Virus record (IMG/VR): IMGVR_UViG_3300010262_000137
Coordinates: 1-64,000 of that record
DNA from: a virus
Taxonomy: Duplodnaviria > Caudoviricetes
DNA: 64,000 nt
Strand: one strand, 5' to 3'
Part shown: piece after piece, positions 1-64,000 of the stretch
Position numbering within the stretch: the first letter of the stretch is position 1
Layout of the letters: each line of letters begins with the position of its first letter
Position numbers and translations under genes: made by a program
The notes under the pieces: generated by a model
Databases searched by the model: none
Told to the model about the DNA's origin: nothing
The model's input: the letters and a program-made list of their open reading frames with translations, nothing else

Positions 1-159
1 AAATCATTAAAAATGATAGTGTCTTTTTGCGCTTTTTTTGAACGCAAAAGAAAAAAGAGAAAATTTTGACTATTAAATCAAACATTCTCTCTGTTATACT
101 GTCGTTAAATTGACGACATTGACTGGGCTGCCAGTTTTTTTTATTATAGATTTTGTATT

Positions 160-1032
160 TTATTTTTCTTCCATTTGTTGTCTTAGCATATTTACTAATC
201 GTTTCATATGTTGTTCAAACATAATATATAGACCAATATAAATAACTTCAGCAATAATACTAAAAGAAAATAAAATAACTGCAATAGATGCAAATGATCC
301 ATATACGTTAGAATAGTTAGATATAGTAAAATAAAACTCTAATCCTGCTAGTAAAATTGTTAATAAAAGACTTGCAATAAATGCTCCAGCCAATATATCT
401 TTCGTATTGACTTTTACATCAGGAATAATCTTGTATAGTAAAAATAATATGATAAAAAACATTAAGAAAAGATATATATCATCAAACATTATAATTTGAT
501 TTAATGGAAAAACAGAGTTGATAATTGGTAAAATACTCATTAAAGAAATAATTAAGATTAATAATATAAAAACAATGATTGTTTTGATAACTGAGAAAAT
601 GATTTCAAGAATGAAATGTCTTTCATGTTCGGGTGGAAATAAATTCTTTGTAATCGTATATAACTGATTAACTCCTTTGCTAACAACCCAAAAAGAAATT
701 CCAATCGCAATGATAGAAGACAATTTGATTTCTCTTGATTGTAAAGCATTAATAATAATTTCAGCAAATTTGGGATTTAAGAATTTATTTAAAAAATCAC
801 TTAAAAAAGATAAATCAAGATGTAATAAAGAACCAAGAAATGCAAAAATAGAACATATTGGAATAATAGACATAATAAGATAATAAGAAAAACATATACC
901 AGCATTGCTTGGTATCTTATAACGATAATCTAAATAACGATAAAAAACTTTGTTATAGATGTTCATAACAAATTCTTTCATACTTATCTCTCCCTTTGTT
1001 AATTCTAATTTTATTGTACTAAAAGCTATCAT
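160..1032 (-). CDS. YihY/virulence factor BrkB family membrane protein
   Basis: Multi-TM protein with AxxxxFYxxxSIIP-like N-terminal segment, YKIIPDVKV and YSNVYGSFASIAVIL motifs typical of YihY. Confidence 0.85.
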   Translation of the reverse strand: MIAFSTIKLELTKGEISMKEFVMNIYNKVFYRYLDYRYKIPSNAGICFSYYLIMSIIPICSIFAFLGSLLHLDLSFLSDFLNKFLNPKFAEIIINALQSREIKLSSIIAIGISFWVVSKGVNQLYTITKNLFPPEHERHFILEIIFSVIKTIIVFILLILIISLMSILPIINSVFPLNQIIMFDDIYLFLMFFIILFLLYKIIPDVKVNTKDILAGAFIASLLLTILLAGLEFYFTISNYSNVYGSFASIAVILFSFSIIAEVIYIGLYIMFEQHMKRLVNMLRQQMEEK

Positions 1033-1315
1033 ACTAGTACAGTTTTTTCGTGGTTTTTCATTATTTTATTGAGATGTTTATAATTAATATGGTGAAATGT
1101 TAAAAATCGAATAAATGATGATATAAAGGCACTTTTTACATTGTCTTTTTATAAAATAAATACCATATTTTTATAAATAAAGGGCTTACAATGAAAAAAA
1201 TAAAGAAAAATGAAGAAAAATGTAAAAAATTCAAAGAAAAATATTGTCAAATTTAAAATTTTGCATATACTAAAATAGTAGAATTTTTTGATGAATAGAA
1301 AGAGAGGACTATGAT

Positions 1316-1522
1316 ATGAAATTGAAAATTGATGATTGTATCTATGAATTGGTTAGAGATTTGCTTGTGAGTCATGATTCTTTAATTAAGGACGTCGAAA
1401 AAGAAAGAGACGGTGTAATCGTGACTTTGCATGCGAATGGATCACAAAGAGACTTAGAACAATTCTTGAGTAGTGGCCCATTACATACGTTTTGTGCATA
1501 TTCTACAATAACAAGAGTATAA
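1316..1522 (+). CDS. small hypothetical protein
   Basis: 68-aa ORF with AGAGGA RBS upstream. Confidence 0.55.
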   Translation: MKLKIDDCIYELVRDLLVSHDSLIKDVEKERDGVIVTLHANGSQRDLEQFLSSGPLHTFCAYSTITRV

Positions 1523-1625
1523 GAAATATCAGTTTTATTTCTTTGTGGTAAGTATGTCTTTTAAAAAAAATTAAAAAGTTGTTGAAATAAATAAATATAT
1601 ATGATATTATATTTGAGCAACTGAT

Positions 1626-1716
1626 GGAGACATACTCAAGAGGCTGAAGAGGTGCCCCTGCTAAGGGTATAGGTCGGGAAACTGGCGCGAGGGTTCAAAT
1701 CCCTCTGTCTCCGCCA
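1626..1716 (+). tRNA. tRNA-Ser(GCT)
   Basis: GGAGACA...TGTCTCC acceptor stem, anticodon arm TGCCC-CTGCTAA-GGGTA, long variable arm, GGTTCAAATCC T-arm, encoded CCA. Confidence 0.96.
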
Positions 1717-1750
1717 TTGTAATTGCCCTTGGCAGAAAACCCTATATATT

Positions 1751-1827
1751 GGTCTGGTAGTTCAGTTGGTTAGAATGCCGCCCTGTCACGGCGGAGGTCG
1801 CGGGTTCGAGTCCCGTCCAGACCGCCA
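1751..1827 (+). tRNA. tRNA-Asp(GTC)
   Basis: GGTCTGG...CCAGACC acceptor stem, anticodon loop CTGTCAC, GGTTCGAGTCC T-arm, encoded CCA. Confidence 0.97.
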
Positions 1828-1888
1828 ATTATAAATTAGACGAACTTTTTGTAAAAAAATATGTTTGTTTATATAGGAAATTATTTGT

Positions 1889-1932
1889 AAAGAGAGTACT
1901 TAGACATACGAGTCTACGTACTCTCTTTTTTT
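1889..1932 (+). terminator. intrinsic terminator after the tRNA pair
   Basis: AAAGAGAGTAC/GTACTCTCTTT stem with inner TAGAC/GTCTA stem, followed by a T tract. Confidence 0.75.
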
Positions 1933-1974
1933 GCGTTATAAAAAAACATTGATAGAAAGGAGAATTATTAGATT

Positions 1975-2316
1975 ATGGCGAAAAGTTTACCACCAGTTTC
2001 AACAAAATGTACAAGTGTTTATTTTTCAAAAGAAGAAATTGAGTATTTAGAATGGTTGAAATCTCAAATTGGTATTTCTAGCAGTAATAAGTTTATGCGT
2101 GTTCTCATTAATTTCTTTATGGAAGATGAAGATAAAGCTGTTGAGTTTTGTAAATATGCAATGGAATACTCAAAGATAAATGATTTAGTTCGTGTAAAAT
2201 ATAAACCTGAAGATGAAAAAACAAAACAGTTTAGAGATTTGTTTATGCAAAAGTATAACATTCCATTAAATGAAGCATTATCAATATTATTAGAAAATAA
2301 AGTAATTAAACCTTAA
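1975..2316 (+). CDS. hypothetical protein, possible ribbon-helix-helix DNA-binding protein
   Basis: N-terminal TSVYFSKEEIEYLEWLKSQIGISSSNKFMR resembles an RHH pattern; AGGAG RBS. Confidence 0.45.
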   Translation: MAKSLPPVSTKCTSVYFSKEEIEYLEWLKSQIGISSSNKFMRVLINFFMEDEDKAVEFCKYAMEYSKINDLVRVKYKPEDEKTKQFRDLFMQKYNIPLNEALSILLENKVIKP

Positions 2317-2352
2317 TGAATTATTACAATTATCTTAATCGGAAGGGGGAAA

Positions 2353-2838
2353 GTGAATTTGGACGTATTATTTGATTCTAAAGAAATGTATAGAGAAGCA
2401 AAAGAATTATTAGAATATTTGAATTTTGCTTTTAAAAACAGAATGAAATTTCAAATTATTAAAAACGAATCTGGATTCTTTGATTCAATTGTTGTTATTC
2501 CAAATGATAACTCTGTATACGATCAAATAATCACTTCTCGATCTGTATTAGTACCATCAAGTGAAATAAATGTTAAATCGTATGAAAATAGAATCTTAGA
2601 AGAAATACAAAAAATGCAAGATGAACAGCTTTGGATTAATAGTATTTTCTATTATATTATGCAACTACCCATCAGGGAAAAACACTATATCATAGCTCAT
2701 TATTTTGCAGAACAAACAAATCAAGAAATAATGGATTTTCTTGGCATTAAAAACAGAACATTAAATCAAATTAAATCTAATGCATTATTACATTTAGGTA
2801 TGTTAGTACCTGGAGGAATAAAAATTAAAAAGAATTAA
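2353..2838 (+). CDS. ArpU/RinA-like (sigma70 region-4 type HTH) transcriptional regulator
   Basis: C-terminal LPIREKHYIIAHYF...EIMDFLGIKNRTLNQIKSNAL matches a sigma-4-like HTH. Confidence 0.6.
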   Translation: MNLDVLFDSKEMYREAKELLEYLNFAFKNRMKFQIIKNESGFFDSIVVIPNDNSVYDQIITSRSVLVPSSEINVKSYENRILEEIQKMQDEQLWINSIFYYIMQLPIREKHYIIAHYFAEQTNQEIMDFLGIKNRTLNQIKSNALLHLGMLVPGGIKIKKN

Positions 2839-2855
2839 TAAATGGAGGAAAGCAC

Positions 2856-3719
2856 ATGAAAATTATTACAATTATGAACCAAAACGGTGGAGTTGCAAAA
2901 ACTCATACTGCTACAAATTTGGCACATGGTATTGGAAAGAAAGGTTTCAAAGTCCTATTAATTGATGCCGATCCACAAGCAACAAGCACTGATACTGTAT
3001 TGCAAATTGGAAATGAATTTAGAAAGCAAGAGATTGAAGAAGTAAGGAAAATGATTAAGGAAGGAATTCCAAAGTACAGGGCTTTAGAACAAGTGGTTTC
3101 TAAACCTAGCCCAGAATATGATTTGGCAGATGTATTTGATGATCCTGATATCATTGAAGAAGCTATTTATACAACACAAAATCCTAATGTTGACATAATA
3201 GCTAGTTCAATGAAACTAGATAATACAGATATGAAAATACGAGATGATAGAACAAGATCTAACATTACAATATTATCTGACGCATTAAAAAATGTAGAGG
3301 CAAAATATGATTTTGTTATTTTAGATGAAGCGCCTAGAAGTGATAACATAACATCCAACTCGTTGATTATCAGTGATCTTGTGATAATCCCTATAAAAAC
3401 AGACAGAAAGTCAATGAAAGGTTTTTTAAGAACGATTAAATCCATGCTTCTTATTCAAAAAAGAAACAAGGTAGATTTTGACTTTAAACTTTTATTGCAG
3501 ATGGTTAATAAAAATAGAAATGATAAATCATTGATAGAATTCTATCAAAGTGAATTCGCTGATGATGTTTTCAAACAAACAATAAGATTTCAAGCTAAAC
3601 CAATCAGTGATGCAGATTTTAACAATACATATGTTATAGAGAATGAAAAATCGAATGTTGCTAAAGATTATATGAATTTCATTGATGAAGTATTAGATTA
3701 TTTCAATCAGAAAGGATAG
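2856..3719 (+). CDS. parA: ParA/Soj family partition ATPase
   Basis: NQNGGVAKT deviant Walker A, LLIDADPQAT, YDFVILD, SDLVIIP. Confidence 0.9.
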   Translation: MKIITIMNQNGGVAKTHTATNLAHGIGKKGFKVLLIDADPQATSTDTVLQIGNEFRKQEIEEVRKMIKEGIPKYRALEQVVSKPSPEYDLADVFDDPDIIEEAIYTTQNPNVDIIASSMKLDNTDMKIRDDRTRSNITILSDALKNVEAKYDFVILDEAPRSDNITSNSLIISDLVIIPIKTDRKSMKGFLRTIKSMLLIQKRNKVDFDFKLLLQMVNKNRNDKSLIEFYQSEFADDVFKQTIRFQAKPISDADFNNTYVIENEKSNVAKDYMNFIDEVLDYFNQKG

Positions 3720-3727
3720 GTGCCATT

Positions 3728-4330
3728 ATGTATTATTTATTGCTTGATAAAAATTTAGAAGTAGTAGAAAGGTTAACAGCTGCACAACTCAAAGAACGTT
3801 TGAATAGTGATATTAAGCATTTCCTTTTATTTGAGGGAGTTCTAAATGGTTTTCAAGTTGTTGAGGATTATGAATGTGATGAACAATACAAATTTGTTAT
3901 GGAATCTAAAAAAAGAAAGTACTATGCATCTAACAAAGGGAATTTCTATTCAATCAATAAAATTGATCATAAAAGAACAAACTTAAATCCAAGTTGGAAT
4001 AAAGGTGTGTGTCGAGTTACTATGGGTGGTTATAAATATAACGTGGCCAGAGTTTTAGCAAAGCTATTTATAAAAGGATTTGATGAACATCAGATTGTAA
4101 GAATTAAAGATAGTCAAAAAAAAGTGACAGTAGATAACATATATATAGTGGGGCGTGAAGATTTTTTTAAGAATTATCCAAAGAAAAAAGTAGGTGTTTT
4201 TATAAATGATAAATGCATTGAAGAATATGACTCTGTTAAATCACTAGCCGAACATTACCATTACGATCCTTCATATATCAGCCAGCTTATAAGTAAAGAT
4301 AACAATAAAGGGAAGTTCAGATTTATATGA
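3728..4330 (+). CDS. NUMOD4/HNH/NUMOD1-like protein with degenerate nuclease motif
   Basis: YYASNKGNFYS (NUMOD4-like), VARVLAKLFI in place of VHRLVAxAFI, C-terminal EEYDSVKSLAEHY (NUMOD1-like). Confidence 0.5.
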   Translation: MYYLLLDKNLEVVERLTAAQLKERLNSDIKHFLLFEGVLNGFQVVEDYECDEQYKFVMESKKRKYYASNKGNFYSINKIDHKRTNLNPSWNKGVCRVTMGGYKYNVARVLAKLFIKGFDEHQIVRIKDSQKKVTVDNIYIVGREDFFKNYPKKKVGVFINDKCIEEYDSVKSLAEHYHYDPSYISQLISKDNNKGKFRFI

Positions 4331-4719
4331 TTTATCCTGGTATTGATATTGAAAGGACTAAGAGAAATACTGAAGTGGTTTTAAAAGGAATTAAACAAAT
4401 ATTTGGAATGAATTTATATTCTTTTCAATGTGATATTTCTAGTCATAATATTGGAGAAATAGATTTTGATCAAAATCTCATTATTCATTGTCCTACAAAA
4501 TACGACAAGGTTATACATAGTGTTTTACGAGCAGTTAATTTATTGGATTGGAACGAAAAATATATATTTATACAACATTTTGTATATGGTATTTCATTAT
4601 CGGATTTGAAAGTAGGAAGAAAGTGTGAATTAGAAATCAGTAATGTTTATTGTCATTATCAAAGATTAATAAAGAATATTGGATTACTTGTTAGTGAATT
4701 TATTGAGTATAGAGAGTAA
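4327..4719 (+). CDS. second ArpU-like regulator
   Basis: N-terminus like ArpU (IDIERTKRNTEVVLK); LDWNEKYIFIQHFVYGISLS helix-HTH-like C-terminus. Confidence 0.4.
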   Translation: MIYPGIDIERTKRNTEVVLKGIKQIFGMNLYSFQCDISSHNIGEIDFDQNLIIHCPTKYDKVIHSVLRAVNLLDWNEKYIFIQHFVYGISLSDLKVGRKCELEISNVYCHYQRLIKNIGLLVSEFIEYRE

Positions 4720-4733
4720 AGGAGGAAAATTAT

Positions 4734-5501
4734 ATGTCATTATTAGATACAGGGCTAGAAGTAGATGAACACATGGAAGGTTTGCTTGATTTATCACATT
4801 CTAAGAAAATTATCATGTTACCTTTAACACAGTTAGAACCAAATAAACTCAATCCACATTTTGATACAATAGATGAATTAAAACAATTTGCTGAAGAAAT
4901 CTATGAACAAGGTGGAATACGTGATCCGTTACATGTATATCACAGAAATAGTGATAACAAGTATGTAATATTAGGTGGACATAAAAGATATTATGCGTGT
5001 TGTATGAATAGAGACAAATACCCTGATGCACAATCAATCATTCCAGCTATTGTTGAGGATAATCCTGAAGATGAAGTACACGAAATCATTATGATAGAAG
5101 AACTCAATCAGCATCGAAATTATACTGATGAACAATTACTTGCACGTGCAAGAATTTTAAATGATGCCTATATTCAGTTGGTAGAACGAAATCAAAGACC
5201 ACCAGGTGAAAAAAGAAAATGGTTTGCCAAAAAATTAAATTGTGGAATTAAGAAAGCCGAACGTTTTATTCATATCATTGAAGGTCGATATGATGAAGAA
5301 GATACAAAATTAAAAAGCAACCAACCAAAATTCAAAAATTCACCTAATGTACAATTTGAAGATGTTAGAATTCATCTTCAGCGTAAATTAAAAACAAAAG
5401 TTAAGATTACTAATAAGACAGTTTCATTTTCTTATAGTAGTATAGAAGATTTTAATAGATTATTAGAATTATTAGGGTGTGAGAATGTTGTTAATGAATA
5501 A
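4734..5501 (+). CDS. parB: ParB/Spo0J family partition protein
   Basis: LEPNKLNP, GGIRDPLHV, YVILGGHKRYYA CTPase motif, HTH region, Spo0J-like C-terminus (KVKIT...FSYSSIEDFNRLLELL). Confidence 0.88.
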   Translation: MSLLDTGLEVDEHMEGLLDLSHSKKIIMLPLTQLEPNKLNPHFDTIDELKQFAEEIYEQGGIRDPLHVYHRNSDNKYVILGGHKRYYACCMNRDKYPDAQSIIPAIVEDNPEDEVHEIIMIEELNQHRNYTDEQLLARARILNDAYIQLVERNQRPPGEKRKWFAKKLNCGIKKAERFIHIIEGRYDEEDTKLKSNQPKFKNSPNVQFEDVRIHLQRKLKTKVKITNKTVSFSYSSIEDFNRLLELLGCENVVNE

Positions 5502-5754
5502 ATTATTTATTGCTAAAGGACATGGAATGTCAAATAAAGAATTTACTGAAGCTCTCATTCTCATTGTAATTATTATTATATTTATGTGTCTAATAGCTTT
5601 TATGGTTATTGGATGGATATATATATCTAAAAAAATAATGTTTCAATTAGGATTAAAAACAAGAAATAAAATCATCAATTATAGATCTAATAAAGAAAAG
5701 AGTGAAAAAGATGGAAAATCAAATAAAGAAAGCAATGTCAATCATCAAAAATAA
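5479..5754 (+). CDS. hypothetical single-TM membrane protein
   Basis: Long hydrophobic stretch ALILIVIIIIFMCLIAFMVIGWI. Confidence 0.5.
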   Translation: MRMLLMNKLFIAKGHGMSNKEFTEALILIVIIIIFMCLIAFMVIGWIYISKKIMFQLGLKTRNKIINYRSNKEKSEKDGKSNKESNVNHQK

Positions 5755-5923
5755 TAGATTAAGAATAAATGGAAAATTAATTACAGAAGAAGATATAAAT
5801 AAGGCAAATAAAAAAATAGAGAAAGAATTTAATGATGATTATTTAAGAGTCATGGATGAAGAAAAACTGTCAGCACTAACAGATAAAGCTCTGCAGGAGA
5901 ATTATTATGAAGATAATGAATAA
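5702..5923 (+). CDS. hypothetical protein
   Basis: ORF overlapping neighbours in operon-like fashion. Confidence 0.45.
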   Translation: MKKMENQIKKAMSIIKNNRLRINGKLITEEDINKANKKIEKEFNDDYLRVMDEEKLSALTDKALQENYYEDNE

Positions 5924-6560
5924 AAAATGGTTAAAATTGTTTCTTCTGTATTTTGTCGTATATCTCATTATTATTCCAAAAATTGTAAATGGATATCCAA
6001 CAAGTTTACAGGGAATTATTCTTACAATTGTGAGTGTTGGTTTCCTAATTGTTTATATACTTCTAAACAAAATCGTTTTTGATAATCTTCTTACAAAAAT
6101 AATTGATATTGCAGATAATTCAATATATGTAGGAATTATTTCAATTGTATTGTTATTTATCAATATTACCTGTTCTTTTTTTAAAATGAATTTATGCATA
6201 GATAATAATATAGGTTACACATCACTTATCAATAGCTATTACATTAATCCGATAATGGTAGTCTGCATTGTTGTTTGTAATCCTATATTAGAGGAACTGG
6301 TCTTTAAACATGTTTTGTTTGATCAAACAGAAATTTTAAAAGAGAAAAAGATTTTAAAAATAATTTTAATATCAGTAGTTTTCTCTATATTACATATTTT
6401 AAATGAAATTCTTGTATTTAATGTATATGCATTAATAGATTTTATTAATTATTTTACATTTAGCATAATTACTTTTCTTTCTTATACTAAAACAAATAAT
6501 ATTCTTTATCCAATCATGATTCATATGCTATGCAATGGTGTAGCAATTTATCTGATTTAA
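5907..6560 (+). CDS. CPBP (CAAX protease/Abi) family intramembrane metalloprotease
   Basis: PILEELVFK, FSILH and IMIHMLCN motifs. Confidence 0.85.
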   Translation: MKIMNKKWLKLFLLYFVVYLIIIPKIVNGYPTSLQGIILTIVSVGFLIVYILLNKIVFDNLLTKIIDIADNSIYVGIISIVLLFINITCSFFKMNLCIDNNIGYTSLINSYYINPIMVVCIVVCNPILEELVFKHVLFDQTEILKEKKILKIILISVVFSILHILNEILVFNVYALIDFINYFTFSIITFLSYTKTNNILYPIMIHMLCNGVAIYLI

Positions 6561-6561
6561 A

Positions 6562-6750
6562 TTGTCTCAATATAAATTTGTTGTCAATAGGAAAGAAAGC
6601 AATTATAGCTTTAGTAAAAAAATAAATCAATATATAAAAATATTATCTAAGGATTTCATTATAGAAAAATATATTTATCAGGAAGATGAATTTCATCATT
6701 ATACAGGAGCTGTTATTAAAATAAAAAAATCAAGAGGTAAAGAGGAGTAA
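6562..6750 (+). CDS. hypothetical protein
   Basis: Short ORF between co-oriented genes. Confidence 0.4.
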   Translation: MSQYKFVVNRKESNYSFSKKINQYIKILSKDFIIEKYIYQEDEFHHYTGAVIKIKKSRGKEE

Positions 6751-6757
6751 TTATCAA

Positions 6758-7465
6758 ATGTATCATAAGGAAATATATCAGTTCATGGAATTGTATAAAA
6801 ATAAAAGTCACTCTACAAGGAAAGGATATTTACAAGATCTTATCCAATTCAATAATTTTTGTAAGAAATATCAATTAAATTTTGAAAATGAGAAGTTAAT
6901 AGATAAGTATGTATCAAATATTTCCAATTTAAAGAAAAGTACTCAAAATCGTAAAATGAGAGTTATAGGACTATTTTATAATTATTTAAAAGATAATGGT
7001 GTGGTAAAAAAAGAAATTGACTATTCAAAATTTTGGATCAACAAGGAATTAAAAAAAGATAATAACTATAATTTAAAAGATAAAGATACTTTCTTTGAAA
7101 GTTTAGATTATAAAATTTCTACAAGTCCTACAAAAAATATACTCATAAGAGATAGGGCGGTTATTGCACTTCTTATAATTCCTAAATTAAGAAATAGAGA
7201 AATCAGTTTTTTAAAGTGGGATGATATCTGTATTCAAGATGACAATGTTGTTTTGAAATATAAACGTAATAATAAAGACGTTATGGTAACTGTTGAAAAT
7301 ATATACCTGGTACATAGCTTAAGAGAATATGAAAAGACTCAGGTGATAAAGGGTAGCTACTATTTTCAAACAAAATTTCATGGACAATACAGCGATCAAA
7401 GCATAAGGCTTACTTTAAAAAAATATGGTTTATTACCAAAAGACATAAGAAAAATGTATAATTAA
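6758..7465 (+). CDS. tyrosine recombinase-like protein, C-terminally truncated
   Basis: SAM-like N-domain (STRKGYLQDLIQF), box I RDRAVIALL...LRNREI; ends at PKDIRKMYN with no HxxR-LGH-Tyr box II. Confidence 0.65.
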   Translation: MYHKEIYQFMELYKNKSHSTRKGYLQDLIQFNNFCKKYQLNFENEKLIDKYVSNISNLKKSTQNRKMRVIGLFYNYLKDNGVVKKEIDYSKFWINKELKKDNNYNLKDKDTFFESLDYKISTSPTKNILIRDRAVIALLIIPKLRNREISFLKWDDICIQDDNVVLKYKRNNKDVMVTVENIYLVHSLREYEKTQVIKGSYYFQTKFHGQYSDQSIRLTLKKYGLLPKDIRKMYN

Positions 7466-7572
7466 TATTGCAATAAGCGAACAGTTGCGTTTGCGTGAAA
7501 ATTTAATATTCACTAAAGTTCCTTTAGTGTTAATGTATGACTTATTAAGGATAGAAAGGCAGATTACTTATT

Positions 7573-8613
7573 ATGAATGATTACTTTGGACAGTTTATTG
7601 ATTATCAATCAGTTCATTCTAGAAAAGAAATTGAAGAATTCTTAGAAATGGATGGGGTATATTCTAACATGACAAATTTTAAAAAGAAGGCAGAGTTGCT
7701 ATTAAATTATGAGTCAAAAAGAACCAGTGGTTCTCAAAAGATAATATATGCAGCTTCTTTAAGAGTTATGTTAATTAAGAACTTATCTAAAACAACTAAG
7801 CATGATATTGTTAAGAAATTTATGTTGCAGATACATCCAAAGATGAAAGATTTAATGTATCTATATCGTTTTATTAAAATTGGCAAAGGAGAGTATGTAG
7901 ATATTATTATATTTGAACGACAAGTTTTTAAGAAAACGCATTATGAATACAAAAAGTATAAAAGAGATATGTATATTAACAGTGAAACTGGTAGAACATG
8001 TAAGATAACTGATCCTAAAGCTGTACGTATTTGTAAGAAGGGTGATTTTGTTGTAGATAAACAAGGCAATAAAATTAAAATAGCAATTTCTATTAGTCCT
8101 AAAAAATATAGATATTTCAATTATAAGAATAATGAGGATAAAGAAATAAAAAAAGCTAATTTTATATTTTTAGTTCAGAAGTTAAAAAAATGTCTTATTA
8201 AAGCAATGTCAAAATTATCATTGAATAATCACTTATATTATACACTCAATCATAAAAGATATGATTGTGGAAATGATACAAAACGATTAAAAGTGTATAT
8301 ATATAATAATGCAATTAACCGAGTCAATTTAAAATTACATCAATTGCAAAATACATTCTATTATCGTGGCTTGTATTCTGAAAGGTTAGAGTCCTGGAAA
8401 CATTATGAAAAGATATTTTTCAGTTTAAGACAGATATTAAAAAATGAAAGTATTGTTTTTAATAATCAAAAGATTATTATTGATCCGTCATTAGAAAAGC
8501 AAAGTATAGGTATGTTTAGAACAGCTATGAATATGTTTGAAAGAATAGCAGAACAAAAAATCCAAACTTATTATTATGAAGAATTTTATGATCCAACACT
8601 GTTTGATTGCTAA
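7573..8613 (+). CDS. MobA/MobL (MOBQ) relaxase-like protein, degenerate
   Basis: Overall layout and the KKYKRDMYINSETGRTCK...KKGDFVVDKQG insert resemble Bacillota MobA/MobL proteins; EYVDIIIFER sits where an HxH...ER motif is expected. Confidence 0.4.
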   Translation: MNDYFGQFIDYQSVHSRKEIEEFLEMDGVYSNMTNFKKKAELLLNYESKRTSGSQKIIYAASLRVMLIKNLSKTTKHDIVKKFMLQIHPKMKDLMYLYRFIKIGKGEYVDIIIFERQVFKKTHYEYKKYKRDMYINSETGRTCKITDPKAVRICKKGDFVVDKQGNKIKIAISISPKKYRYFNYKNNEDKEIKKANFIFLVQKLKKCLIKAMSKLSLNNHLYYTLNHKRYDCGNDTKRLKVYIYNNAINRVNLKLHQLQNTFYYRGLYSERLESWKHYEKIFFSLRQILKNESIVFNNQKIIIDPSLEKQSIGMFRTAMNMFERIAEQKIQTYYYEEFYDPTLFDC

Positions 8614-8803
8614 GCATATGTTCAAAAATGTATATTTTCATTTTATATGAATTATTAAACAAAATAAGAAAAAGGAGAAATGAGTATATGATTTATATAT
8701 TTGTATTTATGTTAGGAATGATTTGTGGGGTGATATGTACTGCATTATGTGTTGCAGCTGCTAATGGAGATAGAAAATGTATTAAGTAATTGTTTGAAAG
8801 GGA

Positions 8804-9274
8804 GTGCTAGAAATGAAATTTACTATTGATATTGAAATTAATGATTTACAAAAAACAATGATTGAAAATGATGATAATTTTTTAGAGAAAATAAAGGATT
8901 TTATTGATTTTAATTATTATACAAAAGATATAAATCTAAAAGATTTAGAGTATTTATTAAAAGATTTACCAATAGATGTTATAAAAACAGATTTTGGCTT
9001 CTATAAAAACATTCAAACCAAGACACATTATTTGAATTATTTAGATTTCTTTGATAACGAACTAAAGTATATGGAATTCTATAATTATTATAAATATGGC
9101 AATAATGTAAGTAAAACATATTCTTTGTCACTTGAAGAAAGTGATAATGAAGAATATAACTATGAGATAGTTTTTATGCCAGAACGAAATTATAACACAG
9201 GAACAACGATATATTTTTATGTGACAGAAAAATATATAAAATGCATATACAATCAATATTATAAGGATGATTGA
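8804..9274 (+). CDS. hypothetical protein
   Basis: 156-aa ORF with GGGAG RBS. Confidence 0.5.
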   Translation: MLEMKFTIDIEINDLQKTMIENDDNFLEKIKDFIDFNYYTKDINLKDLEYLLKDLPIDVIKTDFGFYKNIQTKTHYLNYLDFFDNELKYMEFYNYYKYGNNVSKTYSLSLEESDNEEYNYEIVFMPERNYNTGTTIYFYVTEKYIKCIYNQYYKDD

Positions 9275-9300
9275 TAATTGGAATTTCTAGGAGGGATAAA

Positions 9301-9975
9301 ATGAAAAGAAGAGAAGATATTATATGTAAGATAAAAAAGTTAATGGCAATTGCTAATGATCCATCAGCTTCTGATCAAGAGATACAGCTTTCTACATATA
9401 AAGCAAGAAAGCTTATGATAGAATTTAAGATAAATGAAATTGACTTGATTGGTACTAAAGAAGATAAAGAAGTAGCACGTATAATTCTTAATGAACAAGG
9501 CAGTGGTTATATCATTTTTGTTTTAAATGCTTTAAGTGATCATTTTCAATGTAAGTTTGCATACATTGGAAAGATAATTGATAATAATTGTAAATTTGTA
9601 ATATATGGATTAAAAAATGATGTAGAAATAGCGAAAATTGTAGCTGATTCTCTTATATATTATCTAAATAATATGTTACATGATTTAAAGGAAAGTTATA
9701 TAGGTTATGAAGATTTTAGAATATATAAGAGAAGTTATTTACAAGGTTTTGCAAATGGTTTAGCTGCTTCTTTGAAAAATGCTTACATTGAAATGAAAGT
9801 GGATACGAAGTATGGATTAGCAGTTTATGGTGTTCCTGCGATAGTTGAACAAGAATTTACGAATAATGTTAATATTAAAAAAAGTAATTTTCAACGAGAA
9901 AGCGAAGATGCATGGCATTTGGGAAAAAAACATGGAATGGATTATAACATTAATAGATTTAATCTACTTAAATAA
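9301..9975 (+). CDS. DUF2786 domain protein
   Basis: N-terminal KIKKLMAIA...EIQLSTYKARKLMIEF motif; start moved to ATG 9301 after GGAGGGA RBS. Confidence 0.75.
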   Translation: MKRREDIICKIKKLMAIANDPSASDQEIQLSTYKARKLMIEFKINEIDLIGTKEDKEVARIILNEQGSGYIIFVLNALSDHFQCKFAYIGKIIDNNCKFVIYGLKNDVEIAKIVADSLIYYLNNMLHDLKESYIGYEDFRIYKRSYLQGFANGLAASLKNAYIEMKVDTKYGLAVYGVPAIVEQEFTNNVNIKKSNFQRESEDAWHLGKKHGMDYNINRFNLLK

Positions 9976-10210
9976 AATGAATAACATAATAAACATAAGT
10001 AATTTAATAAATAACATTTTATTAAGCTCTGATATAAAAAAATTATTAATATATGCTTTTAGAAGAAATGAAATAGTATAGATTATCTATTCTTCAAAGA
10101 AATAGGACAACTAACTAATATTCAATGTAATTATGTTTTATTGCATCAACCAAAATTAGGAATATAATAACTTAAAAATAAATATTAGAATACAATTTGA
10201 TGATGATATA

Positions 10211-10239
10211 TTGACAGTAAATATTGTAAGTGTTATGAT
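10211..10239 (+). promoter_or_regulatory. sigma-A promoter of the TA operon
   Basis: TTGACA-17 bp-TATGAT with TG extension; CAGTAAATATTGT repeated at 10215 and 10282 (possible operator). Confidence 0.6.
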
Positions 10240-10343
10240 TTAAATAGATAAATAAGTTGATAAATTAATTAATGTATTTATCAGTAAATATTGTGTATAA
10301 ATTTTGTTTTATAACATAAACTATATTGAGGAAGGTGAAAGAT

Positions 10344-10664
10344 ATGGATATCATGGGTGTATTAAAGAATACTGTTTCAATAACTTTATTTAATAAAGGA
10401 AAAGCAGGACAAATTTTTGAAAGTGTTAAAAAAACAGGTGCAAAAGTTGTTATGAAGAATAATGAAGCTGAATGTGTGCTTTTGTCTCCAGAAGAATATA
10501 CAAAACTCATAGAACAATTGAATGATATAAAATTGTTGAATATTGCACTTCAAAGAATGAATAATTATAATCCAGAAAAAACCGTAAGTCAAAAGCAATT
10601 AGATGAAGAATTTGGATTTACTGAAGATGACTTAAAAGATTACGAAAAGGTAGAATTTGAATAA
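10344..10664 (+). CDS. Phd/YefM family antitoxin
   Basis: VSITLFNKGKAGQIF...VVMKNNEAECVLLSPEEY motif; overlaps downstream toxin. Confidence 0.85.
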   Translation: MDIMGVLKNTVSITLFNKGKAGQIFESVKKTGAKVVMKNNEAECVLLSPEEYTKLIEQLNDIKLLNIALQRMNNYNPEKTVSQKQLDEEFGFTEDDLKDYEKVEFE

Positions 10665-10993
10665 TGGAATGGGAAGTAGAATATCTTGATGAAGCACGAA
10701 AAGATTTAAAAAAACTGGATGGAAGTCAAAGATTGTTAGTACGTAAAGCAATTGAAAAAGTGAGAGAAAATCCTATTGCTAAACAAGAAGGTGGGTATGG
10801 AAAACCTTTAGGAAACAAAAAAGGGAATGATTTATCTGGCTTTTTAAAGGTAAAATTAAAAAAATGTGGGATAAGAATTGTATATAAACTTATCAGAACA
10901 AACTCTCGCATGAAAATAGTTGTTATTGGAGCCAGAGAAGATAATGAGGTATATGAGATTGCTGGTAAGCGAATAGAAAAACATCATTTATAA
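10664..10993 (+). CDS. RelE/ParE family toxin
   Basis: WEVEYLDEARKDLKKLD...GKPL...LSGFLKVKL...RIVY...VIGAR. Confidence 0.88.
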   Translation: MEWEVEYLDEARKDLKKLDGSQRLLVRKAIEKVRENPIAKQEGGYGKPLGNKKGNDLSGFLKVKLKKCGIRIVYKLIRTNSRMKIVVIGAREDNEVYEIAGKRIEKHHL

Positions 10994-11090
10994 AAGTAAA
11001 AAAGTGAAAATATATTTTTCTAGATATAAAAATATATACGAATGTCTTAAAATGGTTAATAATTATATTTATATATACGATTAACCATTT

Positions 11091-11555
11091 TTGATATGTA
11101 TGGAAAAGTATATAATTGGAGAAAATAAACATATGAAAAAAGCATTAACTTATATAAGAGCATCAGAAAATAATAATAAAAGGACAATCAGCAAACAAAA
11201 GAAGTCTATTAAAGAATATTGTATGAAAAATAATGTTGAGATTGTTGATAATATACTTTTGGTTGGAACGAATGAAGAAAGTATAAAAGTGCTAGAAGAA
11301 TATATTCAAAATAATCCATGTCTTATTAATGCAATAGTGTGTAAATCGCACAAAATTATATCCTTAGATTTTGATTTGTATAGACATATAAGCATAATTT
11401 CAAAAGAAAATAATATTGAAATTTTAACAACAGAATTTAATGAATATGAAGCAATAGCGAATAGTAGATTTTTGTTAGAAGTAATGAAAATTGAAAAAGA
11501 GGAAGAAGAAAAAAAGCGTATTATTGATGTGCTTACAGAAAAATCTCTTAATTGA
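11091..11555 (+). CDS. serine resolvase catalytic-domain-like protein (short)
   Basis: KALTYIRAS...ISKQKKSIKEYCMKNNVEIV resembles the resolvase N-terminus; DRxxR motif and DNA-binding domain not evident. Confidence 0.55.
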   Translation: MICMEKYIIGENKHMKKALTYIRASENNNKRTISKQKKSIKEYCMKNNVEIVDNILLVGTNEESIKVLEEYIQNNPCLINAIVCKSHKIISLDFDLYRHISIISKENNIEILTTEFNEYEAIANSRFLLEVMKIEKEEEEKKRIIDVLTEKSLN

Positions 11556-11558
11556 AAA

Positions 11559-11603
11559 TTGCAAAAATTGTAGAAATACATGTAAAGTTAAATATGCTAA
11601 AAT
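11559..11603 (+). promoter_or_regulatory. conserved promoter-like element, copy A
   Basis: 39/45 nt identical to 61694-61738; contains TACATGTA and extended -10 TGnTAAAAT. Confidence 0.55.
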
Positions 11604-11624
11604 AATATTGTAGAAAAACGGATA

Positions 11625-11657
11625 AAAAGATCAACTTAAAAAAGTTGGTCTTTTTTC
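11625..11657 (+). terminator. intrinsic terminator ahead of the first tailed gene
   Basis: AAAAGATCAACTT-AAAA-AAGTTGGTCTTTT plus T tract. Confidence 0.7.
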
Positions 11658-11676
11658 ATAGGAAGAAGGTGAATAA

Positions 11677-12261
11677 ATGGAATTATTTTATACTGATTTA
11701 CAATACGCTAATACTTTTCAGGAATATCTTTTGTCAATGATTAATGATCAGCAACAAATGATTGATATTAAAAATAATTATAAAGTTTTTGTGCCTAATA
11801 GAATATATTCAAATAATCTTGAATATAAAAAAACTTTTGAACTTAATGAGAGTAAATATGATTTAGAAGATGGATTTTATAAAATGAAATTGTCTGAATA
11901 CTCTTCATGGGTAGATGAATTTTATTGTCTGATAGAAACAGGTGAAATTAAGCATGTATTATTTGATTGTTGTCAAGTTGAGTATTTGAGAGAATTATTA
12001 GATTTTGAAAATGCGAAGTCTATATTTGTATATGATAATATTAATGATTATCTTTTTGATAAATTTAATCTGAATTATCCTCAAAACAATGATTTACGTT
12101 TTGCATTTGAAACAAATGATATAAATTATATGAAAGAAACCAATATTGAATTTTATGAGGATATGAAATCATGCAGAAAAGGAACACTATTTTTATTAAG
12201 ACGAATGCTGAGACAGGTAGAAAGAGAAGTGGAACAGGAGGAAGATGATCCTGAATTATGA
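11677..12261 (+). CDS. hypothetical protein with acidic tail (EQEEDDPEL)
   Basis: ORF with RBS; acidic C-terminus. Confidence 0.65.
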   Translation: MELFYTDLQYANTFQEYLLSMINDQQQMIDIKNNYKVFVPNRIYSNNLEYKKTFELNESKYDLEDGFYKMKLSEYSSWVDEFYCLIETGEIKHVLFDCCQVEYLRELLDFENAKSIFVYDNINDYLFDKFNLNYPQNNDLRFAFETNDINYMKETNIEFYEDMKSCRKGTLFLLRRMLRQVEREVEQEEDDPEL

Positions 12262-12301
12262 TAAGGCTAGTTAGCCTTTTTTATTTTGAGGAGGAAAAAA
12301 T

Positions 12302-13396
12302 ATGTATGAAAATAAGAATGCAAGACCAATATATGAACCACCACGTAAGATAAAGACATATACAAAAGAAGAAAAAGCTTCAAGGAATGAAATACTTAGT
12401 GAAATCAAACAAAGCCTTCCAATTGTAGAATATGCATCTAACGTTTTAGGTTTAACTATTCTACGATCTAGAAAAGGAGAAAGATACCTAAAAAGCAAAG
12501 AATTATCTTCGCTGGTATTTGATTTGAAAATCAATAGAGTATTCTGGAATAAATATGGTAGTAAGGCACTAGATATCATTGATTTTATTGTACTTTATGA
12601 TGGATGTTCACATAGCGAAGCCATTAATAGAGTTGCTGAATACTATAAGGAGCGTGATCCAAATGCAGTTGAGCTTTTTAATTATGATATTACAGAAGAT
12701 AAAACAACAATATTTAAGGGAATAAAGCTTCCTGAACCATATAAGAATGATGTTATTGCAACAAGCTATCTACTTGAAACAAGAAGAATCAGTGAACATG
12801 TCATTAATAGATTAAGAGAAAACAATATGTTTTATGAAGATAAATATCATAATGCAGTTTTTATTGGATATGATATTGAAAACAATCCAAAATTTGGTGT
12901 GAGACGAGGTACATATCCAAGTGTTAAGTTTCAAAGAGATTGCGAAGGTTCTTATAAAAATTGTGGATTTTTTATAGAAAACAAATATCCAGTTAAAAAA
13001 CTTGTCTTAGCTGAATGTGTTATTGATGGATTAAGCTATTTGTCATTAAATAAGAATCTCATAGATTGTCATGTGTTATGTTCTTCAGGAGCAGGATGTG
13101 TCGCTAATACACTTTGGTTTAATTTGAATACAAGAGAATGTTTAAAAGATGTCGAAGAAATAGTCTGTGCCTGTGATAATGATGATGCTGGCAATCACGC
13201 ATATTTAACTGTAAAAAATTATATAGAAACAAAAAGACCAAATATTAAGCTGACTAAATTTACTGGATATGATGGAATTGATATGTTGCCAAACATGGAT
13301 CTTAATGATGTGTTAAAAAAAGTTAGAGAAAAAGAAGATTCTTATTTTATCAACAAGGAAAGTGAAGAAGAATTGAAAGGGGAAGAAATTGAATGA
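12302..13396 (+). CDS. DUF3991/toprim domain primase-like protein
   Basis: KLVLAECVIDGLSYL and VCACDNDDAG toprim motifs; YLLETRRISEHVI DUF3991-like segment. Confidence 0.8.
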   Translation: MYENKNARPIYEPPRKIKTYTKEEKASRNEILSEIKQSLPIVEYASNVLGLTILRSRKGERYLKSKELSSLVFDLKINRVFWNKYGSKALDIIDFIVLYDGCSHSEAINRVAEYYKERDPNAVELFNYDITEDKTTIFKGIKLPEPYKNDVIATSYLLETRRISEHVINRLRENNMFYEDKYHNAVFIGYDIENNPKFGVRRGTYPSVKFQRDCEGSYKNCGFFIENKYPVKKLVLAECVIDGLSYLSLNKNLIDCHVLCSSGAGCVANTLWFNLNTRECLKDVEEIVCACDNDDAGNHAYLTVKNYIETKRPNIKLTKFTGYDGIDMLPNMDLNDVLKKVREKEDSYFINKESEEELKGEEIE

Positions 13397-14361
13397 GCAT
13401 GTTAATTGAATATCGGACAACTGATGAATTTTTAGCAGAATTAAAAAGTGGAATTTTGAAAACTCAGATCAGCAATTATATTAAGATACATAAAACAGAA
13501 GAAGAAATATTCTCAAATATAGGAATAAAAGCAATAAGCATTGAAAATATATTTGATTTCTTTGAAATAGTTTTTAATGAAAATGATAATTATACATGTC
13601 ATGATTTAAAGCATTCATATGATAATCCATATGTGGACACTGTAAAAAATCTTATACAAGAGTGTTTTAATGAACTGTATCATATAGATATAGGTAAAAA
13701 TGTTTCATTTCAAGATGTTTATTCTAAACTTATTACAATTTATTCTGAAGAAGAAATGAAAAAGGGAAAATACTTGTATGAATTGATAAAATACGATGGC
13801 ATTGATAAAAAACAGGCATCAAGGATATTCGAAGTCAGTAATCGAGCTTATTTGAAAACTGATGATAGAATTTCATTTGATCATATTATTGATACTATCA
13901 AAAATGAATATATGCAAAATAATACATCATTAAAATTCATAGAAAGAATGGATCCTCATAATTTAATAGATGGAATCATCGATGGATGTATAAAAAGATA
14001 CATTCATCAACAATATAGTTATATACAAAAACAAGATGAATACAGCATAAAAGATTGGGAAAAGGATAAAAGGTTTGATGCTTTACCAGGACAAAAAATT
14101 GCTAGAGAAGTTGCTGAATATTTATATAATCATCTACCTCCTTTAAATCTACCTGATTGTGATGTGACAAATATTTATTCATCCGGATTCATGGTGGATG
14201 AGCCATTTTCATTTGATGAATATGGATATCCAATACATCTGGCTTTTGGTTTGAACAATGAACAGTATTATTTTATTGGTCGTCTTTCAAAGGAAGGGCA
14301 TCTTTTAGATCGAGATAATAAAACTGTTGAAGATAATGAAGAAGATTATGAAATGGAATAA
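13393..14361 (+). CDS. hypothetical protein with EEDYEME tail
   Basis: ORF; tail identical to three other genes. Confidence 0.65.
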   Translation: MSMLIEYRTTDEFLAELKSGILKTQISNYIKIHKTEEEIFSNIGIKAISIENIFDFFEIVFNENDNYTCHDLKHSYDNPYVDTVKNLIQECFNELYHIDIGKNVSFQDVYSKLITIYSEEEMKKGKYLYELIKYDGIDKKQASRIFEVSNRAYLKTDDRISFDHIIDTIKNEYMQNNTSLKFIERMDPHNLIDGIIDGCIKRYIHQQYSYIQKQDEYSIKDWEKDKRFDALPGQKIAREVAEYLYNHLPPLNLPDCDVTNIYSSGFMVDEPFSFDEYGYPIHLAFGLNNEQYYFIGRLSKEGHLLDRDNKTVEDNEEDYEME

Positions 14362-14406
14362 GGACGGCAAGTTGCCGTAATATAAAAAAGAAAGAAGTGA
14401 AAGGTT

Positions 14407-15591
14407 ATGTCAAGTATAGATAAAATATTGAAAGAATTTGAAAAAATGCGTTATCAAATGTTGAGCAGATTTCAATCAGATTGTAAATATTATTTAGGGA
14501 ACGGAAATAGATTAACAAAGTATTTATGGGGCTGTGATGAAGAAGAACACATCAACAGCATGATTAAACTTTACGATAGTTTCTCAATTGACGAGAAGCC
14601 AGAGTGGCTTACATTTGATGATATTCTTACGTATGCAAAAGATATGTTAAACGCTCCTTTAAAGTTATCGCAAAATGAATATCTTCAGCACTATGGTTAT
14701 GAAGATTTTTTAAGTGGCTTTTTAGATGATAAGGCAAAGGGAAATCTTCAACTCAAAAGTGAAAAAGGACAACAAAGATTTAAAAAGGAAAGTCTAACAC
14801 ATATCAATAACTATCATGATGAACGACAAAGACTTATCAAACAATATGATTCTCTTGTTGAACAAGGTATTATTATTCCTAAAACTAAACTTGAGATACG
14901 TCTTGAAACTGCAAGAGGGCATTATGAAAATAGAAATGTTCAAGCAACAAGACGTATGTTGCTGAAAACAGGAATCAATTGGCTTACTGGTAAAGAAATT
15001 CAAGTAGATAAGAAAAGTATAGAAAATAAGTTACATCTAACACATGATGAATTTCATGAATATAAGCAAGAACTTGCAAAAAAAATCTGGGGTTCTGAGA
15101 AATATTCAATAAGTGATTTTACAGCGGATTGCAAAAAAGTTGAGGTTATAGGATTTGATTTAGAACAATATCATATACCAGATGAAATTAAAATGATGAT
15201 TGATAGAGATATGTCTACTCATGGCAAATATTGTGATCATGAAACATTCTTTGGATTTATTGAACTTGATGAAGTTGATGGTGTTGCTAGAGAATATCAA
15301 TGTGGGTATGGACTTCCTTATGGGTATTCTGGGTATTATAGAAATAATGAAAACATGATGATTATTAATTACGCTGAAGGAGATTTTAATATTTCCTTAT
15401 ATACAGATAGAAATATATACAACAATGCAGTTATAAGAACTCATAATTTTTATGAAAAATCTAGTTTTTATTATTTTAATGGCAATGTATGGAGTGAAAA
15501 TGAAATATCAAATCAAACAAATAACTTCAGAGATGTGATCTGCATATTTGAATGTGATGATGAAATTGAAGAAAGTGAAGAAATGGAATAG
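14407..15591 (+). CDS. LPD11-domain polyvalent protein with acidic tail
   Basis: RYQMLSRFQSDCKYYLGNGNR...LW...KPEWLTFDDI is the LPD11 signature; ends EESEEME. Confidence 0.75.
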   Translation: MSSIDKILKEFEKMRYQMLSRFQSDCKYYLGNGNRLTKYLWGCDEEEHINSMIKLYDSFSIDEKPEWLTFDDILTYAKDMLNAPLKLSQNEYLQHYGYEDFLSGFLDDKAKGNLQLKSEKGQQRFKKESLTHINNYHDERQRLIKQYDSLVEQGIIIPKTKLEIRLETARGHYENRNVQATRRMLLKTGINWLTGKEIQVDKKSIENKLHLTHDEFHEYKQELAKKIWGSEKYSISDFTADCKKVEVIGFDLEQYHIPDEIKMMIDRDMSTHGKYCDHETFFGFIELDEVDGVAREYQCGYGLPYGYSGYYRNNENMMIINYAEGDFNISLYTDRNIYNNAVIRTHNFYEKSSFYYFNGNVWSENEISNQTNNFRDVICIFECDDEIEESEEME

Positions 15592-15728
15592 GACGGCAAC
15601 TTGCCGGAATTGAAAGAGAGGTGGCACAATGAATATCATGTTAAGCGAAGTTTTAAATATCTTATATACCTTATTACCAGGAGAAATGATAGTTGTTGAT
15701 GAACAAGGAATAAGAAAGGTGAAAGTGG

Positions 15729-16217
15729 ATGAGCAGTATTGATGTAGTTGGGATTAGATTAGTCAAGGAACGTGATATTAAGTATGATCGTAAGTTAAAT
15801 AGTGTCGAAGATGCAGTTGAAGTTATAGCAAATGAAATGAAGTATTTAGATAGAGAGGTCATGATGGTTGCTAATCTTGATAACCATAATCGTATTATTA
15901 ACACTCATATTGTAAATGTTGGCGGTATTAATTTTTCCTTTATTGATCCCAAGAATGTTTTTAAAGCTGCTCTTTTAAGTAATGCAACAAAGATTATGCT
16001 TGTTCATAATCATCCAAGTGGCTCTTGCAAACCTAGTAATGAAGATATTCAGATGACAGAGTCTATGAAAAAATTAGGGGAACTTATGACATTACCATTG
16101 CTTGATCATATTATTATTGGAAGTCATAGCTATTATTCAATCACGGCTGATATGGAATATGAATATGATTTATTTGAAAATGAAGAAAGCATTGATTTTG
16201 ATATAGAAATGGAATAG
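15729..16217 (+). CDS. JAB/RadC-like protein with acidic tail
   Basis: DREVMMVANLD, HNHPSGSCKPSNED, LLDHIIIG motifs; ends DFDIEME. Confidence 0.9.
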   Translation: MSSIDVVGIRLVKERDIKYDRKLNSVEDAVEVIANEMKYLDREVMMVANLDNHNRIINTHIVNVGGINFSFIDPKNVFKAALLSNATKIMLVHNHPSGSCKPSNEDIQMTESMKKLGELMTLPLLDHIIIGSHSYYSITADMEYEYDLFENEESIDFDIEME

Positions 16218-16257
16218 GACGGCAAGTTGCCGTTTTTTTTAATAGAAGGAGGAATTT

Positions 16258-17064
16258 ATGGAGAAAGATGTATACAAGTGTTCTTGTGAAAAATGGGGTG
16301 TTCATCAGGTTGACAATGCTTTAATCAATGGATGGAAACTAGAGGATATTGAAAGAGGTTATCGAATTGTATCTATAGAATTGAATAATTATACAGATAA
16401 AGAGTATCTGAAAAAGTATCCACATTTACAAATGAAGGTTATTTCTTTTCTTGATTTGTATGCTATGAAAGAAATCATGACAATTGATGAAGATACAATA
16501 AAAATGGATTATAAATTATATTCTAAATTAAGAGAAATTAATCCATTGAATTATCAAATGATGTATCCGTTGAAATGCAAAGAGAATGATTATGTGCTTC
16601 AATGCTTAAATTCTTCTATAGGCATAGAAGATATACAGCTAACTTTTAATCATGTTTTTCATCATATCAATTCACAATTAAAAGAAATTTATCAATTAAC
16701 ACAATCTCAATATGATAGATCAATAAAAGAAAGAGAAGGCATTATTCAAACGTACATGCCAATAGATTTGAAAAATCATGAAAAAATTCAAGATATCATC
16801 AACATTTCATTATTAGAGTCATATTCACAAATTAGAATAGAACTTAATGAAGCGTGTGAGATAACAAAACTTAGTATTATCTATTCTTTGAATTCCGATA
16901 ATTCATTCAATAATGCAAAACAACAAATATATTATGCAATGCAGGAAATCGAAGAAGATATATTGCTAAAACTTAAACAAGATCTTATACAAGCACAACA
17001 ACTCATAGAAGAACAAGAAGAACTTGAAGAAAATCAATATGAGGAAAGAGAGCGTTGTATTTAA
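16258..17064 (+). CDS. hypothetical protein with Glu-rich tail
   Basis: ORF with GGAGG RBS; ends EEQEELEENQYEERERCI. Confidence 0.65.
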   Translation: MEKDVYKCSCEKWGVHQVDNALINGWKLEDIERGYRIVSIELNNYTDKEYLKKYPHLQMKVISFLDLYAMKEIMTIDEDTIKMDYKLYSKLREINPLNYQMMYPLKCKENDYVLQCLNSSIGIEDIQLTFNHVFHHINSQLKEIYQLTQSQYDRSIKEREGIIQTYMPIDLKNHEKIQDIINISLLESYSQIRIELNEACEITKLSIIYSLNSDNSFNNAKQQIYYAMQEIEEDILLKLKQDLIQAQQLIEEQEELEENQYEERERCI

Positions 17065-17097
17065 GGGACGGCAAGTTGCCGTAATTGGAGGAATGTT

Positions 17098-17928
17098 ATG
17101 AAATCAAGATTTATATTTGACATGGATGGAACTTTAGCAAAGTGGAACTTTGTTTCTGATGAACAGCTATATGAAAAAGATTATTTTCGTAATTTAGAAC
17201 CACACAAGAATATTATAGAAGCTGCAAAACAATTGATGAATGAAGGACAAGAAGTTTATATTTTATCTTGTTATTTGGCAGATAGTGAATATGCCTTGAA
17301 AGAAAAGAATGATTGGCTCGATAAATATCTTCCTGAAATTAATACTAACCATAGACTTTTTGTTCCGTATGGTATGCCTAAGACAGAATTCTTTGAAACT
17401 GTTAAAATGACTCCAATTACATATAATGATTATCTTATAGATGATTATACAAAGAATCTTGAGGAATGGTCAAAAATTGGTGGTACAGGCATTAAATATC
17501 TAAATGGTATAAATAACACTTATGGAACATGGAAAGGTGCTAGAATAAGTAATTTGAACGATATTTATAATCTTTTACATACAATAGAGAATATAAAAAA
17601 CAAAACTCTATTTTATCAGTTTATTGATAATGAGTATTTTGATATTTCAATCATTCCTAAGGATAAGTTTGTTTACAAAGTTGGTATTATGAACAATCAA
17701 AAAGATAATTTTTTTATCTATTCATACCAGCAAACTAATAATCTAGAACTTCATCATATTGGATATATAATATCAGATAGAGATGTTATTCAGGATGCAT
17801 TTCATTTAGGAATACTGGATAACAAAGATGATAAATTAACAATGCTGTCTCTGAGTAAAATGTATGGTGGACTATTCCCTGATGATCTTATTCATCATGA
17901 AATAGAAGAAGATTATGAAATGGAATAA
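17098..17928 (+). CDS. HAD-family 5'(3')-deoxyribonucleotidase-like protein with EEDYEME tail
   Basis: FIFDMDGTLA motif I, YILS motif II, LIDDYTKNL motif IV, WxxxGGTGIK. Confidence 0.8.
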   Translation: MKSRFIFDMDGTLAKWNFVSDEQLYEKDYFRNLEPHKNIIEAAKQLMNEGQEVYILSCYLADSEYALKEKNDWLDKYLPEINTNHRLFVPYGMPKTEFFETVKMTPITYNDYLIDDYTKNLEEWSKIGGTGIKYLNGINNTYGTWKGARISNLNDIYNLLHTIENIKNKTLFYQFIDNEYFDISIIPKDKFVYKVGIMNNQKDNFFIYSYQQTNNLELHHIGYIISDRDVIQDAFHLGILDNKDDKLTMLSLSKMYGGLFPDDLIHHEIEEDYEME

Positions 17929-18009
17929 TGGATAGCAAGTAGCTGGAATTTCAAAAATGAGTTTTAAGTAACTGATATTTTTGCTATAATATTTATAGGT
18001 GGTGACACT

Positions 18010-18327
18010 ATGAAATGTAAAATCTGTATTGATAATCCATTTATGAATTGTGAGAAAATCTATCCATTACAACAAAAGTCAATTCAAAAAATAGTTGACT
18101 CATTAAAGGATAATAATAATATAAAAAAAATCATTATTTTTGGCTCAAGTGTAACAACAAAATGTCATATCAATAGTGACATTGATATTTACTTGGAATT
18201 AAAAGAAAATAAAAAAATAAATTTTCCTTTTGTCGAACGTGCTTATGACTATTGGAATAATTTTACTGTTAATGATTTATTGATGAAAGAAATACAAGAT
18301 AAAGGAGTGATAGTTTATGAAAGCTAA
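18010..18327 (+). CDS. minimal nucleotidyltransferase (MNT)
   Basis: IIIFGSSV...SDIDIY motif; ends IQDKGVIVYES. Confidence 0.8.
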   Translation: MKCKICIDNPFMNCEKIYPLQQKSIQKIVDSLKDNNNIKKIIIFGSSVTTKCHINSDIDIYLELKENKKINFPFVERAYDYWNNFTVNDLLMKEIQDKGVIVYES

Positions 18328-18408
18328 AACATTCTTTAGAATAAGGTATACGAAAGTATATCTTTTTTTGTTGTACGGCAACTTGCCGTAATCGAAAGGA
18401 AGATCTAT

Positions 18409-19113
18409 ATGAACTTAAAAAATATTACAGATGAAAAAAGAAATAAAGAAATCATGGAAAAAGTTATACCTTGCTTTGAAGCTTATAGAATGATTAAAAT
18501 GAGCAATGGTAAGATTGTTATTATCAATATTGAGGATTGTGGTATATCGGAAAGTGAAATAAATGAGGAGTTTATTAAAAATAATGATGAGTTTCTCACA
18601 ATTTATGAAAACTATACAGCTGCACTTCAAGATTGGTTAACTGATATACAGACAGATATCAAAGATATAGGACTATATTCAGATAATGAATATAGTTTTT
18701 ATTTAAGTAAAATCGAATTAGAATATTTGGGATTTGAAGAAGAAATATTGAAAACGGAATACTTACCAAATATACATGAAGAAATAAAAAATGAAACTTT
18801 TAATTATCTAGAAGTAGAACAAAATATTTTTGAATTTGCAAAATCAGAAACTAGAAAAGCTGGTTATGAACTTCTACAGGTAATGAAGTATAGTAATCAT
18901 CCAGAACATAATTATTTATATTTAGTAATAGCACATAGAGAAAATGCACTAGAAGGATATAAATATGTATCCTGGATTATGAATGACAGAGGATTGGATT
19001 TAGGAATATATTCAAATTCTTTTAAAAAATGTTTACAAAATACAGCTGATAGAATGAATGAAATGAATTTTGAAAACGAATTGGAAAGTGAAGAAGATTA
19101 TGAAATGGAATAA
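18409..19113 (+). CDS. hypothetical protein with EEDYEME tail
   Basis: ORF with RBS directly after a palindrome. Confidence 0.65.
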   Translation: MNLKNITDEKRNKEIMEKVIPCFEAYRMIKMSNGKIVIINIEDCGISESEINEEFIKNNDEFLTIYENYTAALQDWLTDIQTDIKDIGLYSDNEYSFYLSKIELEYLGFEEEILKTEYLPNIHEEIKNETFNYLEVEQNIFEFAKSETRKAGYELLQVMKYSNHPEHNYLYLVIAHRENALEGYKYVSWIMNDRGLDLGIYSNSFKKCLQNTADRMNEMNFENELESEEDYEME

Positions 19114-19155
19114 GGACGGCAACTTGCCGTATTGATAGAAAGGTGGATTAAAAAT

Positions 19156-19950
19156 ATGAAATTTAAAATGGAAGATATTGTACTGTATTTTTCTTTGAAG
19201 TATGATGGAGAGTTCAATCAGATATATGAATCAATATGCAACAAAGAACAAGTTGATGAAGTGGAATTTAACCAGCTTGTATCACAAGTTAATTCACAGT
19301 ATACAACAATCTTTAGTGATGATTATCCTAAAGCATTAAGACATATAGATAACCCTCCATTTGTTTTATATTATTATGGAGATTTATCTTTGATGAATAA
19401 AAAAACAATAGCTGTAGTTGGAATGAGAGAACCAAGTGAATATGGAATTAGAGCTACTGATCTTGTGTCAAAAGAACTTGCTGAAAATGGATATACTGTT
19501 ATAAGTGGCTTGGCAAAAGGTATAGATACTATTGCTCATGAAACAGCAATTAAGGCTGGCGGTAATACAGTTGCTGTATTACCAACAGGAATTGACAACT
19601 GTTATCCAATCCATAATAAAGAATTATATAAAAAAATGAAAGAAAGTCAGCTGATCGTAAGTGAATACCCATCAATGACTCAGCCAAGAAAACACACATT
19701 TTCGTATAGAAATCGAATTATTGCTGGTTTGTCTGATAGTATTTTAATATCGGAATGCAAGGAAATGAGTAGTAGTCTATTAACGGCTTCGTTTGGAATT
19801 GAACAAGGTAAGGATATATATGCTATACCTATTGCTATTGATAGCCCCAATCAAGGAAGCAATTCACTAATTAAAAATGGTGCATTTACTTTTACTTGTG
19901 TAGAAGATATTCTAGAACAAGAAATAGAAAGTGAAAATATATTAGAATAA
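19156..19950 (+). CDS. dprA: DprA/Smf DNA-protecting protein with acidic tail
   Basis: PPFVLYYYGD, IAVVGMR, VISGLAKGID, RNRIIAGLS, GSNSLIKNGA motifs. Confidence 0.9.
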   Translation: MKFKMEDIVLYFSLKYDGEFNQIYESICNKEQVDEVEFNQLVSQVNSQYTTIFSDDYPKALRHIDNPPFVLYYYGDLSLMNKKTIAVVGMREPSEYGIRATDLVSKELAENGYTVISGLAKGIDTIAHETAIKAGGNTVAVLPTGIDNCYPIHNKELYKKMKESQLIVSEYPSMTQPRKHTFSYRNRIIAGLSDSILISECKEMSSSLLTASFGIEQGKDIYAIPIAIDSPNQGSNSLIKNGAFTFTCVEDILEQEIESENILE

Positions 19951-19991
19951 TAAACGGCAAGTTGCCGTAATTAGAAAAGAAAGGAAATAAT

Positions 19992-20780
19992 ATGGAAATA
20001 CTACGTATTAAAGAAAATATAAATCAGCTGTTAAAATATGCCAAAAATCATACAGCAGAAGAAACAGAAAACTTTATAGAAGAATTGTTTTACGATGAAG
20101 TTAAAATTGAACAGAATATTAATCAAGCTTATTATAAGATGAATACCAAGAATTATTTAATCAATAATGGAAATGGACTTAAAATATCTATAAATAAAGG
20201 TCTAGGAGATATTCTTGAAAAAAATCATTCTCATCAGGGTATTACTATATCTATTGGTTCTGAATTTCTTCAAGAGTATGAATATCTTTATGATGCAAAT
20301 GAATATAACAATAATATTGATATTTCTCATATGATTGACAATGCTTTAGAAAATGAAAATATACTTTTAGCAATAGAACAATACTTTGCTGGAGATGATG
20401 TTGACTTGAATATGTATCATATTCTTTCTCAAGAATTGAAGGATAATCAAGAAATTATTGATAATGTCATTAAAAAAATTGATTTATATTCTCGATTGGA
20501 ACATGAAAATCAGAAAAATTATGAAGATATATCACCTAATGGGGGATTGGATATCATTGTTCAGCCTGTGCAAGAAATATTTCTTCAAAAGTTAAATGAA
20601 ATAGATGTGTTAGGTAATGAGAAGTTAGTAGCTGCAACTATAGATTTTTTTGTATCTAATCAAGAAAACATAGACTATTTAAGTAGTGAAATTGATAGAT
20701 GTGAAAGGATTTTGTATTTTGCTGAGCATGCTGATGAATATATGCAAAACAAAGCGATTGAGTGTAAAATCATTAATCAA
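19992..20780 (+). pseudogene. 5' part of a 567-aa tailed gene interrupted by the prophage
   Basis: Reads ...KIINQ up to the left ATCAA target copy and rejoins in frame with 56248-57162. Confidence 0.85.
20776..20780 (+). repeat. left 5-bp target site duplication (ATCAA)
   Basis: ATCAA directly before TGTAA; the same 5-mer follows TTACA at 56243-56247. Confidence 0.9.
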
Positions 20781-21326
20781 TGTAAGTTATCAAATAGAAT
20801 AGAAAATATTTACAGTGAAAAATTAAGCTGAAAAAATCCGTAAAAATCCGTAAAAAGTTAAAAAAAGCCCATAAAATCGTGCAATTTTGAGTAAAATTAC
20901 TGTAATACCATGAAAAACAGTAATTTTTATTTTGCAACAAAAAAATCGTAAAAAATGGGCATTTTTGAAGAATAATCGGATTTTATAAAAATAATGAAAA
21001 ATGACCTTTTAACAACCTTTTACTACCTTTTAAATTTAAAGCAAAAAAGTCAAAAAACACCGATAAATAAAGGCTTTTTGACTTTTAAAAGGTAGGTTTT
21101 AAACTTTTAAAAAATTTAAAAATCTATGTATAAAAATCTAATTGTTAAAAGGTAAAAAATGAAATCTCACTGTAAGTTTTTAGGTTTTTCACTGTAAATG
21201 CTTGAAAATCCCCATTTTATCGGCTTTTTTTGACTTTTCAAAAACCTTTTAACAAAAATGGATTTACAGTGAGATTTTTAAGAAAATGATTAATTTTCAC
21301 GTTTCTTAAAAGGTGATTTTAAGCTA

Positions 21327-21524
21327 TTATTTTTTGCTAATTTCATCAGCTTTTTGAATAGTATTATTCATGGCTTCACGAATAGCATCTGCTTGAGTAA
21401 TTCCAAGAATTTTACATGCCTTTTTGAACTGATCTACGAAGTCATTTTTAAAGGAAGCACGAACGGTTTTCATGTTTTCTTTTTTCCATTCTCGTTTATA
21501 CTCATTTTCATTAAATTTAGTCAT
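21327..21524 (-). CDS. small RHH/Arc-like DNA-binding protein
   Basis: MKTVRASFKNDFVDQFKKACKILGITQADAIREAM pattern. Confidence 0.6.
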   Translation of the reverse strand: MTKFNENEYKREWKKENMKTVRASFKNDFVDQFKKACKILGITQADAIREAMNNTIQKADEISKK

Positions 21525-21687
21525 TTATATCACCTCTTTTTCTGTAGTAGATATAGCATACAATCATCGCTATGCAGCTGATCCATTTCACTATATCAAA
21601 AATAGTAGGATTGGCAAACTCTCCTTCGAAGCCTTCGATAATAACAACTAAAGATAATGCACATACAATAATATCAAAGATTTTCAT
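21517..21687 (-). CDS. 56-aa two-TM membrane peptide (not in ORF track)
   Basis: Hand translation MKIFDIIVCALSLVVIIEGFEGEFANPTIFDIVKWISCIAMIVCYIYYRKRGDIND; overlaps the next gene start. Confidence 0.5.
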   Translation of the reverse strand: MKIFDIIVCALSLVVIIEGFEGEFANPTIFDIVKWISCIAMIVCYIYYRKRGDIND

Positions 21688-21744
21688 TGATGATGATGGA
21701 GTAACATGTTATATTATAAATGATAAGGGGGGATGAGGTTGCCC

Positions 21745-21879
21745 TCATCTCTTGCCCTTGCGAGTCTTAGACTTCTTAGATTTTTTTCTAGCAGTAGTAA
21801 TGATTAAGCAGATCGAACTAACAATTGCTAGGAAAGCTTCTGAGAGGTCTTTTATTATCTCGCTAATATGTTCATCCAT
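21745..21879 (-). CDS. 44-aa hydrophobic/basic peptide (not in ORF track)
   Basis: AGGAGG RBS; MDEHISEIIKDLSEAFLAIVSSICLIITTARKKSKKSKTRKGKR; hairpin GATGAGG-TTGC-CCTCATC at the stop. Confidence 0.6.
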   Translation of the reverse strand: MDEHISEIIKDLSEAFLAIVSSICLIITTARKKSKKSKTRKGKR

Positions 21880-22062
21880 CTTCACACCTCCTTCCTTACA
21901 TTATTATTATAACATAGTAGGCATACTATGTCAATAAAAGCAAATAAAAAGATGCAGATTTTTAATAGAATTTGCATCTTTTTTTCTTATAAAATATCGT
22001 ATTTTGATATATCCTATCGCACTTGGATATAAGGGAAGATAAAGTCTAATATATGTAGTATT

Positions 22063-22521
22063 TTAGTCGTGGGTTTTATTAACTTTTAATGTATCGTTAA
22101 TTGTTTTTAAATTAAGCATTGCCATGTAAAGAACTTTCTTTTTCTCTTCTTTTTTATTAGACATTAAGATACTTTGCAATTCAGAAATTATTGTAAAAAT
22201 TGCATGTTGATTATCTTCGTCTTCTTGTTCAAATATATTTAATACTCTTTTTAGCATTTGAGGAAATTCGTTATTTATAGAATTTAGAACATCTAAATCA
22301 TCCCATATCATAGGCTCTCTTATATCTGTTTCTCCACGCAAAAAAGATCCACTCACATTAAAAAATTTTTCTAGTGCAACCATATTCTGTGAGCTAGGTT
22401 CTCTTACGCCACGTTCCCAATTCATAATTGTTCTAAATGGAATATTTAACTGTTCACCCATTTGTTTTTGTGTTAAACCTTTTTCTTTTCTTAAAAGTCT
22501 TATGTTGTCAGCGAGCTTCAC
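22063..22521 (-). CDS. XRE-family phage repressor
   Basis: IRLLRKEKGLTQKQMGEQLNI...NWERGVREP HTH; divergent from the early operon; GTG start after AGAGGTG. Confidence 0.85.
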   Translation of the reverse strand: MKLADNIRLLRKEKGLTQKQMGEQLNIPFRTIMNWERGVREPSSQNMVALEKFFNVSGSFLRGETDIREPMIWDDLDVLNSINNEFPQMLKRVLNIFEQEDEDNQHAIFTIISELQSILMSNKKEEKKKVLYMAMLNLKTINDTLKVNKTHD

Positions 22522-22670
22522 GCTTATCACCTCTTTTATAGTATAGCAATTATGTAACCACTTGGATAGAAAAAACACATCTAATAAATAAAAAAATGTC
22601 TTGACCTAACCATGTGGGTATCTTATAATATGGTTAAGGTAGCCATATGGATACATTTGGAGGTGATTAT

Positions 22671-22880
22671 ATGTATTTAATACCTAATATTGACGAAATC
22701 AAAAAAAAGAGAAAAGCTAAAGGTTTGTCTAAATGCAAATTATCTATTGAGGCAGGCTTAGGTAATCAAGCTCTAAGCAGAATTGAAAGGCAAGAAACAA
22801 AAAAGATACATCCGTTAAGAGCTAAAGAAATTGCAAGAGTATTGGAATGTAATGTAAATGATATTTTTAAGGAGGAATAA
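22671..22880 (+). CDS. Cro/Ner-like HTH protein
   Basis: IKKKRKAKGLSKCKLSIEAGLGNQALSRIE; first gene of the early operon. Confidence 0.8.
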   Translation: MYLIPNIDEIKKKRKAKGLSKCKLSIEAGLGNQALSRIERQETKKIHPLRAKEIARVLECNVNDIFKEE

Positions 22881-22882
22881 TC

Positions 22883-23485
22883 ATGATTATTTTCTATTAT
22901 AACGATAACAAACAAAACAATAACAAAGGTGTTAAAACCGAAGAAATAGATCGCACATTTTCTCACATAGAAAGGGCATCCGGATCCAACATAGACGTTG
23001 AACAATGTGAAATAGACACATTAGTTGAAGAAACGAATGAACATATAACAAATAATTTTAGTAAAAATCTTCGTTTATTAAGAAAATATTTCAAACTTAA
23101 ACAAGAAGATATTGAAGAAAAAACTAATATTTCTCATCACACAATTGCAAGTTATGAAATTGGTAGACGTGAGCCTACAGCAAAAAACCTTTGCTTACTT
23201 GCAAAACTCTTCAATGTAAATCCTATGTACTTAATGGAGAAAGACTTATCTAAACACAATTATTTGCATGTTGTTAGTAAGAGCAATAGTTTTGCAGAGA
23301 ATTTAAAAATAATAAGAAATTCTTTAAAAATGACACAAAAAGAATTTGCTTATTACACTGGCTTAACTCTCAAATCAGTTATCAATTATGAAAATAAAGT
23401 TCATTTACCTGATTATTCAAGTTTAAAAATACTAGCTGAGAAGCTGGTTATAGATCCATTTGAATTAGTGGGTACTGGTAAATAA
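22883..23485 (+). CDS. protein with two XRE HTH domains
   Basis: NLRLLRKYFKLKQEDI...SYEIGRREP and NLKIIRNSLKMTQKEFA...NYENKVHLP. Confidence 0.8.
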   Translation: MIIFYYNDNKQNNNKGVKTEEIDRTFSHIERASGSNIDVEQCEIDTLVEETNEHITNNFSKNLRLLRKYFKLKQEDIEEKTNISHHTIASYEIGRREPTAKNLCLLAKLFNVNPMYLMEKDLSKHNYLHVVSKSNSFAENLKIIRNSLKMTQKEFAYYTGLTLKSVINYENKVHLPDYSSLKILAEKLVIDPFELVGTGK

Positions 23486-23490
23486 TATCC

Positions 23491-23553
23491 AGTCCTTCTT
23501 AATGCAGCCAGCGGAGGTCACAAGCCCTCGAATAATGCAGAGTGAGGAGGTGG
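23491..23553 (+). ncRNA. structured element, copy 1 of 3 (others 26790-26852, 28523-28577)
   Basis: TAATGCAGCCARCGGAGGTCACAAGCCCTCGAAWAATGCAGAGTG core; copies 1 and 2 differ at 3 of 63 nt. Confidence 0.6.
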
Positions 23554-23557
23554 TTAA

Positions 23558-25486
23558 ATGGAGACGCTAACACTTCAAGAATTAGCAGAATTAAAAGGAT
23601 GTCACAGAGTTAGAATTCAACAACTTGTTACAGAAGGCTTTTATAAATCTGTACAAGTTAAAAATTCAAGAGGTAGATTAGTTCATGCCATACCTCTAGA
23701 TCAACTGACAGAAGAGGAACAACAAAAATACTACCAATCTAAAGGTATCTTAAACACTAACATTGAAGTGCAAAATGCTGAAAAGTTAGAGTTCATGAGT
23801 ACCGAAGAAAGAGAAGAGTGTGTATTTTGGGAAAACGTTATAAATGAATGGCAATCATTCAGGAATAAAGAAAACGCAAGAAATAAGAGTGAAGTTGATG
23901 AACTATTTATCACAAAGGTGAAGCTAGAACATCCTGAACTTAATATCTCCACAAGTATTCTTTATCGGAAGTTTAAAGCCTTAAAAAACGGAGATCTAGA
24001 AGGCTTGATTGATAAACGAGGAAAAGCCAAGAAAGGCTATACAAAAATTGATGAACATGTGTGGCAAGTATTCTTGAGTTTCTTGTTAGACCAAGCAAAG
24101 CATCCACTTAGAAAATGCTATCAATATACTCAGCTATATATTCAAGATACAGCACCTGAGTTATATGAGGATATACCAGCTTATTGCACTTTTACAAGGC
24201 ATGTAAAAGCCGATATACCTGATGCAATACTAACTCTTGGAAGAGATGGAGATAAGGCGTTTGACGATAGATGTGCACCATACATACGAAGAACCTATGA
24301 CAATATGGATTCAAATGACTATTGGATTGGTGATAACCATACAATCGATGTAATCGTTGGGGATGGCGAAAAAACATTCAGACTATACCTAACAGCCTTT
24401 ATGGATGCACGTAGTGGAATTATGACATGTATCTATATTACAGATACACCATCATCACAAGCTTCAATTTATTCATTAAGACGAGGCATTAAGAAGTATG
24501 GAATACCTAAGAATGTTTACTTAGACAATGGTCGAGAGTTCTTAACGTTTGACTTTGGTGGTTCAGGACACAGAAAGAAGAAAAAGGACGAAGATAAATT
24601 CGCTCCTCCACCAATTCTTGAACGATTGGGAATTAATATGGTCAATGCATTAGTTAGAAATGCGAAGGCTAAAATCATAGAAAGAAGATTCTTAGATTTC
24701 AAAAACAGTATTTCTAGATTATTTGCAACTTATACAGGCGGAAACGTAGTTGAAAAGCCTGAAATATTAAAAGTTGAACTTAAAAACGGAAATATACCTG
24801 ATAAAGAAGCGTTTATCAAAGAAATCGAAGAACTGATTGAATATTACTTGAATTATGAGGAGTACAACGGTGCAGTTGTAGCAGATAAAGGTAAAAGAAA
24901 GATTGATGTATATCAAGAGAGCCTACATACGAAGATAACTGCAACCGAAGAGCAATTAAATCTCATGATGTTAAGATCCACTAGAGCTCAAAAAGTGACA
25001 AGACGTGGCGTTAGTTTGAAGATTGGTGGAACTCAGCTAGATTACTTCAACAATGAACTAATCATGCAGATGCTGAATAAGAAAGTTTATCTAAGATATG
25101 ATCCTGATGATTTATCCAGTGTTAGGGTTTATGACCTTGATGATAGATTCATTATGGAAGTTGAAGCAGATAATGTCGCTGTACTTGAATATGGAGCAAG
25201 TAAAGAAGACGTTAAACAAGCGATGGCTAAAACTAGAGAGCTTAAGAAAATCACTAAGAAAGCAATCAATGATTCAATCATCGCTAACATTGATAGAAAC
25301 ACTGCACTTGAATTGATGTTGAAATCAGCTAAAGACAACAAAGACAGTGATATTTCTAAATCAAGCTACGATTTAGAGGTCTTAAGGTCGGACGAAGATC
25401 CAATGTTATACAAAATGCCTGATGTTGATTTAGACAAGATGAATATAAACTCAATTAAGCGACAAGGAGGAGATTATTATGCTTAA
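23558..25486 (+). CDS. MuA-like DDE transposase
   Basis: N-terminal HTH; WIGDNHTIDV, YLDNGREF, AKIIERRF DDE triad; Mu-transposase C-terminal region. Confidence 0.93.
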   Translation: METLTLQELAELKGCHRVRIQQLVTEGFYKSVQVKNSRGRLVHAIPLDQLTEEEQQKYYQSKGILNTNIEVQNAEKLEFMSTEEREECVFWENVINEWQSFRNKENARNKSEVDELFITKVKLEHPELNISTSILYRKFKALKNGDLEGLIDKRGKAKKGYTKIDEHVWQVFLSFLLDQAKHPLRKCYQYTQLYIQDTAPELYEDIPAYCTFTRHVKADIPDAILTLGRDGDKAFDDRCAPYIRRTYDNMDSNDYWIGDNHTIDVIVGDGEKTFRLYLTAFMDARSGIMTCIYITDTPSSQASIYSLRRGIKKYGIPKNVYLDNGREFLTFDFGGSGHRKKKKDEDKFAPPPILERLGINMVNALVRNAKAKIIERRFLDFKNSISRLFATYTGGNVVEKPEILKVELKNGNIPDKEAFIKEIEELIEYYLNYEEYNGAVVADKGKRKIDVYQESLHTKITATEEQLNLMMLRSTRAQKVTRRGVSLKIGGTQLDYFNNELIMQMLNKKVYLRYDPDDLSSVRVYDLDDRFIMEVEADNVAVLEYGASKEDVKQAMAKTRELKKITKKAINDSIIANIDRNTALELMLKSAKDNKDSDISKSSYDLEVLRSDEDPMLYKMPDVDLDKMNINSIKRQGGDYYA

Positions 25487-26426
25487 CGTTGCAGTTAAAG
25501 AAAGACTTGAGAACTACATGAAAGAAGCTGGTGTTTCTCAAGCAAAGATTGCGCCATTGATTGGCGTGAGTATGACAGCTCTATCACAGTATAGAGGTGG
25601 TAAATACAAGGGTGATGTAACAGCAGTAGAAGCTAAAATTGTTGAATATTTAGACACTATTACTGAACAAGAGGAAATCAAAGAAAAGGTTCAAACATAT
25701 AAACCGATAGATGATTACATTCCTATTTCTATTAGCGAAGACATTTATAAGATGATTAGATACGCTCAATTAAACGGAGGTATCGCCATTGCCCATGGTG
25801 ATGCAGGAATTGGTAAAACAAAAGCAGCACAGAAGTATGTAAGAGAAAATCCAACGCAAGCAATCTATATGGAAATGAGTCCTGTAGCTGGAACTCTAGG
25901 CAATATGCTTAGACTTCTAGCTAGGACACTTAAAATTCCTGAAAGCAGAAACAAGATGGAGTTGATGCTTGCTATCCGAGATAAATTGGAAGGAACAAAC
26001 CGAGTGATCATCATTGATGAGGCTCAACATTTGAAGTTATCTGCTCTTGAACAGATAAGAACCCTTGCTGATCCAAACTCAATCACAGGAACAAAGGGTG
26101 TTGGAATCGTGTTAATCGGAAACACAGAGGTCTATTCAAAGATGAAAGGTAAACAGGAAGCACAATTCGCTCAGTTATTCTCAAGAATTAAGATGAGCCG
26201 ATACTATTCAACATCCAGTGTTACCGATGACGATGTAGAAAAACTATTCCCAGTATTAAAACAACAAGGTTTGAATAAAGAATTAAACTTCTTAAAAGGT
26301 GTTTGTAAATCAAAATGGGGCATTCGTGGAGCGACCAATGTTTATGAAAACAGCATTAACAATGATGATGTTTCAGTAAATGGATTGTTCGCCATGGCTA
26401 GAACATTAGGAATAGAGGTTATTTAA
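25479..26426 (+). CDS. MuB-like AAA+ ATPase
   Basis: N-terminal HTH, GDAGIGKT Walker A, IIIDEAQHL Walker B. Confidence 0.93.
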   Translation: MLNVAVKERLENYMKEAGVSQAKIAPLIGVSMTALSQYRGGKYKGDVTAVEAKIVEYLDTITEQEEIKEKVQTYKPIDDYIPISISEDIYKMIRYAQLNGGIAIAHGDAGIGKTKAAQKYVRENPTQAIYMEMSPVAGTLGNMLRLLARTLKIPESRNKMELMLAIRDKLEGTNRVIIIDEAQHLKLSALEQIRTLADPNSITGTKGVGIVLIGNTEVYSKMKGKQEAQFAQLFSRIKMSRYYSTSSVTDDDVEKLFPVLKQQGLNKELNFLKGVCKSKWGIRGATNVYENSINNDDVSVNGLFAMARTLGIEVI

Positions 26427-26531
26427 ATATGTTAAATACACTGATTGAAATAGTTCATAACATCTGCACTGCCATTGTTGTATATGCAATCTATGTAAGT
26501 ATTAAAAACAATAAAGAGGAGAAAAGCGAAA

Positions 26532-26789
26532 GTGAAAAAGATTAGGATTAAAAAAACATTGATTAGCGTTGTTGTTGGAGTGATTTTAGGCGTTTTACTT
26601 AGTCAAGTGACTTCTAAATTAAGCATACAAGATTGTTTGTTATTAGCAACCATTCTATTTATCCTTGTGATCGTAACTGCAGCTATTATGGCTGAAGATT
26701 TAGAAATAAGAATTAAAAAAGCCTATTTGGAAGGAAAACAAACGCATAATTGCAAATGCACACACACATTAAAAACTGAGGACAAATAA
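26532..26789 (+). CDS. phage membrane protein
   Basis: Two hydrophobic segments. Confidence 0.5.
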   Translation: MKKIRIKKTLISVVVGVILGVLLSQVTSKLSIQDCLLLATILFILVIVTAAIMAEDLEIRIKKAYLEGKQTHNCKCTHTLKTEDK

Positions 26790-26852
26790 AGTCCTCCTTA
26801 ATGCAGCCAACGGAGGTCACAAGCCCTCGAAAAATGCAGAGTGAGGAGGTGG
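26790..26852 (+). ncRNA. structured element, copy 2
   Basis: 60/63 identical to copy 1; ends in the GAGGAGG RBS. Confidence 0.6.
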
Positions 26853-26857
26853 TAGGA

Positions 26858-27229
26858 ATGGCAACTAAGAAATATAAACGTATGACTAATCGTGAAAAAG
26901 ATGAAAGAAAGCGTGTCAAAAAGATTTTACAAGAAGATGGGATTCTTCCACCTGATAAACCTAGACTAAACAGAAAGAAGTTCGCTCAAGAAGTTTATGA
27001 TGAATGGAAAGATTACTGCTTAGGAGATTGTACGAAACTGAATACATTCATCATTGTCTTAGAAATGATGACGAATTCAGGTCGATATGGAAGCATCAGT
27101 AAAGAAGACCTTGGTATTTTAAAACTAAAAAAATGTGCGATGGTGTTGGATCGAAAACTTCAAGAGAACGGTAATAGGATGACTTATGAACAGATTATTG
27201 AAGCTCTTGAACCTATATGGAAATTGTGA
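26858..27229 (+). CDS. phage hypothetical protein
   Basis: ATG after the element-borne RBS. Confidence 0.6.
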   Translation: MATKKYKRMTNREKDERKRVKKILQEDGILPPDKPRLNRKKFAQEVYDEWKDYCLGDCTKLNTFIIVLEMMTNSGRYGSISKEDLGILKLKKCAMVLDRKLQENGNRMTYEQIIEALEPIWKL

Positions 27230-27784
27230 GGTGATAAATATGGACTATCAGAACATGACCAACGAACAAATTAAAAGAAGAATTGAATGGATTGATAGAG
27301 AGTTATTCTATATCGACATGAAAGACAGATGGGATGCTTGCGATTGGAGTTTAGTACACCAGTATGAAAAAGAAAAAAGAGAGCTTCAAGCAATGCTGGA
27401 AGCTAGATGCAAGAAAATAGTATGACTGGACAAGAATTCTTTGAAAAAGTAACTAAAAATACTAGATACAAGCACTTATACGAGAACAACATACATTTCA
27501 ATACGCAAATGCAATATATCAAGTCAAAACCCAAAGTCCTTACATCAACCTTGCTTGGCTCAATCGCATACTTAAGCATGCTTCTTATGTATCAAGATCT
27601 AGAAAAAATAAGAGAAAATGACAATGGAATAGGAGTTTAACGTGGATAAAAAAGAGGTTTTAAACAAACTTAAAAAATGCGAAGAGGATTTAAAAAAAAC
27701 TTCATCGCCAATGAGAAAAAGAGACCTGTTGAAGTACAAAAAAAGACTTCAAAAAGAAATGAACAAATGCAGGAGGATGGAACA

Positions 27785-28390
27785 ATGAAAAGATTGATTC
27801 TGATTGTTTCACTAATGCTCACTATCATGGTAACGAATAAGATATATACCTTGACAATCGCTCTAGATAAGAAACCAACAACAATCGAAACACAAATTGT
27901 TGATATCAAAGCTAAAGAGTTAAAAACAGAGGTCAGGACATATTACGATGTCCCTCTAGATATGGAGTTTCAAGATTATATTAGAGAAGAGTGCATAAAT
28001 GCAGGATTAGATATGGAATTAGTTCTTGCGATTATGAAAGTAGAAAGTGATTTCAATTCAGAAGTTATATCAAGCACAGATGACTTCGGACTTATGCAAG
28101 TCAATAAAATCAATTTTGAAGAGGTAGAAAGAGAGCTTGGACTAACATATATGCTTGATCCGCACCAAGGCGCTAAGGCTGGCATCTATTTATTAAGCAA
28201 GTTGCAATGGTGTGAAAGCGAACATCAAATGCTCATGGCTTATAACATGGGTGTTACAGGTGCTCAAAGGTTATGGAAAGAAGGCATTTATGAAACAAAC
28301 TACTCTAAGAAAGTATTAAAAGCAAAAGAACTGATAGGAGGTACTCAATATGAAATCACAGTATTTTGTAATCAAGAAGCTGAACGATGA
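27785..28390 (+). CDS. SLT-family lytic transglycosylase
   Basis: LAIMKVESDF catalytic Glu, FGLMQVN, MAYNMG motifs; N-terminal TM segment. Confidence 0.85.
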   Translation: MKRLILIVSLMLTIMVTNKIYTLTIALDKKPTTIETQIVDIKAKELKTEVRTYYDVPLDMEFQDYIREECINAGLDMELVLAIMKVESDFNSEVISSTDDFGLMQVNKINFEEVERELGLTYMLDPHQGAKAGIYLLSKLQWCESEHQMLMAYNMGVTGAQRLWKEGIYETNYSKKVLKAKELIGGTQYEITVFCNQEAER

Positions 28391-28522
28391 AAAGCGATTT
28401 GCCAAGGTTGATGAAGAGCTGACAGTAGAAGAGTTTATGGCTTGCTTTTCTTTGTATGTTAAAGAAGCCTATCCGATTACAGAAGATGAATACAAAAAAT
28501 GCATTGGGGATAAATAACCCAT

Positions 28523-28577
28523 TGCTCTAATGCAGCCAACGGAGGTCACAAGCCCTCGAATAATGCAGAGTGGAGCA
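28523..28577 (+). ncRNA. structured element, copy 3
   Basis: Same core; closing stem TGCTC/GAGCA instead of TCCTC/GAGGA. Confidence 0.55.
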
Positions 28578-28602
28578 TAGGAAAGCAAAGGAGGAAAAAC
28601 AG

Positions 28603-28860
28603 ATGGAAAACAAACTTTTTAAAAAGATTTCTAGAACTGGTGGAATAACAATTCCTGCACAGGTGAGACATCAGATGAACATTCCAAAAGGTGCAGCAGT
28701 AGAAATCGTTCAAACGGAAGACAATAGCCTTCTCATCAAAAAGCATATCCCTACATGCATGTGTTGTGGAACTGCTGACCATGTAAAAGTATTTAATGGT
28801 GTGGAACTATGTACGACATGTGCTAGTAAGTTCATTGGAGGTGGCGAACATGGAAATTAG
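28603..28860 (+). CDS. AbrB/MazE/SpoVT-family DNA-binding protein with C-terminal Cys cluster
   Basis: KKISRTGGITIPAQVRHQMNI; CMCCG...CTTC. Confidence 0.8.
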   Translation: MENKLFKKISRTGGITIPAQVRHQMNIPKGAAVEIVQTEDNSLLIKKHIPTCMCCGTADHVKVFNGVELCTTCASKFIGGGEHGN

Positions 28861-29482
28861 AGAGAAAGTTGATCGCTACGCTGAACTAGATGCACAATTG
28901 GCAGGCATCAAAAATGAAATGGATAATCTAAAGGCTAACTTTGAAGAATACGCTGAAAAGGATCTACAGGATACGAAACTAAAAACTGTAGAAATCTACG
29001 GAAATAATGGTGCTAAAATCATCGTACAAAATGCAGCAACAGTCAAACCAATTTCATGGGTAGTCATCAAAGAGGTTTTAGGAAAGACTGTTCCTGATTT
29101 CATCAAAGAAGAAACAAAGCTCTCATTGACCGATGTTGCCAAAACAATGTTGGCGAATATGTTTAAGGGAGATTATATTGAAGATACATTATCCAATGTT
29201 GTCACTCATATGACTGCTGACAAAAAGAAACAAACGCTTCTTATGAAACGTTTAAAAGGTAAATACAAGCAAGACCAAAAGAACATCTTGAAGTACACTG
29301 ACCTTAGCGAAAAAGAAGCAAGTGACACTGCATTCCTTGTACAGGATGTTATGGCTTATCAAAATATCTTAAGAATTATTGAAGCTTCAGGATTTGATGG
29401 AACTGTTGAAGAAGCAGTAGCTAAAATCAAGAGTTCATTGATTGTTGAAGATTCAGTCAAGGTAACGCTAGAAGCGGAATAA
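28850..29482 (+). CDS. phage hypothetical protein
   Basis: ATG after GGAGG; N-terminal coiled coil. Confidence 0.6.
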   Translation: MEIREKVDRYAELDAQLAGIKNEMDNLKANFEEYAEKDLQDTKLKTVEIYGNNGAKIIVQNAATVKPISWVVIKEVLGKTVPDFIKEETKLSLTDVAKTMLANMFKGDYIEDTLSNVVTHMTADKKKQTLLMKRLKGKYKQDQKNILKYTDLSEKEASDTAFLVQDVMAYQNILRIIEASGFDGTVEEAVAKIKSSLIVEDSVKVTLEAE

Positions 29483-29952
29483 TGGAAAGGAGCAATCTTA
29501 TTATGAAAACTGTTGAGAGATGGCAGACCAAAAAAATATATGCTATTGCAAGTGCATTAGGATATGTTGATCGCCAAGATAAAGATAATGACATTTTGCA
29601 TATGATTATTTTTAGTCAAACATGTAAATATTCAACTAAAGAACTAACGTATCGTGAAGCCAATGAAATCATCGCCTACTTGGAAAAACAACAGAATAAT
29701 AAGATTGATGAAGTCATGACTGCAGGACAAAAAAAGAAATGCTGGTCATTGATGTATGAACTTCAATCTTTAGATAGAGAGCCCAATACTGCTCCTGTAG
29801 GCGAAAGATTGGCAGGTATTATAGAAAGACAGTTCCAAGTAAGATCAACCCCACAACGCATATTTAATCGCCTTTCAAGAGATGATGGAAACAAACTGAT
29901 TGAGATTTTGAAAAACTATGTTAAAACGGCTGAAAGAAAATGGATGAATTAA
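29482..29952 (+). CDS. GemA-like (DUF1018) regulatory protein
   Basis: KKIYAIASALG...STKELTYREANEII pattern and position before Mor. Confidence 0.7.
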   Translation: MERSNLIMKTVERWQTKKIYAIASALGYVDRQDKDNDILHMIIFSQTCKYSTKELTYREANEIIAYLEKQQNNKIDEVMTAGQKKKCWSLMYELQSLDREPNTAPVGERLAGIIERQFQVRSTPQRIFNRLSRDDGNKLIEILKNYVKTAERKWMN

Positions 29953-30272
29953 TGACAGAAAGTGCAGATGTAACGTTGGATGATCTAAATGAAGAACAGT
30001 TACAGGTCGTTGAAGTCATTGGTTTAGAAGCCTATAAGCGTTTGATTTACTATTATGCAGGAACAAGCATCTACATTCCTAAGTTCAGTGAAATTGAGCG
30101 AAGAAAGCGTAATGAAAAGATACGCATTGAATATGAAAAAAATGGGGATATCAAAGCACTTGCCTTGAAGTATGGTTTATCAGAAATACAGATACGTACA
30201 ATCATCGGTGATTTGTTTAAAAACAAAAAAACTGATCCATATGAAGGACAAATCACATTGTTTGATTTATAG
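29940..30272 (+). CDS. Mor-family transcription activator
   Basis: YAGTSIYIPK...RNEKIRIEY...LALKYGLSEIQIRTII. Confidence 0.85.
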   Translation: MDELMTESADVTLDDLNEEQLQVVEVIGLEAYKRLIYYYAGTSIYIPKFSEIERRKRNEKIRIEYEKNGDIKALALKYGLSEIQIRTIIGDLFKNKKTDPYEGQITLFDL

Positions 30273-30378
30273 AAAATTTAAAGAAAGTAGTAAAGTTTAA
30301 CTATAAAGTAGTTTATTTTACCACTTTCTTTTTTTTATCTAAAATTTCCCTTGTAATAACGAGCAAGGAGGTATAGAA

Positions 30379-30735
30379 ATGGAATATTTTTTAGAATTGG
30401 CAATTGGTACAGTCATTACAGTTATCACTTACTTTTTAAAAAAAACAATGGATAAAATCGACAAAACAGAACATAAAGTTCAACAAATTGAAAAAGATTA
30501 TATTACCGAAATTGCTCACGAAAAGATTATTAAAGAAATAAAGAAAGATATTCAAGACATCAAAACTGACTACACGCCCAAAACTGAATTTAAGGAAGCG
30601 GTAAAAGAATTCAGAAATGATTTAAAAGAAGCGCAAAAGCAGTTTTTAACAAAAGAGGATTTTATTCGTGAACAACGAAAAACGGAAAACAAACTAGATG
30701 AAATCTATAAATTACTGTTGAAAGAGAGAGGATAG
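30379..30735 (+). CDS. phage protein with N-terminal TM and coiled coil
   Basis: Hydrophobic N-terminus, heptad pattern. Confidence 0.55.
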   Translation: MEYFLELAIGTVITVITYFLKKTMDKIDKTEHKVQQIEKDYITEIAHEKIIKEIKKDIQDIKTDYTPKTEFKEAVKEFRNDLKEAQKQFLTKEDFIREQRKTENKLDEIYKLLLKERG

Positions 30736-30737
30736 AA

Positions 30738-31079
30738 ATGGCAGATAAAGAAATGTTAAAGAAGCGACTAGAAGCTGCTAACTTTATTAGCAACAATGGT
30801 CGTGTGTTAAGAACAATTAACGTTCTTAGATATAAGTATAACGAACTTAAAAGCGTTGAAACAGTGTTAGAAATGGATGGAGTTGAAAAGTGGGAATTTT
30901 TAGACTGTATCAACTATCTAACTGAAGAAAAATATATTCGTTTAAGAGATATCGCTACAAAAAATGAAGTATTGGAGCTATCTCAGGATGTCAACTACAG
31001 AAACCTTGAAGCTAAACTTACTAGCAAAGGAATAAGACTTTTAGCAAGAAACATTGTAGACGATATGGTCGAGGTATAA
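30738..31079 (+). CDS. phage hypothetical protein (winged-helix-like)
   Basis: INYLTEEKYIRL...AKLTSKGIRLL; usual position before DUF3486 in Mu-like phages. Confidence 0.55.
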   Translation: MADKEMLKKRLEAANFISNNGRVLRTINVLRYKYNELKSVETVLEMDGVEKWEFLDCINYLTEEKYIRLRDIATKNEVLELSQDVNYRNLEAKLTSKGIRLLARNIVDDMVEV

Positions 31080-31083
31080 GCCT

Positions 31084-31632
31084 ATGGCTAATCGAAAACA
31101 CAGTAAGATTGACAACTTGCCTGAAGATCTTAAATCTGTAGTTGAAACTATGCTTCAGTCCGATGCAACTTATACGGAAATCGTAGAGTTCCTAAAAGAA
31201 AATGAACAATCGGTATCAGTAGCCAGTGTGTGTAGATATGCTCGTTCATTCAATGCCAATATGGAAGCGTTGAAGATGACGCATCAGAATTTCAAGCTGG
31301 TAAAAGAAGAATTGGATCGTAATCCTGATCTAGATATGGCAGAAGCGATTATTCGTATCACATCAGGCAACGTGTTTAATCGCTTAGCAAGCACGAAAGA
31401 AGAAGACTGGGATGAAGTAGATCTAGCGAAACTGATGAAGGAGTCTAATGCTCTTATTCGTGCGACTGCGTATAAGAAAAGAGTTGAAATCCAAAACCAA
31501 GATGTTAAGGATGCAGCGATTGAAGAATTTAAAACATTATTGTTCTCTTCTATGGCGAAGGAAAAACCTGAACTATACAAAGAACTTGTCAAATATTTAA
31601 ATGCAAAGAAAACAGAAGAAATGGAGGGATAG
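31084..31632 (+). CDS. DUF3486 / Mu gp27-like small terminase
   Basis: RKHSKIDNLPEDLK...VSVASVCRY signature. Confidence 0.8.
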   Translation: MANRKHSKIDNLPEDLKSVVETMLQSDATYTEIVEFLKENEQSVSVASVCRYARSFNANMEALKMTHQNFKLVKEELDRNPDLDMAEAIIRITSGNVFNRLASTKEEDWDEVDLAKLMKESNALIRATAYKKRVEIQNQDVKDAAIEEFKTLLFSSMAKEKPELYKELVKYLNAKKTEEMEG

Positions 31633-31634
31633 AT

Positions 31635-32150
31635 ATGTGGTGCGTGATACAAGTGAAAGGAAGCCAAGAACTTCAAATACAGAAGCAATTGGAGTCAGCT
31701 GGGTATCAATCCCTTGTTCCAAGAGAAAGTCGCTTGATTCGTTCAGGAGGCGCTTGGATTCAAAGAGAATACATATTATTCCCTAACTATGTTTTTGTAG
31801 AGACCGACTTCGAAGCAGAAGACTTCTACAAGATAAAAGGTATTAATGGTGTGCAACGTTTCTTGGGGAACAAAAGTTCCCCCTCCTCTCTTACTTTCCT
31901 AGAAGAAGAGTGGGTAAAAATTTTAAACAACGATGGACATCCATTAGAGCCGACTGAGGTAACGATAGATGAAGATGGAAATGTCATCATTTTAAAAGGT
32001 ATCCTTTTAAAATTTAAAAGCAGAATTAAAAGTTTTAATAAAAGACAAAGAAAAGCAACATTTGAAATTACTGTATGTAATGAAATTAAAGAAATCACGT
32101 TGAGTTTGAATGTGATTGACACTACAAAGCCAACAGAAACAAACGGTTGA
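31635..32150 (+). CDS. NusG-paralog transcription antiterminator
   Basis: WCVIQVKGSQE...ILFPNYVFVE...GVQRFLG NGN domain; KOW-like C-terminus. Confidence 0.85.
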   Translation: MWCVIQVKGSQELQIQKQLESAGYQSLVPRESRLIRSGGAWIQREYILFPNYVFVETDFEAEDFYKIKGINGVQRFLGNKSSPSSLTFLEEEWVKILNNDGHPLEPTEVTIDEDGNVIILKGILLKFKSRIKSFNKRQRKATFEITVCNEIKEITLSLNVIDTTKPTETNG

Positions 32151-32340
32151 TTCGTCCTGTACGTGGAAATTGGTGGTTAAATAGCATGAACTATCCTAGA
32201 AAATAAAATTTCTCGGATGGCGAAGCATACCCTAATGTTCATAAAGGGCGCATTACCTTTTAATTCGCACAAAACCCCCTTTAAAAAACGAATTAGACAC
32301 AAAGTGGAGTAATTGTGGGGTGACAACATAAATAACGCTT

Positions 32341-32365
32341 AAAATCGCTTTATAGCGGTTTTTTT
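32341..32365 (+). terminator. intrinsic terminator just before the terminase gene
   Basis: AAAATCGCT-TTAT-AGCGGTTTT plus T tract. Confidence 0.6.
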
Positions 32366-32388
32366 ATAAGACGAAAGGAGCTGATAGA

Positions 32389-34155
32389 ATGGGAAGACTC
32401 AAAAAAAGAAGTTTAGAAATGCTTTTGGAAGGAATTTTGGAAGCTGAAAATCAAATAGCCGATAGTGAAGCATATGATACGCAAGAATATACAGCCTATT
32501 TGAATGACCTTTTAAAAGAGTTTTTAAAAAAGGACAACAACCTTTTAAGAAAACAACTTCTTGATGATTTTGAAAGAGGTGCTCCTCTTACTGGCAAGAA
32601 TGGAATACGAAAAAAATTGGCTTCGTTTGATATGGAATTTTTTGGAAGAGCCTACCTCCCTCATTACTTTGTCAGAAAGTCTCCCCACTTTCATGAAGAG
32701 CTCGACAACATTTGGAAGCATGGTGTTATGAAGGATGAAGTCCCACTTTCAAAAAGAGTTCAAAAGAAGATAAGCAGAATGGAAGGTTGTAAAAGAGCGA
32801 TAGCAGCACCTCGTGGTCATGCAAAATCAACCAACCTTACATTCAAAGGTTCACTTCATGCAGCGCTATATGAGTATAAGCACTACATCATTATCTTGTC
32901 CGATAGTTCAGAACAGGCTGAAAGTTTCTTAGATTCTATTAAAACCGAGATGGAAGAAAATGAGCATATCGTCGAAGATTTTGGAAAACTAGATGGCAAG
33001 GTATGGCGTTCTAACGTTTTATTAACCAAGACAAACATCAAAATCGAAGCTATTGGTTCAGGCAAAAAGATTCGTGGTAGAAAACATAAGAATTGGAGAC
33101 CTGATTTATTGGTTCTTGATGATATTGAGAATGATGAAAATGTAAGAACAATTGACCAGCGAAAGAAACTATCCGACTGGTTTTATAAGGCAGTATCGAA
33201 AGCTGGCGATGATTACACCGATATCATTTACATCGGAACAATGCTTCATTATGATTCATTGCTTGCCAATGTCTTAAAAAATCCAAGCTATAAAAGTATT
33301 AAATATCAAGCAGTCCTTTCTTTTTCCACTGCAGTTAATCTATGGGATGAATGGGAAAAGATATATACCGACCTTGATGAACCTGAACACGAAGCTGAAG
33401 CGTTGAAGTTTTTTGAACAACATAAAAAAGAAATGCTGGAAGGCACAAAAGTGTTATGGGAAGACAAACTTTCCTATTACAACCTTATGTGTATCAAAGT
33501 ATCTGAAGGCGATGCATCGTTCAATTCAGAATTACAGAATGAACCAATCAGCCCTGATGACTGCTTATTCCAAGAAGAATGGTTTGATTACTACAACGAA
33601 TATGAAATGAACTTCAATTCAAAGGATTTTGAGTTCTATGGAGCAGTAGATCCATCGCTTGGTAAGAATAAGAAATCAGACTATTCAGCCATTATCACTA
33701 TCGCTAAACAAAAGGCAACTGGATATATGTATGTCCTTGATGCCGATGTAATGCGTAGACATCCTGATCGCATCATTAACGATGTGCTTGAAAAAGAAAG
33801 ATGGCTTAGAAAGACTTACGGCATAGGTTATAAAAAACTTGGATGCGAAACTGTACAGTTCCAATGGTTCTTAAAAGAGGAAATTTCCAAGGCTTCTGCC
33901 AAAGCTGGTCTTTACTTGCCGATTGAAGAAATTAATTCAACTGGTGACAAGGTGCTGCGTATTCAATCGTTGCAACCTGATATCAAGAATAAATACATCA
34001 AGTTCAATCGTAGACACAAATTGCTTTTAGAACAGCTTAAGCATTTCCCTATGGCAAGTCATGATGATGCGCCTGATGCATTAGAAATGGCACGAACGAT
34101 TGCTAAAAAAGGAAAGAGATTCAGAATATTAGACCGTTCGCTTTTTGGAGGATAG
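32389..34155 (+). CDS. terminase large subunit
   Basis: AAPRGHAKS Walker A, LVLDDIEND Walker B, VDPS and HDDAPDAL nuclease motifs. Confidence 0.93.
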   Translation: MGRLKKRSLEMLLEGILEAENQIADSEAYDTQEYTAYLNDLLKEFLKKDNNLLRKQLLDDFERGAPLTGKNGIRKKLASFDMEFFGRAYLPHYFVRKSPHFHEELDNIWKHGVMKDEVPLSKRVQKKISRMEGCKRAIAAPRGHAKSTNLTFKGSLHAALYEYKHYIIILSDSSEQAESFLDSIKTEMEENEHIVEDFGKLDGKVWRSNVLLTKTNIKIEAIGSGKKIRGRKHKNWRPDLLVLDDIENDENVRTIDQRKKLSDWFYKAVSKAGDDYTDIIYIGTMLHYDSLLANVLKNPSYKSIKYQAVLSFSTAVNLWDEWEKIYTDLDEPEHEAEALKFFEQHKKEMLEGTKVLWEDKLSYYNLMCIKVSEGDASFNSELQNEPISPDDCLFQEEWFDYYNEYEMNFNSKDFEFYGAVDPSLGKNKKSDYSAIITIAKQKATGYMYVLDADVMRRHPDRIINDVLEKERWLRKTYGIGYKKLGCETVQFQWFLKEEISKASAKAGLYLPIEEINSTGDKVLRIQSLQPDIKNKYIKFNRRHKLLLEQLKHFPMASHDDAPDALEMARTIAKKGKRFRILDRSLFGG

Positions 34156-34165
34156 GAGGTAAAAA

Positions 34166-35518
34166 ATGGCAGTAATTTATATGGATAAAGAGAGTTTTAA
34201 CTCTTTGGATGAAAATGATATCAAAAGGATCTATATGGAAAATCGATATTTAAACAGTACATATAGAACTCTTGATAACTACTATGCTGGGAAGCATAAA
34301 ATCGTGTACAAGCAAAAATATAACGCAAACGATCCCAATAATAAGATTGTCAACAACATGTGTAAGTACATAACCGATAGCATGGTTGGTTATTTTGTTG
34401 GAGATCCTATCAAATACAACTCACAGAATGATGAGTATATGGAAAAGATACAGAATGTACTTGAATACAACGATGAGCAGGATGAAAACACAGAAATCGC
34501 TAAAAAGACATCCATTCATGGCGATTGTTTTGAAATTCTATATATAGACGAAGATGCCAACATTCGTTTTGCGAAAGTTCCAGCAAACGAAGGTATCTTG
34601 ATTCGTGATTCAGGTGGCGAAGATAACTATTTAGGTTTTATTCGCATAATTCGTTCATATACCAAGCGAAAGGTCGAAATATTGAAATTGGAATTCAGTA
34701 CAAGTGAAAGCACTTGGTATTTTGAGTCAAGAGCTGGTGGAAGTCTTCAATTGATAAACATTATTGATCATTATTGGAACGATGTTCCTGTTGTTGAATA
34801 TGTAAACAACGAAGAGCGTATTGGTGACTTTGAAGGAATTATTAGTATTATCGACGCCTATAACACTGTTCAATCGAATACTGCAAACTTATTCCAGTAC
34901 AACGATGAGGCATTGATGAAGATTTCTAAACTTGGCGATGTAACAACAACCGACATTCAAGAAATGCGTAAAAAAGGAGCAATCATTCTTGACGATGGTG
35001 GCGATGTATCTTGGATGTTGAAAGAGATCAATGATACAGCTTTAGAAAACTATAAGAACCGACTGGTAAGCGATATGCATTTGTTTAGTTCAGTTCCGAA
35101 TATGACAGATAATGCTTTTTCAGGAAATCTTTCAGGTGTGGCTATTTCTTACAAGATGTGGTCAATGGATCAAGTTATAGCCATCAAAGAAAGAAAATTC
35201 AAAAAATCGCTTCAAAGAAGGATTGAACTGATTACCAATATCTTGAATTTATTCGGTGGCAATTATGATTATCGAGATATCAACATCGTATTCAATCGAA
35301 ATCGACCTCAAAACAAGCTAGAGAACGCTCAAATTGCTCAAATGATATCACCATTTATTTCACATCAGACACTTCTTTCTAAATTGGATGATATTGAAAA
35401 TGTTCAAGAAGAATTAGAAAACATCAAAGAAGAAAACAAAGACGAAGAAGTCAAGCAAGGTGTTTATCAAAATCTAGCTAAGGCTTTTGAGTTAAATGAG
35501 GATGAATTGGATGAATAA
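34166..35518 (+). CDS. SPP1-type portal protein
   Basis: YYAGKH, NNMCKYITD, PVVEYVNNEERIGDFE, SGVAISYK. Confidence 0.9.
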   Translation: MAVIYMDKESFNSLDENDIKRIYMENRYLNSTYRTLDNYYAGKHKIVYKQKYNANDPNNKIVNNMCKYITDSMVGYFVGDPIKYNSQNDEYMEKIQNVLEYNDEQDENTEIAKKTSIHGDCFEILYIDEDANIRFAKVPANEGILIRDSGGEDNYLGFIRIIRSYTKRKVEILKLEFSTSESTWYFESRAGGSLQLINIIDHYWNDVPVVEYVNNEERIGDFEGIISIIDAYNTVQSNTANLFQYNDEALMKISKLGDVTTTDIQEMRKKGAIILDDGGDVSWMLKEINDTALENYKNRLVSDMHLFSSVPNMTDNAFSGNLSGVAISYKMWSMDQVIAIKERKFKKSLQRRIELITNILNLFGGNYDYRDINIVFNRNRPQNKLENAQIAQMISPFISHQTLLSKLDDIENVQEELENIKEENKDEEVKQGVYQNLAKAFELNEDELDE

Positions 35519-36527
35519 GAATGAAAAAGAAAAACAGCTAGCAATTGCCAAAGAGTGTCTTTTGGATGAGCTTAAAGAAATAGATGACATTGTAGATGAT
35601 TTGCTGGATGTCTATGATGAAGCAGCAAAACGGTTAAAAGCAGATATTCAACAATCCTTGATTCGTTTTGCAGAAAACAACGAAATATCTATTGAGGAAG
35701 CAAAAGGACTTCTAAGCAGCAAGGAATTTTCTAAATGGAAAAAAGGCATTAAAGAATACATTGAACAAATAGAAAAAGAAGCCGATGGAACAAAAATGTT
35801 ATTGGAATTAAATACTTTGTCAGCCAAGACCAGCATTTCAAGAAAGGAAGAACTACTTTCACAGATTGATAAAGAAATGATGACTTTAGCTAACAAAACT
35901 ACTAAAAGCATTAAAAAGCATCTTGGCATTGTACTTGTCAATAACTATTATCGTGGTTTCTATTCTGTTCAAAAAACAGTCGGCTTGGGATTTAATGTGG
36001 CAAGATTTAATCCTGATCTAGTTAAAAGTGTTCTTGAATACCCATGGTCAACGAAAGTGTATTCCAAAACCATTTGGGACAACATTGACAAATTGACCGA
36101 AACCTTAAGAAAAGAACTGGCAACAGGATTTGTGGATGGAAGTTCTATTCAAAAGATGACAAAGCGAATTGATGATGTTCTTGGTAAAGGCAAGTATGTA
36201 ACAGAGCGTGTTGTAAGGACGGAAGCGAAGTATTTTGCTCAACAAGCGCAGTTGATGTCATATAAAAAAATGAAAATAGATGAATATATGTATCGAGGTG
36301 CTGGATGTCCGAAATGCATACCATTGAATGGTCAAAAATTCAAAATCGAAGATGCAATAGTCGGTGTCAATTGTCCACCAATGCATCCGAATTGCAAATG
36401 CCGAGTAATCGCAGTCCATTCAATGAGTATTTTTGATTTAGAAAGAAATGTCGTTCCATTGGATAAGAATATCAACTATCAAAAATGGAAAGAAAGATTT
36501 GTTAAAAATGGTAATAAAGCGAAATAA
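35496..36527 (+). CDS. minor head protein (Mu gpF/SPP1 gp7 family)
   Basis: ERVVRTE and CPPMHPNCKC motifs. Confidence 0.85.
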   Translation: MRMNWMNKNEKEKQLAIAKECLLDELKEIDDIVDDLLDVYDEAAKRLKADIQQSLIRFAENNEISIEEAKGLLSSKEFSKWKKGIKEYIEQIEKEADGTKMLLELNTLSAKTSISRKEELLSQIDKEMMTLANKTTKSIKKHLGIVLVNNYYRGFYSVQKTVGLGFNVARFNPDLVKSVLEYPWSTKVYSKTIWDNIDKLTETLRKELATGFVDGSSIQKMTKRIDDVLGKGKYVTERVVRTEAKYFAQQAQLMSYKKMKIDEYMYRGAGCPKCIPLNGQKFKIEDAIVGVNCPPMHPNCKCRVIAVHSMSIFDLERNVVPLDKNINYQKWKERFVKNGNKAK

Positions 36528-36566
36528 GGCTTTGTTATAGATGAGTGGTTAAAGGAGGATAACGAA

Positions 36567-37193
36567 ATGGAAAAAGCTCAAGAAACAAAACAAGAAGAAA
36601 CAAAGTTAAAAACAATTGGCGAAAAAATCAAAGAAGTTGTTTTTGGCAAAAAGAGCGATGAAGAGACATCGCAATCAGAAGTTGTAGAAACAACAGTTGA
36701 AACAGAACCAACTGCTGAAGAGCCAAAGGCAGATGAAGTTCAAGAAGACGTTTTATCAAATGGAGATATGGATGCAGCCATTGAAAAAGCGAAAGCAGAA
36801 GCTATTGAAGAATATAAAAAAGCAGAAGCTGAAAAAGAAAGAAAAGCATCCTTGACACCTGAAGAGTTAAAAGCAGAAGAAGATGCTGAAAAAGACAAGA
36901 AGATTCAGGCGTTGGAACATGAAATCATGGTCAACAACTCTAAAAACGATGCAATTAAAAAATTAGATGAAGCTGGGTTGCCAGTTAAATTGGCAGATAT
37001 TATTAACTATTCTACAAAAGAATCTGCTGAAGCATCGTTAGAACACATTATTAAAACTTATAGTGAGTGTCTTGAAAATGGAATTAAAGAGAAGTTAAAA
37101 GGAAAGACACCTGAAGGGTTGCGTTCAAATACTGCAATCAATAATCTGCAAGATAAACAAAATTCAATGAGAAAATATATGGGTATTAAGTAA
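36567..37193 (+). CDS. scaffolding protein (DUF4355)
   Basis: Acidic coiled coil; LDEAGLPVKLAD...KLKGKTP. Confidence 0.75.
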   Translation: MEKAQETKQEETKLKTIGEKIKEVVFGKKSDEETSQSEVVETTVETEPTAEEPKADEVQEDVLSNGDMDAAIEKAKAEAIEEYKKAEAEKERKASLTPEELKAEEDAEKDKKIQALEHEIMVNNSKNDAIKKLDEAGLPVKLADIINYSTKESAEASLEHIIKTYSECLENGIKEKLKGKTPEGLRSNTAINNLQDKQNSMRKYMGIK

Positions 37194-37209
37194 TAGGAGG
37201 AAAGAAAAA

Positions 37210-38070
37210 ATGGAAAATGTAATTGATTATGCTACTTTATTTGCCCCTTTAATGGATGAACTTTACAAACAAGAGGCGAAAACTGCCATTCTCGAAGGTG
37301 ATGAAACAACAGTTAAGAAAGGTGCTCATGGAGAAATCAAGGTTGCAAAAATTGATATGGATGCACTTGGTGATTATGATCGTAAATCAGGATATACAAA
37401 AGGTGGCACAAAATTCTCTTGGGAAACAGTCAAATATGACAAAGAACGTTCTCAATCTTTGAATATTGACCGATTGGATAATGATGAAGCGTTAGAAATA
37501 CCAGCAGCAAAACTATTGAGCGAATTCATTCGTACAAAAGTTATTCCTGAAACGGATGCAGCACGTATTGCTAAAATCTGTGGAACTAGTGGTATCACAG
37601 TAAAAGAAGAAAAATTAGCTGATGGTGCAGCGGTTGTAAAAGCATTAAGAGCATCATCTGATAAATTGGACAACGATGAAGTGCCTGAAGAATCACGTAT
37701 ACTATTCATTGTCGGTTCTTACCTTTCAATGGTTGAAGATATGGATACAACAAAATCTAAAAAAATTTTAGATAAATTCTCAACAATCATTAAAATGCCA
37801 CAATCTAGAATGTACACTCAAATTACATTAGCAACTGGTGAAACTGAATATGGTTATAAGAAAACACCAACAACTGGTAAAAATGTTAACTTTGTTGTTG
37901 TTGAAAAATCAGCTGCAGTATCAGCAATGGAGCAATGGATTAAGTATTTCACACCTGATCAAAACCAAAATGGCGATTCTCATAAATGGGATTATCGAAA
38001 CAATAACTTATATGCACATGTTTATGAAAATAAATTAGCTGGAGTTTATTGCTCACACGATACTGAATAG
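37210..38070 (+). CDS. major capsid protein
   Basis: Follows the scaffold; LGDYDR...DRLDNDE...KVIPETDA. Confidence 0.8.
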   Translation: MENVIDYATLFAPLMDELYKQEAKTAILEGDETTVKKGAHGEIKVAKIDMDALGDYDRKSGYTKGGTKFSWETVKYDKERSQSLNIDRLDNDEALEIPAAKLLSEFIRTKVIPETDAARIAKICGTSGITVKEEKLADGAAVVKALRASSDKLDNDEVPEESRILFIVGSYLSMVEDMDTTKSKKILDKFSTIIKMPQSRMYTQITLATGETEYGYKKTPTTGKNVNFVVVEKSAAVSAMEQWIKYFTPDQNQNGDSHKWDYRNNNLYAHVYENKLAGVYCSHDTE

Positions 38071-38081
38071 GAGGACAAAAC

Positions 38082-38312
38082 ATGGAAACAAAAGGAACAG
38101 TGATTGGTTTAGGTACTAAAAAACCGACAAGCGAATTAGAAGAACTAAAAAAAGAACTTTCTAAAAAAGATAGTGAAATCAAAAAACTATCAGAAGAAAA
38201 TACTTCTTTGAAAAAGAATATTGATGAACTTGAAAAAGGAGGCTCTACAGATGGAACAAATGGCAAGGATACTGAAGGAGGTTCTGGAGCATCCAAAGGT
38301 AAGAAATCTTAG
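38082..38312 (+). CDS. phage hypothetical protein
   Basis: ORF with RBS, coiled coil. Confidence 0.5.
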   Translation: METKGTVIGLGTKKPTSELEELKKELSKKDSEIKKLSEENTSLKKNIDELEKGGSTDGTNGKDTEGGSGASKGKKS

Positions 38313-38646
38313 TGATGAACAAAAAGAACAGTTAGAACCGATTATCACACGATATGCAAGACGTGCTAAATTAAAGATTTTAGCACATTGCAATCGTGAT
38401 GATTTACCTGAAGCGCTGGAATCAGTGGTAGCAGAAATTACTGAAGAAATGCTGATGGCTGACAAAGTTATCGCTACCGATAACAAGGAAGTTGCCAGCG
38501 TAAGCCGAGGTGATACAAGCATTACCTACAAAGATCCTGCTTCAGCCTATAACAATGCAATTGACTTTATGAAAGATTATTCATGTCAATTAGTCCACTT
38601 TAAAAGAATGAGGCTTCCAAGAGATCCTAATGATGAGCGAAGCTGA
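38221..38646 (+). CDS. head-tail connector (SPP1 gp15-like); true start uncertain
   Basis: ILAHCNRDDLPEALE...SVSRGDTSITY. Confidence 0.75.
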   Translation: MMNLKKEALQMEQMARILKEVLEHPKVRNLSDEQKEQLEPIITRYARRAKLKILAHCNRDDLPEALESVVAEITEEMLMADKVIATDNKEVASVSRGDTSITYKDPASAYNNAIDFMKDYSCQLVHFKRMRLPRDPNDERS

Positions 38647-38995
38647 AATTCTAGCATTAACTTATTACGATAAAATGAGCGTTTATCGACCTTTTAAAGA
38701 CACTTTACCAACTGGCGAAAGTGTCTTTTATAAAGGTCTAGATGGCAAGAAAATATATGATGATATACCATGCGCTTTGTCTAGCTTTTCTAATGGCAAG
38801 TCAAACAAGAATGATGTAAACGTGAAAATCGAAAGTGACTATAAGTTATTTTATGATCCAAAAATCAAAGTCGAAAAGAATGACACGATTGTTTGCACAC
38901 ACGAAGGCACACGCTATGTATTGGTGGCTGGAAAGCAATATACCCTACCAAGTCATGCAGAACTTCCAGTCTTGGAGGAAAAGAACACAGCATGA
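38630..38995 (+). CDS. head closure-like protein
   Basis: Position and YDDIPCALS...KLFYDP...KNDTIV pattern. Confidence 0.6.
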   Translation: MMSEAEILALTYYDKMSVYRPFKDTLPTGESVFYKGLDGKKIYDDIPCALSSFSNGKSNKNDVNVKIESDYKLFYDPKIKVEKNDTIVCTHEGTRYVLVAGKQYTLPSHAELPVLEEKNTA

Positions 38996-39396
38996 GTCAA
39001 ACGGATATTGTTATTGAAGGTTTGGATGAATTTGAAAAGAAGCTTGCAAAGATTATTTCACATGATTATCCACGTGAGTTTGAAAAGATGGTCATTCAAA
39101 TTGCAACGGATCTTCAAATTGCTACTGCAGATGCTACTCCAGTTGATACGAGCAGGCTTCAAGAAAATTGGTTTGTCGGAGACCTGGTCAAACGAGGAAA
39201 TGACTATTACATCGAGGTATATAACAATGTTGAGTATGCCGAACCTGTCGAGTATGGACATAGAACAAAAAACGGTGGTTTTGTTGAAGGAGCTCATATG
39301 ATGGAAATATCAGTAGAACTTTTAAAAATACAGTTACCTTCCTTTTTAAGAGACTGGTTGAGTGATTTCATAAATAATCATGATCTAAATGATTAA
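38992..39396 (+). CDS. HK97 gp10-like protein
   Basis: TPVDTSRLQENW...NNVEYAEPVEYGHR. Confidence 0.85.
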   Translation: MSQTDIVIEGLDEFEKKLAKIISHDYPREFEKMVIQIATDLQIATADATPVDTSRLQENWFVGDLVKRGNDYYIEVYNNVEYAEPVEYGHRTKNGGFVEGAHMMEISVELLKIQLPSFLRDWLSDFINNHDLND

Positions 39397-39838
39397 GATT
39401 ACAGAAATTAAAACGACCATAACCAGCCTTTTGAAAAAAACGGAAGATATTGATGTGTTTTTTACAAATGTCAGCAAAACGGATTCGAATGTTGAAGAAA
39501 ACCGAATTTATAAGTATTTCTATGTTTCTTTGATTCCAATTAGTACAGCGCTATTTGGAAAGTATTTGAGAGATAGAGCGTTGTTTGTGGATGTCGCTTA
39601 TATCAATGACGAAGCAGATAACAATACTTTCTGTAATTGGATGGAAACAATGGATCAAAACTTTTTACCTTATGTTCAAATCGGCAAACGCTCAATCACA
39701 ATAGAAAACAGTTCTTTTAAAATCGTGGACAATATAGGACATTACACTTTCACATTAAAGTTTAGAGATGTGATTGATTATAAAGAGCAAGGTGTGCTTG
39801 CAGAAAATCTAAACATTAACTTTGTACAGGAGGATTAA
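39389..39838 (+). CDS. tail terminator-like protein
   Basis: Position directly before the sheath gene. Confidence 0.55.
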   Translation: MIKITEIKTTITSLLKKTEDIDVFFTNVSKTDSNVEENRIYKYFYVSLIPISTALFGKYLRDRALFVDVAYINDEADNNTFCNWMETMDQNFLPYVQIGKRSITIENSSFKIVDNIGHYTFTLKFRDVIDYKEQGVLAENLNINFVQED

Positions 39839-39843
39839 ATTTT

Positions 39844-40905
39844 ATGAATTTACCACAAATTGTAATTGAGTTTAAAAGCAAAGCTCAATCTATCATTCAA
39901 CGAAGCGAACGTGGAGTTGTTGCAGTTATTCTAAAAGACAACACAGAAGGTGCGAGTCCATTTAGTATTTATAAAAGTTTGAGTGATGTAGATTTTGAAA
40001 AGATGAGCGAGAAAAACTATCGCTATTTGAAATTGATTTTTGACGGTGCGCCATACAAAGTCATGGTCGCAGTTGTTTCTGAAGATGAAAATAACTACAG
40101 TGGTGCGTTAAAAATCTTAGAAAACTATAAATGGAACTATCTAGTTGTCCCATCAGCGGATGTAGAAAGCACTCCAGTTATTAGTTCATGGATCAAAGAG
40201 CAAAGAACCAATAACAAGAAAACATTTAAAGCAGTGCTTGCTAATCATGCTGCAGATTGCGAAGGGATTATTAATTTCACAACTGAGAATATCGTTTCAA
40301 CCATTACAGGTAGTGAAGTGAAGCTAACGGCTGCTGAATATTGTGCTCGTATTGCTGGGATCGTTGCAGGATTAAGTTTGTCTCGCAGTTTAACATACTA
40401 TGTTCTAACAGATATTATCTCAGCCGATATTCCTAGCAATCCTGAAGAATTAGTCAATAAAGGCGAATTGGTTATTTTATTCGATGGAGAAAAATACAAA
40501 ATCGCAAGAGGTATCAATAGTTATACTTCAGGAAACAATGAAGACCTTAAAAAAATTAAAGTTATCGAAGGCAAAGATACAGTCTATCAAGACATCAAGA
40601 CTACTTTTGAAGAAAAGTATATCGGTAAGGTTATTAATGATTATGACAATAAACAAAACCTCGTAGCAGCGATTATCACATACTTCAAAAGCATTGAAGG
40701 AGATGTCTTGGATCGTACTTACGATAACAGTTGTGCAATTTCACTTGAAGACCAACGCAGTTATTTAGAAAGCCAAGGCGAAGATACGGAAGCTATGAGT
40801 GATGTTGAAATCTTACAAGCCAATACAGGAAGTATGGTTTTCTTGACTGCAGCAATTAAGTTTGTTGATGCAATGGAAGATTTAAAAATGGAAATCAGTA
40901 TGTAG
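39844..40905 (+). CDS. tail sheath protein
   Basis: RSERGVVAVIL, YCARIAG, KIARGINS, FVDAMED. Confidence 0.88.
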   Translation: MNLPQIVIEFKSKAQSIIQRSERGVVAVILKDNTEGASPFSIYKSLSDVDFEKMSEKNYRYLKLIFDGAPYKVMVAVVSEDENNYSGALKILENYKWNYLVVPSADVESTPVISSWIKEQRTNNKKTFKAVLANHAADCEGIINFTTENIVSTITGSEVKLTAAEYCARIAGIVAGLSLSRSLTYYVLTDIISADIPSNPEELVNKGELVILFDGEKYKIARGINSYTSGNNEDLKKIKVIEGKDTVYQDIKTTFEEKYIGKVINDYDNKQNLVAAIITYFKSIEGDVLDRTYDNSCAISLEDQRSYLESQGEDTEAMSDVEILQANTGSMVFLTAAIKFVDAMEDLKMEISM

Positions 40906-40923
40906 GAATAGGAGGATACAACA

Positions 40924-41358
40924 ATGAGTATAAGAGGAAACAAAGTCCTTTCAGGTACATGGGGCGAAATTTGGGTAGATGGTGTTCCAATTATCGAATT
41001 TAAGAAAGTTGAAGCGAAAGTATCAACCAATCGTGAAGATGTTCAGATTGGTATTGATGTCGATAGCAAAATGACAGGCATCAAAGGAGAAATCACAATC
41101 ACAATTAACAAAACATACAGTAATTACAATGACGTTATGAAGAATTATGTTCGAGGTAAGGATGTACGTTCTCAAGTAATCGCAAAGCTTGCAGATCCTG
41201 ATGCAGTGAATGCTCAACAAGAACGTTGGTCATTCGATAATGTATGGTGGAATGATATTCCGTTATTCGTTGCTGAAAAAGGCGCACTTATTGAAGAGGA
41301 ATTAACTGGAGGCTTTACACCTAGCGATGCAGTTAACTTAGATACAATCAAACGATAG
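40924..41358 (+). CDS. tail tube protein (XkdM-like)
   Basis: GTWGEIWVDG, KLADPDA. Confidence 0.85.
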   Translation: MSIRGNKVLSGTWGEIWVDGVPIIEFKKVEAKVSTNREDVQIGIDVDSKMTGIKGEITITINKTYSNYNDVMKNYVRGKDVRSQVIAKLADPDAVNAQQERWSFDNVWWNDIPLFVAEKGALIEEELTGGFTPSDAVNLDTIKR

Positions 41359-41369
41359 GAGGAATTTAC

Positions 41370-41810
41370 ATGGAAAAGAAATCAACACTAGAAATATTCG
41401 CTGCGAAAGCTTCAGCAGCTATGAAAAGAAAAAGATCATTCGTGCAATACACTTTAAGCTTCCCTTCTTTTGAAAAGTTAGAAGATGAAAATGGCGAAGG
41501 ACAACCATTGGAAATTAAATTCAGAACATTATCTGATGCAGAAATCAATGATTGCTTGGCATATGAAAGCGATGATCCAAACGGAGCAGATAAATATGCT
41601 ATGTATATTGCTTCGGTTGAACCATCATTAAAACAATTAGGTCAAGCCTTAAAAGAAACTGGTGAGATTGTTCATCCTATGGAAGTGATGGAAATGTTTG
41701 AACGTCACGAAATCACAGAAGCTGCCATGATCATCATGGAAAAATCAGGCGTACTAAGTAAAAACAAAGTTACAGTCGTTGATAAAGGATTAGAAAACTT
41801 AAAAAACTAA
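41370..41810 (+). CDS. tail assembly chaperone (XkdN-like)
   Basis: Between tube and tape measure; ends in slippery A-AAA-AAC. Confidence 0.75.
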   Translation: MEKKSTLEIFAAKASAAMKRKRSFVQYTLSFPSFEKLEDENGEGQPLEIKFRTLSDAEINDCLAYESDDPNGADKYAMYIASVEPSLKQLGQALKETGEIVHPMEVMEMFERHEITEAAMIIMEKSGVLSKNKVTVVDKGLENLKN

Positions 41811-41995
41811 TTCGAACTAATGGTGATTTTAATCTGCTACATCATTATGTTCAATTGGGATGGAAAATAGAGGAGTTTGTAGAATTGCCGAATTACTACA
41901 AACTTTTTTATAAAGCTTCTATGGATGTCGCAATAGAAGAAATGCAAAAAGCATCGCAGATTAAGATTGGAGGTGGCAAGAATGGCAATCGTTGA
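41801..41995 (+). other. predicted -1 frameshift extension of the chaperone (G/GT type)
   Basis: A AAA AAC at 41801-41807; the -1 frame stays open for 62 codons to TGA 41993-41995, overlapping the tape-measure start. Confidence 0.7.
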
Positions 41996-44297
41996 GAAGA
42001 TTAAGATTTCTGATGAAGGTATAGGAACTCTTAAAAAGTTAAGAGATGAACATAAAACCTTTAAGGACGAAGTCAAATCAACAAGAGATGAGTTGAAAAA
42101 AGCGTGGGATCATAAATATAAGCCAGCTATTGAGACAACATCAGCCATGAAATCAATTCGAGCCATGCAATCCAAAGCAAATGAATTTAAGAACAACTTA
42201 AAAGCAAGATTTCATTTAGAAGATAACGCAGCTTTAATCAAATTAAATAGTATTTATAAAAGGCTTTTAAAACTATCAACAATGACAGTTGCACCGATTG
42301 TTAAAATTAGAGATCATGCATTATCCAAACTGAAATCTACAATCAAATTGTTTAATGATCTAAAAAATAAAGTAGTTTCCCCTATCGTCAAGATTAAGGA
42401 CAATTTCACTTCAAAGGCTAAGAAAATCAAAGCAGAAACTAAGTGGCTTTCAAAAACAGTTGCAAGACCAGTAGTATTTTTGAAGGACATGATAACCAGC
42501 AAGTTATCTCCGATTAAGATTGCCTTGAAAACGATAACCAAAAAAGCGTATAAGGCAACGATAACAGCAGTCAATAAAACAGCTAGTGGTATATCTTCTG
42601 CTATGAAGGGCTTGGCTAAAATAGGAAAGAAATTAGTCATACCTGTAACAGTAGCAGCGACAGTCACCACTGCTGCACTTGGTGCTGCAGTCAAATCAGG
42701 AATGGCTTTAGAAAATCAACAAGTCAGTATTGAACACTTTATCGGTGCTACCAATAAAGATTATGGTGAAGCACAGATAAAAGAAGCTGCAAAAACATTT
42801 ACTGAGCAGTTAAGACAAAATGCCAATGCAACACCATTTGAAACTGGCGAAGTCATTCAAGCAGGAAGTCGTGCAATAGCGATTACGCAAGGAAACACGA
42901 AGTCAGCGATGTCCTTGGTTCGATTGGCAGAAGACATGGCAGCTGCTTCAGGTGGTACGAAATCAATCAGTGATGCCATGGAAGCCTTAGCTGATGCGAA
43001 ACTTGGAGAAATGGAGCGTTTAAAGGAATTTGGCTTTAAAGTATCAGCCGATGAATTTAAACAAAAAGGATTTGAAGGTATTTCCAAAGATTTAGAAAAC
43101 TTCTATGGTGGCGCTGCATCCAAACTGGCTTCAACTGGTTCAGGGTTATTATCTACAATTACTGGTAAGTTAAAGTCAGGAATGGCTGATTTTGGATTAA
43201 ATATTGTAGAACAACTAAAACCAGTCTTTACAAACATTATCGGCTTGATTGATAAAGCGATGCCTTACATTCAAGAGTTCGGTGTAACGTTTGGTGAAGG
43301 ACTTGGAAAAGGAATTCAATACATATCATCAATCATGCCATCGTTTATCAATGGTTTCAAAATGATGATGCCTGCAATCCAATCAATTATTTCAGGAGTT
43401 CAGCAGATGTTGCCACCGATCATGGCTTTTGGTGGAACTATCGTTACTACGATACAAAACGTAGTAGTCAAGGCAACACCGATAATTGATCAGATTATTC
43501 AAGCGATTGCTCGTATCTTACCTGCAGTTCAACCGATTTTTTCTACTATCGTTACAACAATTGGAAATATAGTCACAACTGTATTGCCTCCACTTGGGAA
43601 TGCTTTTTCAATGATTGCAGATGTTATCGTAGCGATAGCTCCTATTATTTCAGATACCTTCTCAGCAATCAGTGAAGTTGTAACGAATGCAATATCAGGT
43701 ATTAGTACGGTGATTCAAGGTGGACTTGATCTAATCAGTGCCATTTGGTCAGGAAGTTGGCAAGGAGTCGTAGATGCCTTTGGCTCAATCTTTGGTGGCA
43801 TCGCTGAAATTTGCAAAGCTCCTATTAATGCAGTCATTGCGATTATCAATGGAGCGATTAGGGCAATCAACAGTATTTCAGTTGATATCCCTGACTGGGT
43901 TCCAGTTGTTGGTGGTCAACACTGGGGATTAAACTTAGGACAAATCCCATACCTTGCCAAGGGTGGTGTTGTCGATGAGGCAACAACAGCAGTCATTGGT
44001 GAAGCTGGTAAAGAAGCGGTTATGCCTCTTGAACGAAATACAGGTTGGATTGGTCAGTTAGCAGGACAGATTATGAGTAGGATGGCTGGATTCAGTATCC
44101 AATTGCCTACTGTAAGTAAAGATATACCGATGACCAATGGAAACACTATGTCTCCAGCTTCTAGTGGAAAGACTTTATCAGTAGTTATCACGATTGCAAA
44201 ACTTGCAGAAAGTATCGTAGTCAAGGAAAAACAAGATATTGATGACATTACTGAAGAAGTGGCTGATAAGATTTTAGAAGTTGTTGAGAATTTATAG
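41982..44297 (+). CDS. tape measure protein
   Basis: Long helical protein, ANATPFETGEV motif, aromatic repeats near the C-terminus. Confidence 0.88.
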   Translation: MAIVEKIKISDEGIGTLKKLRDEHKTFKDEVKSTRDELKKAWDHKYKPAIETTSAMKSIRAMQSKANEFKNNLKARFHLEDNAALIKLNSIYKRLLKLSTMTVAPIVKIRDHALSKLKSTIKLFNDLKNKVVSPIVKIKDNFTSKAKKIKAETKWLSKTVARPVVFLKDMITSKLSPIKIALKTITKKAYKATITAVNKTASGISSAMKGLAKIGKKLVIPVTVAATVTTAALGAAVKSGMALENQQVSIEHFIGATNKDYGEAQIKEAAKTFTEQLRQNANATPFETGEVIQAGSRAIAITQGNTKSAMSLVRLAEDMAAASGGTKSISDAMEALADAKLGEMERLKEFGFKVSADEFKQKGFEGISKDLENFYGGAASKLASTGSGLLSTITGKLKSGMADFGLNIVEQLKPVFTNIIGLIDKAMPYIQEFGVTFGEGLGKGIQYISSIMPSFINGFKMMMPAIQSIISGVQQMLPPIMAFGGTIVTTIQNVVVKATPIIDQIIQAIARILPAVQPIFSTIVTTIGNIVTTVLPPLGNAFSMIADVIVAIAPIISDTFSAISEVVTNAISGISTVIQGGLDLISAIWSGSWQGVVDAFGSIFGGIAEICKAPINAVIAIINGAIRAINSISVDIPDWVPVVGGQHWGLNLGQIPYLAKGGVVDEATTAVIGEAGKEAVMPLERNTGWIGQLAGQIMSRMAGFSIQLPTVSKDIPMTNGNTMSPASSGKTLSVVITIAKLAESIVVKEKQDIDDITEEVADKILEVVENL

Positions 44298-44310
44298 GAA
44301 GGAGATTTGC

Positions 44311-45021
44311 ATGAAAAGAAGAATAATTGAATTGAATGTGAATAACCGACAGGAATTTTTAAAGCTATCAGTAAATCCAGCTTCTATTGTTTTTACCGAT
44401 ATGCAAAATAACCAACAAATTAATTTGTTGGAAGTGGGAACTGCACTTCTTTTAGGGAACAGAGGCTTGATAACGACAACGCTTGAGAGCTTCTTCCCTT
44501 CTGAAAGTTCGCCTTTTTATAAAAGATATGGAGGGGTTAGGACACCACAGGAGTGCAAGGATCTTATTAAAAAATGGAAAGATAAAAATATGATTGTTCG
44601 CTTGATCATATCAGATATGGATATCAATCTAGCCATGGCAATCAATAACTTCACGACAACACATCGTGAAGGAGATGATGATATTTATTACAGCATTGAG
44701 TTAGTTGAATATAAAACTTTAAACGTGCCAACAGTTAAGGTTTCGACCAAAGTGAAAAGTTCTATTCAAAGAAGACCTGCCCCAACCGCTCCCTCAAAGG
44801 CTAAACCATCAGGTGGCTCATCTGCAGGAAGATCATACACTATCAAAAGTGGTGATACTTTATGGGCGATTGCTACAAGATACTATGGTAATGGTGCTCA
44901 ATATTCAAAGATATATAACGCTAACAAAGGAACTATAGAGTCTGTAGCCAAAAGTCGAGGGTTTGGAAGCTCACAAAACGGACACTGGATTTTCCCAGGT
45001 ACGAGCATAACGATTCCATAA
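44311..45021 (+). CDS. LysM-domain tube initiator (XkdP-like)
   Basis: YTIKSGDTLWAIATRYYGNGAQYSKIYNAN. Confidence 0.88.
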   Translation: MKRRIIELNVNNRQEFLKLSVNPASIVFTDMQNNQQINLLEVGTALLLGNRGLITTTLESFFPSESSPFYKRYGGVRTPQECKDLIKKWKDKNMIVRLIISDMDINLAMAINNFTTTHREGDDDIYYSIELVEYKTLNVPTVKVSTKVKSSIQRRPAPTAPSKAKPSGGSSAGRSYTIKSGDTLWAIATRYYGNGAQYSKIYNANKGTIESVAKSRGFGSSQNGHWIFPGTSITIP

Positions 45022-45977
45022 TGCAATTATTAACAGGTGGAAAAGATATCATTGAGCTTGTAAGGGAGATAACATGGTCAGGCGATACGAAAGAAGTATC
45101 TAGAAAACTCAATTTTGTAATTTATCAAAACGACATAGATAAGTTAATGCCAGCAGTTTCTATCAATGAAGGAGATGACATCATTTTTAAAGACGATACA
45201 GGAAAAGCTATCTTTGGTGGAGTCATTCATAAAAAAGATAGAAAAGCAGCAGAAAAGAGTTTCACTTTTCTAGCATATGATCTACTGTTCTATGTCAACA
45301 AATCAGAAATATCCAAGATATTCAATTCAACTCCTGAAGCAATTACAAGATCGATTTGTAATGATCTAAATATTCCAGTCGGAAGTCTAGCTTCAACCAA
45401 TGTTAAGGTTTATTATCCTTGTCTTGGCAAATCAGCTTATGAAGCCATAATGATTGCTTATACGCAAGCAGGCTATCAAACTGGAAATGTTTATATTCCT
45501 GTCATGAAAGATATAAACAAATTGAATATCATCCAAAAAGGTCAGTATTCAAATGTTGTTTTAGAAGGCACGTATAACCTTGAAGACAGCACTTATTCAG
45601 TGACTTCTGAAAATGTAGTTAATCAAGTTGTGATTACCGATAAGGAAGGAAATGCCATCAGGACATTAGAAGATATTGATTCTATGAATAAGTACGGAAC
45701 AATTCAAAAGGTTTATAAAACACAAGATGGGAAAGATTCCAACACTGAGGCAAAAGCGCTCATGCATGGGATTGATAAAAACGGTTCTGTTCTAGCTTTA
45801 GGTGATGTTCGTGCGATATCAGGATATTCAGTAGCTGTACAGGAAAGCAAGTCTGGACTGTATGGTCTTTTTTATATTGAAAGTGATTCTCATACATTTA
45901 TGGATGGGAAACACGAAATGTCACTCACATTAGCATTTGAAAATATGATGGATGAAAAGGAACTTCCTACATCCTAG
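45021..45977 (+). CDS. baseplate hub (XkdQ-like)
   Basis: ITWSGD...SRKL; KYGTIQKV; FYIESDSHTF. Confidence 0.8.
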   Translation: MQLLTGGKDIIELVREITWSGDTKEVSRKLNFVIYQNDIDKLMPAVSINEGDDIIFKDDTGKAIFGGVIHKKDRKAAEKSFTFLAYDLLFYVNKSEISKIFNSTPEAITRSICNDLNIPVGSLASTNVKVYYPCLGKSAYEAIMIAYTQAGYQTGNVYIPVMKDINKLNIIQKGQYSNVVLEGTYNLEDSTYSVTSENVVNQVVITDKEGNAIRTLEDIDSMNKYGTIQKVYKTQDGKDSNTEAKALMHGIDKNGSVLALGDVRAISGYSVAVQESKSGLYGLFYIESDSHTFMDGKHEMSLTLAFENMMDEKELPTS

Positions 45978-45989
45978 AAAGGAGCACCT

Positions 45990-46346
45990 ATGAAAAAAAC
46001 AGATAGAAAAATAGTGGATTTAGTGAATGCACTAAAAAGTAAATGTCAAAATAGCAACAATCTTTATGTTGCTAAAGTAGTCAGTACAAGTCCATTCAAA
46101 CTAAAGCTGTATGATCAAACGATTACTGAACATATTTATGTCAATAACTCATTTCTAAAGACATCATCAAAAGCGATAGATTCCAATATTACTTGGGATG
46201 AAAATCACGATTATGTTCCTAGCAGTTTACTTAGCTTTACAAGAAAGATGTTTAAAGCTGACCTATTAAGTGCTGGCGATACTGTTATCGTTCTTTTAGA
46301 TGGTGTTTCCTTTTATGTATTGGAAAGAGTCACGAAGGTCGCATGA
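45990..46346 (+). CDS. DUF2577 (XkdR-like) protein
   Basis: AKVVSTSP...GDTVIVL and position. Confidence 0.65.
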   Translation: MKKTDRKIVDLVNALKSKCQNSNNLYVAKVVSTSPFKLKLYDQTITEHIYVNNSFLKTSSKAIDSNITWDENHDYVPSSLLSFTRKMFKADLLSAGDTVIVLLDGVSFYVLERVTKVA

Positions 46347-46798
46347 GCAATTCAATCTTTCCTTTTATTGATACAAGCAAGTACGAAGATGTTATTGAGA
46401 GTGATAAATTAGAAGAATTATGCGAGTATGCGTTTGATTTCAAGAATGACTGCCTTTTAACAAACAGTGCAGGACAAAACTATTATGTATATCGAAATGA
46501 GGCTTTGAAAGTTTGGATATATAAGGCATTAATGACTCCACGCTATCAGCATCTAGCCTATACGGAAGATTATGGAAATGAGATGTTTTCTATGATTTCT
46601 CAAGCGATAGACCAAGAAGTCATGCTTCTTGAATTAAAGAGATACATTACAGAAGCATTGATGTATAACCCTTATATTCAGGAATTAAATAGTTTTGAAT
46701 TTGAAGTCAAAGGCTCGGAAGTATTGATTCGATTTACTGTAATTTCTATATATGGACAAATGCAGTATGAACAGATAATGAAAGAAGGTGTTGGATAA
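46343..46798 (+). CDS. DUF2634 (XkdS-like) baseplate protein
   Basis: EALKVWIYKALMTPRY...YGNE...ITEAL. Confidence 0.8.
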   Translation: MSNSIFPFIDTSKYEDVIESDKLEELCEYAFDFKNDCLLTNSAGQNYYVYRNEALKVWIYKALMTPRYQHLAYTEDYGNEMFSMISQAIDQEVMLLELKRYITEALMYNPYIQELNSFEFEVKGSEVLIRFTVISIYGQMQYEQIMKEGVG

Positions 46799-47898
46799 TG
46801 GAAAGAGATTATCAAGAAGTGATAGATGCTATGAGTAATGGCGAATACACTGCTGAAGAAATCAAAAGTCGTATTAGATCATACTTGAATAATCCAGCAT
46901 CTAAAATCGAAGGTTCATTTGCTATGGATAGCATACAGGCAGTAGCTCAAGAAATGGCAAGAGCTATCAATATGCGAATTATTGATTTCATTGATATGGC
47001 AATGCTAGACACAGCAGTATATGAATTTTTAGATCGAAAAGGATTAGATTATGGATTGGCAAGAAATCCAGCAACTGCTTCTAGTGGTTATGTTAAATTC
47101 ACTGGAGTGCAAGGAACGATTATTCCAAAAGGAACAACCCTTTTGTCGGACACCCACACGTTTACAACTGATTTTGAAGCAATCATCTCTTCTTCAGGAA
47201 CAGTTAGTGTGAGAGCGACATGTACAGAACTCGGAATTGCTGGAAACGTTCTAGCAGGTGCGATTACTGGAATTAGGGCTACCGAAGGAATTGATGGTGT
47301 AAAAGTAACCAACGAAGAGCCTTTTGAAGGTGGAACTGAAGAAGAAACGGATGATTCTTACCGTAAAAGAATTTATGAAAAGATACAAATGCCGATTGCT
47401 TCAGGAAATGCCAATTCTTATATATATTGGGCGAAGCAGGTTTCAGGTGTCGGTAACGCTCGATGTATCCCTTTATGGAATGGAGCTGGAACTGTTAAGG
47501 TTGTAATTTTATCTTCAGATGGGACTGCTCCTGATGATACTGTTATAAAAAATGTTGCTGACTATATTGAAACACAAAGACCAATAGGTGCTAAAGTAAC
47601 AGTTTCAAAAGCTGAAGCAAAAGAAATTGTTATAGAAGGTACAATTAAAGTTTCAGCAGGTCATAGGCTTGCTGATGTTCAAACGGAAGCCAATCGTATT
47701 ATTCGTGAATATCTAACAGGAATTGCTTATGAGGAAGAAAGCAAGGTTTTATCTTATTTCAAGATAAGTGACTTGATATTTAATGTTGAAGGTATTTCAG
47801 ATGTCTTGGATTATACGGTTAATGGTAAAAAACAATCCATCATGGCAGAGGCTGCAGAATTTTTTTCTCTATCGGAGATAACGCTTCATGAGAATTGA
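46798..47898 (+). CDS. baseplate J-like protein
   Basis: GGTEEETDDSYR, SGNANSY, WNGAGTVKV. Confidence 0.9.
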   Translation: MERDYQEVIDAMSNGEYTAEEIKSRIRSYLNNPASKIEGSFAMDSIQAVAQEMARAINMRIIDFIDMAMLDTAVYEFLDRKGLDYGLARNPATASSGYVKFTGVQGTIIPKGTTLLSDTHTFTTDFEAIISSSGTVSVRATCTELGIAGNVLAGAITGIRATEGIDGVKVTNEEPFEGGTEEETDDSYRKRIYEKIQMPIASGNANSYIYWAKQVSGVGNARCIPLWNGAGTVKVVILSSDGTAPDDTVIKNVADYIETQRPIGAKVTVSKAEAKEIVIEGTIKVSAGHRLADVQTEANRIIREYLTGIAYEEESKVLSYFKISDLIFNVEGISDVLDYTVNGKKQSIMAEAAEFFSLSEITLHEN

Positions 47899-48775
47899 TT
47901 CAGTTAATTATCTTCCTCAATTTATACTTGATATTCCTGAGATGAAAGAACTTCTATATGCTGAGCAAAAAGGATTAGATGAGTTCTTTGACTACATTGA
48001 ATTGATGCGTAATCAGACATCAATCAGTACAGCGAGTATTTATCTTTCAAGATACGAGAAAATGTTTGGACTTAATATTAGTCCTGCACTTACTGATTCG
48101 GAAAGAATAGGAAGAATTCTAGCAAAACTAAATACAAGAACCAATTCAACTGTAGATGCCATCAAAACAGTTGTTTCATCTATTACAGGATGTGATACAG
48201 AGATAGAAGAATACTATGATAAGTATGCTTTTATGATTGATGTTTTAAGAGATAATGACCAGTTAATCAATATCGAAGACATCAAAGCAGCAGTAGAAAT
48301 CATTAAACCAGCACACCTTGCATTTACAGTTATGATGTGTTGGAAATGGACAATTGGAATTAAAGTCAATTCGTTCATTTACAAAGTAGCTCATGATGTA
48401 TGTGGTGGTCTTGGCAATGATTATGACTATTGTGGAGAAACACCTGATTTAAGCTATTTAGGAAAGATAGAAGGAACTGGAATAAAAGTAGAAGTAAGAA
48501 AAGAAAATCATTCATTTCCTTATGTTTTCACTGGTCAATATCCAGTTATTTCAACTTTAGGAAGTATAAAGGATGGAGATATAAAAGTTAGTGCAGTGCA
48601 TGAAACACATGGATATGATTATGATTTCACATCTTTTGAAGCAGGTGTAGTCCCTCATATATCAATGCTAGGCGCTGATAAGCAAGAGAACGGACAAATA
48701 AACGTGGAAACAGAAAACTACGCCACACCGCTTTTATTTGCCCAAGAAGATGGCGATTTTTGTGGCGAAGATTAA
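47888..48775 (+). CDS. DUF2313 (YmfQ/XkdU-like) baseplate protein
   Basis: YLPQF, TASIYLSRYE, EIIKPAHL. Confidence 0.8.
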   Translation: MRIDSVNYLPQFILDIPEMKELLYAEQKGLDEFFDYIELMRNQTSISTASIYLSRYEKMFGLNISPALTDSERIGRILAKLNTRTNSTVDAIKTVVSSITGCDTEIEEYYDKYAFMIDVLRDNDQLINIEDIKAAVEIIKPAHLAFTVMMCWKWTIGIKVNSFIYKVAHDVCGGLGNDYDYCGETPDLSYLGKIEGTGIKVEVRKENHSFPYVFTGQYPVISTLGSIKDGDIKVSAVHETHGYDYDFTSFEAGVVPHISMLGADKQENGQINVETENYATPLLFAQEDGDFCGED

Positions 48776-48790
48776 TTAGGAGGTATAAAT

Positions 48791-49099
48791 ATGCCGTTTA
48801 GTATAAAAGCATTTAAAGGCTTGGTATCTCATACGCACAGAGAAATTGTTTCAGCAAAGTATAAAATCAAAAATACTTATTATGAGGCAACGATTAACAG
48901 TATTGAAGAGAAAGAATCGGAGTTGGTATTGCATTTGCAATTAAATCCTTCAATCACTCAAGAAGTAACTGTATCTGAAATTGCCTTATTTGATACATCG
49001 GGTGATTTATTTTATAAAAAAGCTGAAAACATTAAATTCAATCCTTTAAATGAAGGAATTATTGTAAAGATAACGATTAATTTTATGGAGGTAAGCTAG
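48791..49099 (+). CDS. phage tail-associated protein
   Basis: Position in the tail module. Confidence 0.5.
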   Translation: MPFSIKAFKGLVSHTHREIVSAKYKIKNTYYEATINSIEEKESELVLHLQLNPSITQEVTVSEIALFDTSGDLFYKKAENIKFNPLNEGIIVKITINFMEVS

Positions 49100-49100
49100 T

Positions 49101-49601
49101 ATGGGGTTATTGTATAAAGCAACGAAATGGCTTGATCATGTTACGCAATATCCAATGCGTAGACGTATTACGAATAATGATGATGGAACAAGTGATGTAG
49201 TTCGTGCAGAAGGTGAAATCATTCAACAAGGAACACCGAGAAACGCTAAGAATTATAATAATATGGAAGAAGGCATTCTTGCTAATCAGATTCTTGCTTT
49301 GTGTTTACAACAAGAAATGGTTCAACTAAAAAGGTCAGCTGCAGAAAATCATGGTGAGTTTGGAGTGGTAAACATTAAGAATACGAATAAGTATCCTTTT
49401 TCATCTGCTTCAATAACAATACCAATAAAAGAAAAAAGATCTAATTTTGATTATGTGGTTCAAATCGAAGTGGCAGAAACGGACGGGAACATTGAAAGTA
49501 TTGAAGTTTTTGATAAACAGTTAAATGGCTTTAAACTGGCATTTAAAGGCAGTGCAAAAAATGTGAAATTAAAATATAAAGTAACAGGAGGACGATATTA
49601 A
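49101..49601 (+). CDS. short tail-fibre/adaptor-like protein
   Basis: WLDHV...GTPRNAKNYNNME pattern; position. Confidence 0.55.
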   Translation: MGLLYKATKWLDHVTQYPMRRRITNNDDGTSDVVRAEGEIIQQGTPRNAKNYNNMEEGILANQILALCLQQEMVQLKRSAAENHGEFGVVNIKNTNKYPFSSASITIPIKEKRSNFDYVVQIEVAETDGNIESIEVFDKQLNGFKLAFKGSAKNVKLKYKVTGGRY

Positions 49602-49933
49602 TGAATGAAGCAAAGATAATCAATATGAACAAAGGAGCAAAGATTGACTATGAAATTATGGGAAATAAAATTATTTTCAATGACGAATTAATGTTGAATC
49701 TTGCTAAGTATGAGCGTGATGACCCTATGCATATTGATATATGCATGGATGAGTTTGGGTGTTTGTGTATGGGATTGGCTAACAATTATATTGCACAAAT
49801 TGATATTCCTGCTCGTGAATATGAGTTTGTTGAAGATGGTGTGGATGAAGAAGGAAAAACTAAATATAACAAGGTAGCAATTCCATTTGATATTAAAAAA
49901 GTAGTCATTACATTATGGGAGGTTGAAGAATAA
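49601..49933 (+). CDS. phage hypothetical protein
   Basis: Co-oriented, directly upstream of the DGR target. Confidence 0.55.
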   Translation: MNEAKIINMNKGAKIDYEIMGNKIIFNDELMLNLAKYERDDPMHIDICMDEFGCLCMGLANNYIAQIDIPAREYEFVEDGVDEEGKTKYNKVAIPFDIKKVVITLWEVEE

Positions 49934-51012
49934 TGGAAACAAATTTTGATGCGATCAAATTAGCAGTAGAAGCAGCTACTGGTGGAAAAAATACAGTATT
50001 ATTTGATGATTTAGGTAATCCTTCAATCATGGTTAGAATTCCTAAATTTAAAATTTCAGATGTAATCGCTGGTGGATCTAATTCTGTTCATCCTGCGTTT
50101 ATTGTAAATGGTGTAGAAAAAGATGAAATATTCATAAGTAAATATCAAAATATCGTAGTAAATGATCGAGCTTATTCTTTACCGATGCAAGATCCAAAAG
50201 CTTATATTGATTTTGATACAGCAAAAAAAGCCTGTGAAAACAAAGGTAAGGGTTGGCATCTAATGACAAACGCAGAATGGGCTGCAATTGCTTTATGGTG
50301 TAAAAAGAATGATTACTTCCCAAGAGGTAACAACAATTACGGAAGTGATGTATCTTACCCTCATGAAAAGGGTGTAGAAACATATAACTATGACGGTAAA
50401 ACTGGTAGAGTTGCTTCGGGTTCTGGGCCAGTTACATGGGCTCATGATGGTAGCAACTCAGGTATATTCGATTTAAATGGTAATGTTTGGGAATGGGTTG
50501 GAGGACTTCGTTTAGTTGATGGTGAAATCCAAGTCATCGCCGATAATAATGCAGCAAATGGTGCAGATATGACAGTGAATTCTAGTCATTGGAAAGCCAT
50601 TGATAAGAGTGGAAACTTAGTTGCTCCAAAATCAGCTAATACATTAAAGTTTGATTATACAGTAGATCCAGGTACTACAAATGTAGGAAAAGGAGTTCCA
50701 AAATTAGTAACAACTTTAACTCATCAACAAACAAGTGATGAACCATATGCAGCAGGACAATTTGAAGATATGACGGCAGATGATGGTATCACTCCACCAG
50801 AAATATTAAAGTCGTTAGCGATTTATCCTGAGGGAACAAAAGCAAATCATGGAGATTACATCTATATGAGAAATAAGGGAGAGCGTTTGCCTTTTCGTGG
50901 TGGCCTTTGGCATAACGGAAGCACTGCAGGCGTGTTCGCTTTGAATTTGCACAACCCACGCTCTTATGCTGACTATGATAGGGGTTTTCGCTCCGCTTTC
51001 GTAGGTCTGTAA
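49933..51012 (+). CDS. DGR target protein, FGE-sulfatase/C-type-lectin fold (probable receptor-binding protein)
   Basis: GWHLMTNAEWAAI, GIFDLNGNVWEW, C-terminal RGG.W...G.FA...GFRSA variable region. Confidence 0.9.
   Translation: METNFDAIKLAVEAATGGKNTVLFDDLGNPSIMVRIPKFKISDVIAGGSNSVHPAFIVNGVEKDEIFISKYQNIVVNDRAYSLPMQDPKAYIDFDTAKKACENKGKGWHLMTNAEWAAIALWCKKNDYFPRGNNNYGSDVSYPHEKGVETYNYDGKTGRVASGSGPVTWAHDGSNSGIFDLNGNVWEWVGGLRLVDGEIQVIADNNAANGADMTVNSSHWKAIDKSGNLVAPKSANTLKFDYTVDPGTTNVGKGVPKLVTTLTHQQTSDEPYAAGQFEDMTADDGITPPEILKSLAIYPEGTKANHGDYIYMRNKGERLPFRGGLWHNGSTAGVFALNLHNPRSYADYDRGFRSAFVGL
50890..50997 (+). repeat. DGR variable region (VR), 108 bp
   Basis: Colinear with three downstream repeats; encodes the last CLec strands. 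Confidence 0.92.
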
Positions 51013-51034
51013 TTTTGGCTTCAGTGTTCGGTTT

Positions 51035-51052
51035 TTGCCACGTGAGTGGCAA
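51035..51052 (+). promoter_or_regulatory. DGR target-recognition hairpin/cruciform candidate
   Basis: TTGCCAC-GTGA-GTGGCAA about 38 bp downstream of the VR, the position such hairpins occupy in BPP-1-type DGRs. Confidence 0.65.
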
Positions 51053-51056
51053 TCAT

Positions 51057-51090
51057 TCCCACCAGCGATTTAGCTGGTGGGATTATTTTT
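51057..51090 (+). terminator. intrinsic terminator after the target gene
   Basis: TCCCACCAGC-GATTTA-GCTGGTGGGA followed by a T-rich tract. Confidence 0.7.
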
Positions 51091-51130
51091 TTATTGTGTA
51101 AATTTTTACACATGATATAATTTACTTGAG

Positions 51131-51640
51131 GTGGTAATGATGGATAGTCAATTAGGATTGTATGAGACTCAGCTTGTCATACAGCAGGAGGTTTATGATA
51201 TGTTACTATATGCCTATCCGTTGTTAGATCATTTTCCAAAGAGTCAAAAATTCTCTTTAGTTCAAGATATCAAAAGAAGTATGGATTTAGTTCTTAAATA
51301 TGCAATTACTGCTAATAAAAAATACAGCAAGACTACAACGCTTGAAAAAATGGATGTAGAACTAGCTGCTTTAAAGGTTTATATAAGATTAGCATTTGAA
51401 TTGCATTTTTTTAAAGGCGAAAAGCACTATATGGAAATGTCTCGAAGATTAGATAAAGTCGGCAAGATGTTAGGTGGCTGGATTAAGGCTGAAAAAGAAA
51501 AATCAGGGAATAAAGCTATTGAAAAAACATATGTTTGCGAGAAATGCGGTGCAAAAATAACTCCTAAATCTTATGAATATTCAATAAGGAATTTTGGTAA
51601 ATCTCTTTGTTATGCATGTCAAAAAAGTCATAAGGATTAG
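51131..51640 (+). CDS. avd: Avd accessory protein with C-terminal zinc-finger extension
   Basis: FPKSQKFSL, LKVYIRLA, VGKMLGGWIK four-helix-bundle motifs; CEKC...CYAC tail. Confidence 0.88.
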   Translation: MVMMDSQLGLYETQLVIQQEVYDMLLYAYPLLDHFPKSQKFSLVQDIKRSMDLVLKYAITANKKYSKTTTLEKMDVELAALKVYIRLAFELHFFKGEKHYMEMSRRLDKVGKMLGGWIKAEKEKSGNKAIEKTYVCEKCGAKITPKSYEYSIRNFGKSLCYACQKSHKD

Positions 51641-51653
51641 ATGAATAGTGAGA

Positions 51654-51719
51654 ACTTTTCGTGTTGGCGTTGGATTCTGTACGCTTTGGCTCTGCTCTCC
51701 GAGAGGTTTTCGCTCCGCT
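51654..51719 (+). repeat. TR-like unit R0 (internally deleted, 66 bp)
   Basis: Keeps CTTTTCGTG 5' and AGGTTTTCGCTCCGCT 3' ends but is 42 bp shorter. Confidence 0.7.
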
Positions 51720-51761
51720 CTATTCTTTTATGCTATTTTGGGATTAGGCTATTAGCGTTTG

Positions 51762-51869
51762 CCTTTTCGTGGTGGCTCTTTCAATAATTCTAGCAATGCA
51801 GGCGTGTTCGCTTTGAATTTGAACAACCCACGCTCCAACACTTGGAACAATCTAGGTTTTCGCTCCGCT
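51762..51869 (+). repeat. template repeat R1
   Basis: 108 bp colinear with VR; 9 AAY codons. Confidence 0.9.
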
Positions 51870-51900
51870 TTATCCTTATGGGATTAGACTATTATGAAGA

Positions 51901-52008
51901 CCTTTTCGTGGTGGCGCTTTTTGGGAGCATTCGAATGCAGGCGTGTTCGAATTGAATCTGAATAACCCACGCTCTTATGCTGACAATGATAGAGGTTTTC
52001 GCTCCGCT
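51901..52008 (+). repeat. template repeat R2
   Basis: 108 bp colinear with VR; 5 AAY codons. Confidence 0.9.
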
Positions 52009-52049
52009 CTAACCCAATAAAGAGTAATGGGATTGGACTATATGAATTG

Positions 52050-52157
52050 CCTTTTCGTGGTGGCAATTGGAATAACGGAAGCAATGCAGGCGTGTTCGCT
52101 GTAAACTTGAATAACCCACGCTCCAATTCCAATCACAATGTAGGTTTTCGCTCCGCT
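52050..52157 (+). repeat. template repeat R3 (most canonical TR, adjacent to the spacer)
   Basis: 108 bp colinear with VR; 10 AAY codons. Confidence 0.92.
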
Positions 52158-52320
52158 CTGCTCTTGCAATTAGGTATATGATGGATACGTCTGTCATTTC
52201 AAATCAAGGGAATAAAGGAGTCTAATTCCATGCTGAACAAGCAAAAAAATATATAAAGATGAAAACCGATTGTAATGTTAAATGAACTCCGTTAAGCATC
52301 TTAAAAATTAGGTGATGATC

Positions 52321-53475
52321 ATGGCGAAAATAAAGAATGTATATGACTATATCGTTAGTGATGAAAACATATACAATGCTTATTTGAACGCTCGCAAAAG
52401 CAAAAGATATAGAAAAGATGTACTCATATTTACTCAAAATCTATAAGCAAATCTAGTTAAGATTCAAAATGAATTAAGAAGCGAAGTTGTTGATTATCCT
52501 AAATATAGAGAGTTCTATATTTACGAACCAAAGTGTCGCTTGATTCTTGCTCAAGACTTTCCTGAAGTGATAAAACAGTGGGCGTTTTATCAAGTTTTAA
52601 GTCCTATGTTTACTAGGATGTACATCAAGGATTCTTATGCATGCATTAAAGGAAAAGGACAAATTGCAGCAATTAAAAGGCTTCATTATTGGCTTAAATT
52701 GGTCAATAGCAAAAGATACAATAAACTGAAAAACGGTTTAGATGTATCTGATTTAAACAAGTGGTATTACTTGAAAATAGACTTTAGCAAATACTTTTAT
52801 AGAGTAGATCATAAAGTCATGATTGATGCATTGAAGAAGAAAATTAAAGATGATCGTGTTGTTAGATGGCTTGAAACACGCATAGAAAGCCCTGATATGC
52901 CTTTTGGATTACCTAAAGGCATGCGTCCTGAAGATGTTGAAATGAGTGAACGTTTATATGATAAAGGAATGCCAGTAGGCGCTTTGGTTTCACAAATGTT
53001 AGCGAATGTTTACAATGATCAGATAGATCAATATGCTAAAAGGACATTAGGAATTAAGTATTATATACGCTATCAGGATGATATTGTGGTGCTTTGCGAT
53101 GATAAGAAACAAATAAAAGAATGGCATCATAAACTAGAGAAGTTCGCAAATGATGTCATGAAAATGGAAATGAACCAAAAGACCTGTATTAGACCAATCA
53201 ATCAAGGGATAGAATTTTGTGGTTTTCGCTTATGGGCTACACATATTAAAATAAGGAAAAGCACTTCCTTGAGAATTAAAAGGAACTTAAAAGGCGTGAT
53301 GAAACGATACAATGAAGGAGATTGTACTTTAGAACACGCTACGCAAGTAGTTAATTCATATTTTGGACTGCTGAAACATTGTAATAGTTATGCATTAAAA
53401 ACTGAAATATTTGGTGATTATGAAAAAGGAATAGATGGTTGGTTTGTACTGACTAGAAATCAAGGTAACGATTAA
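52321..53475 (+). pseudogene. DGR reverse transcriptase with in-frame TAA at codon 42
   Basis: MAKIKNVYDYIVSDENIYNAYLNARKSKRYR...NL*ANL...YEPKCRLI, YLKIDFSKYF, PVGALVSQ, YIRYQDD; stop at 52444-52446. Confidence 0.88.
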
Positions 53476-53565
53476 TTTCGTTACCTTTTAATTATGTTTT
53501 AAAGTTCTTTATTTTTCGACTTTATTTATTTTATATAAAATGTGCGATGAAAGGAGGAATATATA

Positions 53566-53940
53566 ATGGATATTTCAAAAACAACATCATTACTATTATT
53601 ATTAATCGTTTTTGCAGTGTTGATTCAATTTATCGTTGAACGCTTAAAAGCAGTCTTAGGTAATAAGGTAATGAAGTATCTACCAGCGGATGTATTGGCT
53701 GCATTATTAGGTATTTTGTTTGCATTTATGTTTAGCATTGATGTATTCAAATACTTTGATTTGAATGGAACAATTCCATATGTTGGCAATATTATTTCAG
53801 GTTTGATTATTTCAGCTGGAGCACCTGCTATTCATGAGTTTATTGCTAATATTCGTGAACAAAGAAAGTTACTACAAGATTCTATCTCTACTGGAGCGGT
53901 AGAACCATTAAAAAAAGTAGGAGGTAAAGAAAATGAATGA
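53566..53940 (+). CDS. holin-like protein
   Basis: Three TM segments, GLIISAGAPAIHE, directly upstream of the lysin. Confidence 0.7.
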   Translation: MDISKTTSLLLLLIVFAVLIQFIVERLKAVLGNKVMKYLPADVLAALLGILFAFMFSIDVFKYFDLNGTIPYVGNIISGLIISAGAPAIHEFIANIREQRKLLQDSISTGAVEPLKKVGGKENE

Positions 53941-54024
53941 AGATGTAAAAGATATTGTAATTACTTCAGAAATGGAAGAAGAACTTAACACTATGGGAAA
54001 AGGTGAAGAAGGAAGTGATGAATA

Positions 54025-55008
54025 ATGGATTGGAAAAACTTAAATGCCGATGTCAATAAAATCATGAATAAACACTATACTAAGGGGCGTTCAGGACGAA
54101 AAATTGATAAAATAATCATCCATTATAACGCAGGTGATTTAACTGCAGAAGGATGTTATTCTGTATGGCAAAACAGAGCAGCTTCGGCACACTATCAAGT
54201 TGAATCTTCAGGTCGTATTGGACAATTGGTTTGGGATGGTGATACAGCATGGCATGCTGGCAACTGGGATGCCAACTGTTCAAGTATCGGAATTGAACAT
54301 GCAAATAAAGCAGGTGGATATATTAGTGAAGCATGCTTAGATGCAGGAGCTCATTTAGTTGCAGCATTATGTAAGTATTATGGATTGGGACGTCCTAAAT
54401 GGAAGGTAAATGTATTCCCTCATAATCATTTTGCAGCTACATCTTGTCCTGGTCGATTACAGGATGAGCAAAGAGATGCTTATATGCATAAAGCTCAACA
54501 ATGGTATGATCAAATGGTGAATGGGGTTGAAACTCCATCTAAACCAAGCGAACCATCTACAGGTAAAAAAACTAATGAGGAAGTAGCAAAAGAGGTTATT
54601 GCTGGCAAATGGGGTAATGGAAATGAACGTAAGAGCAGTTTGACAAGTGCTGGATACGATTATAATGTTATTCAATCGTTAGTAAATCAAATGTTAGGAA
54701 TTCCAACGTCTGATCCAAAACCAACAAAAACTATTGATCAGTTAGCGGATGAAGTTATTGCTGGCAAATGGGGTAATGGTGAAGAACGTAAAAATCGTTT
54801 AACCAAAGCAGGATACAATTATGATGCAGTTCAAGCGAAAGTTAATCAAAAATTACATGGAGTAAACAGTAACAAGTCCAATGAAACAATCGCTAGAGAA
54901 GTTATTGCTGGCAAATGGGGTAATGGAGCTGAACGTAAGAACCGATTAACAGCTGCAGGATATAACTATGATGCCATACAAAGTATTGTGAATAGTTTGT
55001 GTAAATAA
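54025..55008 (+). CDS. N-acetylmuramoyl-L-alanine amidase with three CW_7 repeats
   Basis: IIHYNAG, SAHY, AWHAG, SIGIE, ATSCPG; three EVIAGKWGNG.ERK..LT.AGY repeats. Confidence 0.92.
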   Translation: MDWKNLNADVNKIMNKHYTKGRSGRKIDKIIIHYNAGDLTAEGCYSVWQNRAASAHYQVESSGRIGQLVWDGDTAWHAGNWDANCSSIGIEHANKAGGYISEACLDAGAHLVAALCKYYGLGRPKWKVNVFPHNHFAATSCPGRLQDEQRDAYMHKAQQWYDQMVNGVETPSKPSEPSTGKKTNEEVAKEVIAGKWGNGNERKSSLTSAGYDYNVIQSLVNQMLGIPTSDPKPTKTIDQLADEVIAGKWGNGEERKNRLTKAGYNYDAVQAKVNQKLHGVNSNKSNETIAREVIAGKWGNGAERKNRLTAAGYNYDAIQSIVNSLCK

Positions 55009-55082
55009 TTTGTAGGATAGTAGGAATGCTATCCTACTCTCCTTTTCATAGCAATGCCCTTTGTTTGAAAGGAGAGATAAAA

Positions 55083-55838
55083 ATGAATAGTTTTATACCA
55101 TGGATTGGTGGTAAAAAGTTACTTAGAAAAGAGATATTAAACAGATTTCCAAAAGAGCAACCATCTCGCTATATCGAAGTGTTTGGAGGTGCAGGGTGGG
55201 TATTATTTGCGAAGGAACAAAATAGTAAGCAATTAGAAGTATTTAACGATCTCAATGGCAATTTAATTAACCTATATAGATGTGTTAAATATCATGCTCA
55301 GGAAGTCCAAAAAGAATGTGAATTCTTATTGAATTCTAGAGAGTTATTCTTTGACTATAAAGAACAAATTGACATTAAAGGTTTGACTGATATACAAAGA
55401 GCAGCTCGTTTCCTATATATTATAAAAGTATCATTTGGAGCAGATGGTAAAACTTATGGCACAAATGCTAAGAATATTTCATATTCAATTAATATGCTTC
55501 CGATGATTAGCGAACGACTTAATAGAGTTGTTATAGAAAATAAAAGCTATGATAACCTCATTAAGGTATATGATAGAGATAATGCTCTATTTTATTTAGA
55601 TCCACCTTATTATAAGACTGAAAAGTATTATGGTAATTTGTTTGCTGAAGATGATCATATTAAATTAAGAGATATTCTAAAGGATATAAAAGGTAAATTC
55701 ATTCTATCTTATAATGATTGTGAATTTATAAGAGAGTTATATTCAGATTTTTATATTGAAGAGGTAGAAAGAAATAACAGTCTTGTAAAAGATGGTAATT
55801 CAAAATATAAAGAATTGATTATAAGAAATTACAAGTAA
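55083..55838 (+). CDS. Dam-like (D12 class) adenine methyltransferase
   Basis: PWIGGK, YIEVFGGAG, FYLDPPYY. Confidence 0.9.
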   Translation: MNSFIPWIGGKKLLRKEILNRFPKEQPSRYIEVFGGAGWVLFAKEQNSKQLEVFNDLNGNLINLYRCVKYHAQEVQKECEFLLNSRELFFDYKEQIDIKGLTDIQRAARFLYIIKVSFGADGKTYGTNAKNISYSINMLPMISERLNRVVIENKSYDNLIKVYDRDNALFYLDPPYYKTEKYYGNLFAEDDHIKLRDILKDIKGKFILSYNDCEFIRELYSDFYIEEVERNNSLVKDGNSKYKELIIRNYK

Positions 55839-55918
55839 AATATCAAAATACGATATAAAATATCAATAATGTTATAGCAATGCTTAGAGTGTTAAAATTC
55901 ACTTAAAGGGGCGTTGCT

Positions 55919-56128
55919 ATGGCGATTAAAATATGCTTGTCTGATATACTAGGAAAGAAGAAAATGACTCAGGCAGAGCTTGCTAGAAAGACGGGTATTC
56001 GACCTAATACAATTAACGAAATTTATTGGGATATGGTTGATAGAATTAGTCTAGAACATATTGAAAAAATATGCTCAGTTTTGAATTGTGAAGTGTGTGA
56101 TTTAATCAAAATAACAAGTATAAAATAA
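55919..56128 (+). CDS. Cro/C1-type HTH protein
   Basis: KMTQAELARKTGIRPNTI...LEHIEKICSVLNC. Confidence 0.85.
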   Translation: MAIKICLSDILGKKKMTQAELARKTGIRPNTINEIYWDMVDRISLEHIEKICSVLNCEVCDLIKITSIK

Positions 56129-56242
56129 GTATTAAAAAAGGACATTTACTTGGCGTTTAAAAGCCTGTTAAAATGTCTTTTTTTAAACCTATTTTTTTTC
56201 ATTTTATTTGCAACATTTTTGCGTTTTGCGTGCAACATTACA

Positions 56243-56247
56243 ATCAA
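56243..56247 (+). repeat. right 5-bp target site duplication (ATCAA)
   Basis: Follows the TTACA phage end. Confidence 0.9.
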
Positions 56248-57162
56248 GAATTAGAAATTCAAAATTTTGAAAAAGAAGATTATATTACTCAATTAGAAAG
56301 TATTAATACAAGTTTGAAGGATAGTGAACTGGAACAAGAGAAAAATACAAAAGAATTAATACGTTTAAATATAGAAAAATATGAATTAGAAAATAAGAAA
56401 TATAATTTTATAAGTTTTGTTACTCAAAGATTTTCTGATATGAATAAAATAAATGAAGTTAATAGTTTAATTGATAATCTTACAAAAGAACAGTTAAAAT
56501 TAAGTCGTGAATATTATGAAATGAGTGAAATAAAGTCAATTATTGAGATGGAAATTGATATTATCAATGACTTGAAAGATAGTATTAAACAACTTAAAGA
56601 TGATAAACCCAAACTTAAATATCGTTATGATTATTTATTAAGGGATCTATTTTGGCATTTCTCAGATGAACCAGAGAATTTTAAAGAATCTGTTTCAAGG
56701 CAGGTCAATGCTAAAGATAACATTAAAAATTTAAAAAATAAGTATGAAAAGATTCTAAGTTACGCTAGTGAACAAAAAAAACAAGATATGTATTTTTCAA
56801 ATATCATAAGCACTTTATGTAATAATGTATGGTATGGTAGAAATCCAACTGAGATTGCATTAACAGACGGAGAGAATTTAATTCATATTGAAGGTTATAC
56901 ATTTGAATACGGTTATGAACAATTTATGCCTACAGTATCAATTTCTTTAAATGAAAAAATGTTGTATAGTAAGAATATTTATAACAAAGGAATGTTTGAT
57001 GATTTAGATAAGGCTATTCAAGAATTAAAGAAGAATATAATTTTTGATAATTTAGTGGTAAAAGAACATCAAGAAGAATTCCACAAAACACAAATATCTA
57101 AAATGGGTTTCAGTGAATCAAATGAGAAAGATGGCATAGAAGATGAATATGAGATGGAGTAA
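56248..57162 (+). pseudogene. 3' part of the interrupted tailed gene (ends EDEYEME)
   Basis: ELEIQNFEKED... continues the frame of 19992-20780. Confidence 0.85.
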
Positions 57163-57208
57163 ATTTCATCATTACGGCAACTTGCCGTAATATGGAGGAG
57201 ATAAAAAA

Positions 57209-57940
57209 TTGAATGAACAGATATCCATATTTGATTATATTGAAGATGATTTATTAAAACCAGATGAAAGATATGTCATAACAAAAGAAGAATTAAATCA
57301 AAAGAAAAGTAATTTTACAATGAAGAAATTAACATACATTTATGTGCTTATTAACAATCCTAGAGAATACTGGTATCGTAACGAAACATTAGCAAGATTA
57401 AATGATCATTACATATATAGTAATGGTTTCATAGAATATTTTGATAAAGAATCATCAGCAACTGCATTTTATAACAAAAGATTAAAAGAACTTGATGATT
57501 TATATATTGAAAATCAGAATATTAAAGAAGAAGATAATTGCAAAAAGAATGATGTTGTTTATTTAGAATATGAAAATAATTTTATTTTTCAGAATAATGT
57601 TTACCTTTCTTCCGAACCGGATGACAAATCATTTGTTCCCTTATGGCATTCTAACTGTATAGGCTATTGGGGATTATATCCTTCATATTATGATAAATTA
57701 TCAACTGATGATAAAGTTATATTTTGCAAGGAACATTTAAATAAAAATTTAAAAGATATTTTAAGAAATATAGAATATAAACCACCTATATATTACATAG
57801 ATTTAAAAAAATATGATATTCTTTTTAAAGAGTTAATGGCTTTAGGATATAAAGATGATGAATTTTATGAAAATCATCTTACCCAAGATTTTATTGATAG
57901 TGAACTAGCTGAAGAACAAGAAGAATTAGAAATGGAATAA
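57209..57940 (+). CDS. hypothetical protein with acidic tail (EQEELEME)
   Basis: GGAGGAG RBS after a palindrome. Confidence 0.65.
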   Translation: MNEQISIFDYIEDDLLKPDERYVITKEELNQKKSNFTMKKLTYIYVLINNPREYWYRNETLARLNDHYIYSNGFIEYFDKESSATAFYNKRLKELDDLYIENQNIKEEDNCKKNDVVYLEYENNFIFQNNVYLSSEPDDKSFVPLWHSNCIGYWGLYPSYYDKLSTDDKVIFCKEHLNKNLKDILRNIEYKPPIYYIDLKKYDILFKELMALGYKDDEFYENHLTQDFIDSELAEEQEELEME

Positions 57941-57976
57941 AGACGGCAACTTGCCGTCTTTTTAGGTGTATAAAAA

Positions 57977-59029
57977 ATGAATAAAACAATACAGATGAAT
58001 TTATTTGATTATTTTATGGATGATCCAAGCTTTACAATTCCGCAGGCAACTGAAGTTATAAAAGAGATTAATGAAATGTCTGTAAACAATGAATCAATAA
58101 GAGCAAGGATTTATGAAGGCGTAGATAAAGGTATATTTGAAAAAATATCAAGAGGTGTTTATAAAGTCTGTTCTCAAATCAATGGAAAGGAAACTTCATG
58201 TCTCTTGATTAATGGTGATGGTAGAGATTTAAGTATGATAGCTGATAATTCTATAGATGGAATTGTTACAGATCATCCATATTCTTTAAAAAAACAACTA
58301 AAGGGAGGTAATAGAAATTTTGCAAAGTATGAACTGTTTAGATATGAAAAAAGAGATTTTAAAGAAAAGATGCGTGTTCTTAAGGATGGTGCATTTCTAG
58401 TTGAATTTCTTCCTGAAGAAAGCGAAATTAACTATGAATATCTTTATGAAATCAAGCAATTAGCCAGAAGTGTCGGATTTACCTATTATTCAAAAGTTTC
58501 TTGGACTAAGGGAACGTTTAAAGCCAATACTGGTAGAAAAACGTCTAACAGTGAAGATGTTCTTATTCTTTCTAAGGGTAAGCCAAGAACATTGAGATTA
58601 TATCAGAAGAAGAACTTACAAATTGCAAGAGATAATGGTCTGAATGTTAAAGGGCTAACTTCTGAAGAAGTCGGAAATATTTTAATGGAAAATGGATTAG
58701 ATGTTTATTATATGTCAGGAACAAACGGAATGCTGCCTACTGAGTTCAATTTTCAGCCACGATCCAAAAATCAAAAGATTATGGAAGCTGAAAAACCAGT
58801 AGAATTATTAGAAGAAATTATAAATTATATTTCTCGACCGTATGAAGTTCTTTTAGATCAATATGGTGGAAGTGGGAATTTTGGTGTTGCATGTCTTAAC
58901 ACTGACAGATACGGAATACTCATTGAAAAAGATAAAGAAATCTATGAAATGATGAAAAGTAATATTGAGATGTCTGTTTCTGACATGATGGAAGAATTTG
59001 AAAACGAAGAAGATTATGAAATGGAATAA
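57977..59029 (+). CDS. N6/N4 DNA methyltransferase-like protein with EEDYEME tail
   Basis: GIVTDHPY (motif IV variant), EKPVELLEE, LLDQYGGSG (motif I variant); beta-type order. Confidence 0.75.
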   Translation: MNKTIQMNLFDYFMDDPSFTIPQATEVIKEINEMSVNNESIRARIYEGVDKGIFEKISRGVYKVCSQINGKETSCLLINGDGRDLSMIADNSIDGIVTDHPYSLKKQLKGGNRNFAKYELFRYEKRDFKEKMRVLKDGAFLVEFLPEESEINYEYLYEIKQLARSVGFTYYSKVSWTKGTFKANTGRKTSNSEDVLILSKGKPRTLRLYQKKNLQIARDNGLNVKGLTSEEVGNILMENGLDVYYMSGTNGMLPTEFNFQPRSKNQKIMEAEKPVELLEEIINYISRPYEVLLDQYGGSGNFGVACLNTDRYGILIEKDKEIYEMMKSNIEMSVSDMMEEFENEEDYEME

Positions 59030-59061
59030 GGACGGCAAGTTGCCGTAATTGGAGGAACGTT

Positions 59062-59445
59062 ATGAAATCAATTGAAAAAGAAACAAAAATAAAATTCTTA
59101 AATCCTGAAAGGATTTTTTTAGAAGATGAAGAATCACATGATATTCATCTTGAAATAGAAATGCGTGAAGGCAAAGATATCTATAACAAGACCGCAATAT
59201 TTATTGCATATGTTGGTGGAGAAGATGAAAATAAAGCTAGATATGCAGTTTTGTCAATCTATGATGTAGAATGTACAACAAAGGAAGTGAAACTAGAACA
59301 TGATGACTTATTAAAGGTTTTTGCTGAAGAAATAAGCAAAGATCTGATTACAAAGATTATTATCACTGATTCTATGTTAGAGAGTAACATGGAAATGTTG
59401 TTTGAAAGCGAAGAAAAAGTGGAAGATGATTTAGAGGTCTGCTAA
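59062..59445 (+). CDS. hypothetical protein with acidic tail
   Basis: GGAGG RBS; ends EEKVEDDLEVC. Confidence 0.6.
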   Translation: MKSIEKETKIKFLNPERIFLEDEESHDIHLEIEMREGKDIYNKTAIFIAYVGGEDENKARYAVLSIYDVECTTKEVKLEHDDLLKVFAEEISKDLITKIIITDSMLESNMEMLFESEEKVEDDLEVC

Positions 59446-59604
59446 TTACGGCAACTTGCCGTAATGATTAGGGAGGAAACAAATGTGTATTTTCCTCAAT
59501 ATATTTATATATTTTATAACAATATAAAAAATAATATTCATTAGTCTAGAAATGAAGAACAAATGTATATAGAATGGTGTTATAAAGAAAAGGAGGTGTT
59601 CATA

Positions 59605-59835
59605 ATGCCATTAGAATTAAATGAAACTGAATTAGAGTTAGAAAAACCTATCCTAGTAGAAAACACAACAAAGGAACAAAGAATTGAAATAGTAAAAAAA
59701 GGTATGGCTTTTGCTAATATTAATTCAAGTAAAGAATTGACTCTTGATATGTATGATGATTATATCGAAGGAAGAAAAGAATTAAGAGAAGTCGTTAATA
59801 CAATCATTGAAGGATTGGTGAACGAAAATGAATAA
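59605..59835 (+). CDS. small putative Fic antitoxin (VbhA-like position)
   Basis: Overlaps the Fic start; MYDDYIEGRKEL helix. Confidence 0.45.
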   Translation: MPLELNETELELEKPILVENTTKEQRIEIVKKGMAFANINSSKELTLDMYDDYIEGRKELREVVNTIIEGLVNENE

Positions 59836-60718
59836 TATCTTTTATCCAAATACTTCAGTATTGAAAAATAAGTTAAATATTAAAGATAACAAAAGATTGA
59901 ATGCTATTGAAAGTCAGATAGTCATGCACAAAAAAACAATAATAGATCAAGTGATGAACATATCGCATGGCAATGATTTTAATATGGAAAGATTAAAGGA
60001 TATACATCATTTCTTATTTGATGATATTTATGATTGGGCTGGTACATTTAGAACAAATGATATATATAGAACTGAAGAAGTTCTAGGTGGAAAGACAATG
60101 TCATTTACTGAAAGTAATCAAATTGAAAAACAACTTTTACAGATTATGAAATATTACAATTCTCCAAGATGGAATTACCAAGATATTTCAGATGAAGTAA
60201 AGCTACATGGATGGATGGAGTTGTTAAGTAACTTGTTTCAAGTTCATATGTTTAATGAAGGTAACACTTATACAAGTGTTGCTTTTGCTTTACAGTTTGC
60301 TGATAAAGTTGGATTACAATTAAATAAGGAATACTTTTTTGAAAACTCAAAATATTTAAGAGATTGTCTTTGCTTATACTGTAATGGCGAAGGAACAAAT
60401 CTTATGTCTTTTGTTTCTCAAGCATTTCAGCAAGAAGCTAGTCCAAATCTATTAGAACTAAAGAGTAATATTTTTGAAAAAATGACAATACCAGAAATAA
60501 ATAAAACTTTTGATTCATGGTTGCAGGAATATAACAATCCAATTATTAACAACTATATTCATGTTAATATGAGAAAAGTTATAGCAGCTATGCAAGAAGA
60601 ATCATATTCATCTATGGAACTAATCAAAGAAAAGTTTATGACAGTTGTAGATGATCTGCTAGATCATGATTTTAGAAATGAACAATTTAATGAAATCGAA
60701 GATAACGAATTAGAATAA
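59828..60718 (+). CDS. Fic-domain protein with acidic tail
   Basis: YPNTSVLKNKLNI, IHHFLFDDIYDWAGTFRT, HMFNEGNTYT. Confidence 0.85.
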   Translation: MNNIFYPNTSVLKNKLNIKDNKRLNAIESQIVMHKKTIIDQVMNISHGNDFNMERLKDIHHFLFDDIYDWAGTFRTNDIYRTEEVLGGKTMSFTESNQIEKQLLQIMKYYNSPRWNYQDISDEVKLHGWMELLSNLFQVHMFNEGNTYTSVAFALQFADKVGLQLNKEYFFENSKYLRDCLCLYCNGEGTNLMSFVSQAFQQEASPNLLELKSNIFEKMTIPEINKTFDSWLQEYNNPIINNYIHVNMRKVIAAMQEESYSSMELIKEKFMTVVDDLLDHDFRNEQFNEIEDNELE

Positions 60719-60720
60719 AC

Positions 60721-60762
60721 AAAACCTAGACTTCACACTTCAAAGTGAAATCTAGGTTTTTT
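60721..60762 (+). terminator. intrinsic terminator after the Fic gene
   Basis: AAAACCTAGA...TCTAGGTTTT stem plus T tract. Confidence 0.7.
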
Positions 60763-60876
60763 ATTTTTAGGACGGCAACTTGCCGTAAAAAAACTAATTT
60801 TTTTTTGCTCAAGACTTCTGCGATTTTTAAAAGCATGATAAAATATGAATAGAAAAACAGAAAGGAGTATACAGAA

Positions 60877-61422
60877 ATGTTCAAATTTCAATATAGAAGC
60901 AAAAAAAGGGAGTTAAATTTGATTAAGAATGATACATTAGAAAATGATACAAATATATGTGAAACAAGTAGTATATCTAAATATACAGAAGTAGAAATAG
61001 CTAATAAAAGATTATTCAATATCAAAAACCGCATGGTAACGAAAAAACAAAATAATAAGATTTATGATAAAAACAAAAACAGCATAATAATATGTACAAG
61101 TTTTACTATTTCAGTATATATCTTTCTTGGCATGATAGCACAATTTGATTGGTTAGGAATTGGTGAAGAAAATCAGTTTTATTTTTCTTTGTTAAATAAA
61201 ATTATAGAGTTAATTTATTTTCCGACATTTATTTGGCTTTTTGGAAATAGTATTTATAAAGTAAATGAAAATAAAAAGAGAAATCAAGAACTAAGAAAAG
61301 AATTCTTGGATTTAGCAACTCCCTTATACGTTTCTAACGAATTAGACAAAAAACTCATAGATTTTTTTGAATATTTAATATCTGATGACAAAGCAAAATA
61401 TGATTATGATATTGATTTTTAA
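60877..61422 (+). CDS. hypothetical two-TM membrane protein
   Basis: Two hydrophobic segments; AGGAG RBS. Confidence 0.55.
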   Translation: MFKFQYRSKKRELNLIKNDTLENDTNICETSSISKYTEVEIANKRLFNIKNRMVTKKQNNKIYDKNKNSIIICTSFTISVYIFLGMIAQFDWLGIGEENQFYFSLLNKIIELIYFPTFIWLFGNSIYKVNENKKRNQELRKEFLDLATPLYVSNELDKKLIDFFEYLISDDKAKYDYDIDF

Positions 61423-61693
61423 ATTCAGAAAAATCAAATCCGGCAAGTTGCCGGATTTTATATTGTTTACAATAAAATCTCCAGTTAGGCTGGGGGCTCT
61501 ATTAAGAATTTGAATATGTTAGTGTTTATATAAAAAAGTACCATATTAAACAATATAATTATTTAAAAAACTTTGTTAAATTTTTTATAATAAACGATAA
61601 TTTAGAAATTAAAATAATTCCGATAAATAGAAGATAAATTAAGTTTTATTAAAATGTGCTTTTTCTTTACTTTTTGTAAAGTAAAGAAAAACA

Positions 61694-61738
61694 TTGCAAA
61701 AAATCTAGAAATACATGTAAAGTCAAGTGTGATAAAAT
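61694..61738 (+). promoter_or_regulatory. conserved promoter-like element, copy B
   Basis: 39/45 identical to 11559-11603. Confidence 0.55.
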
Positions 61739-61744
61739 GGTAAT

Positions 61745-61860
61745 ATGGAAGTAATGGGTAGATACTTCCATACCTTTCTGTGCATTATTCAAGTGCTTTC
61801 CCTGTGAATAATGACTTATAAAATAAAAGTACGGCATATATTGTCGTATTTTTATTTTTT
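61745..61860 (+). ncRNA. putative small structured RNA
   Basis: Hairpins GGAAGTA/TACTTCC and CATTATTCA/TGAATAATG, plus terminator-like TACGGC/GTCGTA with T tract; no RBS-led ORF. Confidence 0.4.
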
Positions 61861-61928
61861 CAAAGACACTTAAAGAATTTTACGATCTTGTTTTATTGAT
61901 GATATATAAGTGTTCTTTAAAAAAATAA

Positions 61929-62261
61929 TTGTTGCAATATATTAAGGAGGAAATTGTTTATATGAAAAATGAAAAACAAAAAATTGATCAATGTGTAAAA
62001 ATATCTCGTGAATTAAATCAATTAGAGCATGATGATATATTGCTGATTTATAGAATGCTCAGTGATGAAAGGAAAGATGATATTGAGTTTTGTTATTTAT
62101 ATAATATTGTTAGCGAAGAATTAGATATTTCATTTGAAGATAAAATTATTTTTTTAAACAAGACTATAAGTGATTATTATGAAGTTGAATATAATAAAAC
62201 ATTATTAGAATTTTTAAAAGAAAGAATTGTGGAAAGTAATATATATGTTAAATCAAAATAA
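61929..62261 (+). CDS. hypothetical protein
   Basis: AGGAGG RBS before the internal ATG. Confidence 0.5.
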   Translation: MLQYIKEEIVYMKNEKQKIDQCVKISRELNQLEHDDILLIYRMLSDERKDDIEFCYLYNIVSEELDISFEDKIIFLNKTISDYYEVEYNKTLLEFLKERIVESNIYVKSK

Positions 62262-62397
62262 GAGGGAGGAAGTAAATGAGTATTTTGGCTAGTTTTACTA
62301 TGTCTTATTGTTATCTATAATGCTAAATATGAAAATAGGTTGAAAATCAAATAAAAACTATTTATCATAAATGTGTAAGATAAGGGAGGACAAATAT

Positions 62398-63624
62398 ATG
62401 AAAGTATCAAAACAATTAAAAAGCGGAATCATATTGTCTATGATCATACCAACATTATATGCATGTAATAGTCAGATATTACATACAAAAGAAGAACTAA
62501 CTGTTGAGTTTGGAAATCCAATTTCAACAAATATTCAAGATTATTTAGATACTGAAAAAATCGACAAGGAAGATTTGACTAAAATTCTTGCTGAAACAAA
62601 GTTGACAATCAAGGAAGATAAATTAGTTGAAGAACAAAAGTACCAAGCAATCGGTGATTATATTATCGAACTTGTCTTTGATGATGAAAAGGCAGAGATC
62701 AAGGTATCTGTTAAAGATACGATAAAGCCAGTATTCAAGAATTTTAAAACTTCTTTAGAATATATCAAAGATTGTAAGCCAAGTTCCGAAGATTTGATTA
62801 AGCAATTCAATGCAGAAGATTTAGCAAACGTAACAATTACAGTTGATGACAGCAAGGTAGACTATTCTAAAGAGGGTAGTTATCAAGCAACTGTAAAAGC
62901 TGTTGATGAAAGCAAGAATGAGATTTCACAAGAAACAACAATCAAGATTGTAAAACCAACAATCAAGTTAGATGTTTCAAAGAAATCAGTTTATGCAAAA
63001 GAAAGTTTTGTTTTAAATCCAACAATCAAAGGTAAAGAAACAAAGGCAACATTTAAGTCAAGCAACACATCAGTTGCAACTGTATCTGATAGTGGGAAAG
63101 TAACTGCCAAGAAAAAAGGTAGTGCAACTATCACAGCCACTGCAAATGGTGTCAATGCAACTTGCAAGGTAACAGTTAAGGCTGTTCCGAGTGGTTCTAA
63201 GACAACAACACAAACAGTAACAAACCCAACAACTGGTAAGACAGAAGAAGTTATTGTCATTAAGCCTACTGAACCAAGCACAGCAAGTGCAACAACTTCA
63301 AGAGAGGCATTTAATCTATTCAATCAAGAACGTGTAAAAGCAGGATTGACCGAATTACAGTGGGATAATAATTTGGCGAATTCGGCTAAAATTAGAGCAG
63401 AGGAAATAATCGTTAAATATGGACATGTTAGACCAGATGGAAGTAATCCATTAGATATGCCTAATGTATGGGGTGAAATTATATGTAATAGACCAAATGC
63501 AAAAATGGCAGTAAATGCTTGGATGAATAGTACAGGTCATAAACATGCAATATTAGATAGTGACTATACAAAGTGTGCAGTTGCAAGATGTGGTGAGTAT
63601 TGGGTAGGGTTATTTGGTAAATAA
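62398..63624 (+). CDS. surface lipoprotein with Ig-like (Big_2) and CAP/SCP domains
   Basis: Signal peptide with LYAC lipobox-like site, ATFKSSNTSVATVSDSGKVTAKKKG, AVNAWMNSTGHKHAIL. Confidence 0.8.
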   Translation: MKVSKQLKSGIILSMIIPTLYACNSQILHTKEELTVEFGNPISTNIQDYLDTEKIDKEDLTKILAETKLTIKEDKLVEEQKYQAIGDYIIELVFDDEKAEIKVSVKDTIKPVFKNFKTSLEYIKDCKPSSEDLIKQFNAEDLANVTITVDDSKVDYSKEGSYQATVKAVDESKNEISQETTIKIVKPTIKLDVSKKSVYAKESFVLNPTIKGKETKATFKSSNTSVATVSDSGKVTAKKKGSATITATANGVNATCKVTVKAVPSGSKTTTQTVTNPTTGKTEEVIVIKPTEPSTASATTSREAFNLFNQERVKAGLTELQWDNNLANSAKIRAEEIIVKYGHVRPDGSNPLDMPNVWGEIICNRPNAKMAVNAWMNSTGHKHAILDSDYTKCAVARCGEYWVGLFGK

Positions 63625-63906
63625 AATTTAATAAGTTTTACAGTGGAAACATATATTGATGTTTTCACTTTTTTCTATTTAAAAAAACGAGGAGATGAAT
63701 AAAGTAATGAGTTTAATAATTATATATTATTATAATAGTGGTTTTGGCTGACATCATTAAGATGTCAACATGGAGTACATGATTAAGGATATATCGACGG
63801 ATATATCTTTTTTATTTTTGAAATGAATTCTTATAAGAAGTTATTTTACAGAGTTGAATACAGCAACTTTAAAATTGTAAATTATAAATAAGAGAGAGGA
63901 AAGTTT

Positions 63907-64000
63907 ATGAAAATCAAGAAATTTTGTAAGAAGATAGGTATGATTACACTATCATTTTTAATGATGCTATCGTGTGTTAATTTACAAGGTTTCCAAGATG
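63907..64000 (+). CDS. partial ORF with signal peptide (runs off the window)
   Basis: AGAGAGGA RBS; basic N-terminus followed by a hydrophobic core. Confidence 0.4.
   Translation, partial: MKIKKFCKKIGMITLSFLMMLSCVNLQGFQD

Follow-up and report, generated by a model that had tools for sequence, protein, structure and literature searches.

What is the role of a short acidic C-terminus carried by co-oriented genes whose products are otherwise unrelated? The question arises from a 64,000-nt stretch of an 86-kb contig (the window), in which the initial annotation described such an end on about 14 genes of one island and proposed a portable translocation tag that delivers establishment proteins during conjugation. 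The island, the prophage inserted in it and the ends of its genes are listed in Table 1.

Table 1. Features of the island and its surroundings, with the C-terminal ends of the encoded proteins.
Position	Strand	Feature	C-terminal end or remark
6758-7465		Tyrosine recombinase, 235 aa	~4 kb upstream of the island
11677..12261	+	ORF, 194 aa, no family	Loose acidic end EEDDPEL
12263-12278		Variant palindrome AAGGCTAGTTAGCCTT and T-run	Directly 3' of ORF 11677..12261
12302..13396	+	DUF3991-Toprim primase-like protein	Loose acidic end EELKGEEIE
13393..14361	+	322-aa protein, no family	EEDYEME, coded at 14338-14361
14365..14377		First of 13 perfect palindromes	
15594, 16220, 17069, 18376, 19117, 19955, 57175, 57944, 59033, 59449, 60773, 61441		Starts of the other 12 perfect palindromes	
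14407..15591	+	LPD11-domain protein	ESEEME
15729..16217	+	RadC/JAB protein	DFDIEME, beyond the JAB fold
16258-17064		ORF	Acidic only upstream of the last residues
17098..17928	+	NT5C/HAD nucleotidase-like protein	EEDYEME
18409..19113	+	LPD24-domain protein	EEDYEME
19132..19950	+	DprA-family protein	Loose tail ESENILE
19992..20831	+	5' half of the gene split by the prophage	
20832..56172	+	Inserted prophage, higher GC (~35%)	No tail on its 49 ORFs; boundaries approximate
56173..57162	+	3' half of the split gene	EDEYEME, different codons (GAG twice)
57209..57940	+	243-aa protein, homologue of a DUF4116 protein of contig L004	EELEME
57977..59029	+	N6_N4 DNA methyltransferase	EEDYEME, after the catalytic domain
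59062..59445	+	127-aa protein	Loose tail EDDLEVC
59563..59835	+	Small protein overlapping the start of the Fic gene	No tag; conserved in all three islands
59828..60718	+	Fic-domain protein	Loose tail EDNELE

An acidic tail confined to one island

All the tails named in the initial annotation (EEDYEME on four genes, EDEYEME, EEME, IEME and LEME) were found on the corresponding genes. The looser acidic ends were recovered on the genes at 11677, 12302 and 59062 and on those for DprA and Fic, and the ORF at 16258-17064 is acidic only before its last residues. The two halves of the prophage-split gene belong together, 19992-20831 aligning with residues 6-281 and 56173-57162 with residues 296-539 of a single 562-aa protein from an Erysipelotrichales MAG. 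The assignments to RadC/JAB, NT5C/HAD, DprA, N6_N4 methyltransferase and Fic held, and DUF3991-Toprim, LPD11 and LPD24 were added to them. The tail is an addition to the domain: ordinary RadC and methyltransferase homologues end without it, as had been supposed.

The acidic-tail pattern is real and far above chance. Across the whole 86-kb contig, ORFs ending in EME numbered 8 of 18 in the island, 0 of 32 in the backbone and, in agreement with the earlier observation on phage genes, 0 of 49 in the prophage, against 0.017 such ends expected from composition (Fisher p = 2.6e-7, island versus the other 81 contig ORFs). The last 10 residues carry a mean net acidic charge of +4.4 in island ORFs, compared with +0.4 in prophage ORFs and -0.3 in backbone ORFs (Mann-Whitney p = 1.5e-8), and in 13 of the 18 island ORFs this charge is 4 or more. 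Asp and Glu account for 48% of the residues in the final 12 positions versus 16% in the protein bodies, and Lys and Arg for 5% versus 12%. The consensus spans seven residues, E-E-D-(Y/M/L/I/V)-E-M-E-COOH. On the contig and in related islands, the tag is absent from backbone proteins, T4SS proteins and the small antitoxin-like partners, one of which (59563..59835) is possibly a Fic antitoxin or inhibitor. The relaxase, as the only certain T4SS substrate, also lacks it, which counts against a secretion tag.

Recurrence in T4SS-bearing elements

The window probably holds the island in which a conjugative element of gut bacteria (Erysipelotrichales-type Firmicutes) keeps its cargo or establishment genes. 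ParA and ParB lie upstream; downstream are adhesins, a T4SS resembling those of Mycoplasma ICEs, a relaxase of the MobP/MobL type and a VirD4 coupling protein. The parent element does have a T4SS, which the translocation reading presupposed: the contig carries VirB6-like, VirB4-like and NlpC/P60 genes at 79-85 kb. In related elements, genes for a relaxase and a coupling protein of the VirD4 type are found on the same contig and in the same orientation. Next to the T4SS genes is a repertoire of LPD11, LPD24, LPD25, DUF3991-Toprim, RadC, ArdC-N, methyltransferase and SNF2 proteins, mostly separate rather than fused, and the elements' own SSB gene, whose product ends in DDDIQF or DDEIQF, adjoins the island.

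The linkage of the motif to T4SS loci in related genomes, which the initial annotation had suggested looking for, was confirmed. The same tail recurs on proteins unrelated to one another, both in L004, a syntenic metagenomic contig, and in the Erysipelotrichales MAG, and a T4SS is present on every tail-bearing element with a long enough contig. The nucleotide pattern GAW-GAW-NNN-GAR-ATG-GAR-stop had eight matches in one related island and one across the other 400 Erysipelotrichales genomes searched. Within the 2.8-Mb MAG, a single 25-kb island accounts for 11 of the 16 EME-stop strings and for all 13 palindromes. More distant elements (G083 and G220) use a dialect of the tail, EMEL/ELEL/EMEI/DIEL, and in L006 the acidic ends IEMDK, LKLDR and DEIEL occur beside a virD4 gene. 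Individual orthologues vary around the consensus: the DUF3991-Toprim protein ends in YEEMEVE in the MAG and in RAME followed by a hairpin in L038, DprA in DDMEME or DDIEME, and Fic in EDMEME or EEMELFQ.

Constraint on the peptide

The tail lies outside the folded part of its bearers. Pfam domains stop 10-25 residues short of the C-terminus, the tail of RadC aligns as an extension beyond its homologues, and the AlphaFold model of the RadC/JAB protein has a mean pLDDT of 59 over residues 151-160 and 49 over residues 161-162, with no secondary structure after residue 145. The codons of the tail vary with a three-base periodicity, entropy peaking at third positions. Position -4 is occupied by Y (8), M (7), I (4), L (4), V (1) or E (2), which share no nucleotides, and GAG encodes position -1 in 5 of 24 cases versus a background of 17%. 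All 26 tails keep the same frame relative to the DNA module that closes the genes (see below); alternative-frame readings of that module end none of the 60 island ORFs of three elements. Tails without any hairpin occur on DprA of L004 (DDMEME) and on P0002, a homologue 49% identical to the LPD11-domain protein (IEMK), and in the EMEL dialect the register between EME and the hairpin is shifted by 3-7 nt. The acidic run reaches upstream of any shared DNA; it differs between orthologues, yet stays acidic. Together, the third-position variation, the restriction of position -4 by hydrophobicity only, the kept frame, the hairpin-less tails and the location outside folds indicate that the tail is selected as a peptide, in line with the amino-acid-level constraint that a translocation tag implies.

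A candidate docking tag

Our tentative reading, held with somewhat less than even confidence, is that the tail serves its bearers as a common C-terminal tag for docking, most probably to recruit them to the T4SS. The island genes are co-oriented cassettes, many closed by a common 3' module consisting of codons for a disordered acidic tail, a stop codon in or next to a GGCA-NNN-TGCC hairpin and often a T-run. The tag would dock unrelated proteins (primase-like, RadC, DprA, methyltransferase, HAD, LPD11/24, ArdC-like, SNF2 and Fic) to one partner, for which the likeliest candidate is the substrate receptor of the element's T4SS, either the VirD4-type coupling protein itself or some protein that binds it. 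The recipient would then receive, along with the DNA, establishment and anti-defence proteins that are already made. There are precedents: DotM binds acidic, Glu-rich C-termini (PMC5802825), and many proteins of plasmid and host origin pass through conjugative T4SSs (PMC8406263, PMC11288057), as does the Fic toxin VbhT (PMC5675462). The bearers also belong to the polyvalent protein repertoire, which has been proposed to travel with DNA (PMC5512222). However, the C-terminal signals published for substrates of conjugative T4SSs are for the most part hydrophobic or of positive charge (PMC11288057), the acidic type being that of the Legionella T4BSS, which counts against a T4SS role. Protein transfer would also be unnecessary if the recipient expressed the island early, as a leading region. 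The reading of the initial annotation, a putative translocation tag, is partly supported.

The same peptide-level evidence would fit a shared tag with a role other than secretion, which we consider unlikely but credible. The tail could be a degron making establishment proteins short-lived, a DNA-mimicking auto-inhibitory tail, or, much as the acidic tail of TraD binds TraM, a means of docking to a common hub, for instance the relaxosome or incoming ssDNA coated with SSB. Many of the tailed proteins work on DNA, and the elements encode their own SSB beside the island; however, non-DNA enzymes (Fic, HAD) are also tailed, and the tail differs from the tips of those SSBs. Bacteria are not known to use acidic C-terminal degrons, and ClpXP usually recognises acidic ends less well. 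In favour of such a role, establishment functions have to be rapid yet transient (PMC8708921).

The junction module

The perfect palindrome CGGCAA(G/C)TTGCCG has 13 copies in the window versus 0.17 expected, and none outside the island. Ten of them begin 2-12 nt past a stop codon, and those at 18376, 60773 and 61441 begin 48, 54 and 18 nt past one. The split gene is separated from its palindrome by 12 nt instead of the usual 2-4, and only a degenerate copy (~17931-17947) follows the NT5C/HAD gene. In most copies the stop codon lies inside the stem or 2-5 nt before it; the next RBS follows within ~10-20 nt and the next gene starts 15-30 nt downstream. The core GGCA-NNN-TGCC is kept across elements whose proteins share only 30-60% identity. 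The T-run that an intrinsic terminator has directly after its GC-rich stem-loop is seen behind most copies in the MAG and L004 (9-10 T among the 12 nt that follow). In the window, three perfect copies out of 13 (16221, 57945 and 61442) and the variant at 12263 have such a run, the rest leading straight into the next RBS. A promoter and terminator scan gave no special signal besides the hairpins.

Tail and hairpin, which the initial annotation had not connected, tend to occur together. Among the 60 island ORFs, 23 have both, 3 only the tail, 7 only the hairpin and 27 neither; the canonical tail is strongly linked to the hairpin (Fisher p = 2.4e-7), and hairpin-less tails are less canonical (EMEVE, EMEEI, LVME, DMEV). 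Junction DNA is homogenised within each element, while cassette order is shuffled between elements. EEDYEME occurs four times here and EDMEME six times in the MAG, identical 24-nt tail strings recur, and the junctions at 17066 and 59030 are near-identical from the palindrome through the RBS to the first codons. L004 contains an orphan ATGGAATAA with a hairpin and no ORF, and the stem or an A-tract takes in the final Glu codon and the stop both there and in the MAG.

A process acting on a DNA module could yield both the linkage and the homogenisation, which speaks against a tag. What functions would then be a DNA or RNA element, a hairpin with its flanks that resembles a terminator or is bound by a protein, spread between cassettes by recombination and gene conversion; ORFs running into it would be closed by its built-in stop codon, and the peptide would have no function. 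The initial annotation had named junction recombination as an alternative, and the hairpin linkage and homogenised junctions bear it out in part. As a full account of the tail we nevertheless judge it improbable, given the invariant frame, the periodic variation, the hydrophobic choice at position -4 and an acidic run that extends beyond the shared DNA. In addition, tails and hairpins each occur without the other, the EME codons of the EMEL dialect shift in register relative to the hairpin, and P0002 retains its IEMK in a different DNA context. The homogenised junctions suggest that cassette recombination contributes too, and the two readings are not mutually exclusive. Alongside a docking tag, the conserved junction DNA would additionally provide a stretch of homology at which cassettes are exchanged or converted, which would explain the identical nucleotide strings and the tail-hairpin linkage.

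In a cis-acting translational element, the nascent acidic EME end and a hairpin-buried stop would together slow termination and so control hairpin folding, and hence transcription termination, mRNA stability or re-initiation at the next gene. Translating ribosomes can be destabilised by acidic runs, and the spacing of stop, stem and RBS matches such an element, but it is very improbable: arrest peptides are usually register-specific, whereas the distance from EME to the stop varies here (EME, EMEL, EMEI, EMG, EMEEI, EMEVE, IEMK, LEM), the tail survives where no hairpin follows and the scan found only hairpins.

Comparison with known systems

Several known systems share features with the island. 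Like the SSB tip (D-D-D-I/L-P-F) and the TraD tail of F, the tail is short and acidic with hydrophobic anchors suited to partner docking, but it ends in Glu, has its anchors at -4 and -2, and is found on many unrelated proteins, whereas those tails belong to one hub. An SSB C-terminal tip was ruled out: the tag ends in E-M-E, not in (I/L)-(P/Q)-F, and the elements' SSBs keep the classical tip. Integron attC arrays also consist of co-oriented, mostly promoterless, unrelated genes in shuffled order with a conserved palindromic repeat between them. The attC sites, however, are imperfect, 57-141 nt long and built of R''/L''/L'/R' boxes, and ORF ends in a fixed frame with a conserved peptide are not among their features; the repeat here is a perfect 13-nt palindrome (up to ~19-24 nt with flanks), which rules them out. 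Integrons also have an IntI integrase with attI and Pc beside the array; here a 235-aa tyrosine recombinase is encoded ~4 kb upstream of the island. Bartonella VbhT/VbhA likewise combines a Fic protein bearing a C-terminal add-on with a small upstream partner lacking it, on a conjugative element (PMC5675462). The add-on of VbhT is a BID domain of ~100 residues with a positive tail, used by the Vbh T4SS, while the tail here is short and negatively charged, and no Pfam match to BID was found on Fic or the other scanned island proteins; a BID-type signal was thus ruled out.

Co-transfer by the F plasmid pED208 (SSB, PsiB, ParA/B) also concerns plasmid-encoded establishment proteins. Its signals, C-terminal or internal (PMC8406263, PMC11288057), are heterogeneous and mostly positive or hydrophobic, with no known shared heptapeptide, and the literature searchable here describes none for Gram-positive conjugative systems. 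Polyvalent proteins (Iyer et al. 2017, PMC5512222) show the same domain repertoire beside T4SS genes and are proposed to act in the recipient, but as one giant processed polypeptide, in contrast to the mostly separate small proteins found here, each with its own tail.

The tail comes close to the E-block of Legionella and Coxiella Dot/Icm substrates, with which it has in common an unstructured location at the extreme C-terminus, a Glu-rich, net-acidic composition and many unrelated bearers encoded with a T4SS. The E-block, which DotM recognises (PMC5802825), is defined loosely by composition and sits ~10-17 residues before the C-terminus, whereas the tail described here is a sharp hydrophobic-E-M-E at the very end. 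The E-block also serves a Gram-negative T4BSS and eukaryotic targets; the tail would serve a Gram-positive or Mollicutes-type conjugative T4SS, with bacterial recipients and a candidate receptor.

Gene content of the contig

The window makes up the opening 64 kb of one contig of 86,154 nt, whose GC content is about 27%, except for a block of about 35% at roughly 21-56 kb. Its main features are listed in the table below. The island of cargo genes is interrupted by a prophage, and one island gene has been split by it: ORF 19992-20831 and ORF 56173-57162 align to residues 6-281 and 296-539, respectively, of a single 562-aa protein in a related element. The families encoded in the island comprise DUF3991-Toprim, LPD11, RadC/JAB, NT5C/HAD, a Pol-beta-type nucleotidyltransferase, LPD24, DprA, an N6_N4 DNA methyltransferase (MTase) and Fic, along with several proteins without an assigned family; NCBIfam provided no name for six tagged or partner proteins. 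The same domain set has been reported for the 'polyvalent proteins' of conjugative elements by Iyer et al. (PMC5512222), whereas here the domains are encoded by separate genes. Beyond the window, the VirB4-like ATPase has a Mycoplasma-ICE type as its top NCBIfam match, and both the VirB4 and VirB6 proteins show their greatest similarity to Mycoplasma ICE families. The contig terminates in an IS110 transposase, after the T4SS genes.

Features of the contig carrying the tailed island
Feature	Position	Remarks
Sigma-region-4 protein, ParA, ParB-N protein, CAAX protease, short tyrosine recombinase		Upstream of the tail-bearing island
Island, co-oriented gene run	11.7-20.8 kb and 56.2-61.4 kb	Prophage in between
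Prophage	about 20832-56172	Inside an island gene; about 35% GC; contains a 642-aa ORF (23558-25486)
417-aa protein with Big_2 and CAP domains	window 62371-63624	Just upstream of the giant surface proteins
Two giant surface proteins, 1800 and 1975 aa	contig 63907-76460 (parts L001 and L002)	Between island and T4SS; C-terminus of each wall-anchor-like, with a hydrophobic stretch before a short basic tail
VirB6-like membrane protein, VirB4-like ATPase, NlpC/P60 hydrolase	contig, past the window end	

Shortly before the island (window 10326-10993), two small ORFs encoding 112 and 109 aa abut, with an overlap between the stop codon of the first and the start codon of the second; they may constitute a toxin-antitoxin pair. 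Inside the island, the Pol-beta/MNT-type nucleotidyltransferase (window 18010-18327) stands alone, without a HEPN partner; relatives have the pair.

An acidic C-terminal tail on unrelated island proteins

The initial annotation had described an acidic C-terminal tail of the EEDYEME family on unrelated island proteins and its absence from prophage genes. Every tail that it listed was present at the gene named, and the restriction to the island was borne out: EME ends occur in 8 of the 18 island ORFs, compared with 0 of 49 prophage ORFs and 0 of 32 backbone ORFs on the whole contig (0.017 expected from composition; Fisher p=2.6e-7). A net acidic charge of at least 4 in the last ten residues was found in 13 of 18 island ORFs versus 4 of 81 other ORFs. 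The coding pattern of two acidic residues, any residue and E-M-E-stop was found eight times in one related island and a single time in the roughly 850 Mb of 400 other Erysipelotrichales genomes. Tag bearers include a primase-like protein, DprA, MTase, ArdC-like, SNF2, RadC and Fic proteins, while the tag is missing from the partition proteins, the T4SS proteins, the relaxase and the small Fic partner. The consensus is common to more than 25 unrelated proteins over several elements, and the suggested linkage to T4SS loci also held, the tag being always accompanied by a T4SS in elements with a long enough contig. Read-through of the stop codon into a polyprotein was ruled out by further in-frame stops within a few codons, and the idea that the tail codons serve as promoters gained no support from a sigma-70 scan, in which sites were not enriched (83 versus 76 expected).

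A conserved palindrome at the ends of island genes

The palindrome CGGCAA(G/C)TTGCCG, which the initial annotation had not connected with the tail, is present in 13 perfect copies between positions 14365 and 61453 of the window (0.17 expected) and is confined to the island on this contig. Ten copies start 2-12 nt past a stop codon, eight of them leading directly into the next ribosome-binding site (RBS); those at 18376, 60773 and 61441 start 48, 54 and 18 nt after the stop. The first island gene is followed by a compensated variant, AAGGCTAGTTAGCCTT, and a T-run. Since the core GGCA-NNN-TGCC is kept in elements whose proteins are merely 30-60% identical, its conservation suggests sequence-specific recognition and hence more than a terminator stem. 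KorB sites are 13 bp long with a central G/C, as is the island palindrome. An RNA hairpin nevertheless appears to be a better fit than a ParB/KorB operator, because the palindrome lies right after stop codons and is followed by T-runs in relatives.

Relatives carrying the tail and the hairpin

Neither half of the island had a near-identity match among PLSDB plasmids, and neither the genome contig nor the viral contig collection contained the strict pattern, in which tail and hairpin are 3 nt apart. With a variable gap, the DNA pattern retrieved one Erysipelotrichales MAG and two likely chance matches, and a single match, likely due to chance, from JGI metagenomes. Protein searches were more productive. 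The nearest RadC homologues (45-55% identity) have added acidic ends, such as DDLEM, EIEMDK, EEMSMEI and IEESFEL; ordinary RadC proteins end directly after the JAB domain. L004, a metagenomic contig of 53.7 kb, was reached through one of these homologues and carries a syntenic island. Of the 16 complete proteins of this island, 7 terminate in (I/V/M/L)-E-M-E, while looser ends (IEIE, YELG, LEM) occur on others. These tails mostly precede GGCAA(G/C)TTGCC, and the contig also encodes a VirD4-type coupling protein (P0134).

The MAG contains an island of approximately 25 kb with about 30 co-oriented genes. Canonical EME ends were found on 11 of them (EDMEME six times, EEDYEME twice, and DDIEME, EDLEME and EEEME once each), with a twelfth gene ending in LEMG, and TAAGGCAA(G/C)TTGCCTTA with a T-run comes after each tail. 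Encoded on this contig, and on the same strand, are VirB6, VirB4, NlpC/P60, a VirD4-like protein of the CD1115 family and a MobP/MobL-type relaxase. Across this 2.8-Mb genome, 11 of 16 EME-stop strings and 13 of 13 palindromes fall within the single island, the latter ruling out a genome-wide REP-like repeat.

More distant elements carry variants of the same arrangement. G083 and G220, whose Toprim protein is only 31% identical, use a tail dialect comprising EMEL, ELEL, EMEI, DIEL, CMEL and RAME on DUF3991, LPD11+DUF4314, ArdC-N+peptidase+LPD25 and SNF2/MTase proteins, as well as on proteins without a known family. Every tail is followed by TTAAGGCA-NNN-TGCCTTAA, and a VirD4 gene shares contig and strand with the G083 island. 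L006, a further RadC relative that directly adjoins a VirD4 gene, has the acidic ends IEMDK, LKLDR and DEIEL. A different repeated hairpin, GGAACTCAGTTCC with a T-run, follows two of its acid-tailed genes (L006:7650-7680 and 8785-8815), which suggests that the gene-end design recurs with other stems.

Selection on the tail as a peptide

Pooling the island ORFs of the window, L004 and the MAG gave a set of 60, of which 26 end in a canonical tail; these tails have the consensus E(-7) E(-6) D(-5) hydrophobic(-4) E(-3) M(-2) E(-1). Of the last seven codons, six show their highest nucleotide entropy at the third base (at position -5, for instance, 0.24/0.39/1.21 bits). In 24 of the 26 tails, position -4 is occupied by Y, M, I, L or V, encoded by codons without any common fixed base, and the last codon is GAG instead of GAA in 5 of 24 tails, in agreement with the 17% background. 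The reading frame is identical in all 26 tails, and alternative-frame readings of the module (tail codons, stop and hairpin) end none of the 60 ORFs.

Tails are also found apart from the usual junction. The window's EDEYEME tail has different codons and lies 12 nt from its palindrome, DprA of L004 ends in DDMEME without a hairpin, a 49% identical LPD11 homologue ends in IEMK in an unrelated DNA context, and the EME codons of the EMEL dialect are moved 3-7 nt relative to the stem. Orthologue tails stay acidic while their details vary. MTase orthologues end in EEDYEME, EEDMEME or DEIQELS behind a 67-76% identical body; most other MTase homologues lack such a tail. A structure model of RadC gave block-mean pLDDT values of 75-97 through residue 150, then 59 and 49 over the final 12 residues. 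The amino-acid-level constraint on which the initial annotation made its proposal depend is thus apparent in the third-position variation, the single frame and the hydrophobic -4 position. Together with the hairpin-free and register-shifted tails and the varying acidic ends of orthologues, these patterns show that the tail is under selection as a peptide.

Cassette exchange at gene junctions

Tail and hairpin are associated over the 60 ORFs (both in 23, tail only in 3, hairpin only in 7, neither in 27; p=2.4e-7), and the tails without a hairpin are less canonical. Within one element, junction strings are identical and one tail is favoured; between elements, cassette order and domain combinations vary. 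In L004 and the MAG, a terminator-like hairpin takes in the final Glu codon and the stop codon as part of its stem or A-tract. At window 17066-17107 and 59030-59071, near-identical junctions (palindrome, RBS, ATG and the first codons, MKS) join unrelated genes, a sign of cassette exchange or gene conversion. Domains are shuffled too: a 359-aa MAG protein (L009:3896-4975, minus strand) combines the HAD domain of window gene 17098-17928 with the C-terminal domain of window gene 13393-14361.

An orphan ATGGAATAA with its hairpin stands about 90 nt past the SSB gene, with no ORF running in (L004:7490-7516). Either a cassette end has decayed there, or the module is able to occur purely as DNA. Just past the stop of a 262-aa MAG gene, a remnant of tail-coding sequence (LEDEEDLEME-stop) is present in another frame and without a hairpin (MAG contig 82165-82205; L009:2165-2205), the result of a frameshift or else of misassembly; the window orthologue of this gene (ORF 16258-17064) is also untagged. 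We conclude that the 3' module, often including the next RBS, also acts as a recombination and gene-conversion patch that shuffles cassettes and homogenises tails.

Possible functions and relation to known systems

The choice of protein substrates by conjugative T4SSs is poorly defined, chiefly for Gram-positive hosts, and such signals as are known are diffuse. In the interpretation with the most support, unrelated cargo proteins of these elements would carry a shared C-terminal docking tag, whose partner would most likely be the substrate receptor of the T4SS, because the bearers are proteins with incoming DNA or the recipient as their expected target, the tag is missing from the partition, T4SS, relaxase and Fic-partner proteins, and a T4SS is its constant company. 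An export tag is the likeliest of the readings considered, though somewhat short of an even chance. The peptide could have another use, as a degron or in docking to a hub, which we consider rather unlikely. Still more doubtful is a tail arising purely as a by-product of DNA exchange: its strong link to the hairpin and the identical junction strings within an element favour this, but the peptide-level signature would be left unexplained, and a gene-conversion patch by itself does not account for it. A cis-acting nascent peptide is very improbable.

The fullest form of the export reading, which we hold with less confidence than export as such, is that the heptapeptide (D/E)(D/E)(D/E)-hydrophobic-E-M-E-COOH would be a portable and sufficient tag that the coupling protein recognises in a conjugative T4SS of the Gram-positive/Mollicutes type, that a whole set of ready-made establishment and anti-defence enzymes would be injected into recipients, and that the adjacent hairpin would make tagged genes swappable cassettes. 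Two T4SS membrane proteins have strongly basic ends, namely a 135-aa protein (…KRKKTKRKGKTLKQKTN; contig 81109-81516, L002:4609-5016) and the VirB6-like protein (…NRGGKR; contig 79394-81109, L002:2894-4609), and likewise in the MAG; that these are electrostatic partners of the acidic tags is pure speculation.

The sharp seven-residue consensus would make substrate selection directly testable. As an export tag, it would give a Gram-positive conjugation system its first defined linear signal for secretion. Some elements would then hand over a full establishment and anti-defence toolkit as protein, complementing the leading-region model of early expression, and the tag would offer a small signal for protein delivery among gut Firmicutes. 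Even otherwise, a conserved peptide tag and a conserved hairpin closing each gene represent a design of which we found no account in the literature searched, either for the tail or hairpin or for their combination at the 3' end of each gene.

Protein delivery of this kind has precedents: F, IncN and IncP systems transfer many proteins to recipients (PMC8406263, PMC11288057), and the Fic toxin VbhT is delivered through a conjugative T4SS (PMC5675462). However, signals known from conjugative systems are mostly positive or hydrophobic, whereas the tail described here is acidic. As a further precedent, an acidic, Glu-rich motif binds DotM in Legionella (PMC5802825). The tail is best classed with C-terminal acidic targeting motifs, among which it is distinguished by its unusually sharp consensus, its occurrence in a Gram-positive/Mollicutes-type conjugation system and its coupling to a conserved cassette junction.

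Follow-up and report, generated by a model that had tools for sequence, protein, structure and literature searches.

In the usual account of diversity-generating retroelements (DGRs), one invariant template repeat (TR) feeds one or more variable repeats (VRs), and diversity is confined to the adenines of the template. The locus studied here raises the question of how a VR comes about when several divergent TRs lie beside it and none of them explains it alone. The locus is contained in a window of 64,000 nt, which corresponds to positions 1 to 64,000 of the IMG/VR record IMGVR_UViG_3300010262_000137, an 86-kb phage sequence estimated to be 97% complete. A first reading made from the letters of this window (the sequence-only reading) had proposed that the VR is a patchwork of three templates, produced by segmental retrohoming that shuffles template segments in addition to adenine mutagenesis. 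We followed up this proposal in the window itself, in related loci, and in population alleles of the target protein.

Organization of the locus and composition of its variable repeat

The identification of the locus as a phage DGR was supported by the accessory protein Avd, the reverse transcriptase (RT), the RT-14 RNA, a hairpin, and the fold of the target protein, and every DGR feature that could be tested was found, with the exception of a single invariant template. The cassette, which is located downstream of baseplate genes (Baseplate_J and Gp48-like), has the order of target gene, hairpin and terminator, avd, tandem array of R0 to R3, RT-14 RNA, and RT (Table 1), and a blastn search of the cassette against 50,697 GenBank phage records gave no matches. 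An endolysin with an Amidase_2 domain and three CW_7 repeats is encoded at 54025-55008, and these CW_7 repeats account for the direct-repeat family D2 (54567-55002).

Table 1. Coordinates of the elements of the DGR locus, as positions in the window.
Feature	Position	Strand	Remarks
DGR target gene, 359-aa tail-fibre-type variable protein with C-type-lectin/FGE fold	49933..51012	+	PF03781; phrog_2889 and a tail phrog
Variable repeat (VR)	50890..50997	+	codons 320-355 (last 36 of target gene); mosaic of R3, R1, R2
R3-to-R1 switch interval	50920..50940	+	holds invariant block GCAGGCGTGTTCG
R1-to-R2 switch interval	50953..50963	+	equals invariant block AACCCACGCTC
Hairpin TTGCCAC-GTGA-GTGGCAA	51035..51052	+	37 nt past VR
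Terminator-like hairpin followed by T run	51057..51082	+	3' of target gene
avd accessory gene	51131..51640	+	PF22296; NF033474, 97.6 bits (cut-off 80)
R0, decayed, internally deleted template unit	51656..51719	+	full length in L014, L033
R1, A-rich template repeat	51764..51869	+	window B donor; 51762-51869 in VR register
R2, template repeat	51903..52008	+	window C donor; 51901-52008 in VR register
R3, template repeat nearest RT	52052..52157	+	window A donor; 52050-52157 in VR register
Structured spacer RNA, Rfam RT-14, between R3 and RT	52161..52301	+	RF02921, 63.5 bits (gathering score 48.1)
DGR reverse transcriptase, 384 codons	52321..53475	+	YQDD intact; one in-frame TAA at 52444-52446

The AlphaFold model of the target protein (pLDDT 85) matched TaqVP of Thermus aquaticus (5vf4) with a TM of 0.9 and 41% identity, and the VR lies, as a DGR would have it, inside the C-type-lectin/FGE-fold domain at the C-terminus. 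The RT was assigned by its RVT_1 domain, by phrog_1423 (E 1e-112), and by the presence of a ...GALVSQ... motif, and the closest solved RT was 8ub7 (E 1e-37), which we take to be the bRT of BPP-1 and which scored much better than the RTs of group II introns and retrons. At the position of the in-frame TAA, GAA (Glu) was found in 16 of the 16 relatives with a readable RT start, and the 384-aa frame of the relatives is open; the nonsense codon in the window represents either a recent inactivation or a sequencing error. Because the RT carries this codon, the mosaic VR of this phage probably preserves events of the past, and diversification would have ceased here unless the stop is a sequencing error. 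The Avd protein has an extra CxxC-N18-CxxC arrangement, which is zinc-ribbon-like, in its C-terminal tail (residues ~125-169).

The match to the RT-14 RNA spans the full length of RF02921. A single copy of this RNA, an orphan "RT motif", accompanies the four template units and is found where BPP-1 has RT-10/Sp. The RT-14 motif class has been proposed as serving DGRs (PMC5737381). An inspection by eye of the 3' anchor shared by the repeats against the RT-14 RNA revealed no convincing complementarity. The template units R0 to R3 are all colinear with the single VR, and R1, R2, and R3 are mutually divergent. R0, which is full length and very adenine-poor in L014/L033 (L014:4156-4286), looks like the fossil of a mutagenised copy. 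R1 is flanked on both sides in a VR-like manner, by AGCGTTTG on the 5' side and GCTTT on the 3' side. At 50998, the first base past the transferred region, T is shared by R1 and all VRs, whereas R0, R2, and R3 have C; this difference resembles that between IMH and IMH* and may mark the recipient. The 7-bp stem of the hairpin downstream of the VR is kept in all relatives, with loops of GTGA, GTAA, GCAA, or GCTA, making it a candidate for the target-recognition hairpin/cruciform of DGRs, which has been described with a stem of 7-10 bp and a 4-nt GRNA loop (PMC3240598).

No single repeat explains the VR, as the sequence-only reading had noted. Ungapped comparison gave 16 non-adenine mismatches against R1, 16 against R2, and 11 against R3, and the same three windows were recovered as had been described: window A (50905-50925) is R3 with four changes, window B (50938-50952) is R1 with one change, and window C (50962-50982) is R2 with two changes. 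All seven changes are at template adenines, with 7 of 25 adenine sites and none of 81 non-adenine sites being changed along the mosaic path, and the adenine-only relationship between TR and VR appears only under the mosaic reading, with 11-16 non-adenine mismatches remaining against any one TR. In a switch test using 30 informative sites, all of them compatible with one TR or more, as few as 2 donor switches were needed, compared with a mean of 11.8 and a minimum of 3 in 20,000 shuffles of the column order (0/20,000 reached 2).

Two parts of the mosaic call for a more cautious description. Window B is thinly based, as had been admitted from the beginning, with two to three discriminating sites (50941, 50946, 50947, and 50952). 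R2 as its donor would need two non-adenine changes within 14 nt, against a pooled non-adenine rate of 0.4% per site in the VRs described below. The claim that the switches fall in blocks shared by all repeats held insofar as the switch intervals contain the two invariant blocks (Table 1), but this placement is to some extent unavoidable, since only stretches lacking informative sites can accommodate a switch. Likewise, the 5' flank AGCGTTTG does match R1 as claimed, but there was no sign that R1 templated it. It is constant in the VRs of all relatives, whichever TR was used, and thus reflects the longer target homology of R1.

Template use among relatives and population alleles

RT-based and pattern-based scans for relatives yielded 6 viral loci, 13 human-gut metagenome loci, and 3 genome loci, the last from Eubacterium sp. 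TM05-53, the isolate Holdemanella sp. MSK.7.32, and a Holdemanella MAG, and 3 more contigs were reached via target-protein alleles. The relatives belong to human-gut Holdemanella phages, and arrays of two to four TR units were found in all of them. A 1-kb contig that looks like an assembly chimera (L025) was left out, and the donors of L023, of which the VR has a 1-nt deletion, were assigned by eye only. This deletion (L023:3443-3573, reverse-complement) is in window B relative to the donor TR and would shift the last ~20 codons of the target.

The 14 distinct VRs with their own arrays comprised 5 derived from a single TR and 9 mosaics. Single-donor VRs, all in relatives with intact 384-aa RTs, were found for R3 (L010), R2 (L026 and L027), and R1 (L014/L033 and L031), with adenine-only changes in each case apart from one extra non-adenine change in L031. 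Since single-TR VRs exist for R1, R2, and R3, every TR is competent, even those that do not adjoin the spacer RNA. The donors of the mosaics, in the 5' to 3' order, were R3, R1, and R2 in the window; R2, R1, and R2 in L021; R2 and R3 in L028; R3 and R2 in both L127 and the isolate Holdemanella sp. MSK.7.32 (L034); R1 and R3 in L126; R1' and R3 in L035; T3 and T4 in L013; and T2 and T4 in L029. Because the RT of the clade of L013 and L029 is only 77% identical, mosaicism is no quirk of a single lineage. In the VR of L127, an R2-specific T is present in block 2, alongside windows B and C of R2. When the 14 VRs were pooled, 121 of 308 template-adenine sites were changed, compared with 5 of 1176 non-adenine sites, which bears out the view that the adenine-only residue favours passage through the RT over plain gene conversion.

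The same pattern extended to natural populations. The 90%-identity clusters of the target protein have hundreds to 1,558 distinct members each, and 31 distinct VR alleles from the clade of the window were classified among the members listed, via the residues encoded at non-adenine positions. The classes were xWxxGxx for R3, [GS]FxxSSx for R1, and AFWxxSx for R2 in window A, and xxWxxx for R1, xS[DGAV]x[DGAV][RGSCW] for R2, and xSx[HPRL]x[AV] for R3 in window C. All nine combinations of window A and window C were found among the 31 protein alleles. Together with the 9 mosaics among the 14 VRs at the DNA level, this confirms that windows assort freely in populations. With regard to a single hidden TR, which would have undermined the mosaic, no extra TR-like unit was present in the 86-kb phage record or, outside the cassette, in the host genomes of three relatives, including two with mosaic VRs. 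A search of 301 sampled host-family genomes for the RT family (E <= 1e-30) gave hits in only 3 and added no new loci.

Among about 75 more distant phage DGRs, those with an RT identity of 41-48% have the usual single TR, and several clades at 49-51% have TR arrays. L055 carries a VR and four TRs, and its VR goes back to an internal unit, differing from it only at adenines and at one 5'-anchor position that mismatches every TR. Arrays of four to five units are present in L049-L053, and the array of three TRs in L061 gave no clean resolution of its VR into donors. The CxxC tail of Avd is present in multi-TR clades (the clade of the window, L048, L049/L050, and L055) and in the single-TR locus L054, and it is missing in about 30 single-TR relatives and in the three-TR locus L061; its association with multi-TR arrays may simply follow phylogeny. 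Target homologues with 76-81% identity (P0177, P0178, P0191, P0192, and P0219) were also observed in genomes of Amedibacterium intestinale, [Clostridium] innocuum, and Coprobacillus, which are presumably Erysipelotrichaceae, and their VR alleles show several alternative scaffolds per window. Phages that infect these hosts may therefore commonly carry template libraries.

R1 acts not only as a donor. It templates VRs in L014, L031, and L126, and window B in the present VR. In L022, however, the R1 slot (L022:745-875, reverse-complement), which has R1 flanks on both sides, contains a whole-unit copy of R2 in which changes affect 8 of 21 adenines and no non-adenine site, and in the R1 slot of L010 (L010:4307-4437), again with R1 flanks on both sides, only window A is a mutagenised copy of window A of R2. 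Both slots are unlike the current VRs of their loci. These findings suggest that a template unit may itself be a target of retrohoming. It is conceivable, and we offer this tentatively and with some doubt, that the array is a writable library, in which R1 would receive mutagenised cDNA of R2 or R3 and become a new heritable template, so that templates would evolve by retrohoming. If this is true, R1 and R2 would be used at 140-290 nt from the sole RT-14 RNA, and priming or the choice of cDNA would then occur at a distance via the shared anchor. An adenine bias among TR orthologues, as a sign of self-homing, was not clearly above expectation in R3, where 7 of 10 variable sites involve A.

How the segments may have been transferred

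Taken together, it is very probable that a DGR with a tandem library of three usable TRs (R1, R2, and R3) and a decayed R0 rewrites one VR segmentally, and we are more confident still that segmental transfer of some kind depends on the RT. The proposal of segmental retrohoming with shuffling thus gains support from the assortment in populations, the absence of a hidden single TR, and the adenine-specific residue. Because each segment shows the adenine-only pattern when set against the TR in the same genome, the data point to passage of every segment through the RT.

In the mechanism that we propose, the RNA of a TR would be copied by the RT into an adenine-mutagenised cDNA, which would overwrite the VR. 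The 3' limit of the transfer would be in the shared anchor GGTTTTCGCTCCGCT, just ahead of the T/C position 50998. Since 50998 is T in all VRs, whatever the donor of window C, the transfer appears to end inside this anchor, and in BPP-1, the 3' boundary maps to a (GC)14 element, which precedes the IMH differences (PMC3240598). A 5' limit at the 5' anchor would result in a rewrite of the whole VR, and a 5' limit at either of the invariant internal blocks (13 or 11 nt) would result in a partial one. In BPP-1, 5' cDNA integration requires only at least 8 bp of identity and may use internal cryptic sites (PMC3240598), and invariant blocks of 11-13 nt provide this identity. Any TR could act as a donor, and different windows of the VR could have been last written by different TRs, which here would be R3, R1, and R2. 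We lean slightly toward the segments having arrived via successive partial retrohoming events, each of which would replace the part of the VR between the 3' anchor and a 5' junction of variable position, with older donors remaining in the 5' windows. The VR of L127 fits three such nested events, with an R1-specific G in the 5' anchor, window A from R3, and windows B and C from R2.

There are, however, observations that argue against strict 3' anchoring, namely, the R1 slot of L010, in which only the 5' window was overwritten, and the R2, R1, and R2 pattern of L021, in which the second junction has no shared interval. It follows from these two cases that patchy incorporation or recombination also occurs. 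The integration step has been described as unresolved, possibly involving the annealing of cDNA to an exposed single-stranded target (PMC12875486), which would allow patchy incorporation. A further point against successive retrohoming as the best explanation is that the sole RT-14 spacer RNA adjoins R3, yet R1 and R2 serve as templates.

Static sequences of this kind would be compatible with separate events or with one chimeric cDNA. The latter could be generated by copy-choice, if the RT jumps between TRs at the invariant blocks, on the same or another transcript, and the chimeric cDNA replaces the whole VR once. This would equally leave adenine-only changes in every segment and junction intervals that coincide with the identical blocks of 11-13 nt, and the junction in L021 with essentially no shared interval suits an RT jump better than homology-driven integration; moreover, one proposal for 5' integration is itself template switching (PMC3240598). 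Nevertheless, the donor order has no direction along the array, the 5' part being from the upstream TR in five mosaics and from the downstream TR in four, so that processive jumping on a single transcript would not, in its simple form, suffice. In addition, for the VR in the window, the RT would have had to jump from R2 to R1 and then, in the reverse direction, from R1 to R3. We regard copy-choice as rather unlikely for these reasons. Recombination independent of the RT, by which VRs from single TRs would have been formed first and their windows then shuffled, either with the VR of a co-infecting phage or with the array, seems improbable to a greater degree. When compared with the TR in its genome, each segment retains the adenine-only signature; most VRs are mosaics (9/14); the VR in the window requires two crossovers within 45 nt; and a crossover would have an interval of only 11-21 nt, a length sufficient for DGR 5' integration but short for RecA-type exchange. 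What speaks for recombination is that R1, sharing 23 nt of 5' flank with the VR, would be an especially suited partner, that window A of L035 is R1 with 0 of 8 adenines changed and could be the product of an exchange between the VR and R1, and that the array does recombine, as seen in L035, whose array is one unit shorter and includes a hybrid of R1 and R2. Furthermore, the target runs into the 3' flank of R1, with avd and the units in between missing, in L012:1649-2731 and L019:8388-9479, and protein-level fusions of the target to R1 or R3 flanks were found (P0003 and P0123; R3 in P0123), but assembly collapse may explain some of these contigs.

With regard to these structures themselves, the hybrid unit (L035:3444-3574) has the 5' flank and windows A and B of R1 and window C and the 3' flank of R2, and represents unequal recombination within the array. 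The fusions in L012, L019, P0003, and P0123 are either real deletion derivatives between VR and TR or assembly collapses across repeats. The existence of hybrid units, in L035 and in the R1 slots of L010 and L022, also lends something to the idea that a single hybrid TR with the R3, R1, and R2 segments was lost or unsampled. None was present in the 97%-complete record, in about 25 related arrays, or in the host genomes. A contig mis-joined across repeats would be the technical counterpart of this idea, but the shared blocks are at most 15 nt, below assembler k-mers, the segments differ from the TRs at adenines and are not a copy-paste of TR reads, and a like mosaic is present in an isolate genome (L034). 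A lost hybrid template or a mis-joined contig is thus very improbable as the source of the VR.

Implications and comparison with known systems

Transfer from several templates means that, in this locus, non-adenine scaffold residues vary too. Three segments of the binding surface and three templates give 27 combinations, each of which is adenine-mutagenised. DGR software and surveys that require adenine-only mismatches to one TR would call such VRs decayed or drop the locus. The mosaics are also natural markers for the cDNA integration step, with respect to the sites of 5' junctions and the priming of templates far from the spacer RNA, and the isolate Holdemanella sp. MSK.7.32, which has an intact copy with a mosaic VR, allows direct testing. 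In addition, multi-template arrays could serve engineered DGR mutagenesis.

Among known systems, the DGR of BPP-1 (mtd VR, avd, TR, and brt) is similar to the present locus in the order of target, avd, TR, spacer RNA, and RT, in the adenine-specific transfer from TR to VR, and in the position of the VR at the C-terminus of a receptor-binding protein with a C-type-lectin fold. The two also share a 3' boundary in a shared GC-rich anchor that is followed by a putative IMH/IMH*-like difference, and a GC-rich hairpin with a 4-nt loop downstream of the VR. Unlike BPP-1, which has one TR, the present locus has three to four divergent tandem TRs and a patchwork VR, uses TRs far from the spacer RNA, has an R1 with a VR-type flank that was overwritten in some relatives, and encodes an Avd with an added zinc-ribbon-like tail. 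One invariant TR as the sole master, which is characteristic of the canonical single-template system, is lacking here, as each TR is the full donor in some relative and the R1 slot was overwritten in L022 and L010. TaqVP of T. aquaticus (5vf4), for which the comparison concerns the protein only, has the same fold and its VR in the same C-terminal segment, and the DGR of T. aquaticus reportedly has one TR.

Multi-TR DGRs, which have been counted in published surveys, resemble the present locus in having more than one TR per RT, but in these, each TR is paired with its own VR or the cases were set aside, and non-adenine mismatches were taken as decay, as for the several TR/VR pairs of a crAss-like phage (PMC12386605). 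The passages of large DGR surveys that were retrieved by keywords related to TRs make no mention of multiple TRs, and a literature search for mosaic or multi-template VRs, or VRs with a shared-target library, found no description. The closest likeness in the mode of rewriting is with Borrelia vlsE, Neisseria pilE/pilS, and the pseudo-V genes of chicken Ig, where an expressed site is rewritten segmentally from adjacent silent, colinear, and divergent cassettes with junctions in conserved framework blocks, and where, in chicken Ig, point mutation is added on top. In those systems, DNA is moved by recombination without an RT, and a system of the vlsE/pilS type would give faithful copies with no base bias, whereas the present segments each have an adenine-only signature (121/308 versus 5/1176) and are accompanied by the RT, Avd, the spacer RNA, and all other DGR parts. 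The present locus therefore resembles immunoglobulin pseudogene conversion combined with hypermutation, yet it is done with an RT.

Follow-up and report, generated by a model that had tools for sequence, protein, structure and literature searches.

A probable tandem library of template repeats serving a single VR in a Holdemanella prophage DGR

Can a single VR draw on more than one template? A DGR is usually described as having one template, with adenine-containing codons alone varying around a fixed scaffold. The locus analysed here lies in a 64,000-nucleotide stretch of viral DNA (positions 1 to 64,000 of IMG/VR record IMGVR_UViG_3300010262_000137), referred to throughout as the window. In place of the canonical one TR per VR, three full units and one remnant serve a single VR at this locus. 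We consider it very probable (roughly 0.9) that it is the DGR of a Holdemanella prophage in which one VR is supplied by a tandem library of templates, units R1 to R3 and a crippled R0, with avd, spacer RNA and RT in common.

The hallmarks of a DGR are present at the locus: an RT, avd, a lectin-fold target with a C-terminal VR, and adenine-only differences between TR and VR. All features lie on the plus strand. The target gene (49933..51012) encodes a protein of 359 amino acids with an FGE-sulfatase/C-type-lectin fold (Pfam PF03781, E=1.7e-08). Its ORF comes after genes assigned by Pfam to baseplate J (PF04865) and Mu Gp48-like (PF10076) families, and the target is therefore likely to be a receptor-binding tail protein. 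The VR (50887..50997) is located at the C-terminus of the target and ends 15 nt ahead of the stop codon. A hairpin 40 nt 3' of the VR (51035..51052), with the 7-bp stem TTGCCAC/GTGGCAA and the 4-nt loop GTGA, is a candidate target-site hairpin of the post-VR kind found in BPP-1. The stem of this hairpin is kept in eight loci, where the loop is GTGA, GTAA or GCTA (GNNA-type), and a hairpin of this type is absent after every template unit, the VR alone having one. An intrinsic terminator of the target gene is predicted at 51057..51092.

The avd gene (accessory variability determinant, 51131..51640; Pfam PF22296 bAvd, E=1.9e-26) encodes a product with a C-terminal extension containing CxxC...CxxC. 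Ahead of it is a promoter-like site (51094..51121) comprising TTGTGT, 16 nt and TG-n-TATAAT (an extended -10), which was read from the sequence and scores under the promoter-scan threshold. The RT gene (52321..53475, 384 codons) encodes an enzyme of the DGR type (PF00078, E=5.9e-15), with YQDD and VGALVSQ (GxxxSQ) in its translation. No terminator is predicted between the promoter-like site and 53462, and a terminator-like hairpin is predicted at the end of the RT gene (53462..53487).

A preliminary description of this DNA had placed three full 108-nt units colinear with the VR, together with a deleted unit R0, between avd and the RT gene. This layout was confirmed by a repeat search, which returned a family of four 111-nt copies at 50887 (the VR), 51759, 51898 and 52047, with spacings of 872, 139 and 149 nt. 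Unit R1 (51740..51869) comprises the leader GGGATTAGGCT (51740-51750) and a template (51759-51869), followed by the 3' flank TTTATCC. Unit R2 (51880..52008) comprises the leader GGGATTAGACT (51880-51890) and a template (51898-52008), followed by the 3' flank TCTAACCC. Unit R3 (52029..52157), with the leader GGGATTGGACT (52029-52039) and a template at 52047-52157, joins the spacer RNA directly. The three unit translations given in the preliminary description were reproduced exactly, and its statement that R1-R3 contain no stops or indels in the VR frame was borne out by translation; the probability that three base-shuffled units would all be free of stops is 0.006. As it had also claimed, 14 of the differences between R3 and R1, 20 in all, fall at non-A positions of R3. 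Adenines in the units lie mostly at codon positions 1 and 2, and AAY codons number nine in R1, five in R2 and ten in R3.

R0 (51633..51719), the ancestral first unit, has a leader, AGGATTAGATG, that is the 3' end of avd and overlaps the avd stop codon. Between the 5' and 3' blocks of this unit there are 51 nt, compared with 93 nt in a full unit; R0 is therefore a derivative carrying a 42-nt internal deletion. The same unit is full length, and adenine-poor (11 A), in the related loci L011 and L017, and is also full length in contigs of three animal-gut runs.

When any single unit is taken as the template, the VR of the window shows 21-26 differences, and 11-17 of these fall where the template base is not adenine. 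The VR was parsed by dynamic programming, using a low cost for a mismatch at a template A, a high cost for a mismatch elsewhere and a fee for each template switch. The resulting parse is a mosaic of R3 (positions 0-32), R1 (33-76) and R2 (77-110), in which seven residual differences are left, all seven at a template A; with the best single unit, 11 non-A mismatches remain. The R3 segment is identified by 6-9 diagnostic sites, the R1 segment by 4-7 and the R2 segment by 10-11, and at none of these sites is the base of another unit found. Each segment also has adenine-site changes of its own (R3 four, R1 one and R2 two), and each therefore underwent mutagenic reverse transcription of its own unit. 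The 86-kb phage record contains no other VR-like copy beyond the array, and three host genomes of 2.3-2.6 Mb contain none beyond the locus.

Close relatives were found by RT searches of IMG/VR, human-gut metagenomes and genomes, and all of them carry arrays of two to four units between avd and RT. A sole template accounts for the VR of L007 (R3, with 8/8 residual differences at A), of L011, which is the same phage as the isolate L017 (R1, 7/7), and of L013 (R2, 8/8). Mosaic parses were obtained for L012 (R2, R1, R2; 12/13), for L016 from the isolate Holdemanella sp. MSK.7.32 (R3, R2; 11/11), for L015 from a Holdemanella MAG (unit 1, unit 2; 5/5) and for L010 (unit 3, unit 4; 9/9), whose RT is 77% identical and whose VR is the VR of an Amedibacterium intestinale protein. 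Pooled over eight independent loci, the window among them, 67 of 68 residual differences fall at a template A, in templates that are ~17-23% A. The 3' segment of the VR came from the terminal unit in three of these loci, from R2 in four and from R1 in one; on these parses, the spacer-adjacent unit is not privileged as a template.

These parses uphold the view of the preliminary description that the units are distinct templates, in that R1, R2 and R3 each serve as the sole VR template in some relative, with adenine-site differences only. Its further proposal, that such a library reaches residues beyond the adenine mutagenesis of one TR, also stands, because template choice alters residues that are encoded without adenines: the W of window A; AL or AV; and TW..L, SD..R or S.H.V.

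It could be argued that only R3 works as a template, and that R1, R2 and R0 are neutral duplicates in the course of decay. The deletion of R0 in the window indicates that units can decay, and in BPP-1 the template directly adjoins the spacer (bioRxiv 10.1101/2023.10.23.563531). Such an account is contradicted, however, by VRs that are R1 (L011/L017) or R2 (L013) with adenine-only changes, and by the window VR, whose 11 non-A mismatches to R3 need both R1 and R2. Decay of R1 and R2 with frameshifts, which had been named at the outset as the mark of neutral duplicates, was looked for, but no unit in 12 loci carries a stop or a frameshift, and the leaders are still fully paired. An array with R3 as its one working template is thus extremely unlikely, and the evidence supports R1-R3 as distinct, functional templates and not as decaying duplicates.

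An array of near-repeats might also be produced by an assembler that strings together the TR variants of co-existing strains. The window was taken from a metagenome-derived virus record, and short-read contigs break at repeats; Logan contigs of relatives (mostly bovine and other animal gut, with at most 0.32 of sampled words) do break at the VR or the repeats. Nevertheless, more than ten assemblies made independently share the order, the spacing and the slot-specific leaders, two of them being isolate genomes (Holdemanella sp. MSK.7.32 and Eubacterium sp. TM05-53), and unique flanks and linkers are found at each unit. Mis-assembly had been a concern of the preliminary description; since the isolate genomes carry the same array, a chimera of strain variants is vanishingly improbable.

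Conservation of the array and variation in unit number had been raised as points to be checked in homologues; arrays recur in relatives, and the number of units varies from two to seven. The largest array, in an isolate of [Clostridium] innocuum, has seven units with a period of 146-150 nt and one common spacer, and the VR of this isolate copies the terminal unit, with 4/4 differences at A. Elsewhere in the prophage family, arrays of three units repeat every ~207 nt in two further loci, and another locus contains a four-unit array with a 275-nt period and several spacers. In L021, whose RT is 51% identical, whole modules repeat every 304 nt, and two of the three are identical; eight non-A residuals are left when its VR is compared with its present units, and L021 was left out as support. 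RT relatives at ~45% identity have an ordinary single TR. The GenBank phage collection gave no match to the locus. Two loci, L009 and L041, lack avd and have the target gene fused to the array at the R1 3' flank; both were left out of the counts, as the join is either a real VR-R1 deletion or an assembler jump.

A wider sample was examined at the protein level. Homologues of the target protein form clusters at 90% identity with 1558, 184, 148 and 110 members, sizes that fit expectation for a hypervariable protein. The four closest protein clusters supplied 35 distinct VR peptides, and each residue was compared with the amino acids reachable from the pooled R1, R2 or R3 codons by adenine changes only. 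One template type was sufficient for 15 of the 35 peptides (5 R1, 4 R2 and 6 R3). The others (20/35) are mosaics for which two or three types are required, and each of the six ordered unit pairs occurs. Incompatible residues amounted to 12 of 1260. Named hosts of these peptides were Holdemanella porci, Eubacterium sp. TM05-53, Amedibacterium intestinale, [Clostridium] innocuum and Coprobacillus sp. The VRs in prophages of Holdemanella and other Erysipelotrichales are copies of R1, R2 or R3 alone, or other mosaics.

The parses show every unit to have served as a template, with an adenine-error cDNA apparently replacing all or part of the VR. Since any unit is copied with adenine errors and replaces the whole or part of the VR, the VR is diversified at three levels: the choice of scaffold, the mixture of scaffolds and substitutions at adenine sites. 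A different origin of the second level has to be weighed, in which all units are templates but the mosaics are formed by homologous recombination between phages, or are assembler chimeras. The breakpoints of the mosaics sit in invariant blocks, where they are indistinguishable from recombination; phages whose VRs derive purely from R1, R2 or R3 circulate together in human guts, and the join seen in L009 and L041 is of the VR-R1 or assembler-jump kind. Mosaics are frequent, however, at 20 of the 35 distinct VRs, and the sole isolate genome examined in this respect also has a mosaic VR (L016, R3/R2). For chimeras in particular, the shared blocks are no longer than 20 nt, which is under the usual assembly k-mers. 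Conversions of the BPP-1 type, anchored at the 3' end and with variable 5' stops, would give the same pattern; in work attributed to Guo and colleagues in 2008, BPP-1 conversions reportedly start from the 3' end of the VR and extend to differing 5' endpoints. Recombination between phages or chimeric assembly is therefore an unlikely source of the mosaics.

Tandem silent in-frame cassettes beside one expressed copy, and segmental mosaics in that copy, are also what would be seen in cassette gene conversion of the pilE/pilS or vlsE type, which proceeds by DNA recombination and in which reverse transcription takes no part. In the present locus, the segments differ from their donor only at donor adenines (67/68), a pattern that marks DGR reverse transcription and is unexpected for DNA gene conversion, and avd, the RT and the RT-14 spacer RNA belong to the locus. 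Conversion by DNA recombination is for these reasons very unlikely, and copying of the units by reverse transcription is preferred.

One continuous multi-unit cDNA with a single loop-out was considered as the sole source of the mosaics and was rejected, because under that model the unit supplying the 5' part of the VR should lie upstream of the unit supplying the 3' part. This order is violated in the window (R3/R1/R2), in L016 (R3/R2) and in L012 (R2/R1/R2).

The 163-nt interval from R3 to the RT gene matches the Rfam model RT-14 (RF02921) over model positions 1-144 of 144, scoring 63.5 bits where the gathering score is 48.1, and the scores of relatives are 68-79 bits. RT-14 is present as one copy per array in the window, L010, L011 and L016, and as one copy per unit in L021. 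Parts of this spacer RNA (Sp, one per array, 52161..52301) were assigned by analogy with the BPP-1 RNP (bioRxiv 10.1101/2023.10.23.563531). From 5' to 3', these are an Avd-binding-like stem-loop with a UACG loop (52179-52196), an invariant TAAAGG (52213-52218) containing the candidate priming A at 52216, the putative Stop strand AGTCTAATTCC (52219-52229), and a small stem-loop and A-run (52232-52249), after which a long 3' stem-loop is found.

Each template is preceded, 10-14 nt to its 5' side, by an 11-nt leader, GGGATTRGRCT, and this leader is complementary to a single site in the spacer, the Stop strand at 52219-52229. Ten sequences representing five lineages were used to count covariation. 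In the 10-bp leader:spacer helix, pairing was complete (100%) and both partners had changed in four pairs; the Avd-binding-like stem-loop was 97% paired, and both partners had changed in five pairs; together, the RNA elements comprise 17 pairs that are 98.8% paired, nine of them with changes on both sides. In the controls, slid helices paired at 39-52%, and none of 500 shuffles reached the observed score. All of the listed full-unit leaders from ten loci, R0 excepted, paired at 11 of 11 positions with one spacer site, and the leaders across the ten loci vary solely by wobble-compatible transitions. In BPP-1, an 11-bp avd:Sp duplex is located two nt past the priming adenosine and is followed by a stem-loop and A-minor adenosines, and the 'cPRT Stop' is essential for cis-primed reverse transcription and terminates the cDNA (bioRxiv 10.1101/2023.10.23.563531). 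The leader:spacer duplex of the present locus matches the layout of the 'cPRT Stop', and a corresponding function is predicted for it by analogy.

The 3' sides of the units were compared in the same way with the primer strand of the spacer, GGAAUAAA. In non-terminal units, the first 7-8 nt after CCGC are TCTATTCC, TCTGTTCC, TCTATTTC, TTTATCC or TCTAACCC; these flanks are complementary to the primer strand, and the adjoining linkers are free in sequence and length. The VR's own flank has no complementarity to the primer strand. In RNAduplex calculations, pairing of the unit 3' flanks with the primer strand was not better than that of composition-matched shuffles (p 0.12-0.19 per unit). Because duplex energies alone do not beat shuffles, the flank:primer-strand pairing used in the docking model below is suggestive only, and is taken from conservation patterns.

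A mechanism for the use of several templates is put forward tentatively, at a little under even odds. The avd gene, the array, the spacer and the RT gene would be carried on one transcript, running from the promoter at 51094-51121 to the terminator at 53462. Each unit would form a complete docking module, its leader pairing with the Stop strand and its 3' flank pairing with the primer strand beside the priming adenosine. At any one time the single spacer would be docked on one unit, by way of the leader and flank of that unit, and this docking would choose the unit to be copied; the docked unit would then give a unit-length cDNA, with the downstream units looped out. Docking on R1 or R2 would demand the loop-out of one or two downstream units (149-288 nt), which the RNP would have to tolerate. 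Mosaics would be made by successive partial conversions that are anchored at the VR 3' end and have variable 5' ends or, alternatively, by template switching of the RT in the invariant blocks.

The contents of the template slots differ between relatives. The R1 slot of L014 holds the R2 sequence with eight adenine-only changes, that of L007 holds an R2/R1 hybrid with adenine changes, and one adenine-poor slot of L045 is identical to the VR. Mutagenised sequence therefore sometimes enters template slots; the slots appear to be overwritten at times by adenine-mutated copies, and the library to evolve. The route could be gene conversion from the VR to a slot, or homing into a slot; R1 has extra flanking homology with the VR. 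In L015 an R1/R2 fusion represents a contraction of the array, and unit number changes by unequal recombination, through which the array expands and contracts. The fuller picture, in which one DGR RNA contains a template selector, partial homing shuffles the scaffolds and mutagenised copies refill the slots, is a possible one, to which we give slightly less than an even chance.

Codon 42 of the RT gene is TAA in the window (52444-52446, a change from GAA to TAA at 52444), and is GAA or GAG (Glu) in all relatives. This nonsense codon was absent from the preliminary description. Stop-codon reassignment is not indicated by the neighbouring genes. The element may now be inactive in this genome, and its inactivation would be recent, unless the TAA is a sequencing error or a minor variant. 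Because the RT carries this nonsense codon, the VR of the window is probably a frozen record of past activity.

In a library of this kind the scaffold itself is chosen and shuffled, and the reachable sequence space grows by whole loops. The tip of a tail fibre in a prophage of gut bacteria would thus be diversified by the choice and mixing of templates besides point mutation. If the proposed selector is true, it would be a natural system that unites cassette choice, segmental shuffling and hypermutation. The choice and shuffling of scaffolds have a parallel in vertebrate immune genes, where cassette choice or gene conversion is joined with hypermutation. The presence of many leaders and one spacer offers a direct and testable handle on how a DGR ribonucleoprotein selects and delimits its template, and points to a way of engineering DGR mutagenesis in which one RNA would carry several programmable templates. 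Such loci would be wrongly classed as inactive by survey pipelines that look for a single TR for each VR and drop VRs with mismatches outside adenines.

More than one TR per RT has been described before. Multi-TR loci in surveys are separate TR-VR pairs, in which every TR is matched to a separate VR or target (Yan et al. 2019, PMC6642488), and the Zeta crAss-like phages Lera/ct1yV3 have several TRs per RT as separate TR-VR pairs (PMC12386605); TR variants have been described between strains (PMC4891356). The present locus resembles the multi-TR loci of the surveys in having more than one TR per RT, and differs from them in that a single VR is supplied by all of the templates. An array of alternative TRs for one VR was not described in the full-text literature searched, subscription journals being outside its scope, nor in Wu 2018, Roux 2021, Yan 2019, Nimkulrat 2016 or Benler 2021. 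The preliminary description had likewise known of no tandem multi-template DGR, and within that same scope the search agrees with it.

With BPP-1 (mtd VR - avd - TR - spacer - brt) the locus shares the order of target, avd, template, spacer and RT, the position of the VR at the 3' end of a lectin-fold tail gene, adenine-specific differences and a post-VR hairpin. It also shares an Avd-binding stem-loop, a priming-A region, an 11-bp duplex between upstream sequence and spacer, a small stem-loop and an A-run (bioRxiv 10.1101/2023.10.23.563531), which here are assigned by likeness to the BPP-1 RNA. Unlike BPP-1, which has one template, the array has three to seven non-identical templates for one VR; every template has an upstream Stop strand and a primer-complementary 3' flank of its own, with one common spacer; and the VRs are often mosaics of templates, with template slots that are rewritten. 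Rfam RT-14 (RF02921) is a structured RNA found beside reverse-transcriptase genes, and the spacer fits the full model. The UAAAGG and the Stop-strand segment are unpaired in the Rfam model, whereas here a pairing partner is found upstream of each template, in three to four alternative copies.

The closest likeness in overall design is to Neisseria pilE/pilS, Borrelia vlsE and the avian Ig pseudo-V genes, in which a library of silent cassettes likewise gives rise to mosaics at one expression site. The present locus is not a member of this group: transfer from its cassettes would proceed by mutagenic reverse transcription, and not by DNA recombination.

The template units of the diversity-generating retroelement (DGR) are themselves sometimes overwritten, as shown by slots in the array, the positions at which its units stand, that carry copies of other sequences of the element. 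In two related loci a template slot is occupied by an adenine-mutagenised copy of another unit (L014:756-863 and L007:3317-3424; each in the coordinates of its own locus), and in a third the copy in the slot is identical to the variable repeat (VR) at the 3' end of the target gene (L045:6016-6123). Two contigs from metagenomes lack avd, and their target gene passes directly into the 3' flank of template unit R1 and then into unit R2 (L009:2591-2900 and L041:9339-9532). Either VR and R1 recombined and a real deletion resulted, or the assembler jumped from one to the other where their sequences are identical.

Codon 42 of the DGR reverse transcriptase (RT) in the window is the nonsense codon TAA (52444-52446), whereas all relatives have glutamate (GAA or GAG) at this position. 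The window's DGR copy may be inactive through this codon; alternatively, the TAA may reflect an error in sequencing or belong to a minor variant.

Beyond its bAvd domain, Avd has a zinc-ribbon-like C-terminal extension of the form CxxC...CxxC (window 51530-51640), and the 11-nt leader upstream of the deleted unit R0 also forms the last codons of avd. A hairpin lies 40 nt 3' of VR (51035-51052); all relatives retain its 7-bp stem, but differ in the 4-nt loop (GTGA, GTAA, GCTA).

Downstream of the DGR, a second tandem repeat family (54563-54981; three copies of approximately 113 nt, at spacings of 159 and 147) consists of the endolysin's CW_7 repeats, which bind the cell wall; the ORF of this protein (54025-55008) encodes Amidase_2 plus three CW_7. 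A gene for a D12-class N6-adenine DNA methyltransferase (55026-55838) lies immediately 3' of the lysis genes.

In a more distant relative, with an RT 51% identical, a module comprising leader, template repeat and RT-14 spacer RNA is present three times (L021:3079-3985) with a period of 304 nt, and two of the copies are identical. Comparison of the VR of this locus with its present units gave no clean fit. This triplication of the whole module is a second way of building a template array.

Follow-up and report, generated by a model that had tools for sequence, protein, structure and literature searches.

The DGR locus described here carries three full templates in tandem, each with an upstream leader and a 3' tail of its own, and these templates have a single spacer in common. 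The pairing between the leaders and one segment of that spacer, here called the dock, is a real and conserved RNA helix. Judged by its sequence and position, this helix is of an already known type, the cPRT Stop duplex of the Bordetella phage BPP-1; what is new is an arrangement of 2-4 tandem templates, each with its own leader and tail, around one common spacer, and the literature searched held no account of tandem templates with a common spacer. This shared-dock arrangement probably decides which template gets copied. A cryo-EM study of BPP-1, which dealt with a single template, showed that the primer is positioned and the polymerase stopped by RNA helices on either side of the template (bioRxiv 10.1101/2023.10.23.563531), and the phage family analyzed here is a natural example of three or four templates presenting both helices to a single spacer. 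This suggests that two short RNA addresses alone determine template identity in DGRs, and that they can work even when hundreds of additional nucleotides are looped out. The arrangement gives directly testable predictions on the cis-priming mechanism, would account for the origin of mosaic receptor-binding tips in gut phages and points to a simple design rule for multiplexed templates in engineered DGR mutagenesis systems.

Layout of the locus

The window, by which we mean the whole 64-kb stretch of DNA that was analyzed, was taken from an 86-kb IMG/VR virus record that contains one VR. Its close relatives are prophages of Holdemanella and 'Eubacterium sp. TM05-53' genomes as well as sequences from human gut metagenomes, and a blastn comparison with a phage GenBank collection gave no match. 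The gene order is target gene, terminator, avd, a decayed unit termed R0, TR1, TR2, TR3, the single spacer and the DGR reverse transcriptase (RT). A DGR-type RT and a bAvd protein adjoin the templates, as identified by RVT_1 and bAvd matches. The parts of the locus, all on the + strand, are the following.

49933..51012, +, DGR target gene with an FGE-sulfatase / C-type-lectin-like fold (ORF; Pfam PF03781)
50887-50997, +, VR at the 3' end of the target gene (VR/TR repeat family D1)
51137..51640, +, avd, bAvd-like, whose product ends in a CxxC...CxxC zinc ribbon (Pfam PF22296, 1.8e-26)
51632..51719, +, R0 region, composed of a weak leader copy and a decayed template
51632-51643, +, weak leader copy of R0, AAGGATTAGATG, forming 8-9 bp with the dock (duplex -8.9 kcal/mol)
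51654-51719, +, decayed template of R0, A-poor and with an internal deletion
51739..51750, +, leader 1, TGGGATTAGGCT, candidate upstream partner in the cPRT-Stop duplex of TR1
51759-51869, +, TR1 (51759..51878 with its tail); tail GCTTTATCCTT, complementary to the primer strand at 5/5 proximal and 5/5 distal positions
51879..51890, +, leader 2, TGGGATTAGACT
51898-52008, +, TR2 (51898..52018 with its tail); tail GCTCTAACCC, primer complementarity 4/5 + 3/5
52028..52039, +, leader 3, TGGGATTGGACT, the dock partner in the minimum-free-energy fold
52047-52157, +, TR3 (52047..52167 with its tail); tail GCTCTGCTCTTG, primer complementarity 4/5 + 5/5
52161..52301, +, single spacer RNA, Rfam RT-14 (RF02921, 63.5 bits)
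52178-52197, +, Avd-binding-type hairpin with a UACG loop in the spacer (covariation)
52205..52218, +, primer strand, CAAGGGAATAAAGG (alignment A3; tail:primer covariation)
52212-52218, +, nearly invariant motif ATAAAGG at the end of the primer strand
52219..52230, +, dock, AGTCTAATTCCA, candidate strand contributed by the spacer to the cPRT-Stop duplex
52231..52249, +, remainder of the cPRT Stop element, with a short hairpin (52231-34 with 52240-43) and then an A-run (52244-52249)
about 52254-52301, +, long 3' stem-loop of the spacer
52321..53475, +, DGR reverse transcriptase, interrupted by a TAA (RVT_1 match)

The RT reading frame contains an in-frame TAA at 52444-52446 (codon 42), a position occupied by GAA (Glu) in 15/15 related loci that are readable there. 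The DGR copy in the window may therefore have been inactivated recently, or the TAA may stem from a mistake in sequencing or assembly. In regards to transcription, we counted nine promoter-like sites in the scanned region versus 10.9 expected, with the linkers between units not above chance, and observed terminator-like hairpins on both sides of the avd to RT segment. A single transcript across the array is thus plausible.

The leader:dock helix and its conservation

The sequence-only reading had located 12-mers upstream of the three templates, starting at 51739, 51879 and 52028, and had claimed that each pairs over 12/12 positions with 52219-52230 with G.U as the sole deviation from Watson-Crick pairing. 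Both the positions and the pairing hold, with 10 Watson-Crick and 2 G.U pairs for leader 1, 11 and 1 for leader 2, and 10 and 2 for leader 3. The partial copy that it had noted, GGATTAGA at 51634-51641, does overlap the avd stop codon TAG (51638-51640), and the ancestral leader copy sits within the last avd codons. One dock therefore faces three full leaders and one weak leader, and the locus contains a single RT-14 copy. The degenerate pattern TGGRRTTRGRYT, which covers all 12-mers that could form a full duplex with the dock, occurs five times in the 64-kb window versus 0.32 expected, and five occurrences were reached in 0/100 shuffles. Three of the five are the leaders, another is the complement of the dock itself, and the last is a match at 15749. 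The calculated leader:dock duplex energies are -16.5, -18.9 and -18.2 kcal/mol for leaders 1, 2 and 3, respectively, and 0/300 shuffled leaders were as good. The part of the helix that is conserved amounts to 11 bp (GGG...CT with AG...UCC), as the 12th pair (T with A52230) is missing in the L006 and L072 lineages. As a side observation, the match at 15749-15760, TGGGATTAGATT, is identical to the TR2 leader of relatives, lies inside an unrelated ORF (15729-16217) and is most likely there by chance.

We fetched 61 viral loci with related RTs (designated by L numbers) and aligned 40 template units from leader through dock (alignment A3). Covariation was strongly positive, which establishes the complementarity as genuine RNA pairing. 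Specifically, RNAalifold predicted the long-range leader:dock helix unaided from the 40 units, 96% of the cells in this helix are paired, and 7/10 pairs show compensatory changes. The covariation score, calculated for the leader:dock helix and the Avd-binding hairpin jointly, is 0.708 versus 0.253 for shuffles, with 0/500 shuffles as high, and when the partner strand was slid as a control the paired fraction fell to 36-55%. The first three pairs (G-C, G-C and G.U) are invariant in 40/40 units. The third of these, the G.U formed by alignment columns 7/236 (52031 with 52227 in the window), is invariant across RTs down to about 30% identity, indicating that it is a conserved feature rather than a tolerated deviation, and this invariance suggests that it may have a role in recognition. 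The hairpin that follows the dock (52231-52243) is 85% paired versus 30-50% when slid, according to a named-structure count; RNAalifold run on a short spacer snippet did not predict this small hairpin.

The window belongs to a group of 23 loci found here (window, L003-L007, L068-L084), which we refer to as the shared-spacer family. Their units are 140-150 nt long (leader, template and tail) and are present in 2, 3 or 4 copies followed by one spacer. The leaders of these 23 short-unit loci are GGGATTAGACT, GGGATTAGGCT, GGGATTAGATT or GGGATTGGACT, the exceptions being R0 and the avd-end copy GGGATTAGATG of L007/L082, and these four variants deviate from a perfect complement of the dock solely by transitions that are wobble-compatible. 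The linkers that flank the leaders vary in both length and sequence. The dock itself is invariant in 20/20 short-unit loci in which it falls inside the fetched DNA. As the dock never varies in this family, there is no case in which the dock and all of its leaders changed together, and a second shared-spacer family with a different dock was not present among the 61 RT-related viral, 13 metagenome and 3 genome loci.

The known system that this helix resembles most is that of BPP-1, where cryo-EM showed that the last avd codons (avd369-379) pair with Sp59-70 (Handa et al., bioRxiv 10.1101/2023.10.23.563531). That duplex lies two nucleotides past the priming adenosine and adjoins the TR-tail:primer duplex. 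It is one part of the 'cPRT Stop', the others being a short hairpin and A-minor adenosines; cis-primed reverse transcription depends on this element, which also marks the cDNA end, and such duplexes were predicted in 207/278 Avd-containing DGRs (bioRxiv 10.1101/2023.10.23.563531). Compensatory mutations did not restore activity in BPP-1, indicating that pairing alone is insufficient there (bioRxiv 10.1101/2023.10.23.563531). The likeness extends to several features of the window. There is an 11-12 bp duplex between a segment just upstream of the TR and the spacer, located right after the primer motif and predicted priming site; this duplex would adjoin the tail:primer duplex, and it ends 7-8 nt before the TR; its distal G-C pairs are followed by a short hairpin and adenosines; and an Avd-binding hairpin is present at the 5' end of the spacer. 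The invariant G-C, G-C and G.U pairs would also fit the A-minor contacts seen in BPP-1. The difference is that in the window the spacer strand has three or four alternative partners upstream and an equal number of alternative tails across about 450 nt, which for TR1 and TR2 puts entire templates between tail and spacer.

Two other systems bear comparison. The spacer (52161-52301) matches Rfam family RT-14 at 63.5 bits versus a gathering score of 48.1, over the full model positions 1-144, and the primer motif and dock correspond to a conserved segment that is unpaired in the Rfam model. The dock is unpaired there because its partner lies outside of the model, which lacks an upstream partner strand and hence has neither the long-range helix nor the one-to-many arrangement. 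The inverted repeats a1/a2 of retron msr-msd, where priming occurs from a 2'-OH, are alike in that flanking RNA helices determine where a cis-primed cDNA begins and where it stops; in contrast to the window, retrons have a single template, an RT of another clade, no Avd and no retrohoming.

Template usage and proposed competition for the dock

Each VR was assigned to the templates of its own locus by dynamic programming in 13 distinct loci (14 entries, as L007 and L082 are one prophage). The VR derives wholly from the last TR in L003, wholly from the middle TR in L075 and L076, and wholly from the first full TR in L007/L082 and L080; it is a mosaic in the window, L006, L070, L077, L078, L083 and L084. 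In each assignment 5-12 template adenines are substituted and mismatches elsewhere number 0-2, and the VR of the window is a TR3|TR1|TR2 mosaic with 0 non-A mismatches and 7 adenine substitutions. This pattern is the mark of mutagenic retrohoming and not of ordinary recombination. Thus, all of the templates are used in nature. The 3' segment of the VR, which is the most recent, comes from the last template in five loci, from the middle template in five and from the first in two. The cDNA starts with the sequence that ends up as the 3' part of the VR, and the frequent origin of this part from a non-terminal template indicates that priming must be possible at internal tails. Successive partial conversions are known from BPP-1, and the mosaic VRs fit such a process.

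The four tails in the window differ from each other yet each stays complementary to one primer strand, with scores (proximal plus distal) of 4+5, 5+5, 4+3 and 4+5 for R0 to R3, respectively; the flank of the VR, which scores 4+2, does not. By a register-based count, the distal 5 nt of a tail are paired with the cognate primer at 4.46/5 positions versus 3.39/5 with non-cognate primers, a difference that 0/5000 permutations matched; calculated tail:primer energies are weak, are no better than those of composition-matched shuffles and do not separate cognate from non-cognate pairs. The tail:primer helix covaries, and the dock follows directly after the ATAAAGG motif. A52216 is predicted to be the priming adenosine, as its position is analogous to that of SpA56-G57 in BPP-1. 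Taken at the level of complementarity, the template selector is bipartite, consisting of the leader and the primer-complementary 3' tail.

Because three leaders share one dock on a single transcript, the leader:dock pairings are necessarily mutually exclusive, as the sequence-only reading had proposed. The minimum-free-energy fold of 51625-52320 has leader 3 on the dock, and in it the TR3 tail pairs with the primer strand. When alternatives were forced, placing leader 2 on the dock cost +0.8 kcal/mol, leader 1 +4.8 kcal/mol and an unpaired dock +8.6 kcal/mol, and the ensemble pair probabilities with the dock are 0.71 for leader 3, 0.21 for leader 2 and about 0 for leader 1. Competition, which follows logically from the shared dock and from BPP-1 biochemistry, would be nearly isoenergetic for two of the leaders. 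The tallies of 3' VR segments are loosely in line with these probabilities, given a small sample of related loci. TR1 is used although the naked-RNA ensemble gives leader 1 nearly no share of the dock, indicating that protein, co-transcriptional folding or other factors matter. The earlier reading had likened the locus to the docking/selector scheme of Dscam exon 6, with the leaders setting either which template is used or how far the RT reads. Real pairing and mutual exclusivity stand, and the likeness is apt in that one docking sequence has several complementary selectors with one pairing per RNA molecule. The comparison is an analogy only, as splicing and the choice of a reverse-transcription template are not homologous processes; in addition, the helix is the known cPRT Stop duplex, the selector in the window is bipartite, and the variant concerning how far the RT reads is disfavored.

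We lean toward an explanation in which one priming/stop module serves several templates, with the choice made by competition among leaders and tails. The DGR RNA would run from the 3' end of avd through R0, TR1, TR2 and TR3 to the single spacer, with a leader of 11-12 nt as the upstream strand and the dock as the spacer strand of the cPRT Stop duplex. By analogy to BPP-1, we infer that the helices are required for priming and stopping; RT-Avd would need the leader:dock and tail:primer helices side by side in order to start cDNA synthesis, so that only one template could be loaded per RNA molecule, with its tail setting the start and its docked leader the end of the cDNA. Which template is loaded would depend on the leaders and tails competing for the single spacer. 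Repeated mutagenic retrohoming, involving differing templates and differing lengths of cDNA or conversion tract, would then lead to single-source or mosaic VRs. A broader version, in which the spacer acts remotely on any template via a bipartite address, competition picks the scaffold, retrohoming shuffles cassettes and the templates themselves are occasionally rewritten, strikes us as evenly balanced between right and wrong; here competition for the dock could be biased by co-transcriptional folding, by the zinc-ribbon Avd or by duplex strength.

An unlikely alternative, though the one that survives best, is that only the TR3 leader is functional and those further upstream are vestiges of the avd 3' end brought along by duplication of the leader-plus-TR unit, with TR1 and TR2 reaching the VR by some other route, such as recombination or TR-to-TR conversion. 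The leaders clearly originated by duplication from the end of avd, the first leader in L006 and L072 still overlaps the avd stop codon, the thermodynamic model favors leader 3, and TRs do get rewritten, as in L003 where the 5' half of R1 is an A-mutagenized copy of R2. However, the leaders have been kept while the linkers diverged, with every leader change wobble-compatible with the dock, and the tails of TR1 and TR2 have also stayed complementary to the primer strand. Furthermore, in L007, L075, L076 and L080 the entire VR comes from TR1 or TR2 with differences at adenines alone, and TR3 of the same locus is unchanged.

A reading that we consider slightly more doubtful is that priming always occurs at the TR3 tail while the docked leader sets how far the RT reaches, so that cDNAs span 1-3 templates and are integrated in parts. 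The BPP-1 duplex is indeed a physical polymerase stop, and mosaics in array order exist (L006 T3|T4, L077 R2|R3 and L084). This mechanism fits poorly with the origin of VR 3' ends, and of whole VRs, from non-terminal templates; such 3' ends are found in the window, L070, L075, L076, L080, L083 and L007. In addition, the R3|R1|R2 mosaic of the window is not collinear with any single long cDNA, and the tails of internal templates retain primer complementarity. Finally, it is highly improbable that the motif is conserved for a reason other than pairing (as a protein site, promoter or DNA recombination site) or that its complementarity arose by chance, for although it is short, lies in an AT-rich region and has one extra degenerate-pattern match at 15749, that match is inside an ORF, the excess of pattern matches is large, promoter-like sites are not above chance, and the abundant compensatory covariation over 40 units effectively refutes this possibility.

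Own-spacer arrays and traces of array history

A second type of array, with a spacer for each template, is present in L008, L009, L010, L013, L015, L016 and L062, whose RTs are 42-51% identical. These units are 210-300 nt long with a complete spacer in each, and there are five of them in L008, four in L015 and three each in L016 and L062. Like the shared-spacer family, these arrays have several templates for one VR and the same anatomy of leader, primer, dock and hairpin. They differ in that each unit has a cognate, co-varying dock with partial orthogonality, whereas the window family has one dock. Within a locus the leaders fit their own docks (four pairs in L015, five in L008 and three in L062), with cognate leader:dock matches of 10-11/11 versus 6-11 for non-cognate combinations. 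The own-spacer arrays span L008 725-1966, L015 2177-3265, L062 2528-3288 and L016 2460-3280, and some of their leader/dock pairs, such as that of L008 unit 4, are nearly orthogonal. We also considered the VR flank, GGTCTGTAATTTT, as a functional match to the dock; this loose resemblance was rejected as a coincidence because the flank encodes the conserved C-terminus of the target (…GL*), which is unchanged in L015 and L016 despite their different docks.

The C-terminal zinc ribbon of Avd (encoded at 51500-51637 in the window) is present in the window family, L008, L015 and L062, all of which have multiple templates, and also in single-template L014. Multi-template L016 lacks it, and so do the remaining single-template relatives with a readable Avd C-terminus (six loci). 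The link between the zinc ribbon and template arrays is thus only partial.

Several observations concern how the arrays may have formed and changed. The TR2-TR3 linker (52016-52028) contains AATAAAGAGTAAT, which is like a degraded primer motif plus dock start, AATAAAGGAGTCTAAT, and is kept in the L006 and L072 lineages. This segment may be a remnant, in which case the short units would have arisen from long units by losing most of a spacer. In three loci (L005 2606-2713, L068 9355-9506 and L074 753-914) the end of the VR is fused straight to the template array without avd; either the assembly collapsed across the repeats, or avd was lost through a genuine VR/TR recombination.

The templates themselves carry signs of mutagenesis. 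The 5' half of TR1 in L003 (2817-2924) equals the 5' half of TR2 (2956-3063) changed only at TR2 adenines (A>T, A>G and AA>GG), and orthologous templates differ between loci mainly at adenines. The array templates seem, from these sequence differences, to be occasional targets of mutagenic retrohoming. The R0 template, which has an internal deletion in the window, is nearly gone in L003 and L004; in L007/L082 it is full-length and A-poor (L007 2666-2773). R0 looks like a template that was itself struck by mutagenized cDNA.
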